Of a stretch of DNA of 64,000 bases, positions 1 to 64,000 are shown piece after piece. The notes under the pieces are model-generated. The model saw only the letters and a program-made list of their open reading frames with translations, searched no databases and was not told the DNA's origin. Both the position numbers and the translations under genes were made by a program. Location: contig JBLDXI010000004.1 in NCBI GenBank assembly GCA_047495785.1, forward strand, positions 1,612,001 through 1,676,000. The letters run 5' to 3'. The stretch's first letter is position 1. The number at the start of each line of letters is the position of its first letter. The stretch is from Lepidodermella squamata (taxonomy: Eukaryota; Animalia; Gastrotricha).

Positions 1-1156
1 AACTCATTCTAAACTTACCAAAGAAAAATTTGAATTCGAAGTCGTCCGAGAATTAAACAAATTATAAAGAAATAATGATTAAATTGTTAAATGTTGCGAT
101 TATTGCAACTTATTTGCGCCAATTCAGCGAGGCCGGACGAGTTTTAACTAAAATTTAAAATCATTTCAATATTTCTTATACGGCGAGTCCAAACAACTTG
201 AAAGAAAGAATTGAAAAAATTCATGTTTAAAAAAACAACGACTCCGCTTTTCGATATCGCCAATAATATCGTTTCCCTTGTTCCACAGCCGCAATCATAA
301 AAAATATTGATTTTGATGTTGGGAAATTGCTGAATAAACTTAAGAAAGCCAATTTGCCTGCTCGAGCAAGTTCGGATATTTCCGAAACGCTCCGCACCCT
401 GGAATCGAGTGAAATGTTCGGATTACCATCGCATTTCTCGCGCTGTTTTCAGTTTTTGATTCTGAAAATCGTCGGTTTCGATGGGGAACATGTGCCTGTA
501 ATCAAATTGATCATAATTATTGACCATAACTTTGGAAAAACCCACTATTCGCTGCAAAATTGCATTCAAGTAATAATGCAATAAGCTGTTTTTTTTAACA
601 TGAATTTTTTCAATTCTTTCTTTCAATTCACCGTCATTTTGCGAGTTATGTCTAAATCCTTTTAACCACAAAAACTCGGCGAATCATTTTCAAACACGGG
701 AAAATTCGTCAAAATGAGCGAATGGCATCAATTTATAATGTTGCAAAGTTTTTTGGACACACTGTAGTTCGGGTGATTTGGTGCTGGAAGAATTGCTGCG
801 GTCAAATTGACATTTCACTATCGAATTGTGTACTCAATTTTATTATTTTTCATAATTTCTATAAAAAACGTACTCTCTAGTATGTATTCTCTGATAACTT
901 CTCAGTAACGCGATTTCAGAATAAACCTTCGAAAATGTTGTTAATGTTGGAAATATTTGCTAAAGGCGCAGCCAGAAGTCAGAGTGTTCCTTGTTTAGAT
1001 TAGCCAGCTTCAATAAAATTAGGGTATAATTTCTAGTAAAATACTCTGTTAGCGCAACCGATCGGAACGAGAACCGCTGTGGGGTCATTCAGCCCTAGCA
1101 AAATGCTTCACCATGCTGTAAAGATGCAACGGATAGTACGACGCGGTACAAACATG

Positions 1157-1402
1157 CAGGGTGCGACTTTCAGGGGGGGATGGGGGGATCATCTCGGCTA
1201 GCTCGGCCGGGACAGACAACAAAATGAGAATTTATCCCACTGTTTTGTTAATTTTGGAAGGTTCTGGGGCGTGTTTTAGTGGAAAATCTCCAGAATGTTC
1301 TCGCTTCGCTCGGTTATTAGCCCAAATGACTCGTCATTTTGGCAAAAACAGCAAAAAAAATGTTCCATCCCCGGGAGCTCGGGGATCGAAGATCGCACCC
1401 TG
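1157..1402 (+). mobile_element. hAT-type MITE, copy 1 of 3
   Basis: TIR CAGGGTGCGA...TCGCACCCTG. Perfect 8-bp TSD CAAACATG (1149-1156, 1403-1410). Near-identical copies at 54372-54618 and 57445-57667. Confidence 0.92.
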
Positions 1403-1663
1403 CAAACATGATCATACAAAAGCATAGCAATACTGTAAACTACGTACCTACAAGTCATCATACACACGTGACCATTTGGCATAATTTATTTCATTTATTT
1501 AGGGTTTGAAACTGGATTACTGGACTTGAGAATTACAGTAAATCACATAACTTCCGAGAAAGCGGTCTCAAAAAATCATGTCGAATGGAGGGGCGAAATG
1601 TTGAAAGAATGTTGCTATCGTTTCTACCCATGCATACTTGTTAGCAAATTGTTGTTCTCTGAT

Positions 1664-1776
1664 CAGTGTGCGAAGTAGGATCCGGGAGCTGAGGTGTTTT
1701 CTAGCCCTCAGTTGAAGAAACCAACTGTGGATTTTTCAGCCCTCATCTGGTTGGAATCCCGAAGTGTCCACCCCTG
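1664..1776. mobile_element. Degenerate short hAT-like MITE
   Basis: Imperfect CAG..CTG termini flanked by a 7/8 duplication (TCTCTGAT / TCTGTGAT). Confidence 0.35.
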
Positions 1777-2110
1777 TCTGTGATCGCACTGAACAACGTT
1801 TGCTCATGACGTAGTTGAACACCATGTCTTAATCATCAAGCGCGAAACAGTTGTGCACCTATCAGCGGACAAAAAGCGGACTGTGTTGTTTTTCAGTTTG
1901 ACAAAATTGAACAGGTTCTCGCCCTTTGTTATTGCGACTTTTGTCCATTCCAGCGGGTTTATGTACACAGATGCAGCAATAATCCTTGTTTTTCACCGAT
2001 CTTACATCCTGTTTTCAACGCATCGCCAGTTTTAATTGAAATTTCGTGCTTATATTCGACATATTTCCACATTTTTGTCCAATACAGCTGGACTCACAAT
2101 TTCTTTCGCT

Positions 2111-5100
2111 ATGCGAACTCTCCTTGTGTTTTTACTTTTCGCTCAAAGTTGCGTAGCTCAAAGTTCGCCAATTCAAGCCACTTCTTGGGACGACGCTCTA
2201 AGTCTGCTGCCAGCTCATCCAGGTTTCTACTTCTGGCTTTTAGCAAATGGGGATACGAGGTACTACTCGTCATCCAGCAACACGATGAAAGAGGCAGCTA
2301 GCAGCAACTCTGCCGCAATGGCTGACGGGCCTTACGGCTTAGGAGCTGTAACCGTGGAGAACACCGTGACTGGACTCGCTTTGCTCTCTTACGACGGCCT
2401 GGATGTGCCAGTAACCGATTTCACACTCACCTTCTTCGTGAAAACAGACTGCGTAGATAAGGGCGTTGTCAGCTTGAGGCCGTTCTTTTCAATGCACTGC
2501 CAAGACGCAAGTCTGGTTGCGGCCACGTGGAACTCGAATGGAGAAGGAACCACCCTCGGCGAGACGTTGCCCCTCACCGCAGAGTCGCCATGGGCTTTCG
2601 TAGCCGTGATCTACGATTCGACGCTACAGCAGCTGCAATGGGCAAATGTCGCTCACTATTCTTCCGCCATTGAGCTGACTACGGTCACGTCGGTGGTCAT
2701 GGGCCCTTCTTCGCAGACTGTTGTGATTGGCGAGGGCTTGAAAACGGACGCCGGTCAGGATTTACATACTGCGAACACGATCGATCAATTCGCGTGCATG
2801 ACTCTGTACAACAAGCCGTTGGAGAGCGTCGAAATATACAAAATCATGTTTGCGTGCGGTCGAGTAATTTCTCCGGCCAACGAGTTGCCTGAAACGTTTC
2901 GGTTGATGCCTCAGATCGACAGTTTAGCCATCCATATGCCGATGAGAAGCGTTGGAGATGGGATTTTCCAGAAATACGGCTCGGCCTACTTCCGCCAGGC
3001 TTCGAATAGTGGAACGGCGGTTGCCAAAGATTTATTTGGACCAAACGGATTCGGATCGATTTCTGTGAAGAAAGAGGGAGATCGAATTTTCAATGTCGAA
3101 AATCTAAGAACTAGCTGGCCTATGACCGTTTCCTTCTACTACAAAGGGCCTTGCGAACAAAACAGCGCGATTCTGTCCTTGAATGGCAAAGGATTCATAT
3201 TTTGCAAGCCCAATTCTGGCCTGGTCTACCTAGGGCCAACTGCTACCAGTAGTGAATCGACGGATGCTGTTCCGTATTCACGCCCGAATGACTGGATCTT
3301 TGTTGCCTTTGTCTTTCGAGACGGCATTGTTGAAACCTACTACCAACTGCCAGAGAACGATTTCATGAGTGTTGGACCGACGACCAGCAAGGCCTTCACA
3401 GCGTTCAGTGGAAGCTATTTCTCGATCGAAGCATTCAGTGCGATGCAGGACCTGAGCCGTACAACAGATAGCCTGGCCTGTGTGACTTTTCACAACACAG
3501 CTTTGTCGCAGGTGGACCTTCGAATGTTGACGTACACGTGCGGGAAACGACCGGCAAGGTCGGAATTCCTTCCGGATTCTTTCGACGAGTTGCCTCAGCT
3601 TGGAAAACTCGTCTACCACATGCCATTCGTTCAGAAGTCGCCGTATTCAGTTTTCGACAAATTCGGATCAACCTTGTGGTACGGCGAGGCTGAGAAGCGA
3701 TCTTCGACGACATCCCCGGGAGGGCCTTTCCAAAGCAGTTATCTCATGGCGAACGGCCTTGGTCCGAAGGTATCCGGTGTTAAAAACCAGGATTCCTTCA
3801 CCTTTGCTTTCTTCTACTTCGGACCGTGCGCTGAAACTGTCGGGATCGTCTCTACTTCTCGTTATCAAATCATCTGTGAAAATGGTAAAATGGTTCTTAA
3901 AGCTGGGGAGAAATCTACGGATCCGATAGCATACGACAGCTCTATATGGAACCTGTTCGTTTTCACCTACTCGTCAGGAATTGTGAGAGGTTTTCGATAT
4001 GCCCCTTCTCCCTCGCCGCCGGTTCAGGCTTTTGAAACTAAAGGCATGAAGATAGACTCGCCAATGTTCCCAGTATACGACAGTCATATAATCGGGGATT
4101 CTGTAACAAATGCCGCGACTATTGCTAACCCTGAGACGAGGCGAATCTCCTGCGTTAGCTATTATTCTGAAGCACTGAGTCTGAGTGATATGTCGAAAAT
4201 CGTCAAGGGCTGTGGGAAGAAGGAAGGAAGACCGAAAAATCTACCGGATTTCTTCGATTATCTGCCTCAGAGACGGAGCTTGGTTTTCTGCGCTCCATTC
4301 ACTACGCAAACTGGATTATCGCTTTTCGATAAATGGGGGCAGGAAATTACTCTCACAGACCCTGGGAAGGTCAACATTGTCCCGAAAGGTCCGTATGGTC
4401 TCGGATCACTTGGGGGCGCCAAAAATCAATCCGGCCCTTCCCTTTCTATCATTCTACCAGCTTCGTTCACGGTTTCCTTCTTCTTCAAATCGAGCGGTAC
4501 TGGAAAACAGGGCATACTGCTGCCTGGGAAGTTGTCGATCTACTACGATTCGGAAAAGGGTATTGTAGCTAAATCGAGGGGCGATGACAAATTGTTTTCG
4601 GTTGAAAGAGCTAAGCTTTCTTATGAGCCTAATTCATGGCAATTCCACGCTTATACCTACGACTGGCCAACCCGGACCCTGCGAGGCTTCTACATGAGGG
4701 AAAGTGATGATAAAGTCTTAGATCACTTCACAGCCGCGAATTTGGCCCTTGAAGCCTCGGATATATTCGGCTATTTTGATGTTCGTATTGGCCTAGCTAG
4801 AGTCCAAAACCAAGAAACAAGCTACATGGATCCTGGCCAGGAATTATCGTGTATTGCTTACTATTCCGCAGCTTTGACTGATGTCGAAGTCGCGAAACTT
4901 CCGTACGCTTGTGGCAAGCCGTACCCGAAACCCGCTTTCCTACCGTCGAAATTCGGATCCATGCCGAAAAATCAGTCTTTAATCACGTATTTGCCTTTGA
5001 CCTTGAGTTCGAAACTCAGTGCTATCGACAAGTTTGGCACTGATCTGTGGGATGTTACGCCGGGTAAACCGATAGCTACGTCAGCTGGTCCCTTCGGCAT

Positions 5101-6959
5101 TGGATCTTATTCTGCCGATAAACAACTTTTGGTAGTCAATAATTTGCCAATTTTTGAAAAATACACAATCGCCTTCTACTACAAGGGCTCCTGCTCCGGG
5201 CCATCTGGATTACTGTCCACGGACCGCTTCACAGTGAAATGCGATAACTCCGCCCTTACCTATGCTGGTTGGTCAATGGATGGGTATAAAAAGTTCTCGT
5301 CGCCAGTTGCCTATGACCAGCCGCAATCTTGGCGATTCTTCGCCTACACTTTCGATAACGGGACTCTGCTCGGCTACCGAGGAACTACTGAATCTAATAG
5401 CGTGACACTGGCCAACACAACTAAAAATTTTCCGACGGAGGCGAGGTTTCATTTGGGATATTTCAAACTAGAACTGGGAACTTTCTATTATGGGGCGACT
5501 ACCCCTCTAGCCAGTGGGGATGAGCTGGCTTGTGTCAGCCTTCATTCAGCTGTTCTTTCGATGGATGAATTGGCTGTTCTGGCTGATATTTGCAACGACA
5601 TGCCACCAAGTACTTCGACTACGACTACTTCAAGTACAACAACAACATCACTTCCTGCTACAACTACCACGGTAACAAATGCCAGACGGACCTATTCTAC
5701 TACGTATTTCATGCCCATCTCCCAAGCTCCGGTTTCAATCGTGGAGCCAGAGCCAAGCCATCGGAAAACAAAAGATTCAGATGACGTGTCGAAGATTGGA
5801 ACGACTGTGTCTGCTCAGAGCTTGCTACCCCGGATGGATGGCGGTGACGTCAAACCACCTTACACGCCTTTCGACACAATCGAAAATGTCTTGAAAAACT
5901 GCGACCATTTCGAAGCGTCGCGATATTCCCCTCCGAATATCGACGAATCCCAACCGCTTCGGGTCAACATAACCTTCTATGTACCAGGTTTGAATGAACT
6001 ATCTAGTGCGGATGATACGATTTCAGTCAGCGGAGTCGTTCTCTTATCGTGGTCAGTTTTGACTTGCCCAAAGAACTCCTCTGACCCGGTCGCAACTCGG
6101 CCGAAAGAGCAGATCTATGTGGCTAGCCCCAACCAAATCTGGCTTCCCCAGCTCCGTTTTATCAACAGCGCCGAATCGAATGTCTACATGAAGGACGTTG
6201 CAGTAGGCGATGATTTCCTAGTCACAATGGATGGGGATGGGGCTAAGGAGAGCCCAAATAAGACCTACAACTTCTACTGGACCAGGGAGGGCCTATTCAA
6301 AGCAGACTGCGCTCTAATGATGGAAAATTTCCCGTTCGACCAACAGACATGCACCTTCATTTTCGGCCTTCAACGATCGAACAAGCTAGTTTCGTTCGAA
6401 GATCGAAGACCCGCCAACGTTCCTGTGGGACATCGATGCTGTTGACAATTCTGAGTGGTTGGTAACAGATTTTCACAGTTTTCTATCTTGGGCTTACTTC
6501 AACGGGTACAACGTATCAACTGTGGTGTATGAAGTGACGTTAAAGCGATACCCAACTTACTACCTGACCAATTTGTACCTGCCAACAGCTATTTTGGGCA
6601 GTCTAGACGTGGCAGCTTTTCTGATGGCTCCATCGATGCCCGAGCGGTCAGCCTTTACGGTGACTATCCTACTGGCGATGGCTGTTACCCAAACCGAGAT
6701 CATCAGCGAGGCTCCGAATACGGATAGAACTGTTTTGAGTTCGTACATCCAATTGATGGCTTGGTTCTCGGCCGGGGTCACCATTTACAATTTACTGACA
6801 CTTTGGCTGGCCTGTTCCTATTTCGTTGAGGGAAAGCGTGATATGAGAATGAGGTGTAAAGGTCGCATCAGCCTGGTTCGACTTTTAGATATACCAGCTT
6901 TCATCGTAGCAGTTGTTTGTTTTGCGCTTGCTAACTACTATATTCTCAAAAAATTGTGA
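2111..6959 (+). pseudogene. Giant intronless Cys-loop channel subunit with five N-terminal LamG/pentraxin-like domains, copy A, frameshifted
   Basis: Signal peptide MRTLLVFLLFAQSCVA from ATG 2111. Five ~220-240-aa repeats, a Thr-rich linker, and Cys-loop C-ALMMENFPFDQQT-C (6308-6352). The four TM helices are in ORF 6459-6959. A 7-bp tandem duplication TCGAAGA (6396-6409) shifts the frame. Removing it gives a 1613-aa ORF colinear with copy B. Confidence 0.9.
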
Positions 6960-7200
6960 ATTTACAACACATCGCGTTGGGATCGACGCGTATTTTTGTC
7001 TGGCAGTCTCTGTTCTCGTGTCTTTTTCGGTTCTGGAACTGCTGAATATCCTCGAACAACTTGAACTCGTGAAGCTCTTCGCGGAATAATGTATAATAAA
7101 ACAACAACTGGTCTTGAAGTTCCTCTGTGTTCAGAAATTATAATTTATAACAGATCCCATCAAAGAGTCTTTGATTCCGATTAAAACAGTCTCTCTTCGA

Positions 7201-7992
7201 TCAAAATGGCTCGAGATACGCTGCGTGGCCAGCTATTCCTACTTCTCGGCGCTTTAACAGTCCAAGATAGCTTTGAAGTCGATATGAGATTGGGAGTGGA
7301 CGACCTCGTCTATTCGGAGCTTCACAAGGTGGACTTAGAGCAGCTGGCAACTTGCAACATCTCATTTTCACGTAATTGAGCCCGGTATCATCACCTAGAA
7401 AATATTCAAGTCCGAAACTGCATCGAATCGAAGTTAACTTACTCAACCCCTGGAATTCCTCGACGCGAGTCTGAAGGCCGCAGAGAGCGTGGCGAGGGGG
7501 GCATCTTAGCATCCACGACCATTGACCGAACGGCCCAGTTCCAGGCGCTTCGATCTGCTTGCCGTCATCACACAACAGCCGCAAGCCATTTGCAGCCGTG
7601 TCATCGCCCGCCCACTGGCGAGGTTCGGTTTTCAGCGCGAACCCAACCGCCCAGCCGTCGCACATCACGTCGCCATGCCATACGCCGAACTGGCCAACAC
7701 TGGACATGATTTCGTGCCAGTTCGAAGAACACTCCCAGCCGCGTCTCCGGCTGCTGCAGTGCAGCATCACGCCATTCATCGCTGTGTCGTCGCCTTGAAA
7801 GTCGTAAGGTTCCACCTTTTGGCTGTAGCCGACGACGTAAGTGCCTGGGCGGCAGAACTCCCATTCGCCAGTGCTGCCCCACGGCGTAACCGAAGGAGGC
7901 CTCAGCTCAAATGGACTAACATCAGTACGGCAGTTGGCAACATCAGATCCTATGAGTACTACAAATGACATAATCAAATTCGGCTTCATCAT
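7201..7992 (-). CDS. VMO1: Vitelline membrane outer layer protein 1-like secreted beta-prism protein
   Basis: Signal peptide and three repeats of the G-D-D-T-A-x-N-G motif with WG-x-W-type and Cys motifs. A probable 48-nt GT-AG intron at 7442-7395 restores QGLSDDTGLN. Confidence 0.9.
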   Translation of the reverse strand: MMKPNLIMSFVVLIGSDVANCRTDVSPFELRPPSVTPWGSTGEWEFCRPGTYVVGYSQKVEPYDFQGDDTAMNGVMLHCSSRRRGWECSSNWHEIMSSVGQFGVWHGDVMCDGWAVGFALKTEPRQWAGDDTAANGLRLLCDDGKQIEAPGTGPFGQWSWMLRCPPRHALCGLQTRVEEFQGLSKLTSIRCSFGLEYFLGDDTGLNYVKMRCCKLPAALSPPCEAPNRRGRPLPISYRLQSYLGLLKRREVGIAGHAAYLEPF

Positions 7993-8936
7993 GCAAATTA
8001 GGAATTAGGTTGGGGAAGAAAACTAGACGACCTCTCATCTCGTATTCAAAAACTGAAAACGTCTGCTGCATTTCCCGCACGAAAATTCATTCATTATTTC
8101 CAGTTGTTTTGCCATTAATTTGAAATATCCCACAGAAATCTCTGAACTAAATCTCTGAACTCTTTGAAAATTAACTAGAAACCCCTAAACAATGCCCTGA
8201 ACTTTGACCTCGAAAGCCTCTGACATTTGGAGAGCTTTATGGCTATTTGTTTTAAGAGATTATTCAGGGATTTGGGCATTTTTCCAATTAGGTAATGGCA
8301 AAACCAGCTGGAAAATAATGTATGAATTTTCGGTTAATCATTCAGCTCTCAGCCTGCGTTTAATCTCGGCATGTATCGGAGAATAGAGTCGAGAAGCTTA
8401 ATGTAAACGATGCCTTAGCAGTTTTGGGTTTTTTAGCCGCGACCAATTTTACAAAGAATGCAGCTAGAAAACATTACAATAGAGCTGAACACATAACTCA
8501 GCTTAACGCTTAAGTATAGGCTAAATTCACCTTTTTTACGCCTATCTAGCGGGAAATTGTGAACCTCTGAACAAATCATTAGTAAGTTAGGAGCAAAGTT
8601 GATCAATCTTGGCGTGAACCTTTCCTGTGTTTTCTCCGAGTTCGAAACTGGTCATTGGCGATATATTCATATCGCTTATATTCATTGGCGATTCATTGAA
8701 AGCACGGGGGATGAATGAGATCAGCATAACGCAATGCAGTGGAAGAATCCCAAAAATCTAAATCCTTCGCCTATGATGAAGAGTCTGCATTACGTCATCA
8801 AGATTATAAATCGCGCGTGACAGTAAAACAGGAATATTGTAAACCGTTTTGCTCTCCAGCTCTCAATGCGATGTCACTATACAGAGCCGATATCGATATC
8901 CTGAGTCTATTTCGAAAGTATATCAGCAATTGAAAC

Positions 8937-9532
8937 CAGAGCATCGGTCTGGTGTTTTGAGTAAGACTAACACCTATGTCAAGACCGCATTTTTTCCTGG
9001 TCTTGGTGTTATTAAGACCGGGGCACGATTTTTAGTGGTCTGTTGGTGTTTCGGTCTTGACGGTCTTAAATTCTGTTAGCCTCCATGCGTCCACCCCCTA
9101 ACCTACTGGGGCATTTGGCTCAAGGAGCCGCGCCGATCGGGCAATCACAGAGCCCCTTCAGCGTCACTTGTGATGGAAGATCACAGACGTACCGGCGGGA
9201 TCATCACTGCCGGGCGGGACCCAACCCCCGTCTCCACCCATCCAGGGCAACCCCGCCGCAGGGAATCCCGACTATCCCATTCCTTAAGCATTTTTCCCAA
9301 TTTTGATCAGTGGCCACTTGACCCGTCTTGATATTGCAATTTCTTTGCAATTTCCGTTTCAGCCCGCCAGAGGCAAGCGCAGAGGGCACTCCCTCGAGTT
9401 CGCGGCATGCTTGCCACCGCAATTGCAGCAGCAGACAGCATCGCAAAGGTGGTCTTGGTATTTGGTCTTACGCCTGGGGTAAAAGGTGTTGGTATTGGCC
9501 TTACGCTAAATGTTTATAAGACCGATGCTCTG
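8937..9532. mobile_element. Non-autonomous TIR element (hAT-like termini)
   Basis: TIR CAGAGCATCGGTCT / AGACCGATGCTCTG with GGTCTT-rich subterminal repeats. No clear TSD. Confidence 0.55.
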
Positions 9533-9706
9533 AATTTTATGAGGTGCTTTCAAATCTTTATATTATTATCTGACTATATTATAAATAAAGCACACGTTAA
9601 AAAGAGGCATCGTCGTAATTACGTGTGTATACGCAACAGTTTGGTGGCATTACAAGGAATTATTTTCAAAACTTCATCCAGCCTTTTCAAACTAACATCC
9701 GGAAGA

Positions 9707-12700
9707 ATGAACAAATGCAATCACTCGCTTCTCGCGTTCGTTTCTACTCTGTTAATGAACGAATTGTGTAACTGCTGCTCACAATCGATTGTTTCAAGAC
9801 AGGTTATTGCAAATTAAATTGCCTTCACTGCTAATTTTTGCTGACAACAGACTGAAAGCCCAGCTGCGTTTCGGCCCTTCGATTCAATTTACGTGATATG
9901 TGTGGATAAGCCAACGAATACAATGCGGTGCAGGCTAGTAACAAACAATAATAATCCATGCCTGGCGTCTGAAACCAAACTGTCTGGGGTATAGACTCTT
10001 AAAATTGATGTATTTGAGCAGCCACCATTTCATAACATCCATTTTGCGACAGGCAATTTATCAAAACCAACGAGTTTGCTCAAACGCAATAACTGATCCA
10101 CCCGTGAGACATTTGATGTGTTTACACTTTTTTATTAATGTCTCTGCAATGCATTGTAAGGTGTGAACCATCATGCAAGAACGATGGCTATTGCAGCAAG
10201 GGGAAATGTGTTTGTACGACAAATTTTGCTGGCTCTGATTGTTCCACTGGTGAGTGAAAACGTTTGAAATCACCTTGATTATTGCCTCATGATTTTAGCT
10301 TTTCCGCAGCCAAGCCAGCCAGCCAGCCAGCCAGAGCCAGCCAAGTGCTCTCCGCCCTGCTTGAATGGAGCAACTTGTGTCGAGACAAACAAATGCTCCT
10401 GCCCGCCCACTTATTCCGGAACCACCTGTGATAGACGTAAGCTTAAAATTGTATAGAATGCTATCGGGATATGGGCAAGGAGTCGTAGCCTGTTAATTTA
10501 ACAAGGGGCGCTTTCGTCGAATTCCCCGTACATCTATTTACGCGAAAGCGATAAATCGGCAGCAGTTGGGGCGCTAATCTTTTTCGATTTTCGTAAACAT
10601 CCCAGTCAGAGAAACATCGGGCGCACTGTTGTCATGTTCTGGATAGGCGAGTGGTAGAAAGAAGCCATTCCCTTATTTAACATTTTGGTTTGTTGTGGGT
10701 GAACAAAGTGTCTAAATTTGTGAACCTTAGTTAACAATCATCAGGAGAAGTAAAATGTAAAAATATATAGCCGAATCAATATTTCATTTAAAAAATTAGT
10801 GGGTACTTATAAATCTTTTTTTCCTCGCGCTTTTTGAATAACTTCGTAACCATGGGGCATTTTTCAATGCGGTTTTCGCCAGTCGATAGATCTAGTCTGA
10901 GGTGAACTTTCCACAAATTGCCGTTAGGATGGGTTTCGGGAGAGAAATCTGATGAGGAAAATGCTGTCCGCGACATTTTGAAAAATTCTCATTTTTGAAA
11001 AATGGCATTCTACAGGATTTGAGGCCGAATGGCATAATCCTGAGGAAAGGCTTCATTGGAAAGTTTTCTTACTGAGAATTGGGTCAATAAAGCGCTGTCA
11101 ACAGGGAAATTCGCCTTAATGGCCACAGAAAAGGGCTTATCCACAAACCGCGATCGGAAAATGATTCAGGCCACATCGAATGAAAATAATTCATTTTTCA
11201 AAAATGAAAAAATCATGCCTAACGCCTAACGCATATTTTGCTTAACTTCTTGAGTGTAAATATGTTTGAAACAAGCTTTTAGGGTTTAGGGGATGTCTGT
11301 ACTTGCACAAAATATTTTGCACAAACTGCATTTTTCAAGCGGAATCAAGTTTAATAAGAAAATTGAATATACCAAATTGAAGGCATAGCCCATGGGCATC
11401 AAAGACCGATTTCGGGCCCTGCTTTCTGAGATATTTTAATGCGTCCGATACGATTTTAAATTACAAGGGGTGGCGAGTTTCACGTTCGGACGTAGGGCAA
11501 TGATGAATTGAAGAAATGAAGCTGAAATCAATCACTCAACGATGCCATGTCCTTTTTTCTGCTACTATCACTCAAGACTGCGCTGCCCTTGTGTTAGACA
11601 GCTTTTTTAGGCATTGAATGATGAAATCCGCTATGAAAATGGAGTTTGTGCAAAATATTTTGTGCAACTGCTTTTGTGCAAAATCGTTTGTGCAAGTACA
11701 GGTAAATCGCTTTTAGGGAATAACCACATCTACTCTTTGATTTGCTGAAACCCGCTTCTTCGCATCACTTATGGTTAAAAGGTTATTCAAAAAAAGCGAG
11801 GCAAAAAAATGTTTGCCCACACTTTAGTAGTTATTGAGGCTAGGAAAAAGAGCTTGAATGAATAGGGACCAAATCCCTTGACTCACTTCTGAACTAACTA
11901 CATTACTTGTTTCTAGTGCAATGCACAAATACGTGTCAAAATGGAGGAACGTGCACGGGTGTCGACACTTGCACTTGCGTCTCCGGATGGAAAGGAGCGT
12001 CATGTTCACAATGTAGAACTTGCTAATATCTTTTCTCGATGAAGTTATTTCTTCTTCGACAGTTGAATGCGTCGTACATGCGTGTATCAACGGCGGAAGT
12101 TGCAGTGGCCCAAACACTTGCACGTGCCTCGCTGGTTGGACAGGTCCGGGTTGCGCGACATCAGAAAGCCAGGTGAGGTAAAATTAGCCTTAATTATTAA
12201 TTAGCGTCTTCGATCTACTAACTTAGTGAGCTAAGCCTAAGAGTTAATCAACTCAGAAATCGACTCGCCGTTGGTTTTTATTTTTGTTCACGAATTTTCA
12301 TTCGTGATTCTTGCCTTAGAGTTGAGTTTTCATGTTTGTCATACCAGGTTCGTGAAATGTACGAGCAGTTGGTGACTAACATTGGTGATACGCCGGATGC
12401 GGCTCAGGTGCGGCGTCTCGTGGCGGACATTGACGCGGCCACTGGAGGCAATTTCAACCCCAACTGGATCGATCCTTATATTATGTTCCCAGGATCATGT
12501 GATCCTATTAGGTTCATGTTCAGCAGAAATGCTACGCTGCTTCATCGCTTGACGGCGTGTGATTCAGCGGGGCAGCAAGCGGATGCAGCGGGGCAGCGGC
12601 TAGAAATCGCTCGGCTGTTTGTAGATCGTGGTGCTGATATTAATGCAATGGCGCAATACCAAACGGCGTTGATGCTCGCGGCCAAAAATGGGCACGTCGA

Positions 12701-13169
12701 AATAGCTCGACTCCTACTTGATCGCAACGCTCCCGTCGATGCGAAGAGCGTAGATGGCATGACGGCGTTCCTGTGGGCGGCCGCGGCGGGTAACGTCGAA
12801 GCAGTTCGACTGCTGCTCGACCGAAACGCTTACATCGAGGCCAAGAGCAACTATAACTGGAGGGCGTTGCATTACGCGGACGGGTCTGGACACGTCGAAA
12901 CAGCAAGACTGCTGCTCGATCGCAACGCTGACATCGAGGCAAAGGGTGACAAGGGCGCGACTCCGCTGTTTGTAGCGGCCTACTATGGGCGCGACGAATG
13001 TATCCGGCTATTGCTCGACAGGGGCGCGAATATCAATGCGAAAAACTACAATGGCTATACATCCCTGGATGTAGCAGTATGCCGAGGCCTAGCCGCATCA
13101 GCCGATCTGCTACGGACACGCGGCGCATTTCAATCAGACCAGCCATGCCCTTCTGATTTCTTTAGCTGA
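9707..13169 (+). CDS. Predicted secreted protein: 4-Cys module + 4 EGF-like domains + Cys-capped ankyrin repeats
   Basis: Exons 9707-9802, 9851-9988, 10053-10103, ~10150/10161-10249, 10299-10436, 11917-12012, 12063-12172, 12348-13169. EGF exons join in phase 1. The last EGF exon ends CAG|GTGAGG in phase 0, matching the ankyrin acceptor CCAG|GTT. The junction after 10103 lacks an in-phase AG and is unresolved. The signal peptide is weak. Confidence 0.72.
11290..11710. mobile_element. Intronic MITE-like inverted-repeat element
   Basis: CTGTACTTGCACAAAATATTTTGCACAAAC near 11297 is mirrored by TTTGTGCAAAATATTTTGTGCAA...TTTGTGCAAGTACAG at ~11645-11701. Confidence 0.55.
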
Positions 13170-13369
13170 ATATAATATATGAAGCAGCAGCAGGAATATA
13201 CATCGCCTCAAAACAGCGCGACTAAGCGCGAACCGTCTCAGTTCAGTTCCTTTTCTTAGCCCTCGGTCTCGGTTCAGCTGTTTTACCTAGTGTCGATGAT
13301 TTAAATCCGTTAATAATAAATAGAAGAACTCTGAGAGCTCAGAATCTACTCTAATAGCCACTTTTTTAA

Positions 13370-14090
13370 TTTTATGTAGATTTTGATTAGCTTCAATCTA
13401 ACTGGGATATACGCCCACGTTTTGGAGGGCGGCCCATACTTTTTCTCTGTCGACCAGATCATAGGCTTTTTCGAGGTCTATGAAAACTAAATGTAGTTCT
13501 TTCTTAAACAACATAATTTTTTCGATGATTTGTCGCATGACATAAATACAGTCTCTGGTGCCCTTAAGGGGCTGAAAACCAAATTGTAATTTAGAGATTT
13601 TTGAACCAATCAAAGCTCATTGAATTGAATATTCAATTCGTTCAAGGATAATGGCATACAGTTTTCCTACAACACTGAAGAGGCTTATGCCTCTGTAATT
13701 TTGACATTTTCATTTCTCACCTTTATGTTTATAAATTGGGGTAATTATAGCCGTTGACCATTCTTCAGGGACCCTCTTATCAGTCCAAGCTCGATTCAAA
13801 ATTTCCTTGAGCCATTCAATATTGGCCTCGCTTAAGGCCTTGATCATTTCGGGTCTAATTTCATCTATCCCAGGGGCTTTACCGTTTTTCATGTGGTCGA
13901 TAGCGTTTTTCATTTCGGTGAGAGGAAATTCAGTTACATTTGGATTTTCACCTAAGAAAATGTCGCTGTCGGGGTTATTGGGTTCAAGCCCTTGTAAGAG
14001 ATCCATAAAATAAGATTTCATAACTTCCAAAATTTCATCTATTCCACTGGTAAGTGAACCGTCTTCCTTTTCTAGAGGTTGGGGTTCATT
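13370..14090 (-). mobile_element. Non-LTR retrotransposon (RTE/CR1-like) reverse transcriptase fragment
   Basis: Motifs GKAPGIDEI, PEEWSTAIITPIYK, NYRGISL, QFGF and VFIDLEKAYD across frameshifted ORFs 13710-14192 and 13398-13613. Confidence 0.9.
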
Positions 14091-14319
14091 CAAACTATGA
14101 TTCATTTTTATAGATGTGGATAGAAAAATCGCCAAAAAACCAAGTTCACACATCTCGTGAGAGTGCATATTTTTGGTTTGCAACAAGTTCATTCAACTAT
14201 TAAAATGGAAATAAGCAATCACGTGCAGAAAGTTTGCGAACTTGGTTTTTTGGCGATTTTTCTATCCACATCTATAAAAATGAATCATAGTTTGATGAAC
14301 CCCAACCTCTAGAAAAGGA
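14065..14319. repeat. Inverted repeat with ~83-bp arms
   Basis: 14065-14147 is the near-perfect reverse complement of 14238-14319. Confidence 0.85.
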
Positions 14320-14470
14320 TGTACCTATTCCGAGTACTTTTCTACACTGCAATCGCTGCTTCTCATGTCGATGCTTGCTGGAATAAGAAGGAAAAGGTAG
14401 TTATAGCTGAACTTTCTTCATGACATGAATTTTACTAGATTCCAAGGACTGCAATCACCACGAAAACGGC

Positions 14471-15463
14471 TTGGTGAGATCAAATTACCTGGGCGATAAT
14501 TTTGACGAAGAAATAGTGACTTGCACTATCGAAAACTTGGCCAAATCCAAGTTACTTAGAGTCGGCTACATGCACGGCCGAGCATCATGGCACAAATGCC
14601 TGGCCAGGGGCGGATCGGCAGATTACACGCTGTTGTACTCCGCAGTGTGCTTCGCCGGCAGCGATGAGGGCAAGGCGAAACTCGCGAAACTGCTCATCGA
14701 CTACGGCGCTGATCCAAACGCAGGTCTTGCGTGGTCGAGAGAGTGCCGCTGCGACCACACCGTACGAACTACGCCCCTGATAGCCGCGGCTAAGAATAAC
14801 CACGCGAAAGTCGCGAAGGTTTTGCTGGAAAACGGGGCGGATCCTAATTTAGCTGAAGCAATCGGCAATTTCCCACTCACATACGCTGTTAGACTTCGGC
14901 ATTACGAAACAGCTGAGATTCTACTGAAACACGGAGCTGATCCGAATAAGCTGCCTGATAGGACGGAGTACGATGCTTTGACTGATCGCTATAACTTGCG
15001 GGATTTTACTAAATTCACCCAACCGTTGCTGCATTTTGCTGTTAACAATTCTGATAAAGCTATGGTTGAGTTGCTTCTACAACACGGGGCTGATGTGAAT
15101 GGCTACGATGAAGATGAGTTCACGCCGTTGATGCTCGCGGCCTACAACAACAACCAAGCTATGGCGAAAATTCTAATGAAACACGGGGCTGATCTCTTTA
15201 AAACTGATCAAGAGGGTCTGGGCCCATTTGAAATTGCTGCGAGGCGGGAGCATAGGCCGTTGTTGAGGTACCTGCTCGACGAATGCTGTCTGGCTATTGT
15301 TGAGCGGAAGATCAAGCCGCGGCGGAAGTTTAATGTTGTAGGCGTTAAATATAGGGCGGCTGCGATTTCGTCGCATACTTCGGCCAATGTGTGCTTCGGG
15401 TTGATTTTGGAGGGTTACGAGTTCTGGCCGCCGGGTTGCGTTACCCCAACATGGTTTGATTGA
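14471..15463 (+). CDS. Ankyrin repeat protein (uncapped type, 5' end unresolved)
   Basis: Repeated TPL..AA..N......LL..GAD(P/V)N motifs. It lacks the N- and C-caps of the other three ankyrin exons. The ORF starts at TTG, so an upstream exon is likely. Confidence 0.8.
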   Translation: MVRSNYLGDNFDEEIVTCTIENLAKSKLLRVGYMHGRASWHKCLARGGSADYTLLYSAVCFAGSDEGKAKLAKLLIDYGADPNAGLAWSRECRCDHTVRTTPLIAAAKNNHAKVAKVLLENGADPNLAEAIGNFPLTYAVRLRHYETAEILLKHGADPNKLPDRTEYDALTDRYNLRDFTKFTQPLLHFAVNNSDKAMVELLLQHGADVNGYDEDEFTPLMLAAYNNNQAMAKILMKHGADLFKTDQEGLGPFEIAARREHRPLLRYLLDECCLAIVERKIKPRRKFNVVGVKYRAAAISSHTSANVCFGLILEGYEFWPPGCVTPTWFD

Positions 15464-15615
15464 CCGGAAACGCCTTGAAAGATTATTTACACAATTTTAT
15501 TGAATAATTTTAAGAATAGGAAATGTGATTCATTCAATAGAATATTTAGGAATTATGATTAGGAATTCAAGTTACGGAAATTGAAGTAAATTATGTCCCT
15601 TGATCCGATTCACTT

Positions 15616-18600
15616 TTATATGTTTTTAAGAACAATATAGTTGAAGTAGGCAAAGAGAGCCGCCGTAAGGATGAAAGCTGGGACATCCAGCAGTCTAACC
15701 AAGCTGATTGTTCCTTTACACAGCATTTTCATGCCCCGCTTCCCCTCTACAAAGAAGGAACACGCCAGCCAAAGAGACAGCAAGTTGTAGATTGTGACTC
15801 CGGCCGAGAACCAAGCCATCCATTGAATGTAAGAACTCAAAATTGTGCTATCCGAATTCGGAGCCTGGCTTATGATCTCAGTCTGGCTAACAGCCATTGC
15901 CAGTAGGATAGTCACTGTAAAGGCAGCCCGCTCTGGCATAGCCGGAGCCATCAAAAAAGCAGCCAGGTCCAAACTGCCCAGAATTGCAGTGGGTAAGTAC
16001 AAATTGTTGATGTAGTAGGACGGGTATCTTTTGAAAGTAACTTCATAGACAACAATTGATACGTTATAACCATTGAAAAAAGCCCACGATAGATAACCCC
16101 TAAAATCGGTCACCAGCCACTCGGAATTATCAACGGCATCAATATCCCACAGAAATGTAGGTGAGTCAAGAAAAGAAACCAGAAGATTCGATCGCTGAAG
16201 ACCGAAAACAAACGCGCAGGATTGTTTATCGAAAGGGAACTCCTTCATGCCCAGCGTGCAATCAGCTTTGAATAGGCCCTCTCGGGTCCAATAGAAGTTG
16301 TAAGTCTTATTCGGGCTCACTTTAGCACCAACTCCGTCCATAGTGACCAGAAAATCATCGCCAATCGCGACGTTTTTCATGTAAACATTTGACTGGGCAC
16401 TGTTGATGAAGCGAAGCTGGGGGAGCCAGATTTGATCTGGATGTGCCACATAGATTTGTTCCTTAGGTCTCGTTGCAATCGGGTCTGTTGAATTCTTCGG
16501 GCAAGTTGCTACCGACCATGATAAAAGAACGACCCCGCTAACAGATATCGTGTCATCCGCACTCGATAGCTCATTCAAACCAGGTACATAGAAAGTTATG
16601 TTGATCCGGAGTGGATGTGATTCGTCAATATTGGGAGGGGCGTAACGCGATGCCTCAAAGTGGTCACATCGTTTCAGAACATCTTCGATTGTGTCGAAAG
16701 GTGTGTAAGGCGGTTTTAGCCCATTTGCATCTAATTGGGGCAGGAGACTCTGAGCCGATATATTCGTCCCAATCCTCGATTCTCCATTTGAGGCTTCTAT
16801 TTTTCTGAAAGTCGGCTCTTGAACCAGGTTTGAAACAGGGGCTTTTGATGTGAGCCCAGAATTCGTCGTGGTTTGTCGCTCAGTTGCTGTATTGGTTTTG
16901 GTAGTTATGGTGGTCGGCTCTTGAACCAGGTTCGAAACAGGACCTTGTGATGAGAGCTCAAAGTTAGTGGTTGGTCTGGCAGTTGTCGTGGTGGTTGTGG
17001 TAGCTGTTGAACTTGTTGAAGTCGAAGTGGTGGGCAGCTGATTGCCGCAGATACCAGCCAAAATAACCAATTCATCTGCCGATAACGCAGTTGAATGAAG
17101 GCTGACACAAGCCAATTCATCATTACTGGCCAATGGTACCAAAGTGGAGCCAGAATAGTACATTCCTAACTCAAGGTTCATATATCCTAGATGGAACCTA
17201 AACTCGGTCGAAAAATCAGTAGTCGTACTGGCCAGCGCCACGCTGTTCCATTCATTTTTCCCTCGGTAGCCTAGCAAGGTCCCACTTTCATAGGTGTAGG
17301 CGAAGAATCGCCAGGATTGCGGCTGGTCGTAGGCAACTGGCAGCGATAATTTCTTGTAACCATCCATGAGCCAGCCAGCAAAGGAAAGGGCAGAGTTTTC
17401 GCATTTTACTGTAAAATGCTCAGTGGACAGTATTCCAGATGGTCCGGAGCAAGAGCCCTTGTAGTAGAAAGCGATTGTGTATTCTTTGAAAACTGGCAAA
17501 TTATTGACGACCAGAAGTTGTTTATCAGAAGCAGAATAAGATCCAAAGCTATAGGGTCCACCTTTTTTCGCACTCGGCATCCCGAGCGTAACATCGAATA
17601 AATCAGAGCCAAACTTGTCTATGACGTTCAGCTTTGAATTCATAGTTAAGGGCAAATATGCGATCAAATATTCATTTTTCGGCATTGCTTCGAAATTCGC
17701 CGGAACAAATGAAGGTTTTGGGTACGGCTTTCCACAAGCGTATGGAAGCTTTGCGACTTCAACATCAGCCAAAGCTGTCGAGTAGTAAGTAACACACGAC
17801 AATTCCTGGCCTGGATACATGGTGTAAGTATCCACATCCAAAACCCTAGCTAGGCCGATTCGAACTCGGAAATAGTCGAATATTTCTGTAGCTTCGAGGG
17901 TCAAATTTACGGTTGTGAAGTTGTACATTACTTTCGAATCACTTTCCCGCATAACGAAACCTTTCAGGGTCCGGGTTGGCCAATCGTAAGTATAGGCCAC
18001 GAATTGCCACGTATTGGCCTCATATGCGAGTTTGGCTCTTTCAATAGATATCCATTTGTCATCACCCCTTGATTTGGCAACAATGCCGAGCATCGTATCG
18101 TGGTAGATTGACAATTTTCCAGGCAGAAAGATGCCTTGTTTATCGGAACCACTCGATTTATGGTAGAACGAAACAGTGAACGATGCGGGTTGAATGATCG
18201 AAAGCGATGGACCAGATTGGCCGGATGCTCCTTCAAGCGACCCGAGACCAAATGGGCCTCGAGGGACGATTTTGGCTGTTCCAGGGTCTGTGGGAGTGAT
18301 AACCTGGCCGAATTTATCGAAAAGCGATAGCCCACTTTGCGTAGTGAATGGAGCGTAGAAAACCAAGCTACGTCTCTGGGGCAGATAATCGAAGAAATCC
18401 GGGAGATTGTTTGCCCTTCCATCCTTCCTCCCGCAGCCCTTGACAATTTTCGATATATCACTAAGACTCAGTGCTTCGGAATAATAGCTAACACAGGCGA
18501 TCCACTTTGCTTCCGGGTTTAGAACGACCTCATTCGGCATAGCATCGCCGATTTGAGGATCATCATAGACTGGGAAGATAGGTGATACCAACGCCATGTC

Positions 18601-20547
18601 TTTCATTTCGGGTGCTTGAACTGGCTCTGATGCAGATGCGGCGTATTTGAAGCCTCTTACAATGTATTCATCAGCCGATGCATTGCTTGAATATGTGAAT
18701 ACGTACAGGTTCCATTGGTTGTTGTCGTATGTCACTGGATACGACTTGCCGTTTCCTCGAAGTATCATATTGCCATTTTGACAGGTGATTTGATAGCGAA
18801 GAGTATAGACAATCCCGACAGTTTCTGCACAAGGTCCCAAGTACATGAAAGCGAAAGTGAATGAATCCTGGTTCTTGACCCCCGAAATCCGAGGACCAAG
18901 GCCGTTCGCCATCAGGAAACTGATTTGAAAAGGCCCACCCAGTGACGTGGTCGAATTTCGCTTTTGTGCCTCGCCGTACCACAAGGTCGACCCGAATTTG
19001 TCGAAAACTGAGTATGGCGATTTCGAAACAAAAGGCGTGTGGTATACAAGTTTTCCAAGCTGGGGCAACTCGTCGAAAGTATCGGGTAGGAATTCCGACC
19101 TTGCCGGTCTCTTCCCGCATGTGTAAGTCAGCATTCGAAGGTCAACCTGCGACAAAGCTGTATTGTGAATAGTAACACAGGCCAAGCTATCCGTTGTACG
19201 GCTAAAGACCTGCAGACCACGGAATGCTTCGATCGAGAAATAGCCGCCACTGAACGCTGTAAAAGCCTTGCTAGTCGTCGGCCCAACACTCATGAAATCG
19301 TTTTCGGGCAGTTGGTAGTAGGTTTCAACACTGCTATCTCGAAATACAAATGCCATAAATATCCAGTCGCTCGGGCGTGGATATGGAACAGCATCTGTCG
19401 TTTGTTTACTGGTAGCGGTTGGCCCCAGGTAGACCACCCCAGAATCGGGCTGACACATTATGAAGCCCGAGTCATTCAGACCGAGTATAGGGCTGTTTTG
19501 TTTGCAAGGTCCTCTATAGTAGAAGGAAACCGTCATAGGCCAACTAGTTCTTAGATTCTCGACTTTGTAAATTCGATCGCCCGCGTTCTTCACAGAAATC
19601 GATCCGAAACCGTTCGGTCCGAATAAATCTTTCGAAACCGCCGTTCCGATATTTGAAGCCTGGCGAAAGTTGTCCGAGCCGTATTTCTGGAACACCTTAT
19701 CTCCAACACTCCTCATCGGCATATGGATGGCTAAACTGTCGATCTGAGGCATCAGCCGAAATGTTTCAGGCATCTCGCTGGAGGGCGGGATTTCGAGGCC
19801 ACATGCGTACATGATTTTCTTTATATCGAAAATCCCCACCGCCTTGTTGTACAGTGTCATGCACGCGAATTGGTCGTTGCCTGGTGATGTGTAAACCGCA
19901 GTGTTGTTAGTCCTCACTCCTTTGCCTATCGAAACTGATGTCGCGGAGGGGCTCAGTACAACAGAAGAATACGAGTATGTGATGAAGGCCGGTGCCTCGC
20001 TAGCTACGTTGATCAAACTCAGCTCTTGAAACCCCGCGTTGTAAGTTACAGCGACAAATGTCCAAGGCGTGTAGTTTTTGTGTAGAGGCATTGATTCGCT
20101 TCGAGTTGCCACTGATGAGTTCCACATAACGACAACCAGCTTCTTAGTGAATGCTTCACAGTAGATCGAGAAGAAGAGCTCTAAATGCACGAGACCTGTA
20201 TCCTTGGTGCAATTCATTTTCACGAAGAATGTCAGCGTGAAATTGACAATTTTAACAGGCAGGTTGTAGGTGAGTATCGGGTCGGTAGTCAAGCCAGGCA
20301 ACAGAGTGACTGCTCCCATGGCGTAAGGTCCCTGCGCCACTTCGATCGATTTGATGTCGGCAGCTGGTTTCATATCGTTGGTCGATTTCGAGAAGAACCG
20401 CGTCTCGCCTTTGTCCAACAGCCACAGAAAGAAGTCTGTGTTGCTGGGCAACAAGCTGAGAACGTCATCCAAATTCTTGGCTTGCATCGGCCAATCTTTA
20501 GCCGCGCTGTACTGCGCAAGCACCAGCAAAACCAGCCAGAGCAGCAT
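15616..20547 (-). CDS. Giant intronless Cys-loop channel subunit with five N-terminal LamG/pentraxin-like domains, copy B, intact (1643 aa)
   Basis: Signal peptide MLLWLVLLVLAQYSAA. Repeats start near 20490, 19773, 19089, 18405 and 17706. Thr-rich linker with PVSNLVQEPT twice. IWLPQL motif and Cys-loop C-TLGMKEFPFDKQS-C (16260-16216). Pre-M1 KRYPSYY, four TM helices, very short M3-M4 loop. Confidence 0.95.
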   Translation of the reverse strand: MLLWLVLLVLAQYSAAKDWPMQAKNLDDVLSLLPSNTDFFLWLLDKGETRFFSKSTNDMKPAADIKSIEVAQGPYAMGAVTLLPGLTTDPILTYNLPVKIVNFTLTFFVKMNCTKDTGLVHLELFFSIYCEAFTKKLVVVMWNSSVATRSESMPLHKNYTPWTFVAVTYNAGFQELSLINVASEAPAFITYSYSSVVLSPSATSVSIGKGVRTNNTAVYTSPGNDQFACMTLYNKAVGIFDIKKIMYACGLEIPPSSEMPETFRLMPQIDSLAIHMPMRSVGDKVFQKYGSDNFRQASNIGTAVSKDLFGPNGFGSISVKNAGDRIYKVENLRTSWPMTVSFYYRGPCKQNSPILGLNDSGFIMCQPDSGVVYLGPTATSKQTTDAVPYPRPSDWIFMAFVFRDSSVETYYQLPENDFMSVGPTTSKAFTAFSGGYFSIEAFRGLQVFSRTTDSLACVTIHNTALSQVDLRMLTYTCGKRPARSEFLPDTFDELPQLGKLVYHTPFVSKSPYSVFDKFGSTLWYGEAQKRNSTTSLGGPFQISFLMANGLGPRISGVKNQDSFTFAFMYLGPCAETVGIVYTLRYQITCQNGNMILRGNGKSYPVTYDNNQWNLYVFTYSSNASADEYIVRGFKYAASASEPVQAPEMKDMALVSPIFPVYDDPQIGDAMPNEVVLNPEAKWIACVSYYSEALSLSDISKIVKGCGRKDGRANNLPDFFDYLPQRRSLVFYAPFTTQSGLSLFDKFGQVITPTDPGTAKIVPRGPFGLGSLEGASGQSGPSLSIIQPASFTVSFYHKSSGSDKQGIFLPGKLSIYHDTMLGIVAKSRGDDKWISIERAKLAYEANTWQFVAYTYDWPTRTLKGFVMRESDSKVMYNFTTVNLTLEATEIFDYFRVRIGLARVLDVDTYTMYPGQELSCVTYYSTALADVEVAKLPYACGKPYPKPSFVPANFEAMPKNEYLIAYLPLTMNSKLNVIDKFGSDLFDVTLGMPSAKKGGPYSFGSYSASDKQLLVVNNLPVFKEYTIAFYYKGSCSGPSGILSTEHFTVKCENSALSFAGWLMDGYKKLSLPVAYDQPQSWRFFAYTYESGTLLGYRGKNEWNSVALASTTTDFSTEFRFHLGYMNLELGMYYSGSTLVPLASNDELACVSLHSTALSADELVILAGICGNQLPTTSTSTSSTATTTTTTTARPTTNFELSSQGPVSNLVQEPTTITTKTNTATERQTTTNSGLTSKAPVSNLVQEPTFRKIEASNGESRIGTNISAQSLLPQLDANGLKPPYTPFDTIEDVLKRCDHFEASRYAPPNIDESHPLRINITFYVPGLNELSSADDTISVSGVVLLSWSVATCPKNSTDPIATRPKEQIYVAHPDQIWLPQLRFINSAQSNVYMKNVAIGDDFLVTMDGVGAKVSPNKTYNFYWTREGLFKADCTLGMKEFPFDKQSCAFVFGLQRSNLLVSFLDSPTFLWDIDAVDNSEWLVTDFRGYLSWAFFNGYNVSIVVYEVTFKRYPSYYINNLYLPTAILGSLDLAAFLMAPAMPERAAFTVTILLAMAVSQTEIISQAPNSDSTILSSYIQWMAWFSAGVTIYNLLSLWLACSFFVEGKRGMKMLCKGTISLVRLLDVPAFILTAALFAYFNYIVLKNI

Positions 20548-20895
20548 GACTGATTTCAGTTTTTAGCAATAAATCAGAATTTCGAAAATCAGCGGAAAAA
20601 GTTGACGAACGCAAGAAGCATGCGCGAGGGTAAATAAACAAAGAATTCCAGGAAGCGTGCCCTGAACAGGATATGAGAATCAGGATTATTGCTGTTTTTC
20701 ATCAAATATATCACCCGATTCTGCTAGACTTGTTCAAATAGAATCGTAGATTTTGTCGATTCGAGACGAGGCAGCGAAATGTTAATGCGTTCGAATGAAG
20801 CTTTCGGTGTTTTTATTACCGACATCCGGCATGTGATTCTGATGTGGATGATAACACGAAAACATGTTTTCTTCAACGGGACTGTACACGTGAAG

Positions 20896-20988
20896 CCGAG
20901 GCTTAATCCTGGACCTTCCTAGTTCGCTGCTGGAACGAATATTAGTTGCGCGGAACTAGGGAGGCCGAGATTAAGGATTAAGCCTCGG
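20896..20988. repeat. Short palindromic MITE-like hairpin upstream of channel copy B
   Basis: CCGAGGCTTAATCCT / AGGATTAAGCCTCGG with an inner CCTAGTTC / GAACTAGG pair. Confidence 0.7.
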
Positions 20989-21241
20989 GATTAGCGGGGT
21001 AGTTCAAATAATTCATATTGTCTCAGATTTCCTTTACTATGTTTTAATATTCTGAATGGGCTACTACACAAAAGAAGAATTTTTGTTGAAATATTATCAA
21101 TGGTAATAAATTTATTGGTTATATGGTTGAATTTTGAATAGAGTATAGCTAGAAATCCAAGAATCTTTCATCTATCAGCATGATTCATCCCTCTTCAACT
21201 TTCAATTGAAAATTCCTTCCTGGTTTTTTTACCATCAAGAA

Positions 21242-21618
21242 CAGGGTTTCTCAAAGGGGTCGCGGGCCCTTTTTCCGTGGGTCGCGATAATCGCCTGGTG
21301 AATTTCACAAAACTTGAATATTGGGAAAATTCGGTTCATTTTCGGTTCAGGGAAATTTTTCATAAATAGCGCTAGCTAAAGATCGCTTCGATCGCATCCA
21401 ATTTTATTTAACCGAATGACGTTGACTGTCGAGTTAATGAAAATTGTGAAGAAATTATGAGAAAATGTAAATTTGATGATATTTTTTAGCTTGGACGCAC
21501 AATTTTCGAGCATCTTTCAATGAAAGAAGGAACAAAATTAAAAAAATTGCTAGGGGTCGCAGCCTCGTAAATAAATGTGATTTTGGGGTCGCCAAGTGTT
21601 AGGGTTTGAGAAGCCCAG
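21242..21618. mobile_element. hAT-type MITE
   Basis: Termini CAGGGTTTCTCAA / TTGAGAAGCCCAG, GGGGTCGC subterminal motifs, 7/8 TSD ATCAAGAA / ACCAAGAA. Confidence 0.75.
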
Positions 21619-22240
21619 ACCAAGAAGAACAATGTAATTATGTTAATAATTAATAATGTTAGCAAATTAGTAATCAAGATCCAGATAAATTTGCGGACTT
21701 CCTTCGTCCAAGGAGTAAAGATCAACTTCAAACTTGAAAAGCCACTAAGAAACGAGAAAATAGAAAAAATCCCGGCGAAAAGGATTTTGAGATCAAAATT
21801 ATTCCCGATGTCCAACTAGCGGAATCGGTTTCTTTTGAAAAAGATGAATGGCGCATGGTTGTTAACTCGATTGAAAATTACGAATTCTATACAAAAAGCA
21901 GAATCCTCGACTGTGGGGGTGGGTGAGGATCATTCTTTGCCTGCCTTCGCCCTCTTCAAAACCGGAAACGGTACACGACGCTCAGTCCCGAAGAGGATAA
22001 ATAAAAACATTATTATATATCAAACTTGAATTTCCTTTATTTAGGCTGCAGTAATGCCTAACCCTTGAACCGTGAACATGTGATGAGCTTCAGGAATATG
22101 TCCTAATCAATAGTTGCAAAGGTTCGTTGATGGCTGGGATCAGCTTTTTGCGACTTTGCAAGTGACAATGTTGTTAGCAGCGCTGCAACTGATGGCGAAG
22201 CTCGGCGAAGGCACAACCCACTCGAGTTTGCTGCCGTAGT

Positions 22241-22798
22241 CTAGAATATCGAGCTTTTGTACTGTTCACTCGCCTTGCAGTACTGCAACGCAGATTCCTC
22301 ATTGCTCGATAAATAATAGCCAATCTATGAAACGAAAATGAATGACAAATTTTGGGAAATTTTGATGCAAACTCACAGGGTGAACGTTTACAGGGCATCC
22401 AACGCCCTCTTTCGCGCAAGTTTCATCGGGGCAGCGAACTGCGCCCTGTACACATGGAATATTAGGGTATTTGATTGAAAAAGGGAACTGACCGTTGCCT
22501 CCTGGCAGGCAGCTAGCGTCGCATACTCCATGATAATTGTTGCATGGGGAACTCGAAGCTGCGAAAAATATCAGAATTTCGGTCAATCAGGACATTAATG
22601 GTATGAAAAGCTAACATCATCAGCTGCACACCGGCTGGCCTTGCATTCGAAACGCGAAGTGCGAGGGTCTTTGCACTTGAAGTAGGTCGGAGGACGGGGC
22701 GGGGGCGGCGCTGGAGGATCGCAGGCCAGGCTCAGCGCAACAAGGCAGCTAGCTATCATAAGAGCAGATACAAATGACTTCATCCAAACGTCAGACAT
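22241..22798 (-). CDS. Small secreted protein with two 4-Cys modules (paralog of 50359-50771)
   Basis: Exons 22798-22616, 22558-22493, 22445-22377, 22324-22241, all phase-0 GT-AG introns of 47-57 nt. Signal peptide and Pro stretch, then YFKCKDPRTSRFECKASRCAADD|LRVP..YATLAACQEAT|GAVRCPDETCAKEGVGCPVNVHP|IGYY..ALQYCK. The 3' end may extend to about 22139. Confidence 0.72.
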
Positions 22799-23019
22799 TC
22801 CTGAGAATAAGTCTGTTTTCAATTGAAACTGCACCGTTCGGCAGCAGCAAACACGTGAATTGAAAGAATAATCCACCAGACGCCACTCATCCTGCATACT
22901 GATGAGCATAGACAACACTGTAACAGATAGGACGCAAACGATCTTCCTATGGTGATTTTATTCGAACGGCCACTTTTTATGCCACCTTACGCCCTTTCCG
23001 CCCATTATAATTTTAATTA

Positions 23020-23457
23020 ACGAAGTGCACTTTCATACATAAATATGTATGACATTTTTAACTTTCATACATATTTATGTATGGCAAAGTTAACTTTCAT
23101 ACATATTTTTTTTCATTAAATCGTGTTTTTCAGCCAAACTGTGATCAGGAACAGGGTTTAGGGGTTAGAGTTAGGTACCAGGGTTCGGGTTCGCGTTCGG
23201 GTTAGGATTAGGTTTAGGGTTTGGTTAGGGTTCAGGGTTAAGGTTAGGGTTAGGGTAGTTCGAGTTTCGGGTTTCTACGAAGATCGATTTTCTGGCCCTT
23301 GCGCTTCCCCAATAACCATTTTCATGCGGAAAAAATTGACAACGCTTTCGGAACCCCGTTTTTCTTTTACCTAAAACAAAAACTAGTCATCTGGCATTTC
23401 CCTAACGTTTTCAGCTTGAATTTAATGAAAAAAAATATGTATGAAAGTTGGCACCCT
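23020..23457. mobile_element. TIR element containing degenerate (TTAGGG)n-like repeats
   Basis: AACTTTCATACATATTTTTTTT(T)CATTAAA near 23092 is inverted at ~23421-23449. The left end has three subrepeats. Telomere-like tract at ~23152-23256. TTAA-rich flanks. Confidence 0.6.
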
Positions 23458-24189
23458 TTAATTAATTTCTGAAATCGATCGAAAAAATGCATATTTTTCC
23501 AAAAGTTTGAGTTTCGTTAGGTAAAAAGAAGATTTCGCGATCTATCGAATAAGCCGAGGTATATCTTGTAGACTCGCATGATTAATTTTCTTGAATTAGT
23601 TAAAAACCGCTGTTTTCGGCAAATTTGCCATTCTTCTGCCGCGGCTCATCCGAAATGTTTTGAAAATTAGAAGAAGAGTAGTTTATCCATGTTAAGAATT
23701 TTCTGTATTTAAGGTTCAAGGTTTCAAGGAAAAGGCTTTGTAAAGACAGAGTGATACATATTGGTTATGGCCTTCCTTTATTCGAAATATTTTTGTTTAC
23801 TTTTGTTTACTGTTCAAGGACATAAAAGGTGTTTAGTTTGATGTAATGTTACGGATTCTGACCGCCCAATATTATTTCACCTCAAAAATGGCGAGCACTT
23901 CATGTACCATTCGCATGAATTTCACGGAAGTATCATCCCGATCCCTTTCTCTGCATTTTTTCCCTCAAATTTAGAGAAGCCGGGTGTGGAACTTAATTTT
24001 TCCGCGTTTGTGACAAGCTGCAAGCGATATTCAGTTGATAAGAAAAAGAACCGCAGCCAGGCAATAAAATGATCAAAACCCATAAATCTGTGATAGTTAG
24101 CAATCAAGTTTGAATTTTACATTAAATGGAATCGAGTTAATCCATTTGAAGTCAGTGTAAGGAAAGTTTCATGATGAAGTCCAGGCGCC

Positions 24190-24877
24190 TCAGCGATATT
24201 GTATCTTCGCGTTACATTCGGCTTTATTATCGCTAAATAGAATGATTTGCATTCAACAAAACTTGAAAAAACTCGAAAGTGATCTTACATAATGCAAGCA
24301 AGCACACCTTCGCAAGGGCTTTCCGAATCCTCGTTTGCAACTTGTGGGGGACATTTCGTCATGAGGCACTGTAGAGCATCCATCGAATATGATCTATGAT
24401 ATGGAGAAAAATGCAGCGTAACTTCCCCTTATTTGGTCCAGAATCGTTTTTACTCAAAGTTAACACATTTTAGCGCTTTAATATGCTTGAACGGATGTGA
24501 TTTATTGATCTTCACAAAGCTGGGCACATGGAACTACCACTATAAAATATTGGGCTGGCGGCAAGAATTCATTTTATTCGATCAGTGAGTAACAGATTTG
24601 TTCCCAATTGTGAGGCATGGGATATTGGCTATTCACTATTATATGGTAATCGTAGTTATTTTTTGAACCGAACCTGGCCGGAATAATATCGGAGTAAATA
24701 TCTATTCAACTTACAGCGATAACATTCCCAATACTTGATCGCATGAACCCGCTCCGCCGTTTGAAGAAAGGCACAGGAAAATCAGGATACCTTCAGATGA
24801 GTAAGCACAAGGAAAATTCAGAAAAGAGTCTTTGAATGAAAGTTCATCTGCCTACCCAGATACAATCGCACGGCCAT
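24190..24877 (-). CDS. Small secreted 6-Cys protein, copy A
   Basis: Four exons (intron phases 1,2,2): MAVRLYLGILIFLCLSSNGGAGSCDQVLGMLSLSYSMDALQCLMTKCPPQVANEDSESPCEGVLACIIDNKAECNAKIQYR*. Same Cys spacing and exon phases as three paralogs. Confidence 0.8.
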
Positions 24878-25722
24878 TTTTCAGCTTCAAGTATCAAGCT
24901 AAAAATCTTAAGGACATAGATTATCACGAATAAATAAAATAAATAGATTCTAATCGAAAATTAGAATCTTACATTATGCAGTTGAAAATGAAAGAATATT
25001 CACTCAGCCGAAAAAATTTACCCAGAGAAGAGTAATGCACAGAGCGGAGCTGAAGTCGTTTTTCAAATAACATGTTCGTAGCTTAATTTGAATTTGAACA
25101 GCCGTCGAAGCAAACATTATTTCACGGTGGCTCGATAATAACTGAAATTACAGAGGTCTTGAACATTATCTATTAAAATAAGCGTGAGAGAAAACACAGC
25201 GGGTAAATAAAGTCTTATCTCATCCGACGACCAACAATTTGACTAAAATCATCCGATATAAAAATATCGATTTTCTCGATTTTTCCACATGGGCATATCC
25301 CTTTTATGCACCCTATTTTGGCACCTGAACCGGTAGAATTTTGTGCTAAAAGACTTATATGGCGATCCGAGTAGTAACTTTTTTACTGTAATTTTTTGAA
25401 AATATGAACCAAAATCATAAACATGGTATCAGTAGATCGATAGGCGGGCAAAATTCAAGCTTTTGACCCTGTAAAATCGGCGGTGTAAAAACAGCAAAAA
25501 TGGCTTTTCAATTTTGAACGTGTAACAAGCTGCAAGCTATATTAGGCAATACATTAACGATAGGTGTTGAAACGAGAATATGGAATAATACAGATTCAGA
25601 CAAAATATATTCTTGGTTTGATACTACAACAGCAATAACGGTTCAGCAAATGTTGACAGTTTCGCCTATTGAATCAGCTGAATTTTTCGTTCATCTGGCA
25701 CATTCCAAGCTTATGCAAATCC

Positions 25723-26450
25723 TCACGGTTTCTCGAGTGGGTTGACGTCGCCATCACTGCATTGGTTCCAGTTACTCCTGTATAAAATGTTGCCAATGTT
25801 AACAGCAAAAGTGAACCATTGTACAAGTCGGCTTACATAACGCAATTAAGCGTTGCTCTGCAAAGCCCTTCTGCTTCAGCTTCCGCGCTATCACGATGGC
25901 ATATTTGCAGGATGCACTGTAAAGCCGAATAGCTCGCCTTACTAAGACAAAAATAATCGTCATTACAGCCACAGGTATTGTAAAAGTTAACTTTCTGGTT
26001 GAATTGATTTACCTACTCACGGCATCGAAAGCCCGATGCGGCCAACAAGTGCATAAGTTTCTTAATTCGCACACAAGCTTCGCGCCAGTGATAAATTACT
26101 ACTTCATTTTTACACCCCATTTGAGATGGTCGTCCCCTACCCCCTACATTCTCGTAAAATTAAACGAACTTGTTGCAAACTTGTTGTAAACGCGCCTGCT
26201 GTGAAAACGCTATGAATGACCCCAAGTTACACACAAAATCGGATAGAGACTGTTTTCAGGCCGTGATGGCGTTCCTCCAACTTACTATGCTAGTCGTCCC
26301 AAGACCTCTGTGCAGGGTTGTACAGATGATAGAGCCCCATTTGCCAGGACCAGGATGATCACAAAACCTAGATATAAAGAAAGTTGGAGACTTTGTCTTT
26401 GAGAAGGCGCTGTTTATCTGCTTACATAGATACAAATGCACGTTAGCCAT
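25723..26450 (-). CDS. Small secreted 6-Cys protein, copy B
   Basis: Four exons: MANVHLYLCFVIILVLANGALSSVQPCTEVLGRLAYKASYSALQCILQICHRDSAEAEAEGLCRATLNCVMSNWNQCSDGDVNPLEKP*. Confidence 0.8.
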
Positions 26451-26978
26451 TCAACAGCGTCGAAGTTTCTTAAAATAATCTATCGCAAAATTAGTGCTGA
26501 TCAATTGAATAGGCTCAATTTATGAACAGATAATTTAAAATTCAATCATTTGATTATCAGCAAGGGATGTATAATGCAAGGTTCAAACAAATATCCCCGT
26601 GTCATACTTGGATGATCCCGCTCGCTACATCGAGCTGAATGTCTGCCACAGTTGCCAGTCTTTCATTATCAAGGTTACACGCAGAGCGTCTCAGTTAGCC
26701 ATAAATTATTCTTAATTTCGCTTGAGTGACTTCGGTCGGTTCAAAGCTCAAATAAAATTACGAAAATGTCCTCATTCGTGAGATGCCCGCATTTACATGG
26801 GGGTAGCTAGCGGGTCCATTGTTCTCACTCGTGCACTTTATTGCAGTGCACCAGGTAAGTGGTGTGAATGTGGAGCAATTTAGGTTACTTTTTATCCAGG
26901 CTGAATATTTTACGGGCTCTGAAAAAGGTAACCCGCCTAATGTCTTCAGAAGGGCTTGCTATGTAAACAATTTTCTAG

Positions 26979-27173
26979 GATATCGTTAGCGTCGTTGAAT
27001 AACTCGGATTTAGGATTTTTTACATCCGTTTCAAGGTCACGGGTGACAATTAAAAAGAGGTTTTTCAACGTGAATGAAGACGCAAAACAAATGACTTTTT
27101 ACTTCTCATCTATCACCTTGTGATGGATGTAAACAAGCCTAAATCCGAGTTATTCATCAACGCTAACGATATC
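26979..27173. mobile_element. MITE with ~36-bp TIRs
   Basis: GATATCGTTAGCGTCGTTGAATAACTCGGATTTAGG / CCTAAATCCGAGTTATTCATCAACGCTAACGATATC. Termini resemble 34948-35132. Confidence 0.75.
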
Positions 27174-27558
27174 GCGCTACGTTTACGGTTTGGACATGAA
27201 CAGGTTCGAATCCGAGTTCCGAGTTAGTCAACGAAACCAACGATATGAATTCGTATAAGTCTCACACCTCCTATTAATGTCCATGCATCATAACCACTCG
27301 AACGAGGACGTAGAATATAAATAATTGATGTGTTAATTTTTTTATTGAAATTAGTTCAGAACCATAAAGAACAGCGAACAGAAGATATATGGTAAAGTCG
27401 GAGTTCGAAATAATTTGAAAGAAGGGATGTTTTATTTATTGCGTGTGTTTCAGGTATATGTTGCACCCGGGCATTTGAAACAGAAAAGAAACGGGTTTTT
27501 GAAGTTTAAGACTTTCAAGACCTGGATAATTTGGAACAGAAGAAGTCCACAATTATCA

Positions 27559-28154
27559 CTAGTTCAAGCTGCGAATCTGCCTTATGTAGTTTATCTTTGC
27601 ACCACATTCGTCGTGATTTTCCCTGAATAACGTTTCATGTGTTTTAAAAAGGTCAACAACATTGCATAAATAATCTTACTTCATACAGGCAAGAACTGCT
27701 TCGCACTGCTGATCATCTGATGGATCCTCGCCTATGAAATCTGGATGGCATTTTGCAGCGAGGCATCGCAGAGCTTCTAGTGAATATGACCTGCATGGAG
27801 CAATAATTGGAAAAAACATTTAATAGTCTAAAGAAATTGGAGAAAATTATGGAAATAGCGTGAGATGTTTCCAATCACCGATGAACAAGCACATTTGTTT
27901 CCCGATTCTGAGGCATGGGCTAGTGATTAATTCAATAGCGCTAATAATCATATATATATCTATCAGTCCGTTTCGCTATTATTTCAACTTTCAGGCTCAT
28001 AATTCCAAGGATTTGTTCGCATGTTGCAGCTTTTGACGATGCAGCACAACAACACACGACGATTGCTAAACCTAAATAAAAGGAAAATCAGGGAAAGAGT
28101 CATTGAAATTGTTCTGCTTAACTGCTTACCAATACACAAACGTGCAGCATTCAT
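27559..28154 (-). CDS. Small secreted 6-Cys protein, copy C (GA donor at intron 2; possibly defective)
   Basis: MNAARLCIGLAIVVCCCAASSKAATCEQILGIMSLSYSLEALRCLAAKCHPDFIGEDPSDDQQCEAVLACMKENHDECGAKINYIRQIRSLN*. The donor at 27992 reads GAAAGT where paralogs have GTAAGT or GTGAGT. Confidence 0.7.
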
Positions 28155-28185
28155 TATGAGTTTAAAGTATTAGGATTATGTATAA

Positions 28186-28620
28186 ATAAGGCCCTAGGGA
28201 AGGCTAGTTTCGAGGAAAAACTCACATAATAAGGCGAGGCGAAGCCGAGTCTTATTATGCGATTTTTCCGAGGAACTAGCCGTACCGTGGGCCTTATTAG
28301 ACATATTACTCAACGAAATGCGACTTTAAAAAATCAACCTTAAAAATGTACGTTGAAAACGGCATTTTTGAACGAATTTCATGCTGAAACAAGAAAAGTG
28401 ATCTCTTTCCGTTCGAAGAGTTTTGAGTGTTTTTTCTCGCTTCGCTCGATGAAATCAGCGTCCCCTCGCTTCGCTCGGACGAAGACCTTGCCCCGTGATG
28501 CTCGCTGCGCTCGCGTTTCACGGCGGGGCAAGGTTTTCGGCGCCTTCGGCGCGAGATTCGAAAATTAAAAAATCCACCTTAAATAAGCGGTTTCTTATTA
28601 TGTTATTATGTTATTATGTA
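28186..28620. mobile_element. Palindromic repeat with GCGAAGCCGAG loop (Crypton-like non-autonomous element?)
   Basis: Hairpin 28186-28299 centred on GCGAGGCGAAGCCGAG, followed by CTCGCTTCGCTCG and CGGCGCCTTCGGCGC motifs. The classification is by resemblance only. Confidence 0.45.
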
Positions 28621-29042
28621 AGCTTCGCCTAGAGTAATAGAGTATGTTTCTTCAAGATTCTTTTAGAGAAAAATACTTCGAATTACGATCAAGCTAAATG
28701 CTCATAGCTCGAATGTCTTAGGCTCAGCACGCGCGGTCCCTGAATGTGTCACATTTTCTTATAATTACTGCAGTTGATGGAGTGTGAATGCGGTGCAAAT
28801 AAAGTATAATATCGCAATAAAAACAGTGCATGGGCGAATTAAGCCTAGAAAGTTGCTGCTAATGTCTTCACATCAGCGACATTAATCGCCTCGTCAACTG
28901 CACCCTGCACCTTTATCCGCCTGTGTTCCAATTTTGCAAGGAGCGGTTTTATTTTGACCGAAAACATATCGAATGAAAGATGACAAGATAGAATGGAAAT
29001 AGTTAACATATGTTCAAGCCAGCCCAGACGTTTCGATAGCAT

Positions 29043-29810
29043 TCACATGCTTTTCATGAATTTCACATTGATGCCAATGAAAGCGGCTAGAAACACGAAA
29101 ACTGCAACAACATCCATAATGTGGACCGTATTGATCTTCCTCTTGCCAGCCTCCTGCTCCAAAATGCCACATGCTAGGCCGAGAGTATCGCAGCAGCGTA
29201 CCACATCATAGCCTGGACGTAATTCCCTAGCAAATTCGCCTCACCTCTCAGCGGAACCTTTTGACTCATCGCAGACTGCGCGAAAGTGATTGTAAGCAGC
29301 GTGGTCGCTGTGAAGGCTGGACGGTCCGGGCAATCGGGCGGGAACAACAGGGTGGCTAGATCCAGCCCTGTCATCACCCCAGCCGGGACTAGATAGTTCA
29401 TTATGTAGAAAGTTGGATCGCGAGTCAAAGTGACTCGAAATTTGGCCGTCGAGACTTCGAGACCGTTGAATTGATTAGTCGCCACGAACTTGCTGGTATT
29501 GACCAGTTTCCACTCGGAATGAAGCAGGGCCTCATTCGACCAGAAGAATCGAGGGTTATTCTCGTCAAATTTCAGCAGGCAGCAGGCTCTTGTCATTCAT
29601 GAGTGCGATCTCCATCCAGCAGGTTTGCGTGCCGAATGAGAATTTCTCCAACCGGAACAAGCATTCGTACGTCAACTTGCCCTTTCGTGTCCAGTAGAAG
29701 TCGTAGATCTGGCCCTTCTTCACCGTCATCAGTAGATTATCGGCGCAAGGCACGTCTTTCAGATACACGATTGATACGCGTTGATGTATCGAACTTTTGG
29801 CTGCCAACTA
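29043..29810 (-). pseudogene. 5'-truncated, frameshifted copy of the intronless Cys-loop subunit at 48213-49460
   Basis: Near-identical peptide blocks (YECLFRLEKF...TQTCWMEIAL, RDPTFYIMNYLVP, PDRPAFTATTLLT) split over frames, with a deletion in M3 and no N-terminal half. Confidence 0.92.
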
Positions 29811-30099
29811 TCAGTCCCGCTTGAACGTCACGGTCGAGATCTGATCGGGTGGATTAACTTCCTCGTCAGATTCCTCGTCAGCTACGCGACTGTTCTTTGT
29901 CTTGCTTCTTGGCTTACCTTGTATAATAAGTGATAACGTCGCCTAAAAATCAGGCAGCCTATGATAAAAACGTTGCTCTATGCTGAATGACAATAAGATG
30001 ATGAGGATTTGAGTAATCTGGATGCTGCCAGATCCTCCTGCGGTGAACGAAAAGCAGGCGAAATTAGCGAAAAACCGCTCTGGTTGACACCATTAGCCA

Positions 30100-30330
30100 A
30101 ATTCACTAAATTTACTAGCGTTTGCTGACGAAATTGCACGACTACTTCATACTTTCGATTTGGCTTGAACCGAATCGGGTCTGAAAATCAACGCGGCAAA
30201 AACTCGATATACTATGATCATTTCTAGACGTACCCCCAGCGACCGAGTAGTACCCGAGTCAGCTAAACTCATAAGTACGAATTTGAATTGAACAGGAAAA
30301 AACTTGAAAAAGTGATATATGAAAAATGCT
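30100..30330 (+). mobile_element. Degenerate LINE reverse transcriptase fragment
   Basis: Translates as LNLLAFADEIA...GLKINAAKT...FELNRKKLEKV (RT YADD region and downstream motifs) with an internal stop. Confidence 0.7.
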
Positions 30331-30769
30331 TGCTAAATGAAGTCAGACTTGGGAATAATGTGAAGTAGGGGGATGTTTTATTTATTGATGCAGATTAGGT
30401 ATATGTGGCACCTGGCATTAGAAATATCTAATATTATACAAAATACGGTCTTTAGAATTTAGAAATTGGCTTAAGAATAGGTGCACCAGCTGAAATCCCA
30501 TTGGGCAGCTAATTTATCTGAAAGACATGGATGCAACTAATTGGAATGGCGAGCAATATTGTCCACATTTAGTGACCAAACCTAGGTATTGATCTGACTG
30601 TGATATAGGTCGCGATAAGGAGCCGATTCACTGCCCCAGTGCGCGAAGTAGCGGGGAGACTGGGAGTACGGTACTCCCAGTTCGACCGGCCGAGAAAATA
30701 ACAAGATTTTGGGAGAACTTATTCCAACTTCTCGGGATTTCTTAGCTACCGTCAGAGCCGTTTTATGAA

Positions 30770-31018
30770 TCATAATTCCAAGGATTTGCTCGCACTTAGT
30801 GCGAACAACAGCTAATAATTATGAATCATCGCTGCATTTTTTGCATGGTGATGATTCATAATTTCGTGCAAAAAGATCACACCAAGCATGTTTCTGCTCC
30901 AGACAATGCAGCACACCACAGGACAATTGTTAAACCTGAATATAAGATTAAGTAGAGGGAAGCTCATTTGAGTATATCTGTTTCTCTGTTTACCTAGGCG
31001 TAAACGTGCGGCATTCAT
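30770..31018 (-). pseudogene. Disrupted copy of the 6-Cys secreted gene
   Basis: Exons 1-2 are recognisable (MNAARLRLG..AETC/EQILGIM). A ~90-bp palindromic insertion (~30795-30886) splits ETC from EQIL. Exons 3-4 were not found. Confidence 0.75.
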
Positions 31019-31705
31019 TTTGAGTTTCAAGTAATAAGGATTAAGCTTCTTAAAGCTTTTTTCAATAATAGAGACAAATAATAGTTTGAATGAGGCTTGA
31101 GCTGAATAATTTTAGTTATGTCGTTGGCTCAGCACTCAGCACGCGCAATAAACTGAAATATTCGTATGACTTTAAGTTCAGCTGAATCCGGTGCAAATAA
31201 TGTCGCGAGGTCAGCAATACGAATAAGTCATGGTCAGTTAATGCTGAAGTATTCGCTTCAGCGACTTTATTTATGACCACGAGTAAGTGGGAATTACGTA
31301 AACTCAGTTTTTTATCTGTAAAAGGAGATAGCTGACACTTCAAAGGTAGCCCAGAATCTATATTTACTATATTTACTATATTTATCTATATTTACGGGCC
31401 ATATGAAGCATTGAAAACACATTATACTAATTCCTCACGGCGTAGGTTCGAATTCGTGTTTTAAGTCGGTCTTTCAACCGGATGTTTTCTAACTGGGCTG
31501 ACATTTTTCACGCCAATGGAGTCTGAGTATTGCCAACGCCGTCGTTGAATATTACGTATCTCATCAATATTACAAACTAAGAAAAAATATGAATTTATAC
31601 CTTAATAAACGAATAATACTCGCTGTGTTAAGATGCACATTTACGCGCACACGAAGAAATGTTTATTAAGCCTTTTTGTGGCAATTTATATATGATATTT
31701 ACAAC

Positions 31706-34700
31706 ATGCGCCTTTTCGTAACAAATATAATCGCCTCGTAGTCGTAGGCGTAGTCGTTGCTCAGGATAATGCGATCGGATGCGGCGCTATGAACCCTACA
31801 GCAATGGCGAAATCAACAGGCCCAGGCAGTCACCCAGCAGGAGCACACGAATTTCCGTGGCTGGTTCGCTTCATTTTAATATTAATGCAGTTCAGAACAA
31901 ACAGGATGTCTTTTCAAGGTCTTACTGGAGATAACCTTCAGCGGCGAAAAAGAACCGTCTAACTGCGGCGCTTCTCTCATCTCAAGGCAATGGCTGATAA
32001 CAGCTGCTCATTGCGTTTCGAATGCCGGAGAGACTCCAGTTTCGTTAGTGTTTTTCGAATTCACCCGTTCCATATAGTCTTCTCTTTTATCGCACAGGAT
32101 CACGGCGAAGCTAGGACGCTATAACATCAGCGTGGCTTCAGAGACGGCATCTCACGAATCTTCAGTGTCGCTGCCTCCGTTAGTGCATCGGCTATACGAC
32201 GGCAGTCAAAATTTCTACGACTTTGATTTCGCTCTCTTGCGACTCTTGAGCCCAGTTCCTAGATTTACTCGAGAGATTAAACCGATTTGTCTGCCTGACG
32301 CGGCCACAATGTGCCGAGCCAACTCAGTCACCGCAAATTCGATCGACGGATGCGATTCAGCGGTAGCAGTAGGCTGGGGTTACTTTGCACGCAGTATGTT
32401 CCAGTGTCTACTTTAGTTTTCCTTATCGTAAATTCAACACCCGTGGTTCAAATCTTGTTTATATGTCTACAGAAATTCATAAGTTTCAACGGTATCCCAG
32501 TTTTTCCAGCAGTCTGCAGGAAACAAAACTTACTGCTTTTATATTGTCACTCGAACCCATGGAATGTAAACCATCACAGTGGATGTAGTAAGACGATCGA
32601 GGTTTATTTATGTTAGGGTATCTTTCAGACCTGAATTTATCTGACCAAGTGGTCCTGTGGTTTTTGTGATTCTGACCTGGACCTTCAGATGTGAGGCCCG
32701 TACCCTTCTTACCTATCGCGATTCGCTCACTCATACGGCATATATAATTGGGAGCAGAGTTAGTTGGGATAGGAATATTGTAGTTTAGGAAGATAGACTG
32801 GATTCATTTGCAATATTAACAAAATCACATTAACAGATCCGTAACAGAGCCGCAACAGCCTCTGATTCTTTTATCAGGAAAAAAATATTATCAAAACAAT
32901 GCTAAAAAATTTCAATAAAAATTATTAGTAATCACGAAAAACCAAGAATACTATCTGTTATCAGACATAGCCTAAACCCTACATAGCTTTTTTGTAATTC
33001 AGCTAAACTATCTAAGATAGCAAAGCATCCGGCCTTGTTAAATAGCCTAAACGTTTCCTATGTAATATTAAAGCTAAACTATCTGAGATCCCGAGGAAAC
33101 TGGATCTTCGGGTTCGTTCGTATCGAAATTGCTCGCTAGAGTATTCCCGCATGCGCTCTGAATCGGTCACCATCACCGACTCGAAAATGTGCCTAGCCGC
33201 TGGCAACAGCAGCGACGTTTGTCTGGGCGATTCTGGAGGCCCTTTAATGTGTATGAAATCGATGCAGATTTACCTGCTTGGCATAATTTCGAATGGCGAT
33301 GGGTTTTGCCAGGGATCCATTCCTGGCATCTACAGCAGAGTCTGCAAGATTCTCGATTGGATCACGGAAAACACTGATGTTCGCAGACAGACAACTACTC
33401 CACAGCAGTCGTGTACAGTACCAAACATAACAGCGGGTTTTGTGACCCGCGTGGACCCGGAAACTTCGGAAGATACTGGCGAAGTTCTAAGACCTGGAAC
33501 TGCTGTGGAAAGAGGAGAGGCTGTTAGCGTGAAGTGCAACCTTGGTTATACCTATTCGTCCTCTGTCTCTATTGCTTCATGTTTTCCCCCATTGAGACCG
33601 GCGATAAACGGAAGGTGTAACCCGATAAGTAAGTAAAATCATGTCTTTTAAGTTGAGAGTTAATGGCTATTATCAAGACTGCGACCCTGTTCCTGTATTG
33701 AGTAACGGCTTTTGGACGGGTTCTAACAGATCTGCATCGCACTTGTCCACGATGACGTTGGTCTGCAATCCAGGCTTCAAAGTCGTCGGCCGGAGTACAA
33801 GTCAGTGCCAAGCAAACGGCAGCTGGTCTGCGGCTGGTAGCTGTGAGGCATAGGTGAACTTATTTTACAGCCAAATGAGGGTGTAAGAACAACGTTTATT
33901 CACTATGTGCGCTTCGTTAAACGCGACGCGCACGGCAGACTTCGTTTCCGAAGTTACATTTAGGAAAATGCCAATGTGCAATGTAGGATAGATTCAAAAA
34001 TCAAATTTTCCATTAGGTTTTCTGCCGCAGGCCGCAGTTAACCTTCTCGAAAAATTGAAAAATTGACATCCATGTTGAACTATGAAAAGATCGAAGTAAT
34101 ATATTTACGAAAAGGTGGAGATTTGAGCAATAGTTTCTAACAATTAAGAATAGCTTTCACTCTCACGTCCCAAATGCGTGAAACACAAAGCATTGTCACT
34201 TCTATTTCTTGATTTCTATAATAAATGAAAATTCGTGTGATGAAGACTGCGGCTCTGGTCCTGCGTTAACCAACGGCTTTTGGACTAGTTCTAACAGATC
34301 CACAGCGTACTTGTCGACGATGACATTGGTCTGCAATCCAGGCTTCGAACTCGTTGGCCGGAGTACAAGTCAATGCCAAGCAAACGGCATCTGGTCTGCG
34401 GCGGGTAGCTGCGACCAAATAGGTTAATTACATCTTTCAATAATTCACCATTCTTTCAACTAAATGAGAATTCGTATGATGAAGACTGCGGCCCCGCTCC
34501 TGTATTGGATAATGGCTATTTCACGAGCCCCACCACTGCTACGTCTTATTTGTCCTTGTTGACGTTGGAGTGCAATCCGGGCTTCAAGGTTGTTGGCCAA
34601 ACTACAAGTCAATGCCAAGCTAACGGCAGCTGGTCCCCGGCTGGTCGCTGTGACCCAATAGGTGAATTATTTTCAATTCATCATCGATTTTCAAATGAAA

Positions 34701-37700
34701 TAATGATATATAGTTTGTGTTCCGCCGCCCAAAATACAAAACGGCTACGTATCCCCCGGTCAATCGAGCGTCGGAGCCTCTCGAACCATATCATGCAATT
34801 CGAATTTCTTAATTCAAGGAAATGCTGTCATATCGTGCCTTTCAAGCTTAGCCTGGTCCCAGCCTGGTTCTTGCGTCTTGAGACAGCGAAGACCTGTAAG
34901 TTTTGTCGATTTTGTCGATCTGATCGCATATTTGAAGAAATTATATTATATCGTTAGCGGCGCGCCAAAACAACCACTTTACTATTTATAGATTTTATAT
35001 GGATAGTACGATCGAGAGTAGAAAAAAATCAGTGCTCAAATGGCCTATCGTACTTTATCATTACGCTCGGCGACTTCAAGTACGATCGAATGAATCATCT
35101 AAGTGGTTGTTTGGGCGCGCCGCTAATGATATCTAGCTTTAATTTGATATCAAATTCATCCAATTCAGGTTTTGTAATCGCTTACGGCGAACCTTCGAAG
35201 ATCGAGTAAATCCTTAGGTAGAAAAAAGTAAACAAATGAAGAAGCTAGAGGTTTACTAGAGGTTTATTCCAGTAGACCTAGAGTTCTGTAGATCGTGCAC
35301 AGTTCTAAAAGGCGAAATATTCTTCCAAAATGACTGTTTTATGGCATATCGTCGATCCTATTACAGACAGGATCTGTGGTCTATTGGCATCGATATTGCG
35401 GGGGTCCACATTTAACCATACGATCTACGTATAAGTATGGTAAAAGGAAAGGTACGATGAGGTCGAGCCCATACGATCTATCCCAGTGATTGCCGATCTA
35501 TTAGACTGGATCTACAGGCATCCATCGCGAGTATGTCCTAATTCTACCATGCGATCTACATAGGATCGAACACATACGATCTATCCCAGTGTCAAATTTA
35601 GATCCAGTCATGGTCTACTTTTTTTGACTGGGTAAAGCCCTACCCACTGGTTTTCAAGTAAAAAGTAGAACTGCCGTTATTATTGCCATCAGTCCCATAG
35701 GTTCCCCCCGCCCTGCTGCGGCAGCTATGCTGCTGCTGTTGCCATTATACAGTAGTTCCTCCCTCAGCGGTACGACGACGGTAAAACACTACGGTACGGT
35801 ACCACAGTAGTTTCTCAAAATAAACGTTCTTCTAGGGTCTGTTCACAAACAATTCCATTGTAGTACTTTCATGTGTATTTCCGACAGTACATCATTAGCA
35901 AATCGAATTAGTTTGTGCACAGCCACATTGGGAATATTCGATATTCGTGCTAGTACTTTTATGTTTGCAGAAAAAAACATCCATAGTACTTTCATGCGAG
36001 AGCTCAAGAAAAAAACGTTATACATGTTTATACTAAGGTCGTTAGCCGAATTGAATATTGCAATTAAAAGGTCAATTAAAGAAGAAAGACCCAGTTACCA
36101 ACCGAGAAATGTCGCCTAATTTGACATCAAATTCAAGCATGGATTGGAAATTCTTTGACGCGTTCATTTTTGGATAGAAATTTGTATTTGAAATATCTTT
36201 AGATCAAAATAAAATTATTTTGGCTGGGGGTTGTAATTGGAAAATTAGTCGGCTCAATAAAGCATATTAAATTGAAGCTGATCATAATCCAAGTCTCCGT
36301 GGATTTTTTTAGCCAAATCGAAGATGAAGCTATATGATTTCAATGTTACATAAGTTAAATTTTTCGGTTGATCACTGAGCACTTTTTCCAGTACATTGAC
36401 TATTACTTTAATCAAGTGATTTCTTCCATCGCGCGAAAAAAGCATAAAATAGTGATGAATCATCCCGGCACACACAATGCGCTTTGAGACGCGCCGTATG
36501 AAAAGGGACCTTGTAGTTTCCGTTGTGTCACACAATTGAGGTGACTACCATACGACACGTCTCATTTATATATCTATGATTTAAGCGATATTTTAACAAT
36601 AATATGAATCTTCGTCCTCTTCATTTTATTTTTACAAAATTATTATTTTTTGTAGTTGTTGCTTTTTTCTGAATTGACCCCTAGACATGAAAGTTTCTAG
36701 AAACCAGAAAGAGAAACTGAGAAAGAGAAACCAGCATTCATCCACAAAACACAATCCACAAAAGCATTCAAACACAAAACTAACATTCCAAAAACCTAAA
36801 TAACAAAAACGTGAAAATATGACACTTTCGAAAAACTGGAATGTCCAAAACTGCGCGATGGCTTAGTAAGAGATCGTATCAGATGGAGATTAAGCATTGA
36901 GAGTTCAAAACTGAACACTTTTCCTACCTACGGTATCATACTATACGGCATAATGTTCATTATGTTCATTACGCTAGAACTACGGTAAAGCTACGGTCAT
37001 GTGACGTAGACGTGGAGCTCAGAGATTTTTTGCATTAGCTACACAGATCACGAATATTCAGAAATTCGGCCCGGCCTCTGCATCAAAACAATGATGAATC
37101 GAACAATATATTCCGCGATTATTCCAGGCAATTATTCGAGGTAGTCCCGCGTCAACACCTCCGTCACATGGCTGCGGTAGAACTGCGTTAAGAACTACGG
37201 ATCGCCACATTCAGAAAATGGGGCCTATACTAATAGGCTATAGGCGAGTCACATTATCGGCAATTACGCATTATGACCATAAGCATGAAACAAAAATATT
37301 TATTTGCGCCCTGGCAATCTGAGCAACCTGAGCAACCTGGACGAAAACGTGGGAGTGCGGGGACTGATCGCACGGCCCGCATATGTTTTTTTCGCCGCAC
37401 ACACATACGCGAACGGCATACAATGCTCAACTGCACGGGGTCGGGTTCCAGACCCGTGAAATTATCGAGGGAAATCCCTCGAATTCCCAGGGAAACAGTT
37501 AACAAGGGATTTGCGTTTTTTTGCTTTAAACAGATGGTGCCGCACGACCGCTCAGAGTCCAAAAAAGAGTTGCAATTAAAGAGGGAGTGTTGATAGCGGG
37601 GGTGCAGTTATCGAGGAGCACTGATTAGTTGATTACTTGCAAATACTTGCTAATTGCTAATAATGTCTTATTGCATTTAGGTCAGTGAAGTGTACGATCA

Positions 37701-38355
37701 ATTGTGGAACGTATCAGCCTCGACAGACGACATGGCGCAGGTGCGGCAGCTCGTTGCGGAGATAGACGATTCCACTGGCGGGAAATTCGACCCGAACTGG
37801 CGAAACCCGAAAATGGTCAACTGTGGTGCGTGGCCCACGACGAATGGCAGCCTGCTGCACAGTGTTACGTGCAATCAGACGCAATCAGACCAGCGATTGC
37901 AAATTGCTCAGCTGTTCGTCGATCGTGGAGCCGATGTAAATTCCAGGGAAAATTACTATGGCCAAACGGCATTGATCATTGCGGCTGCGAACGGGCAAGT
38001 CGAAGTAGTTCGACAGTTGCTGGATCGCAACGCCGCCATCGAGGCCAAGGATAAAGAAGGCGAGACGGCGTTGATAGGCTCGGCTTATCGTGGGCAAGTC
38101 GAGGTAGTTCGGCTGTTGCTGGATCGCAACGCTAAAATCGAGGCCAGGGATAACAATGGCGATACGGCGTTGATAGGTTCGGCTTATCGTGGGCGCATCG
38201 AAGTAGTTCGACTGTTGCTGGATAAAGGTGCGAATAAGAATGCCAGAAGTACAGTTGGCAAGACAGCTCTCGATTACGTGATATGCAGCAACCTAAACGC
38301 AGCGGCCGATTTGCTGAGGTCGCGAGGAGCAAGTCGAGCAAAACCATATTGTTGA
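31706..38355 (+). pseudogene. Trypsin-like serine protease + 5 CCP/Sushi + Cys-capped ankyrin repeats, copy 1 (two frame lesions)
   Basis: Exons 31706-31863, 31919-32043, 32098-32393, 33074-33627, 33678-33853, 34246-34422, 34485-34661, 34714-34895, 37681-38355. Catalytic triad TAAHC / DFALL / GDSGGP. A frameshift in the signal peptide (TAG at 31739) and a 1-nt loss at ~33851. The link to the ankyrin exon is inferred from phase 0 and from copy 2. Confidence 0.78.
34948..35132. mobile_element. MITE with ~32-bp TIRs
   Basis: ATATCGTTAGCGGCGCGCCAAAACAACCACTT / AAGTGGTTGTTTGGGCGCGCCGCTAATGATAT. Confidence 0.75.
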
Positions 38356-40398
38356 AATCAGTGATCAGTGGAATATGACGCAGATTGACGTTGCAAGATA
38401 GGCGCTACTACTAAATATTCCTTCACGCTTCCAGCACACCTATCTAGCACTGATCTAGCTCTCGTCCAGCACTATTCCAGTAAAAACCATGTTACATTAA
38501 TTTAATCTCCTTCTTCCCTGTTGATCTGGATGCATAGTTGACCTAAGTTTCGGGTTCAAATGTGGTTTTCAATTGGTGCCAGATTTCAGTGCACGTAACG
38601 CAAAAAAACCCACATCTCTAATTTGAACGACATATTGATGTCTACGTTGGTTCCAGCTAATTTTTCAAGCAATTTTAACATTGCATGAACATTTCAGCGG
38701 AAACTGGCAGTCTCCGTTGCGATCCGGATTCACAGTGGAATGATGGCTTCTAAAAAGCTTTAACAACAATAAAGGCTCGATTTCAGATTTCATTGGAGCT
38801 TTCGAACCCTATTTGTCGGCTTCAAAATATTCCACACCCAGTTAAATTTTCCCGTTTGAGAGCTACATTTTGATGTAAAGTTTGTGCAGATTTTTCTCAA
38901 AACAAGACAGCTATTGCGTTCTGAAGTGGGTCCTGAAATTGCTATTTCTTACGAACAAAACGAAAATCTGTATTACGTGGGTTTACTCAACCGGGACCTC
39001 CTTTTGGCCTTTGAATTGGCCGGGGGAACCTCTGAGACTGATGGGAACAATGCTAGTACTAGTTCTATCTGCACACTGCTGGGACGGCTCGAACTGCTCT
39101 ATTGCCGCGATTAACTGCTATCAAGATTGGCAGCAACCTCTCCAAATCATCGGGCAACGGCGGTACATAGCTAACAGCGTTATCCTCATAGTGGCGTTGA
39201 ACGCGCGCAAACAAGGAATGCAAGCCTGGCAAACGACAGCGTTGCTCGAGGGCGGAGACTCTGACGCGGTAGTCGTGAAATTGACTGCCAGAATTGCGCT
39301 GAGTGTTTGCAATATGGCGACGTGGAACTGTTGCCGCTAAAGGCAAGCCCAGGCAGTGATCGATTCTGTTCTGAGCTGCACATTTGTAAATCCCACCTAG
39401 GAACGTCCAGGGGTAAAAATTCAAATTTGCCGCACTAGCTCACAGCATTCACACGAATTAATAGTTTTAGTGGTTTTCAAAATAAAAATACTTAAAAATA
39501 TTATATTTATTATTTCTTTATTTTATCACGTGATTTTAGCCGCGCAAGTCCGCGACCAGCTGTGAAAGCTGCATCCTGAGAGTTTAAAGTCCTCGTTTCG
39601 AATTTGAATAGAATAAATCGAATGGAAATGTGTGATCGTTTCAAGCCATTGGACGAAATGTTGAGGCCCTTCATCCCGCCTGAATTCAGGGATGCTGCTA
39701 TGTACAAAGCCGGCTTTGAATGCTACCAAGAGAAGCGGCTCCGAAGCTGTTCAGGAGCAAATTTCTAAAATTACTGAAACTCGGTTAAAGAAGCCACAGC
39801 GTTGCGACACCCCATCACCCCTGGACTTCGCACCCTGTCCGAAATGGTAGCTCTTGGTAGCAATAAACGTAAAATACCACGTGAAATACCAGGTACCAAA
39901 GGATCTGGTTCAGATTACAAGAGAGTGCAACGAATGTGCTACTTGTTACGCTTCCCCCATGACAGAAGAGCTTGTGCAACAGTGGAGTCTTTGTGTGACG
40001 CGGCAAGTTTTATTGTCAAAGTAAACTTCCGTATATCAGTAGGATTTAAGCGGGGTAAGCTATTAAGGTAATAAGGCTTCAGCACGAACAAACCATTAAG
40101 GTCCAATAGCTACAGCACGACTAAGCGATTGTCCAGCTTAATGAGTACAGTGCTCCCCCGCTATCTGCATGGGGGCCGGGTCCAGGGTCGTGCAATTATC
40201 GGGGAGACAGCTAACGGGGGCTGTAAACGAGTCAGGGATTAAGTTTGAGCGAGTTTCTAGCCAGATGGCGCTGAGCAAACAGTACAACGGGTGGTTTTTA
40301 TTTCGCCTCTAGACTCTCTTTATTCTGAGCGGAAAATCGCATCAACGATTATGTTTCACGTTTCCTTGTGATTTATAGCAGGGTTGGGGTTTATACAG

Positions 40399-40500
40399 AT
40401 ACCGTAGTTACCGAAATACAAGCCTAGGCGGCAACCCTTTGTCGGCACTTTGATGTTCTTTGTAGTGCCGCCCAGGCTTGTATTTCGGTAACTACGGTAT
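40399..40500. mobile_element. Palindromic MITE (TACCGTA termini, Tc1/mariner-pogo-like)
   Basis: 35-bp arms ATACCGTAGTTACCGAAATACAAGCCTAGGCGGCA / TGCCGCCCAGGCTTGTATTTCGGTAACTACGGTAT. Confidence 0.75.
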
Positions 40501-40845
40501 TTCAAATTTAGAATCTGTTCAAACGTTTAAACGTTTAAACACATGTTTAAACAGGTATATATACAGATAGTGTAAAAATGGGTATTTCGCTCAAAGCTAC
40601 ATCTCGTTAACTGTATCTCTAGTTGAATTTTAAGTTGCACCACGTGATTCTGCGTGAAAAACTGCATAGTTCGATGTATTACTCGACTATCTATTTTCTC
40701 ATTCAGAAACACAAAATGAGGAAGGTGCAATAAAGTAATTAAATAATTCAAAAAATGCAATTATTTCCGGAAGTATGACAGCTACTGAAATTCTGACAAC
40801 GGATTCGGAACCGCCGTGAAAAGCCCCCCCCCCCCCCCGGGGTTT

Positions 40846-41130
40846 CTAAGGGGTGTGCAAGGTCAAAGGAAGCGGTTGGGCTGCATCGCAGTAGCCTGTT
40901 GTCGAAAAAACTCGTTCGACCTCGCAACAACTTGCCGGAATCGAAAACAGCAGTTGCGCGTATTGATACAGTCGAGGGAACATCTGCTGATTTTCCCGCC
41001 AGAAGGCGTAGCAAGCGGAGCAATTGCCGAATGAACCCGGGCCAGGCAGATTAGGTTCAGGTCGAGGATGGGTGGGGTTCGAATATTGCAACAATTCCTT
41101 CTCGACCAGGCTAGCCAATGCAGTCGACAA
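40846..41130 (-). mobile_element. hAT transposase remnant (C-terminal dimerisation domain)
   Basis: FWRENQQMFPRLYQYAQLLFSIPASCCEVERVFS matches the hAT FW...P.L...A...L.IPA....ER.FS signature. Confidence 0.85.
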
Positions 41131-41960
41131 CCTGGTCGAGAAGGTCGAGAAGAGTTAGCAAAAATGTGAAGCAGTGGATATTTTATTAATTGCTGTGTAT
41201 TAGATATACGCATGTATGTGGCACCCGGGCACTAGAAATAGGAAATATACAAAATTCGTAATTAATAATTTTGCGGAAGCATCAGCTGAAATCCGATTGG
41301 GCAGCTAATTTATCTAAAACGATAAGTATCATGAGTTTTCACATTGAATTTTAAATTAAATTAAATGACCGGTCGAAATTGAATGAAATAGGAGAGAATA
41401 GTAAAAGAGCGTGTAGAAGAGAAATAGTTAGCACGTCAAAGCATTCTCGATGGAGTCTACACTCTAAATGATCTAACTTGATGTCAATGAACGCGAATAG
41501 AAACACGAAAACAGGCATGATGCGGACCGTTTTTTATGGGGCTATTGCTCTTTTACCTGCTTCCGAGTGGTCAAAATCAGAGTCTCATCTATGCTCTCTG
41601 CGTTATTTAAGGGGTCAAACTGATGATAAGACGACCAGGGAACAGCTATAGGTATCAATTTTCGTGCCGAGTTCTTTACGGCCTTATCGAAGACTTGAAA
41701 ACACCTCCTGGCTTAGGTTCGAATTCATTTTTTAGTCGATTGGATGTGTTCAAACTGGTTTGAAATTTATTACGCCAATGAAAATTGCCAACGCAGTCTT
41801 TCACATATCTCACCAATATTACATACTAACAGAGAAAAAAGATGAATTGAAACCTTAATATACGAAAAATACTCGCTGCTTTTAGCTGCACGTTTACGCG
41901 AACACGAAGAAATTTTTATTAAGCCTTTGTTGTGGCAGATTTTCTTGTGAAATTTGTAAA

Positions 41961-44900
41961 ATGCGCCTTTTCGTAGCTAATATAATCCCTTTGCTTGTGT
42001 TGGTATCCGGAGTAGTCGTTGCTCAAGACAATGCGATGGAATGTGGTGTTGTGAACCCGACACAAATGGCAAAATCAACAGGCCCAGGCAGTCAACCAGC
42101 AGGAGCACACGAGTTCCCGTGGCTTGTTCGTTCAGATTTAACATTAATGCAATTCAGAATAAGCAGGGTTTTTCAAGGTCTTACTTGAGATAACCTTCAT
42201 CGGCGAAACAGAAGCCGAATACTGCGGAGCTTCTCTCATCTCGAAGCAATGGCTGATTACCGCTGCTCATTGCGTTTGGAATGACGGAAAAACTCCGATC
42301 TCGTTAGTGTTATAGTGCATTCGTCGTTTCGGCAGTCGTCTTATTGTTTACGTACAGGATCACGGCCAAGCTAGGTCGCCATAACATCAGCGTCGCTTCA
42401 GAGACGGCGTCTCACGAATCTTCAGTGTCGCTGCCACCTTCGGTACATCGGCTCTACAACGGCAGTCAGAACTTCTACGATTTTGATTTCGCTCTCTTGC
42501 GGCTGTTGAGCCCCGTCCCTGGGTTCTCGCAGCAGATCAAACCGATTTGTTTGCCTGACTCGGCTACCATGTGTCGAGCCAACTCTGTCACCGCCAATTC
42601 AATTGATGGATGCGATTCCGCGGTTGCTGTTGGCTGGGGTTACTTTAAAAGCAGTATGTTTAATTATTTCTGTACTTGAATGTATTAAGTGGGGTTCAGA
42701 AACTCGTGTGTAAACTACACATTCATGATTCATCGTTCTTTTCTTATGCGCAAAATTCATCTTTTGCAAAAAACGGTCGAGAAGCCATTTGAATCATGAA
42801 CGATGAACGATAGCCTTTCACAAATTATTTGTCATAATTCATGATTCAAATAGCGATTTTTTGCGTGCGTATATTTGTGTTGATCGAAAAAAACGAAGCC
42901 GCCACTGAGCACAGAACCCATGATGTTGGTTTAGCACGGCCAGAGCTAAACCACTATGCCACTAGCAAGCTTCGGTGATTGCGGGTGTTTCTGTCATTAT
43001 CTTCCATTTAAGCCATTGACTTGCGCAGTATCAAAACTGCAAAACTAGCCATTGTAGAAGATGGACATTTTGCCGAAAGGGGGATATAGGTAAGGGTCCC
43101 CCCCCCCCCTTATATCGCTCAAGTTTCCGCAGGGTTCAGGGAAAAAATCATAAGGGTTAGGCTTCGATCCCGAGGGCTCGAAGCAGGGACTAGAGTGCTC
43201 TAGTCAAAGATAAAGGTCAAATGATTTCGATTTATTGAAATAGGTTTTGAAAATAATTGAATTTTTAACGAATTTTTCCAATTGCTCAGAATATCAAAGT
43301 CAACAGCGAGAATTAGGAGATGATGACGTAAAAGCCTTAATCAACAAAAGCTCACTGGTGGCACAGTGGCTTTAACTCCGAACTATCATGCCCAGTGTCA
43401 TGGGTTCTGTGCCCTGCGGCCGCGGTCCTTTTTTGACCATAATCGCGCACAAAAAAAAATGGCTAAACAGCTTCTTGAATCATGAATTATGACAAATAAT
43501 TTGTGAAAGGGTTTCGTTCATCGTTCATAATTCAAGTGAGCCTGCAAAAAATCTTTTACATCATTCATGTGGAAAACACGAGTTTGTGAATCGCCCTTTA
43601 CAATGTACAATTACTATGTACAACCAAAATTGGAAAGCAATGTACAACCAGCGATTTTCGCAGTCATAGTATGTACGGGAAGACACTCCGTTTTTATCAA
43701 TTCAAAAACGTGTTTTATCCAAAGTTACAGTGTAGAAGATGGGCATTTTACCGGGATATCTAGGTAAGGGGCTAGATTTGACACTGGAAATAAATCTGGT
43801 TGAAGAAACAGATCATTCGTCGCATGTGGTCTTTTTCTCTATCATATCGTGTATTGCCTCGATTAGTTATGGCTTTTATTCTAACTGCAGCCTTCTATTC
43901 GAATTTTAAAGAATTCGGTATAGCGAAGCATCCGGCTTTTTTAAATAGCCTAATATTTCAGCTAAACTATCTGAGATCCCGAGGAAACTGGATCTCCAGG
44001 TTCGATCGTATCGAAATTGCTCGCTGGAGTATTCTCGCTTGCGTTCGGAATCGGTCACCATCACCGACTCGAAAATGTGTTTAGACGCTAAGGGCAGCAG
44101 CGACGTTTGTTATGGTGATTCTGGAGGCCCTACCATGTGTTTGAAATCGATGCAGATTTACCTGCTTGGCTTAATTTCGAATGGCGATGGGTTTTGCCAG
44201 GGATCCATTCCTGGCATCTACAGCAGAGTCTGCAAGGTTCTCGATTGGATTTCAAACAACACCGATGTTCGCATACAGACGACTACGCAACAGCAGCCGT
44301 GTGTCGTACCAAATATCGCATCGGGATTTGTGACCAGAGTGGACCCGGAAACTTCAGAGGATACCGGCGATGTTCTAGGGCCTGGAACTGCTGTGGAAAA
44401 GGGCGGGGCTGTTAGCGTTAAATGCAACCCCGGTTACACTTACTCGTCCTCTGTCACCATTGCTTCGTGTTTCCCTCCATTGAGACCGGCGATAAATGGA
44501 AGGTGTGACCCGATAAGTAAGTGATTCAGGTCTTCTAAATTTAGATATTATGCTTATGATAAAGGCTGCGGTCCCGCTCCTGTATTAAGTAACGGCTTTT
44601 GGACGGGTTCTAACAGATCCGCATCGTACATGTCCACGATGACATTGGTGTGCAATCCGGGCTTCCAACTCGTTGGTCAGAGTACAAGCCAATGCCAAGC
44701 AAACGGAAGCTGGTCTGTGGCTGGTAGCTGTGAAGCAGCAGGTGACTCATTTTCAGTCCTTTTCGATGCTTCTATTAAATTAGCGTGTAAAGTTTGTCGA
44801 CCACCGCCCTCGATACAGAACGGATACATATCCCCTGGCCAATCGAGCGTCGGAGCTACTCGATCCATTTCATGCAACATGAACTTCGACATTCGAGGAA

Positions 44901-46331
44901 ACGCTACAATTACGTGCCTATCCAACTTAGTCTGGTCCCAGCCTGGTTCATGCGTTTCGAAAAGAACTGTAAGTATTTCACGAAAATCAACCACCAAGCA
45001 GTTGCGCGTTAATTCCACATAACATCACACCTCCAATTGTGATTCGCGCACAATAATTTATAGGGTAAAAAATTACCGCTTTCACGGCTGCTCGAAAGAT
45101 CGCCTGAAATCAGCTGGGCGGATAGGACGATTTTTTACAAGCGGATTTGAAAATCGTGATACAGGCCTTCGAAAACCGCTCGAACTGCCGTCACAAATTC
45201 TCCCGCAGATAAATAATTCCGCCATGAAAGGGTTAACCTGGGTAATAAAGGGTTTTATTGGTAAGAACAGGGCAAGGTAACCTAATTCTGCATGATAAAT
45301 GCCAAGGTGTTAGCGAATAGCCAGAAGAATTAGGCAGGATGAAGTCGAAGATGGACCTTTCGCTGGGAGAGAGGAATGATAGTGATTTCCTCGCTCGCTC
45401 GCTCGATTATGTACTCTTAAAGCTTCAGTCAATTTTTCGATTGGCAGGCCATATTTTATTGAATAAAAACAATATAGCGGAGTAAGCGATCGGTATTTCT
45501 ACGCTATTTGGACTGAATTTTGTGCGCACACGACTGAGACTCTTGCTGACCGCATGGAATTGTTTCGGGAGAGCTGCGACAGTCGCATGCTGATTCACCG
45601 ATGTAACCACCGATTCCGTATTCCCACATTAAATGTTCAACCCAAAATTATAAATAATGATTAATTCATTTCGTATTACAGTTACGCACGGCGGAAAGTC
45701 AACTTGCTAACAATGTTCTCACATTTAGGTTTATGAAATGTACGTGCAGTTGTGGAATGTAACAGCCTTTACGGGCGACGTGGCGCAGGTGCGGCAACTC
45801 GTTGCGGATATCGACGAATCCACTGGCGGCAAGTTCGACGCTAACTGGCGCAGCCCAAATGCCTACAATTGCTACATTCGTGGATCTGGTATTACTTTGA
45901 TAAATGGCATCCTGCTGCACAGTGTTATGTGCGGTGCTATGAACGCCACACAGACGCAATCGGACCGGCGATTGCCAATTGCGCAGCTGTTCCTGGATCG
46001 TGGAGCTGATGTGAATTACAGAGATAATTACTATGGCTGGTCGGCGTTGATATTGGCGGCTATGAATGGGCAGGTCGATGTAGTTCGACTGTTGCTAGAT
46101 CGCAAAGCTGACATCGAGGCTAAGGATAAAAATGGCTGGACGGCGTTGATGCATGCGGCCAGGTGGGGGCAAGTCGAAGTGGTTCGTTTGTTGCTGGATA
46201 GAGGCGCAAATAAGGATGCTAGAGATTCAGACGGCAATGCAGCTCTCGATTTGGCGATTTGCAACGACAAAACCGATGCAGCCAATTTGCTGAGGTCGCG
46301 GGGAGCAAGTCGAGCGAAGTCCTCTTGTTAA
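41961..46331 (+). CDS. Secreted trypsin-like serine protease + 3 CCP/Sushi + Cys-capped ankyrin repeats, copy 2 (predicted 698 aa, intact)
   Basis: Exons 41961-42125, 42178-42302, 42358-42653, 43962-44516, 44565-44741, 44793-44968, 45729-46331 total 2097 nt, all GT-AG and in frame. Signal peptide, intact triad, Asp at the S1 position (SDVCYGDSGGP), no TM segment. Confidence 0.82.
42690..43596. mobile_element. Intronic fold-back element with tRNA-like arms
   Basis: 42789-42849 is inverted at 43475-43535, and 42909-42972 is inverted at 43348-43414. The latter has A-box-like TGGCACAGTGG and B-box-like GGTTCTGTGCC. Confidence 0.65.
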
Positions 46332-46599
46332 ATTTCTTTGTAATCAAGCAGACTATTCATTATTTTTATCATTTTTATTGAATGTTTACCAATAGCGAAA
46401 TGCTGGCCCATTCTTCCAGATTTTGTGAGTTGCACACGGTGAAAGCACTCCGAACTCGCACTCTCACCCCCAACTGAAGAAAGCGTCAAATACTCAATGT
46501 AGGTACTGCGAGTTTCGGCTACACTTTGTAAAACAGATAACGCATTTCATCAAATAATAACCATGGCTATTATTTTTTTCCGAATCTTCGGATGATAAC

Positions 46600-46800
46600 G
46601 GCGACGTTCTAGGGTCTGGGGTCCGTGACCTAATTATGTGACCTAGATACCTCAGCCTTTGTTTTTCAACAATGCGGCTCACTTCAATGAGACCTCCGCA
46701 TAACGCAAGCCGAATGTGACCATTTTACGGTCCCTAAAAAAGTAGCCTTTTTCATCGAAGCCACTGATATGGAATCGTATAACGCCTCAAGCCTCATATT
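46600..46800 (-). mobile_element. RTE-like LINE 3' fragment
   Basis: IVEKQRLRYLGHIIR matches the RTE C-terminal RL.W.GH..R motif. Confidence 0.6.
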
Positions 46801-47178
46801 AATGTCTTTGCATCATATACCCGAAGGAGGTCGTATAACAAAATTAATTGATGTTTTCATCATTATTTTATTGTAATTCGATCAGAACCATAGTTAACGG
46901 AGATCAGAAGGCATTTTTCATTTTTCTTATGTGAAAAATGCTTACCAAATAAAGTTAGATTCTTAATAATGTGAAGCAGTGGATGTTTTATTATTGCTGC
47001 GTAATAGGTGGCACCAGTGAATTAGAAGCAGGAAATATCATGCAAATACGGGTTCTTGTAGAAGTCGTGTAAAAATCTGGATAACTTGAAATCCGATTCA
47101 TTGAAAGAAAAAATTCACAATTTTCGATGCGTTTCGACACTGATTAACATTTCTCCCTCCTCAGTTCAAGCTACGAAT

Positions 47179-47763
47179 CTATCGCCTCCTCGCATTGCAG
47201 TCGACGAAATTTTTCCTGAATAATGATAATTGTATTGCAAATTGTCAGGACATGGCATTCAAGTTGTACCTCATACAAATAAGCACTCGGGCACACCTCT
47301 GATCATCTGATGCATCCTTGCCAATGACATCTGGATGGCATCTTGCTGCTAAGCATTGTAGAGCATCAGGCGACAATGACCTGCATATATACCGAAAAAT
47401 AGATAAAGCTTAATTACAGCATTCAGTAGCTTAAAGAAATTGATGGAAATGGCGGGCTATTATTCCATAATTCGATCACTTTCAGTGAAAACGTTGAGCA
47501 ACCGCATTTTCCCCCGATTCTAAAGCCTGGTCAGTGACTAATTATTTAGAGCTGATTGTAAGAAAATCTACCAGGCCGCGATAAGGAGCCGGTTTCAACT
47601 CACAGGCTCATAATTCCCAGGATTTGTTCGCATGTTTCCGCTTTTGACGATACAGCACAGCATAGGACGATTGCAAAGCCTGAATATAAGGGAGGAGAAT
47701 GAGTCATTGATATCGCTCTGAATGAATTTCCTTACCAAGAAACCAAGAACGTGCGGCATTCAT
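47179..47763 (-). CDS. Small secreted 6-Cys protein, copy D
   Basis: Four exons, all GT-AG: MNAARSWFLGFAIVLCCAVSSKAETCEQILGIMSLSLSPDALQCLAARCHPDVIGKDASDDQRCARVLICMRKNFVDCNARRR*. Confidence 0.82.
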
Positions 47764-48212
47764 TTCGAGTTTCAGGATTCTTAAAGCTTCGTTTAGAGCG
47801 AAATAGTTCGAACTAGTCTGAAGCTAAATGCGACAAGTACGTATGTTGTATTAGGGTCAGCACTCGCAGTCCCTAAATGTGTCATATTCTCGTATAATTA
47901 CTTCATCTCTGGCATTTAGCTAAGTGTGAATGCGGTACAGATTAAGTATAATGGCGCAATTAACACAATGCAAGGCCATCATTATACCACGCATCAACGA
48001 TTTTTACTCATGTCTTTACATCAGCGACTTTAATTGCCTCCTCAACTGCACTTTAATTGCATGAATTATCCGCTTTTGGTCTGTAAAGTTGTTTCCAAGT
48101 TTGCAAGAAGGGGTTTTATTTTGATCGAAAAAATGCACACGAAAGAGGACATAAGTTAGAAGGGAAAAAGTTGAATTTTTTTCAAAGCTAGCCCAGACTT
48201 GTCGAAAGCGGT

Positions 48213-49460
48213 TCACATGCTCTTCATGAACTTGACATTTATGCCAATGAAAGCGGCTAGAAACACAAAAACAGCCACGACATCCATTATGCGGACTGTA
48301 TTGATCTTCCTCTTGCCAGCCTCCTGCTCCAAGATGCCACATGCAAGACCAAGAGTAATCAACTCGTACAAGGTAATCGCAGCAGCGTACCACATCATGG
48401 CCTGGACGTAGTTGCCCAGCAAATTCGCATCTCCTCGCTGCGGAACTTTTTGACTCATCGCAGACTGCGCGAAAGTGATTGTAAGCAGCGTGGTCGCAGT
48501 GAACGCTGGGCGGTCCGGGCAATCTGGCGGGAATAGCAGGGTGGCTAGATCCAACCCTGCCATCACCCCAGCCGGGACTAGATAGTTCATGATGTAGAAA
48601 GTCGGATCGCGAGTCAAGGTGACTCGAAATTTGGCTGTCGAGACTTCGAGACCGTTGAACTGATTCGTCGCCACGAACTTGCTAGTATTTACCAGTTTCC
48701 ACTCGGAATGAAGCAGCGCCTCATTCGACCAGAAAAATCGCAGGTTATTATCGTCCAATTTCAGCAGGCTCTTGTCATTCGTGAGTGCGATCTCCATCCA
48801 GCAGGTTTGCGTGTCGAATGGGAATTTCTCCAACCGGAACAAGCATTCGTACGTCAACTGGCCCTCTCGTGTCCAGTAGAAGTCGAAGATTTGGCCCTTT
48901 TTCACCGTCATCAGCAGATTATCGGCGTAAGGCACGTCTTTTAGATACACATTCGATTGATACTCGTTTATGTAGCGAACTTTTGGCAGCCAAATTTCAG
49001 TTTGATTCGTGATGTGAACGACTTCAAGTGTTTCATTCGAGTCCAACTTAGGGCACGTCTCAATAGACCAGTGCATCAAAGCTTCGACTCCGATTGCGAT
49101 ATCGTCTGATGAGGTTGTGAAATCAATTAAGGATTTCGCTTCCAGGGCGAAGTCGATAGAATTCGGGCTTTTTTCGTCCTTCATCGGCGGCGCTTTCCGA
49201 CCAGCTGCGAAGTGGTCGCATTGCTGCAGGATTTTGGCCGAGTTGAGATTCGGCTTGACTTGCAACGGTCCTCCATCAAGGGATGGGGTCAACTGGCGGA
49301 GTGAAGTCGGCTCATTCACGTCCCTGCGATTTCGAACGCTGACTTCTTCTGTATTTAAGTGGACATGGGCGAAATTCTCCGACTGGAACGGCAGGTTTTC
49401 AATGAGAGACGCCGATGCAGCGGCTAAGAGAAAAAATGCTACGGCAGCTGAAATGTACAT
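48213..49460 (-). CDS. Intronless divergent Cys-loop channel subunit (415 aa)
   Basis: Signal peptide, RNRR site, IWLPKV motif, Cys-loop C-LFRLEKFPFDTQT-C, four TM helices and a minimal M3-M4 loop. Shares CDHF, W(S/T)xxTCPK and FYWTREG motifs with the giant subunits. Confidence 0.95.
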   Translation of the reverse strand: MYISAAVAFFLLAAASASLIENLPFQSENFAHVHLNTEEVSVRNRRDVNEPTSLRQLTPSLDGGPLQVKPNLNSAKILQQCDHFAAGRKAPPMKDEKSPNSIDFALEAKSLIDFTTSSDDIAIGVEALMHWSIETCPKLDSNETLEVVHITNQTEIWLPKVRYINEYQSNVYLKDVPYADNLLMTVKKGQIFDFYWTREGQLTYECLFRLEKFPFDTQTCWMEIALTNDKSLLKLDDNNLRFFWSNEALLHSEWKLVNTSKFVATNQFNGLEVSTAKFRVTLTRDPTFYIMNYLVPAGVMAGLDLATLLFPPDCPDRPAFTATTLLTITFAQSAMSQKVPQRGDANLLGNYVQAMMWYAAAITLYELITLGLACGILEQEAGKRKINTVRIMDVVAVFVFLAAFIGINVKFMKSM

Positions 49461-50358
49461 GCTTTCTAGCTATCCCGAGAATTTAGTCGAGCTTTGCAAA
49501 ACTTTCACACTCCGGCTAGTTTGCTTTTCTGTTTCCGAGAAAGATCGCAATACTTTTCCATCCGGCTAAGTGGAAACTTTGAAGCAATAAATGAGCGCAA
49601 ACATTGGGGAAATATATTTGGAATTTTAGGAAAAATATTTACAGATTGATTCACACGTGTATTTTGTATTCAACGACCAATAAATTGAACGTTTGATTAA
49701 TTTTTCAAAATTTTCCGAATTGGCGGTAAATTCCTTTTGATTCTATGTTTTAGAGTGTTCTCTGGATTTCGAAATCTAAAACTGAAAATCAAAAATCGAT
49801 TGGCCCAAGGTTTTCGTCGCGAAATTCATCTGCTGAAAGGTGTTAACCAATGAAAGCTGATAGCTGAAAAATGAGCTGATACTAATACCATCCAGGAACG
49901 TTTTCATTAGCCAAACGGCAGAGGGCGAATTGTCGCCTATCAATTGATTAATCGTGATATCATTTGAGACCTATTACGACATCACATTCCAAAAGCTTAT
50001 TTTGACGTAGGAATACTGGTTCATTACTCGTAGTCTCGTTGTAGCTATATCAGAAGAAAAAATGTATCTCGGCAAGATCTTAACCCACAACACAGGTTTT
50101 CACGTAGATAGATAATTTTCAGAGCTCCCCTAATTGTTAGCTGATGGCTTTATTTTGATGTTAACTGCGTCGGTTTTTATTATATCAGTGCATAAAAGCG
50201 CATGAGAGCTTCTCATTTTTTTCAACAGTTACCCCGTCGCACGGGATTGGCTTTCACCGTCTGCCATCATCATTTGACCGCTCCAGCGTAAAAAAAGCCG
50301 CACTGAGTGGTCATTATCATCACCGAGCGTATCATAGATTTTTCTTTCTGCTTCAACA

Positions 50359-50771
50359 ATGACAGCTTTCGCCGTGAGATTCGCCGTTGTAGCTCTAGCT
50401 GTGGTCTTCGCAATCGCCCAGCAACCTCAACGCTTTTTCCGCTGCAGATCGTCCGGCAATGTGATTTGCAAGGCCGGCCGGTGCCAGGCTGATGCTGGTG
50501 AAACTGAGGTAAGCCCTTAGATTTTTTATTTTTCAAGGTTAAACTCATTTTCTAGCTTCAAAAACCCGCGAACTGGAGCGTTTTCTGGGAGGATCAGACT
50601 CGATGCAACCAGGACGCGGTTTTTCTGGTCTGCAACAACAAGCAGTGCGCGAACCAACGCGAAGGCTGCCCGGCTGATAACGCGCCTGTTAACCTAGCCA
50701 TCGATGCCAACGCTACTCTGGCGAGGCAAATCTGCCAGGAAATGGCACGCATTCACCGCGGAACTCAGTAA
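50359..50771 (+). CDS. Small secreted protein with two 4-Cys modules (121 aa)
   Basis: Exons 50359-50508 and 50556-50771, 47-nt GT-AG intron: MTAFAVRFAVVALAVVFAIAQQPQRFFRCRSSGNVICKAGRCQADAGETE|LQKPANWSVFWEDQTRCNQDAVFLVCNNKQCANQREGCPADNAPVNLAIDANATLARQICQEMARIHRGTQ*. Confidence 0.85.
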
Positions 50772-50872
50772 ACTCGACAACTAACTCAACTCTAAATAAC
50801 TAAGCATTATTCATGAGACTAACACCATTGTAACAGTCAATTTTTGAGTAAAAGAGGTGGGAAAAAGCGTGT

Positions 50873-53096
50873 TCATCCTGCGATCATAGGTGCGACGAAC
50901 ATGGTGACCAGGGTCATGATGAGGACCAGAGAGCCGAATAGGATGAAACAGACTCGGTCGATGACTTGAGAAGCAAATTTCCACTCTTCACATATTTCAG
51001 CCTCCTCATCAGCTTTCTCAGATTTTTTGGTAATAGTCCTGAAAATAACGATTTCAATAAAACAACAGCCGATCCATTAGTTCAACAGCGCACCTGATTT
51101 CTCGAACACATTGCTTCATCCGCCAGTGCGCTTCGTCCTGCTCAGTCATTCCAGGATCGATGAAATCGAATTCGTCCTCGTCAGCTTTCTTGCTCATTCT
51201 TGAGGGTGAAATTGTTGCGATTGGCGTCTCGGAACTCTCGCTGATGTGTAGCTCCCTTCGAAGGTCTACTGTTGACCTTCGTTTCCGATCAGGATCTTCC
51301 TCTTCTCGTTCCTTTAAAATAGGGCTTTCTATAAGTGAGCGTCGATGGATAGTAAAGACTTACAGGTCTCTGCATGCATAGAAAATTAGCCAAATGTCCA
51401 TTGACGTATATTTTGACCTGGATATCGGGACAGAAAAAGAAAACCCTCAGTTTAAATTTTCCTGTTTTTACAAATTTTGTCCGTTTCCTTTTGTTTTTGA
51501 AGGAATTTCGCTTAAAATGCAGAAATGTTTGAAACAGTTTTCGAAATCTTTCGAGGGCCTGTGCAGCTTGAGTAATCAAGGCTCTTACAGACTCGTCAGC
51601 CAATTTATATGTTTTCCATAAAAGACTTACCCATTTTGGGAAATTGCTGGTTTGAGGCGTTCGGTAGTGCACATTCAGCACCATGATGGTGCTTAACACC
51701 GAAAACGAGAGGAGTGTTGTAGTTCCAGCGAAATACAGAGCCAGCAGTGGAATTTTCTCGCCGGCTGGTAGAAAGTCCATAACCATGTTCAAGAACACGA
51801 AAATTGACAACAAAGCGCCAACGCCTGTATATCAACGTAAATACAACTTAAAAGAGCTTTGATGCAAATTTACATAGTCCAATTTTCTCTCCAGACTCTG
51901 CCGGCAAGGTGAATGTCAGTAGACCGATAATGGAGACCTAAAAACAGAAATGACGCCTTTTCTGAGCAACCGTTGCTATGGGGCAATGCAATCTCACCAG
52001 AACCGTTGGTACGACTAGGTTGAATAGGTAAAACAGCGGGCGTCGTGTTAGGATGATTGTGAACGTTGCGTCAACGTAAATTTGGCCGTCATAAGGCACT
52101 TCGTTGCGAACAGCCGGGGCGCCCTTGAGTTTCCACTCGCTGCTCTCGCTGTAGGCCTCTAAATCAGCTTCTAAGCTTGGAAGAGTCAAATTCACGCCAG
52201 ACATCGAGTAAGTCCACGAACTGAACTTTAGATCACAGGCTTGCGTATCGAATGGGAAATACTTAAGCCGGAGAAATATATGTCGTAATGTTCGATACAT
52301 TAGTTAATGAACTTGCTTTGATCTGAATTGAGCTATAAAAGGATAAACATTATGCAAACGGTTTCGGTCACAGTAAGTATGGCTTACCAGGTCGAGGCGA
52401 AAATTCCGGGCGGGAACCATTCGATCATGCCCGTGTTGAAAATTTTAGCATGTACCTTGTTTGTTGGGTCAAAATTTTCTGTCGCTGAGTTGTGACTAGA
52501 GAAAATACGAAATTTGTGATTTTTATGCCCGAACAAATGTATGGCTTACAGTAAAATATCGGGTGTCCATATTTTCTCGTGAGGAACTTTCAAATAAGAT
52601 GTTTATCGAGAATACAGGATAATAAGATGCAAGATTTTACTGATCAACTGCGAGATGTTATTGTGTTCGAGCGGATTCCAACGAAAGCGATAATCTTCCC
52701 AGCTCTAAATAGCCGTAATCTTCTGTATAAAAAGGCAAATGAATGGAAGTTATACCAAAAATAGCCATAGTTTGCTCTGAATTTTCTGAAGTTTCTCATC
52801 CTAAAAAGGAGGACAAATATTCCTAAATTCGAAGGGGAAAGTGTAAAATTCGTACCACATCTATGACTTGACGTAGATAGGCAACGAAAACTACATTGAC
52901 AGGATCTCTTTCATCCTCGGCCGGTCGCTCGATTTTGCTGTAATTTTGAAATATATGGCTAATAAGCTTTGCTTCCGCTCTGGATCCTGCAAATAACAGT
53001 CTGAAATTTGAAAAAATCTGTAATTATTAAAATACCTTCTGAAGTCCCGAATTGTAGAAGGAACACTAAAATAGCTAGGCAATAGCGAATATCCAT
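50873..53096 (-). CDS. Multi-exon nicotinic acetylcholine receptor-like subunit, non-alpha type, cation-selective motif
   Basis: MDIRYCLAILVFLL signal; IFQNYSKIERP; IWTPDILL; Cys-loop C-SIQIKYFPFDTQA-C; FSSWTY; loop C without vicinal CC; SGEKIGL before M2; EEWKFASQVIDR before M4. Intracellular-loop exons are not fully resolved. Confidence 0.92.
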
Positions 53097-53620
53097 CTTG
53101 CGCTAAATATACGCATATGGTTCATCACTGCGTTGATCTTCTTAGCCCAATGTTAATGCGCTAGTTCTACAAAAGCGAGAGCAAATACCGCATTTGAGAC
53201 GTAATTAACACTGGGTAAACAAACACGCACATGCTGCCCCAACGCGCGCATCTCGCGTGCGCTCAATTACGCGACGAACCGCGCTCTTGAGCCGGCTCAA
53301 GATGATGTACACATGACATCAGTCGCGATCATAATGCTTGTGCATTTTATACGGTCTAGCATTCGAGCAGCCTCAAGTGTAGCCGGCCACTGTTGCCAGC
53401 TTCTTTGACATAACGAGACATGCATAAAATGCGATTTTCTTCCCTGATTTTTCATGGGTAGAAAAGCCCTTTATTTAAGTATGACAGAAATGTTTTCAAA
53501 AGGTACTGCAGTCAAAAAATCTCAATTGAAACTTCAAGACTCTGAAATAACACTATGTTTGTTCCTGTCGTGTGAGGATATTATATTATGCTGTGGGGAT
53601 CGACATATCAGCATTAAATT

Positions 53621-53977
53621 TTACAGCGTCAGATGGAACATGTCGTTGCATTTGCGCAGGGCGAGCGATGACAGCATCGCAGTTTTGCCGTACTTTTTCA
53701 AACAGGCAGCATAGCGGCTCTGCCTGGCCTTCTGCGCCATTTTTCGCGTTATAGCAATGACCCGATTGATGACTTCAGACGGCGGCTCTCCTGCCTTGTC
53801 CAACCGGTCGAAAAACAGATTTCTAAGCTGATTCATATCTAATTACCACAAACTTTAAAGTGGAGCCCATGAGGAAAGTTGTATTGCCTTACTTTCTGTT
53901 ATAATGCCTGTGTTTGATTTGGTTGATTCAGCTTGAGTGGCCATCGCCATTATGACTAAAATTAATATGACAAACAT
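53621..53977 (-). CDS. Secreted cationic 2-Cys peptide precursor 1 (100 aa)
   Basis: Exons 53977-53893 and 53838-53621 (phase 1). Signal MFVILILVIMAMATQA. C-terminal RYAACLKKYGKTAMLSSLALRKC. Confidence 0.85.
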
Positions 53978-54371
53978 TGTTGTGAGAAAAATCGTTGAAT
54001 ATCACGCGCCGTTCTTCAATCAACAGCCTTGTCTATCTCATGTTTTATCGATCGCGAGAGGCGAGATGCGTAGTCGACTCGCCTTCCTGTGAGGGGTTGA
54101 AGGATGTGACACGGTTCCGAAGTGTCCACATCAGCTCATTAAAAAATCGATCATAGAGTCCCCATTTTCTCATTTAATTGACAATTTACACTTTAAGTGC
54201 CGAATATTGTTTTTCCCTCATTTATCAGTGGAAATAACTTCAATAAACGCTGGTGATTCATGCATAAAAAGGATCTATTGCGAATCAGTACATTTGCGAG
54301 GTTTCCCGTGTCAAGTCAGCGAACTATCGAAAATTCCGATCGATTATCGATTTTGAGATTGAGATTGGAAT

Positions 54372-54618
54372 CAGGGTGCGATCTTCGATCCGCGAGCTCC
54401 CGGGGATGGAAAACTTTTTTTTGCTGTTTTTGCCAAAATGACGAGTCATTTCGGCTAATAACCGAGCGAAGCGAGAAAGTTTTGGAGATTTTCCACTAAA
54501 ACACGCCCCAGAACCTTCCAAAATTAACAAAACAGTGGGATAAATTCTCATTTTGTTGTCTGGCCCGGCCGAGCTGGGGGGATGATCCCCCCCATCCCCC
54601 CCTGAAAGTCGCAAACTG
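54372..54618 (-). mobile_element. hAT-type MITE, copy 2
   Basis: Reverse copy of 1157-1402 with perfect 8-bp TSD ATTGGAAT. Confidence 0.92.
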
Positions 54619-55022
54619 ATTGGAATTATTAGCTATCGGCGAAAGAGTACACTTAGATGAACATTTAGCAATAGATAAATCAATCCCTCCAAGGGCGTGA
54701 AATCCCTGGAATGTTTCGATTTACCCCGCCTATTTACTTGCTTAATATCGATAGAGACAACTAAAACTGGTTCTGGGTTGTATAAAGTGCCGTTGCACAG
54801 CTTTATGCTATCAAAAAGCCTATTTAGCTTCAACAGAAGCGTTCACACTACGAAATTTTAACATCACTTCAACGCACTTCAACGAGCACGCGACCGGTTA
54901 ACGCTTTTTTTACTTCACTTTACCGTAGTGTGAAAAGCCTATACTCACTAAGACCTATACGGACTGATAAGCCTATTTTAAGGGCCTCATGAAGCGCCTT
55001 ATGGAAAATTTTATTAACCAAA

Positions 55023-55363
55023 CTATTTTTGAACCAAAACAAGTCTCAGCTTCGCATTCTCCTTGCCGCATTTCAGAGCGACAAGGGACGTAATGGTAGC
55101 GGCTCTGCCGTACTTTCTCAGGCATAACAAGTAGCGATTTCGTCTAGCGATTCGCATTGTCGCAATCATTTTCGAGAGGCCGAAAGCCCCATCGCCAAAC
55201 AGTGAAGCAGGGTTATCAGGCAAAATCGTAGCACTGCTATCACGCTCGACGCCTGTGAAAGATAAATATAAAAAATGGAGTATTAATAATTAAGAGAGAA
55301 ATTACTGCTGAGTTGTGCTGATTCAATCAAAATAGCCGCTAAAATAAGGACGAGTCGCAACAT
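55023..55363 (-). CDS. Secreted cationic 2-Cys peptide precursor 2 (95 aa)
   Basis: Exons 55363-55306 and 55252-55023 (phase 1). Signal MLRLVLILAAILIESA. C-terminal RYLLCLRKYGRAATITSLVALKC. Confidence 0.82.
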
Positions 55364-55969
55364 TGCAATTTTTTGTATAATGAGTATTTTTTTAATTGTT
55401 GAGCTTTCATTCAAGTAATTTAGTTTTTCCGTCTTATTCTTTATACCGGACAAAAGTAAGCTTTAATTATCCTACGGTAAGTCTTAGTCTTTGTGCCTAT
55501 TTTTAATATTACGACGTTTCCTTTTACTTCTCGTCTACTCATGCGTTAATAAACAATTCTTAATATTAACGTGGGCTTGCGACTGTACTCGGATAGGACG
55601 TGTCGCTATTTAGAGCAGCACCCACAATTTATTTTACAATTTATTCTCCAATCAAAAAGGCAATGCTTTATAACGTATTTCTTTCTAACAAAGCGGGATT
55701 AACGCAAAATTTAATTTTCGTTCGATGGAGAACATGCAGTTTTTGCACAGGCAATTTTCGGTCCTTCCTGTTTTCGTTTGGTATCAAAATTTCAGCTACT
55801 TTAAAATAATCAGTTAAACTTTAGAGCATTGTGAAAAATCAAAGGAATATCAGCGATCAATGAGCTCAGTTTCATAGGGTTCGATCAGACATTTATGATG
55901 GAAACACAAAAATTTTCAACATAAAACATAATATTAAATTTTATTTCCGTAGTAACCTATAATGAGACG

Positions 55970-56319
55970 TTATAACGAATTAGCGACATCGTTGCACTTT
56001 CTTGAAGCCAGCGACGACAGCATAGCTGTTTTGCCGTATTTTCTCATACAAGCTGCGTAGCGATATTGCCGAGCTAATTTCTGCATTTTACGATCGGGCG
56101 CTGCGAATTTTCCGGGCTTGTCCAGAGGGCGATTTCCCAACAAGATCGCTCTCCAACTATTTATACCTAAAATCGACTGAAATTATTAGGGACATGTTAA
56201 TGGTGATATAGCTTACTCTCAACATCATTCGCTAGATTCGCATCGGTAGCGGAAGTTGCTATTGACAGTTGGATGAGCGATGTTATCAACGTGACGAATA
56301 AAACTTTGGAAATCAGCAT
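55970..56319 (-). CDS. Secreted cationic 2-Cys peptide precursor 3 (99 aa)
   Basis: Exons 56319-56217 and 56166-55970 (phase 1). Signal MLISKVLFVTLITSLIQLSIA. C-terminal RYAACMRKYGKTAMLSSLASRKC. Confidence 0.85.
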
Positions 56320-56741
56320 CGTCTCAGTCCTTTAAAACTTTCTAATACCCGTTTGCATCCAAATTTGCCTATTAAATGAGGTAGTATTGAACGGGGGAGG
56401 AGGAGGAGTACATATTATTCTCTCACATAGGCACGTTGCAAAAAATAGGCACGAAAAGTACGACGTAGTTGTCGTAGATTGAACATTATGAAGTGATACG
56501 TGGCAAGCTAATTATTAACTTAATTTTTTTTTAATTCTTGCGAACAGATTCAATATTTTAGCAAGCTAAATCAGATCTTACAAAGATAAAAAAATCATGT
56601 GGGACAATAAACAAAATATTTCTGAACACTCAGCTGTGGGACTAATTACTGTTCTTGAAAATCGTAAAAACACTTAATATTTCCCAATGAAGATTTATTG
56701 ATTTTTCAGGACACGTGATGAATTCAAAATGTTGGTCGAGT

Positions 56742-58175
56742 TCAGTTGAAATGATGCGGCATGATAGCTTGTACTGCGGCCATCTTCCGGCGCCTTAGCT
56801 TGTTTTTAGCCATACTTAACATTTTAGTAGGATTAACGCTTCTGAACACGGCTGATAGCAGCGTTTGAACGAGTATCATCAGCATTCCGACTTTGTTGAG
56901 CCAAGATGTGGCGTACTGCGGCCCGAAGTCGAACCAGAACACCTGGCAGAGGAAGCAGGCGAACGCCGGCGTGTACAGCAGCATGAAAATAGCGATAATC
57001 ACGAATGACTGCCTCGCGAGTGAAATGTCGCGATTCCTCGCCGCTCTGTTGTAGCTTTTCGAACTAGAAATGGACGCACGGACATGAACGCTTTCACGCC
57101 TAGCGTTGATTTGGTTAACCTTTCTGAATATCGCGTAGTAGTTGATGGTTGAAAAGACAACGGTAACTAACACCCATATGGTGTAGTATAACATTTGAAT
57201 CAGAGCAGTATCAGCGTAGCCAATCAGGTGGGTCTCGAAATTTCCGCACAATGACATTATTTGCGTTGTATTTTCTGACGTCGGAATGGCGATTCTCTTA
57301 GCGACGTAAGTTTGAAATGGGTAAACAACCATCGGCACAACAGAAATTCCAGTCAGGACTAGAAGTGCGATCGCGTAGAAGACGACCTAATAGAAAAAAG
57401 GCACAAATCAGTGGTCTAGTGTTAAAAGCCTGAAGTTTGTTTAGCAGTATGCGACTTTGAGGATCATCCCCCTCAGCTCGGCCGGGCCAAATAAAATGAG
57501 AATTTATCCCACTGTTTCGTTAATTTCGAGAGCTTCTGGAGCGTGTTTTAGTGGAAAATCTTCAAAATTCTCTCGCTTTTCAGTCAAAAAGGCAAATAAA
57601 AAAAGGCAAATACAGCAAAAATTTGTTTTCCATCCCCGGCAGCTCCAGGATCCAAGATTGCACCTTGTTACTTAGTACCAAGTTTCGCTTACCTTTTTAG
57701 TGTTATCCCGATGGCCTGGCGTGTTGGAAAGCACTTTGAGGCGCCGTTCGTAGCTCATCAACATGCTGAGATTATTGCCGTATGAGCCCGTCGTCATCAT
57801 AATCCAGCTGCTTGCAGAACACAAGAAACTGTTGGCATCAGGCCAATTATTGTCTACTACCGTGAACAAGAGCGGGCCGGTGAGTGCGATTACGAAAAGG
57901 ATATCGCGAGCGCACAAGAAGCAGAGTAGTATGAAGAAATCTCGCTTAACGCCCTTCTTATAGGTATATCGCAAATCTGCGATTGACGCAGCGATGACGC
58001 ATAAGCTGGCAATGACAAAGAGCAGCGTGTACGAGAGACGTGCATGAATCGTTGTGGCGCTCAGGTCGTGGTACGTGCCGATGAAGTACGGCCTCGAGCC
58101 GTTGAATCCGCGTTCCGGGATGTCGACGACTACCCACGAGCCGCGGATGACTTCCGTAGCGTTGTAAATTGTCAT
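56742..58175 (-). CDS. Divergent rhodopsin-type GPCR (predicted 375 aa)
   Basis: Exons 58175-57693 and 57386-56742 (phase 0). Seven hydrophobic segments, TM2 L..RD, Cys before TM3, SYERR at the DRY position, TM6 F....Y.P. Confidence 0.8.
57445..57667 (+). mobile_element. hAT-type MITE, copy 3 (older, inside the GPCR intron)
   Basis: Homologous to 1157-1402. Degenerate TIRs and a 6/8 TSD (TTGTTTAG / TTACTTAG). Confidence 0.85.
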
Positions 58176-58904
58176 TCAAAGCGAGATCATTTGCGATGAT
58201 GCACTGCACTTGAGATGAACGAAGAAAACAACTCGAAATGAGTAGAAATTGACTGACACAACTAACATTTAATAAGCTGTATCGAATGGCGACACAGCGC
58301 ATGGTGCGATCAGCCCGGGGGTTGATTCGTGCGTAGTCATCGTCGCTGCTCGAGGCCAATGTCAGGAGTAAACTTGAAGCATGATTCATTCCTATAATAC
58401 CTTTCTAATTTCAAAACTTCGATCGCTTTGATTTTTGACAATTTGCAGGTTTCAAAATTGGTCGATAGATGTGAGCATTGAGGTTCCTGCGCTAATCTGA
58501 ACGATCGATTCAGTTATGAAAACGCCATGGTAATGTGGCGCAAGATTTATCCCATTATCAGCCTTATCGGAGCAACGAATAAACCGACCGTATTGAAGAC
58601 GAACTGCAATTGTGTTGAATCATTTTTGGGCTCTTAGTAGTTTTTAGATCGCATCTGGTTTCAGTCCCGGTCATATTTTGGTTATGTTGAGTAATATCCC
58701 ATTTCCTAGTCCCTAGTCACATGATTCGATTGACGCCGTTTCGCTATTATCATTCCTTGAGATAACAAGTAGTTGCGAATAACTAGGTTATATAACAGGC
58801 CGCTTATCGGAGATAACGACGGTGATAAGACACGAATGGGTTTCCCTTACCACATCGCAATCGTACAAATCCACACCGGAATCAAACAAGAACCTTAAAA
58901 TACT

Positions 58905-59858
58905 ATGTCCGCTCCTGATCATCAACACCACGGTCCGCCTGATCGTGAGGCGATCATGAAAATGATGGCTGAATTCGCTGAAATGTTCAAGCCACTGGGC
59001 AACAACCAACAAGACGGCATGCCCCGCGCCATGTTCCGCGGCCACTGGCTGCCAGCCTTCATTCCGCTCTACTGGCCGCAAATCTACAACTTCCCGGTCA
59101 CTAGCGACGACGTGTTCGTTCTGAGCTTCCCGAAATGCGGCACCCATTGGCTGCACTACATGACACATTTGATTAAAACCGGCGATTTCGACAGCACACC
59201 ACAACACATGCTGCTTGAACTGCCGAAACCGCTGATGCCAGCCGCGCTGGAACGCTACGGCGCTATGCCTGGTCCGAAGGTGTTGACAACCCACCTACCG
59301 CCTAGTTTGCTGCCGAAGGACGCCTACAACGCTAAGCTTATTTACATTTACCGAAACGCGAAAGACGCTGCGGTTTCTTTCTACCACCATCTAGCTGCTA
59401 TGGATAACGAGCATTGGCCGTTTAAAATCACGTTCGAACAGTTTGCGAGGAATTACATTAACGGCGACTTTTCGTTCGGGCCTTACCACTCCCACGTGAA
59501 AGCTTACCACCAGCTGAAACAAGACGGTAAGGATATTTTGATCCTCCGATATGAAGACGTGAAAAAGGACCCATCTGGTGCTATCCGGAAAATTGCTGCC
59601 CACCTTGGCAAAGACCTGGACGATGCGACAGTTGAGAAGATTCGAGAACGTACCAGCTTCTCGCAAATGCGCGAAAATAGAGGTTACAACTGGGCGGACG
59701 CGAAGCAGGCCGGCGTTTTCGCTAAGGATGCTGAGTTTCTTAGGAAGGGCGAAGTCGGCGACTGGCGCAATCATTTTAAAGATCCACAGCTGCTAGCTGA
59801 TTTCGAAAAGTATATTGCTGACAATCTGCCACCAGAACTGATTATACCATGTGAATAA
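58905..59858 (+). CDS. Cytosolic sulfotransferase (SULT family), single exon
   Basis: 5'-PSB motif FPKCGTHW, catalytic-His region TTHLP, 3'-PB motif RNAKDAAVSFYH and C-terminal FLRKGEVGDWRNHF. Confidence 0.95.
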   Translation: MSAPDHQHHGPPDREAIMKMMAEFAEMFKPLGNNQQDGMPRAMFRGHWLPAFIPLYWPQIYNFPVTSDDVFVLSFPKCGTHWLHYMTHLIKTGDFDSTPQHMLLELPKPLMPAALERYGAMPGPKVLTTHLPPSLLPKDAYNAKLIYIYRNAKDAAVSFYHHLAAMDNEHWPFKITFEQFARNYINGDFSFGPYHSHVKAYHQLKQDGKDILILRYEDVKKDPSGAIRKIAAHLGKDLDDATVEKIRERTSFSQMRENRGYNWADAKQAGVFAKDAEFLRKGEVGDWRNHFKDPQLLADFEKYIADNLPPELIIPCE

Positions 59859-61211
59859 TATGTTAATCGTTGATTGTTTTGAAACCTGATTATAATGTGA
59901 ATTGAACACACTTTTGATTCTGTGTCTAATTAATCTGATTGAAACTTTGCTTATCATTGATGTCGAACTACAAATTGGATTCAAGTAAACAATTCGGTGA
60001 TGAAGAGCATTGCAGATAGTATTCAAGCATAGATTTGGTTTTACAGCCAAAAACCCAGCCAGATGTGGACTTACTGCACAGGGCGCGAAGATAGCCATGT
60101 TGAGCACAGTATTCTAGGAGCGTGGCGTGAAATTTGGGAAACCTGTGTTCCATGTTTGATCAACGTTTGAAAAATTCAAGCTGAATGTATGTCATAACGC
60201 GACGATAGCTGTGTTTAACTCTTACCACAACAGTAGACAGGATTTGCGCAATTTCATCACTAGCCGTCAGAGATACAGTTGATGTTGGTAGTAAAAACAT
60301 CGCTTTTTCAACGTCGTGTTGGAAGCTTGCTGCCGCGTGATGATGGAAAGGCGTGCGAGACAGGAGGTAAACCTCTCCAACAGTCGTGCGCACGCGTCCA
60401 GACGATAATATCTAGTTGATTACTCCGCCCCCACTGTCTGGCTAGCCGCTTCAACGCCACGTAGCCGGCAATGCTCTCAAATGGGGTTAAGGCTCCGTTA
60501 TAATTGCAGAGGAAACAAACTCACACACAAACACACGATTATGTTAATAGGTGAATGAATGAATGAAAAAATGCTTATTAGTCATCATAAGCAGCGCTGG
60601 TATAAGCATCTTTACGTGTTGCTGCTACGAAGTTAAAATTATTTTACTATTATACTGTAATATCACTACCAATTTGTAAACCAATCGATTTCATACTACG
60701 AGGGTTCGCAATTCTAAAGGGATGCTTGATTGAAGTAAACCGGATGATGTTACCATGAATGTGTTATAAAAAGCTAACCTGCTTATTTTTAGGTCTGCCA
60801 AATATCGGTCACGATGCTAATGGTAGCTGAGTTGAACGTGAACGCGCACACATGCTCGTCTACCTGAGTGATTAACATTGCCTGATTCACTGATTAAAAA
60901 AAAAACTTGGTCGTAGCGGCTAAGTCGCCGCCGTCACGTGAAATGGCGGCATGAGGGCGCCAGAGATTTTCGAGTTCAAGGATAATAATATAGCTTCTGC
61001 TATTATGAAGATAAGTATAAGTACTCCTTCATTTAGCCATTTCACCCGTTGGAGAAAAATTTATATTTATTCACTCAGCCTCTCGAACTGAGGATGCTTT
61101 CAAATCTCATTTTTTTAATCGTGTTGAAATTTAAGGTTTTGCAAGGCATTGTAAAGTATGTAACCTAAAAGTCTAGATTTTGATTCTTATTGCTGTTTCA
61201 ATATACAACGA

Positions 61212-63576
61212 ATGATTCTGCTGATTCTTCTTACAGGCAAGTTTTCATAGATTTTACATTGTCATGATTCATTCTAAATGCATTCCAATCAAAGGCTTTT
61301 CCTGTATAAGCTGTAGCCTCGCTTGCGCCCCGTCTCAGCAAAAAATCGCCCTTGTAAGCCGCCCATCCTAGCCCTTCTTATATATGATTAACCTTTTTGT
61401 TCTCAACTTTCATCAGACTTGCAGCAACGGGGGCGCCTACGACTCGACTGCTGCTGTTTGTCGATGCTCGTCTGGCTATACGGGAACGTTGTGTGATGCA
61501 TGTAAGTTATCCATGTCAGTCCATCATTAAGTTGAATTATTGCCTAGATTCGTGTTCGAACTGTAAAAACGGGGCCATGTGTGATGGCCCGAACCACTGC
61601 AAGTGCGCGAGTGGTTGGCGAGGATCGAACTGCGACGAATGAGTTTACTCCCATTGAAAAATTAAGTTTGTGAGCTTGCTGTGATTAGTCTACTGCCATG
61701 AGCCGTGGTGCTGGAACGGAGGTGTCTGTGTCGGCCCTAACAAATGCAACTGCCTATCAGGCTGGACAGGGGCGAATTGCAGCCAGTGTAAGCTAGTTCC
61801 AATACAACTAGTCAACGATTGAAGCTCCGTCTTGTTCCTTTACTTAAGCTGCCTACGCGTCGAATCCTTGTAACAACGGCGGTTGGTGCACGGGTACGAA
61901 TACTTGCGGTTGCCCGACTGGGTTCAGCGGGCCGACTTGCAGCGTTGGTAAGATCTTCGACTGGCCTTAACTTCTCAATTCTAACAAATTTGATTCCTAG
62001 TTGAAGACAACAAATGTACACCAGCGTGTGCGAATGGCGGCATTTGCAAGGCGGATGGAACATGCACCTGTGTTGGAGCTTGGACCGGAGCAGATTGCTG
62101 TTAGTTTATTTCCATTTTGATTTAACAGCGCTTTGACTTATGTTTCCGCTCGCAGCGACGTGGACTCTTACGTGCCAAAACGGCGGCGGATGCGGCTCAT
62201 CTGCAACGCAATGCGCGTGTCCAACCGGCTTCACGGGCGATAAGTGTCAATCAGGTTCAGTTTCACGGCAACAATCGATTCATTGAAAGCTAACCCATTT
62301 TATTTCTGCAGCCGCATTTTTTTTGAAGGGTGGTCTAGACGCAAGCCAAGGCTATACTGGAACTGCGTACGACTGCTACGTATCGGGGGCGCGTATGGTG
62401 GAGCCGAAGACGCCGGCTCTAATCGCCGTGCTCAGAGCGCTCGCACCTGACAAGTCGATTTACATCGGTTTAAATGCAAAGTTTCGCCGCATCTCAGACA
62501 ACTCGCCGATGCACGGAATGCCGTTGCTCACGATCAGCAGTTCGTTCTTGCCATAGAGAATAGAGTTACCAGAGATGAAACTCCTATTGGAAACTTGAAG
62601 TTTTAATTCTTTTGCCGATTTTCGTAAATTTTCAGATCTCTGGAAATGATAGAACTGAGTCCATATTATAAGCAGATGAAATCTTTTGTTAACGAAAGCC
62701 ACCGTTCAAAAATTATTCATGGTTTTCGGATGCATTTTTTCGGGATTTTGCTTTTGAATATTGCTAATTGCAAAGGCTGAAATCGTTGCCAAGTTTTTTT
62801 TCAAATCATTTCAAAGCAGCCTACAGAAATTCCCTAATTTCGAGCATTTTATCATACGATGCACTAACAGGTTTTGTTATCCGGAATGACGGCCATGGGT
62901 GGTATAGGTATGAAGCATGTAAACCAAAAAACAAAATGCATCCGAAAACCATGAATAATTTTTGAACGGTGGCTTTCGTTAACAAAAGATTTCATCTGCT
63001 TATAATATGGACTCAGTTCTATCATTTCCACTAAAGAAAGCGACAGTCCGATCAAGGATGTGGCCGTGGGGTCAAGGCAAAAACACCCATTTTTGAACCC
63101 CCAAAAAAGTGACCCTCGGGGAAATCGCTATGGCGTCAAAACCGTTCATTTCCGTACGAAAGCCTTTGAACTGGTTATAGTTGAAAACAATCCCCATCGA
63201 TTACAATAAAAAAATCGGAATTCCATGATGAGCTATTTTGGGTATAGCGCGCGGAAAAACACCCTTGTTTTACATGTAAACATGTATGCGCCAGTTTCAA
63301 AAAGATCCGCCATAATGAAAATTTACGAAAATCGGCAAAAGAATTAAAACTTCAAGTTTCCAATAGGAGTTTCATCTCTGGTAACTCTATTCTCTATGGT
63401 TCTTGCTAACAGGCGCCGGTGACTGTAAGACAGCATCAGCAGCAGCTGTTTTCTGAAGCTTTTTATCCAACTTTTTGACAGGTGTCTACATGCAGGGGTA
63501 TGGCTCTTCGTCTCCATTGCTGCTGCGCCCGTGCACTGACACCGCCACGCACGTTGTATGCCAGGATGTGGCCACG
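61212..63576 (+). pseudogene. Secreted 6xEGF-like + C-type lectin-like gene, interrupted by a transposon; continues 3'
   Basis: Signal exon with a GC donor, six EGF exons (61417-62254), then CTL-like DCYVSGARMVEP...IYIGLN. The insertion at 62551-63399 adds a stop. Removing it and one TSD restores SFLLTGAGD|CVYMQ...RPCTDTATHVVCQ. Ends at a phase-0 donor at 63576. Confidence 0.8.
62551..63399. mobile_element. Young non-autonomous DNA transposon, CCATAGAG termini, 6-bp TSD, nested inverted repeats
   Basis: Matching ~85-bp TIRs and TSD TTCTTG (62545-62550, 63400-63405). A second ~97-bp inverted pair at ~62641-62737 / ~62933-63031. Confidence 0.92.
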
Positions 63577-64000
63577 GTGAGTTACAGCTGCTACTATAGA
63601 TATGCCGGGGGAACCCCCATACTGTCACCGTTTGTGAGTGGACAAGTTGTTTGTTTGTTTGTTTGTATGCCGCCAGTGTGCGCACATTCTATGCACGCCT
63701 TTCGCGCACGCTTTTTATTATATCAAATAGTATTGGCTTTTGGGTCTAAATGCGATTGCTGATATTCTTGCGTGGTTATATGACAATTGAGCAACGACAA
63801 TTCGGCAATTCGACAAAAAATGAAATGAAAGTTCTTTGTGATTTTTGAGACGTCCCATTCGTTGAATGGATGGGCCGAGGCCATGTGTCCCGAATGAGCG
63901 CTCTTAGGGTCGCTTGTTGGGGTCTCTTGAGGACAGCTCGGTAGCGATTGGTGCAGTCTTGCTGACATTCCCAATCTACCACTTTTGACTTTTGTAACAC

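What the first reader, a model, noticed from the sequence alone, without database searches (positions are those of the whole stretch)
9707..46331. Shuffled, disulfide-capped ankyrin cassette on different secreted proteins: natural extracellular DARPin-like binders
Seen: three homologous terminal exons (12348-13169, 37681-38355, 45729-46331) each begin at a phase-0 AG. They share an N-cap VxE(M/V)YxQL..D.AQVRxLVA(D/E)ID..TGG.F..NW, then a highly variable loop bracketed by two conserved Cys (GSC..TAC, VNC..VTC, YNC..VMC). Next come 4, 3 or 2 repeats with a constant LLLDRxAxIEAK framework and variable turn/helix-1 residues. The C-cap has a second Cys pair (VCRG..QPC, ICSN..PYC, ICND..SSC). In each case the nearest upstream gene ends at an otherwise unpaired phase-0 donor (12172 after EGFs; 34895 and 44968 after CCPs) and has an N-terminal signal sequence with no TM helix. 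Known: ankyrin repeats are overwhelmingly intracellular, and the positions varying here form the binding face randomised in DARPins. Inference: a secreted recognition module diversifying by repeat number and surface residues, exon-shuffled onto different effectors (immune recognition, adhesion or toxin targeting).
Basis: partly seen in the sequence, partly recalled or inferred. Interest (0 to 1): 0.88.

Follow-up and report, generated by a model that had tools for sequence, protein, structure and literature searches.

The report
Secreted, cysteine-capped ankyrin module family
An unidentified small animal genome carries about a hundred copies of an ankyrin-repeat exon, a binding module that normally works inside cells. 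Here it is joined to export signals and extracellular domains and looks adapted for life outside the cell, but no RNA or protein data yet prove this.

Summary
The three ankyrin exons are real, homologous and intact. Each opens at a phase-0 AG and has no start codon of its own. They belong to a cassette family with about 103 copies in this 121-Mb genome and no relative among 1.84 billion public protein representatives.

Evidence for a secreted module:
- Wherever I could trace an upstream partner, it was an extracellular domain or an export-signal exon: trypsin-CCP, CCP alone, EGF, C-type lectin, or a bare signal-peptide exon. The partner I could check ended at a phase-0 donor. Five of the joining introns are only 153-260 nt.
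- Internal repeats are almost cysteine-free (0.09% against 1.33% in ordinary ankyrin proteins).
- 21 of 29 complete cassettes have exactly four cysteines, at fixed cap positions.
- N-glycosylation sequons are twice the shuffled expectation.
- The model is confident (pLDDT 95) and its nearest solved structures are DARPins.

- Gene 2's signal-peptide exon is frameshifted as assembled.
- Gene 1 needs a donor at 9765, and its signal peptide is weak.
- dN/dS at the DARPin library positions is about 1.1, so positive selection is not shown.
- Cassettes cluster by head type, so the shuffling is old.

The only public run is genomic DNA, so there is no RNA evidence. Cysteine distances could not be measured. 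The scan has already noted this family many times elsewhere in this genome.

The parts
9707..9765 (+). Gene 1, tentative first exon: 20-aa leader with a weak signal-peptide-like core; donor GTGTAA in phase 2
   Evidence: Among hydrophobic-core ATG ORFs within about 3 kb upstream, the nearest to the exon with a phase-2 GT donor; the ORFs at 9407 and 9539 also have phase-2 GT sites. The full model gives an open 437-aa frame.
10161..12172 (+). Gene 1, four EGF exons (10161-10249, 10299-10436, 11917-12012, 12063-12172), ending at phase-0 donor CAG|GTGAGG
   Evidence: Pfam EGF/hEGF/EGF_2 matches near threshold on the two exon ORFs scanned, 10289-10453 and 12020-12178. Exon phases worked out.
12348..13169 (+). 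Gene 1 ankyrin cassette (273 aa plus stop): N-cap, Cys-bracketed loop, 3 internal repeats, C-cap with Cys pair
   Evidence: The intron 12173-12347 is only 175 nt.
31707..31742 (+). Gene 2 first exon, start of the signal peptide, frameshifted: ATG, 11 codons, then TAG
   Evidence: Sequence. Alignment to the gene 3 5' end shows a 7-column gap.
31886..34895 (+). Gene 2 trypsin-like domain and five CCP modules, ending CVLRQRRP|GTAAGT (phase 0)
   Evidence: ORFs. Pfam Trypsin on 33151-33633.
37681..38355 (+). Gene 2 ankyrin cassette (224 aa plus stop). Conserved Cys at residues 48, 64, 202 and 224 (nt 37822-24, 37870-72, 38284-86, 38350-52)
   Evidence: AlphaFold2 model with a 24-paralogue alignment, pLDDT 95.1. 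Nearest solved structures are DARPins, TM 0.78.
41961..44968 (+). Gene 3 head: signal peptide exon (41961-42125), trypsin-like exons (42178-42308, 42358-42653, 43962-44516, the last including CCP1), CCP2 (44565-44741) and CCP3 (44784-44968), ending CVSKRT|GTAAGT in phase 0
   Evidence: The spliced model is open for 703 aa. Kyte-Doolittle 19-residue maximum is 2.61 at residues 3-21 and the next highest is 1.43. The His (TAAHC), Asp (DFALL) and Ser (GDSGGP) motifs are present. Pfam Trypsin and Sushi.
45729..46331 (+). Gene 3 ankyrin cassette (200 aa plus stop), the shortest form with 2 LLLDR repeats
   Evidence: The intron 44969-45728 holds no signal-peptide-like or TM-like ORF.

Best explanation
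The three exons are the last exons of secreted mosaic proteins. Each encodes a self-contained ankyrin solenoid. It consists of two degenerate N-terminal repeats carrying a hypervariable loop stapled by a Cys pair, then 2 to about 19 near-consensus repeats, then a C-cap with a second Cys pair. The exon is spliced in phase 0 behind an export signal plus extracellular head domains: EGF in gene 1 and trypsin-like protease plus CCP modules in genes 2 and 3. Elsewhere in the genome the head is a C-type lectin, CCP modules alone, or just the signal-peptide exon.

The module has been adapted to the secretory pathway. Free cysteines are purged from the repeats, an even number of cap cysteines is kept (probably two intramolecular disulfides), and N-glycosylation sequons are conserved.

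Its concave face and N-cap loop vary freely while the framework is under purifying selection. It most likely acts as a variable ligand-binding arm that brings the attached head to a target.

Shown: the exon anatomy, the family size, the head types, and the Cys, sequon and variability statistics. Inferred: the splicing, secretion, disulfide pairing and binding function. As assembled, gene 2 has lost its signal peptide and may be a young pseudogene.
For: - The cassettes cannot stand alone. Conserved coding starts exactly at an AG, there is no conserved Met, and this holds in about 103 mostly intact copies.
- In 38 sampled cassettes, the traceable upstream neighbour on the same strand was always an extracellular head or a signal-peptide exon, ending at a phase-0 GT donor wherever one was checked. 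These are 17-19 CCP-type, 4 EGF, 1 C-type lectin and 2 bare signal-peptide exons. Two further copies have the signal peptide fused onto CCP remnants after loss of the protease exons.
- Five joining introns are only 153-260 nt (L010, W1, L036, L008, L028). That leaves no room for a promoter plus first exon, or for a TM exon.
- The gene 3 model is an open 703-aa frame with a classical signal peptide and no other hydrophobic span.
- Internal repeats hold 4 Cys in 4554 residues (0.09%), against 1.33% in 120 generic ankyrin proteins. 21 of 29 complete cassettes have exactly 4 Cys.
- Where the helix Cys of the C-cap is absent, in 3 of the 4 EGF-type copies and the lectin-type copies, the tail carries two Cys instead. 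In L014 both C-cap Cys are lost together.
- There are 136 N-x-S/T sequons against 62.7 +/- 7.3 after shuffling.
- Framework dN/dS is 0.36-0.48, so the exons are under selection. At the DARPin positions it is 1.09.
- The fold is confident, and its closest solved structures are DARPins.
Against: - There is no transcript evidence. The only public run holding this DNA is genomic: about 75x depth, with introns covered.
- Head-only transcripts are possible. Read-through of the donors reaches a stop after 2 codons in gene 1 and 17 in gene 3, and the gene 3 intron contains an AATAAA near 45463.
- Gene 2's signal-peptide exon is frameshifted, and gene 1's leader is weak.
- Signal peptides were judged by hydropathy only.
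- Disulfide geometry is untested.
- For about 10 sampled cassettes no head was found within 1.5-5.5 kb.
Confidence: 0.75

Rival explanations
1. Head genes and ankyrin cassettes are separate transcription units. Each cassette is spliced to a small first exon of its own that I did not detect, with or without a signal peptide. The adjacency to EGF and CCP genes only reflects co-duplication of neighbours.
For: Bare signal-peptide exons do feed cassettes directly in L009 and L030. Long introns in gene 2 (2785 nt) and other copies could hide such an exon, and weak candidates exist at 35330 and 36604. About 10 cassettes have no head within reach.
Against: Five copies have introns of 153-260 nt, with no room for a promoter and first exon. 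The head's last exon lacks a stop and ends at a conserved GTAAGT in phase 0 across diverged paralogues. The gene 3 intron has no candidate exon.
Confidence: 0.12
2. The proteins are type-I membrane receptors, Notch-like in gene 1. The EGF or CCP part would lie outside and the ankyrin domain inside the cell, with the TM helix encoded by a missed mini-exon.
For: EGF repeats followed by ankyrin repeats recall Notch, and ankyrin domains are normally cytosolic (established knowledge).
Against: No TM-like ORF with splice sites lies in the joining introns of genes 1 and 3. No hydrophobic span appears in the assembled models. Introns of 153-260 nt cannot hold an extra exon. Cys depletion, Cys parity and excess sequons inside the ankyrin part argue for a lumenal or extracellular location.
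Confidence: 0.04
3. The cassettes are decaying relics of a burst of duplications and are no longer expressed.
For: Gene 2's 5' end is frameshifted. Some copies are truncated or have lost the C-cap (L009, L014, L015). One neighbour's N-cap is frameshifted (L041).
Against: Nearly all of about 103 copies keep open frames of up to about 950 aa. Framework dN/dS is 0.36 and the cap cysteines and sequons are conserved.
Confidence: 0.05

Closest known systems
DARPins (designed consensus ankyrin repeat binders)
   Same: Same fold: the best Foldseek matches are DARPins, with TM 0.78 over 213 of 224 columns and 30-37% identity. The framework is near-consensus, and variability is concentrated at repeat positions 2, 3, 5, 13 and 14, which are five of the six library positions. 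DARPins also work outside cells.
   Different: These are natural and germline-encoded. DARPin position 33 is conserved here, while positions 1, 10 and 16 vary. The caps carry Cys pairs and N-glycan sequons, whereas DARPins are Cys-free by design. The N-terminal part holds an extra hypervariable loop. Repeat number reaches about 19.
alpha-latrotoxin family (spider venom proteins with about 20 ankyrin repeats)
   Same: An animal ankyrin-repeat protein that acts outside the producing cell (own knowledge; PMC13611351 uses the term extracellular ankyrin).
   Different: Pfam sees only Ank families in the cassettes, with no latrotoxin domain. Here there are a signal peptide, EGF/CCP/lectin/protease heads and Cys caps. 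The N-cap profile found no relatives in public proteins.
Notch/LIN-12 (EGF repeats plus ankyrin repeats)
   Same: EGF modules and ankyrin repeats sit in one polypeptide (gene 1).
   Different: No TM helix lies between them. There are only four EGFs, and the ankyrin part carries secretory-type Cys and sequon features.
Complement and clotting modular serine proteases (MASP, C1r/C1s, horseshoe-crab factor C)
   Same: A trypsin-type domain with an intact His/Asp/Ser triad is combined with CCP modules behind a signal peptide.
   Different: The order is reversed, with the protease first and the CCPs after it. No R|IVGG activation site is visible and no CUB domain was found. The C-terminus is an ankyrin array.
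Secreted ankyrin effectors of oomycetes and intracellular bacteria
   Same: Ankyrin repeat proteins that leave the producing cell. Oomycete ANKs are described as a secreted effector class (PMC11139960).
   Different: Those act inside host cells and are not joined to EGF, CCP or lectin modules. Here the partners are obligate extracellular domains of an animal.

Membership tests
Ankyrin repeat superfamily (Pfam Ank, Ank_2) | HMM match above the curated cut-off | tested here: met
   Ank scores 92.8-122.4 bits against a cut-off of 21.1, and Ank_2 scores 94.5-124.8 bits against 27.3, for all three exons.
Ankyrin repeat superfamily (Pfam Ank, Ank_2) | Helix-turn-helix and beta-hairpin solenoid fold | tested here: met
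   AlphaFold2 pLDDT 95.1 and pTM 0.91. Foldseek top 50 hits are all ankyrin or DARPin structures, E about 1e-11.
DARPin-like binder (works-like comparison, not a natural family) | Constant framework with variability at positions 2, 3, 5, 13, 14 and 33 | tested here: inconclusive
   Entropy exceeds 2.6 bits at positions 2, 3, 5, 13 and 14. Position 33 is conserved (K in 82%), while positions 1, 10 and 16 also vary. dN/dS at the six positions is 1.09, interval 0.77-1.65.
Classical secretory protein | N-terminal signal peptide | tested here: inconclusive
   Judged by hydropathy only. Gene 3 is clear: Kyte-Doolittle 19-residue value 2.61 and a V-x-A cleavage motif. Gene 1 is weak. Gene 2 is frameshifted. 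No SignalP-type tool was available.
Classical secretory protein | No transmembrane segment after the signal peptide | tested here: met
   After the leader, the highest Kyte-Doolittle 19-residue values are 1.43 (gene 3) and 1.25 (gene 1). The joining introns of genes 1 and 3 hold no usable TM exon.
Classical secretory protein | Disulfide-bonded cysteines (paired and spatially close) | not testable with these tools
   The model's coordinates are not returned, so distances could not be read. Indirect support: Cys parity, co-loss or replacement of partners, and a 15-fold Cys depletion in the repeats.
Notch/LIN-12 receptors | TM helix between the EGF repeats and the ankyrin domain | tested here: not met
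MASP/C1r-type complement proteases | CCP modules N-terminal to the protease, with an R|IVGG activation site | tested here: not met
   The gene 3 model has the protease first, followed by three CCPs, and no IVGG motif.
alpha-latrotoxin | Latrotoxin-specific N- or C-terminal domains | tested here: not met
   Pfam finds only Ank families in the cassettes and Trypsin, Sushi, EGF and Lectin_C in the heads.

The most novel reading that the evidence does not exclude
This animal lineage has turned the ankyrin solenoid into a germline-encoded, extracellular, disulfide-capped and glycosylated variable binding scaffold of about a hundred genes. The scaffold serves as the recognition arm of secreted proteases, lectins and EGF proteins. 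That would make it a natural counterpart of DARPins and a further independent solution to variable extracellular recognition, beside Ig domains and LRR-based receptors.
Probability: 0.25. Interest if true: 0.9.

Novelty: new variant of a known kind. Interest (0 to 1): 0.72.

Why it matters
Ankyrin repeats are textbook intracellular modules. Their use outside cells is known from engineered DARPins and a few toxins.

A large natural family that carries its own stabilising features would matter in three ways. Those features are cysteine caps, purged free thiols and glycan sites, together with attachment to proteases, lectins and EGF modules.
- It would show that evolution found the same scaffold that protein engineers chose.
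- It would give ready-made designs for disulfide-stabilised, secretion-competent ankyrin binders.
- It would point to an undescribed recognition system in a poorly known animal lineage.

The family has no detectable relatives in public protein collections and I found it in no paper.

Tried and rejected
- RNA evidence. Laying it on 41900-46400 showed genomic DNA with introns covered and no splice joints.
- Whole-exon homology search. It was swamped by generic ankyrin proteins, with no close relative.
- N-cap profile against 1.84 billion representatives. Five weak multi-stretch hits to giant ankyrin proteins, none at E<1e-30.
- ESM Atlas on the N-cap. Only generic bacterial ankyrin clusters.
- Single-sequence AlphaFold2. 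Poor result, pLDDT 60 with the N-cap below 50. I replaced it with the alignment-based model.
- Cys-Cys distances. No tool returns coordinates and /data holds no model file.
- Organism identification through the intronless sulfotransferase. The best named hits are about 30% identical molluscs and arthropods, so this was uninformative.
- Literature. Two full-text searches found secreted ankyrin effectors of pathogens and a latrotoxin review, and no animal EGF/CCP-ankyrin family.
- A larger census of upstream regions. Smaller requests gave 15 extra loci.
- Furin-type R-x-[RK]-R motif before the junction. It is present in 10 of 16 CCP-type copies. It is followed by Pro, so I do not claim cleavage.
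Full report
**Observation**

The three blocks at 12348-13169, 37681-38355 and 45729-46331 translate without stops into 273, 224 and 200 residues and end at stop codons. Pfam calls ankyrin repeats in all three, with Ank/Ank_2 E-values from 1e-27 to 1e-36. Each block begins directly after an AG.

They share several features:
- a conserved N-terminal stretch;
- a variable loop between two conserved cysteines;
- 4, 3 or 2 repeats with an LLLDR-type framework;
- a C-cap with a second cysteine pair.

They are CAG|GTGAGG at 12172 after the fourth EGF exon, CCT|GTAAGT at 34895, and ACT|GTAAGT at 44968 after the last CCP exon.

**Family**

The window's genome is 121 Mb in 151 contigs. It holds about 103 matches to the 71-residue N-cap at E<1e-6. 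Nearly all are in open frames of 190 to about 950 residues, and in almost all of them homology starts at residue 1-4 of the query. Conserved coding therefore begins exactly at the acceptor. There is no conserved Met in the first residues, so the cassette cannot be a gene of its own.

A profile of 27 N-caps searched against 1.84 billion protein representatives found only five weak hits to giant generic ankyrin proteins, and none at E<1e-30. The cassette is lineage-specific as far as public data go.

The copy count may be somewhat inflated. Several pairs are identical or 96-97% identical across their flanks and could be haplotigs.

**Gene models in the window**

Gene 3 assembles with canonical GT..AG introns of 42-1308 nt into one open 703-residue frame. 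It reads signal peptide, then a trypsin-like domain with the His, Asp and Ser motifs present, then three CCPs, then the ankyrin cassette. The only hydrophobic span is residues 3-21, with a Kyte-Doolittle 19-residue mean of 2.61; the next highest is 1.43. Pfam confirms Trypsin and Sushi. The 760-nt joining intron holds no signal-peptide-like or TM-like ORF.

Gene 1 assembles into an open 437-residue frame with four EGF modules. Its first EGF exon starts one base before a codon boundary, so the first exon must end in phase 2. The ATG at 9707 fits only with the weak donor GTGTAA at 9765/9766. The leader it gives is only weakly hydrophobic. The joining intron is 175 nt.

Gene 2 has a trypsin-like domain and five CCPs, but its first exon is frameshifted as assembled. 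The ATG at 31707 runs into TAG after 11 codons, and the hydrophobic core and the rest of the exon continue in another frame with no Met. It is either a young pseudogene or an assembly error.

**Comparative support for the join**

No RNA is available. The one run that holds this DNA is genomic, with about 75x depth and introns covered. I therefore used the paralogues as a test.

In 38 sampled cassettes I looked at 1.5-5.5 kb upstream on the same strand:
- 17 to 19 have a CCP exon. It ends in a conserved C-x-x-R-Q-R-R-P followed at once by GTAAGT in phase 0, and the sequence diverges after the donor.
- Four have an EGF exon: W1, L018, L032 and L034.
- One has two C-type lectin domains (L036; Pfam Lectin_C, E about 1e-13), ending ...CESYVP|GTGAGT.
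- Two have only a signal-peptide exon that ends in phase 0 (L009 and L030).
- In L022, and in L031 upstream of L014, the signal peptide is fused straight onto CCP sequence. The protease exons have been lost but the frame, the donor and the cassette are kept.

Five joining introns are 153-260 nt long, too short for a promoter with a first exon or for a TM mini-exon. Every head I could trace is an obligate extracellular domain or an export signal.

A maximum-likelihood tree of the first 115 residues places all 14 CCP-linked cassettes assigned at that point in one clade (support 100/98). The lectin-linked copies form another clade (98/93). Three EGF-linked copies group together, and W1 sits on a long branch. 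The module was therefore moved between heads a few times long ago, and whole genes then duplicated. The shuffling is not ongoing.

**Signs of adaptation to the secretory pathway**

- The 138 full internal repeats contain 4 cysteines in 4554 residues (0.09%). The 120 generic ankyrin proteins have 1.33%, and an ordinary ankyrin ORF in the same window (14471-15463) has 9 in 331.
- 21 of 29 complete cassettes have exactly four cysteines, at the four cap positions.
- Where the helix cysteine of the C-cap is missing, the C-terminal tail carries two cysteines instead. This is so in three of the four EGF-linked copies (L018, L032 and L034) and in the lectin-linked copies.
- In L014 both C-cap cysteines are gone together.
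- W1 and L018 shift both N-cap cysteines in step.
- N-x-S/T sequons number 136, against 62.7 +/- 7.3 after shuffling. That is three times the density in the generic ankyrin proteins. Conserved sites sit in the N-cap (WNxT, NGT) and often just after the cap cysteines.
- Cassette G+C (51-55%) matches other exons in the window, so nothing suggests foreign DNA.

**Structure**

Folding gene 2's cassette alone gave a poor model. With 24 paralogues as the alignment, the model is confident throughout, with pLDDT 95.1 and pTM 0.91. Its best matches among solved structures are DARPins and other ankyrin proteins, with TM 0.78 over 213 of 224 columns. The N-cap is therefore two more, degenerate, ankyrin repeats.

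By register, the second and third conserved cysteines both sit at repeat position 13, at the end of helix 1 of the first true repeat and of the last repeat. The first cysteine lies in the preceding hairpin loop and the fourth is the last residue of the tail.

I could not measure the Cys-Cys distances, because no tool returns coordinates.

**Variability**

Across the 138 repeats, entropy exceeds 2.3 bits at DARPin positions 1, 2, 3, 5, 10, 13, 14 and 16. Eighteen positions are at least 84% conserved. Five of the six DARPin library positions are among the variable ones, and position 33 is not.

In 51 disjoint nearest-neighbour repeat pairs, Nei-Gojobori dN/dS gave these values:

| Position set | dN/dS | Bootstrap 95% interval |
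|---|---|---|
| Six a-priori DARPin positions | 1.09 | 0.77-1.65 |
| Remaining 27 positions | 0.48 | 0.40-0.60 |
| Eight most variable positions (circular choice) | 1.57 | 1.18-2.17 |
| Remaining 25 framework positions | 0.36 | 0.29-0.45 |

The face evolves at about the neutral rate or faster while the framework is constrained. Positive selection is not demonstrated, and gene conversion among repeats may distort these numbers.

The N-cap loop is 5-10 residues long and differs in all 30 cassettes examined. W3 and L002 have 96-97% identical flanks yet differ by two whole repeats, which shows that repeat number changes quickly.

**Explanation and rivals**

The best reading (confidence about 0.75) is a secreted, Cys-capped, glycosylated ankyrin binding module joined in phase 0 to extracellular heads.

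The rivals are:
- separate transcription units with an undetected first exon (0.12);
- a missed TM exon that would put the ankyrin part inside the cell (0.04);
- dead relics (0.05).

Head-only isoforms remain possible. Read-through of the donors stops after 2 codons in gene 1 and 17 in gene 3, and an AATAAA lies in gene 3's intron.

**Comparison with known systems and novelty**

The module works like a DARPin, but it is natural, capped by cysteines and glycosylated. It is not Notch-like because there is no TM helix. It is not a MASP-type protease because the domain order is reversed and there is no IVGG site. It is not latrotoxin-like because no such domains are present.

Two full-text searches found only secreted ankyrin effectors of oomycetes and bacteria, plus a latrotoxin review.

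Earlier notes of this scan describe the same family on many other pieces of this genome. I used them as leads, and I confirmed the bare signal-peptide-exon architecture and the lectin-head architecture myself. One note calls such genes expressed, and I could not check that.

Noticed in passing
window 14471-15463 (+): A 330-aa ankyrin ORF of the ordinary kind. It has no family N-cap and carries 9 cysteines scattered through the repeats. It serves as an in-window contrast to the Cys-free cassettes.
   Followed up: partly
window 31700-31760: Gene 2's signal-peptide exon carries a frameshift relative to gene 3, seen as a 7-column gap in the alignment. This is either a young pseudogene or an assembly indel.
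   Followed up: partly
window 34872-34895 and paralogue junctions: The last CCP exon usually ends in R-x-[RK]-R followed by Pro (10 of 16 copies). This looks like a furin-type motif just before the ankyrin module, but Pro in the next position makes cleavage doubtful.
   Followed up: partly
window 45455-45470: An AATAAA lies inside the gene 3 joining intron, so a head-only transcript by alternative polyadenylation is conceivable.
   Followed up: no
window 44229-47828 versus L002 (G000:C64:503022-506522): The flanks are 96-97% identical and the intron 90%, yet the cassette has two extra repeats in L002. These are recent duplicates or divergent haplotigs. Several other copies are identical pairs on different contigs, so the count of about 103 may be inflated.
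   Followed up: partly
window 7201-7992 (-): A 263-aa ORF with a signal-peptide-like start and a Cys-rich unit repeated three times, containing GDDT-x-x-NG. From memory it looks like a VMO-I-type beta-prism protein.
   Followed up: no
window 58905-59858 (+): An intronless cytosolic sulfotransferase (PF00685). The best named relatives are only about 30% identical (molluscs, arthropods). Two unnamed ENA metagenome proteins are 55% and 45% identical. The host is far from any annotated genome.
   Followed up: partly
window 13398-14192 (-) and L015, L016, L040: Reverse-transcriptase fragments of retrotransposons lie just downstream of gene 1 and inside or next to several paralogues' joining introns.
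   Followed up: no
L041 (G000:C73:347936-351900, minus strand): A complete neighbouring protease-CCP-ankyrin gene whose N-cap is frameshifted. The next cassette (L012) lies about 2 kb behind its stop, with no head of its own in between.
   Followed up: no
window 2036-6445 (+), 15616-20547 (-), 48213-49460 (-): Giant Cys-loop channel genes with long N-terminal repeat regions, and a short intronless relative. Other findings on this window cover them.
   Followed up: no
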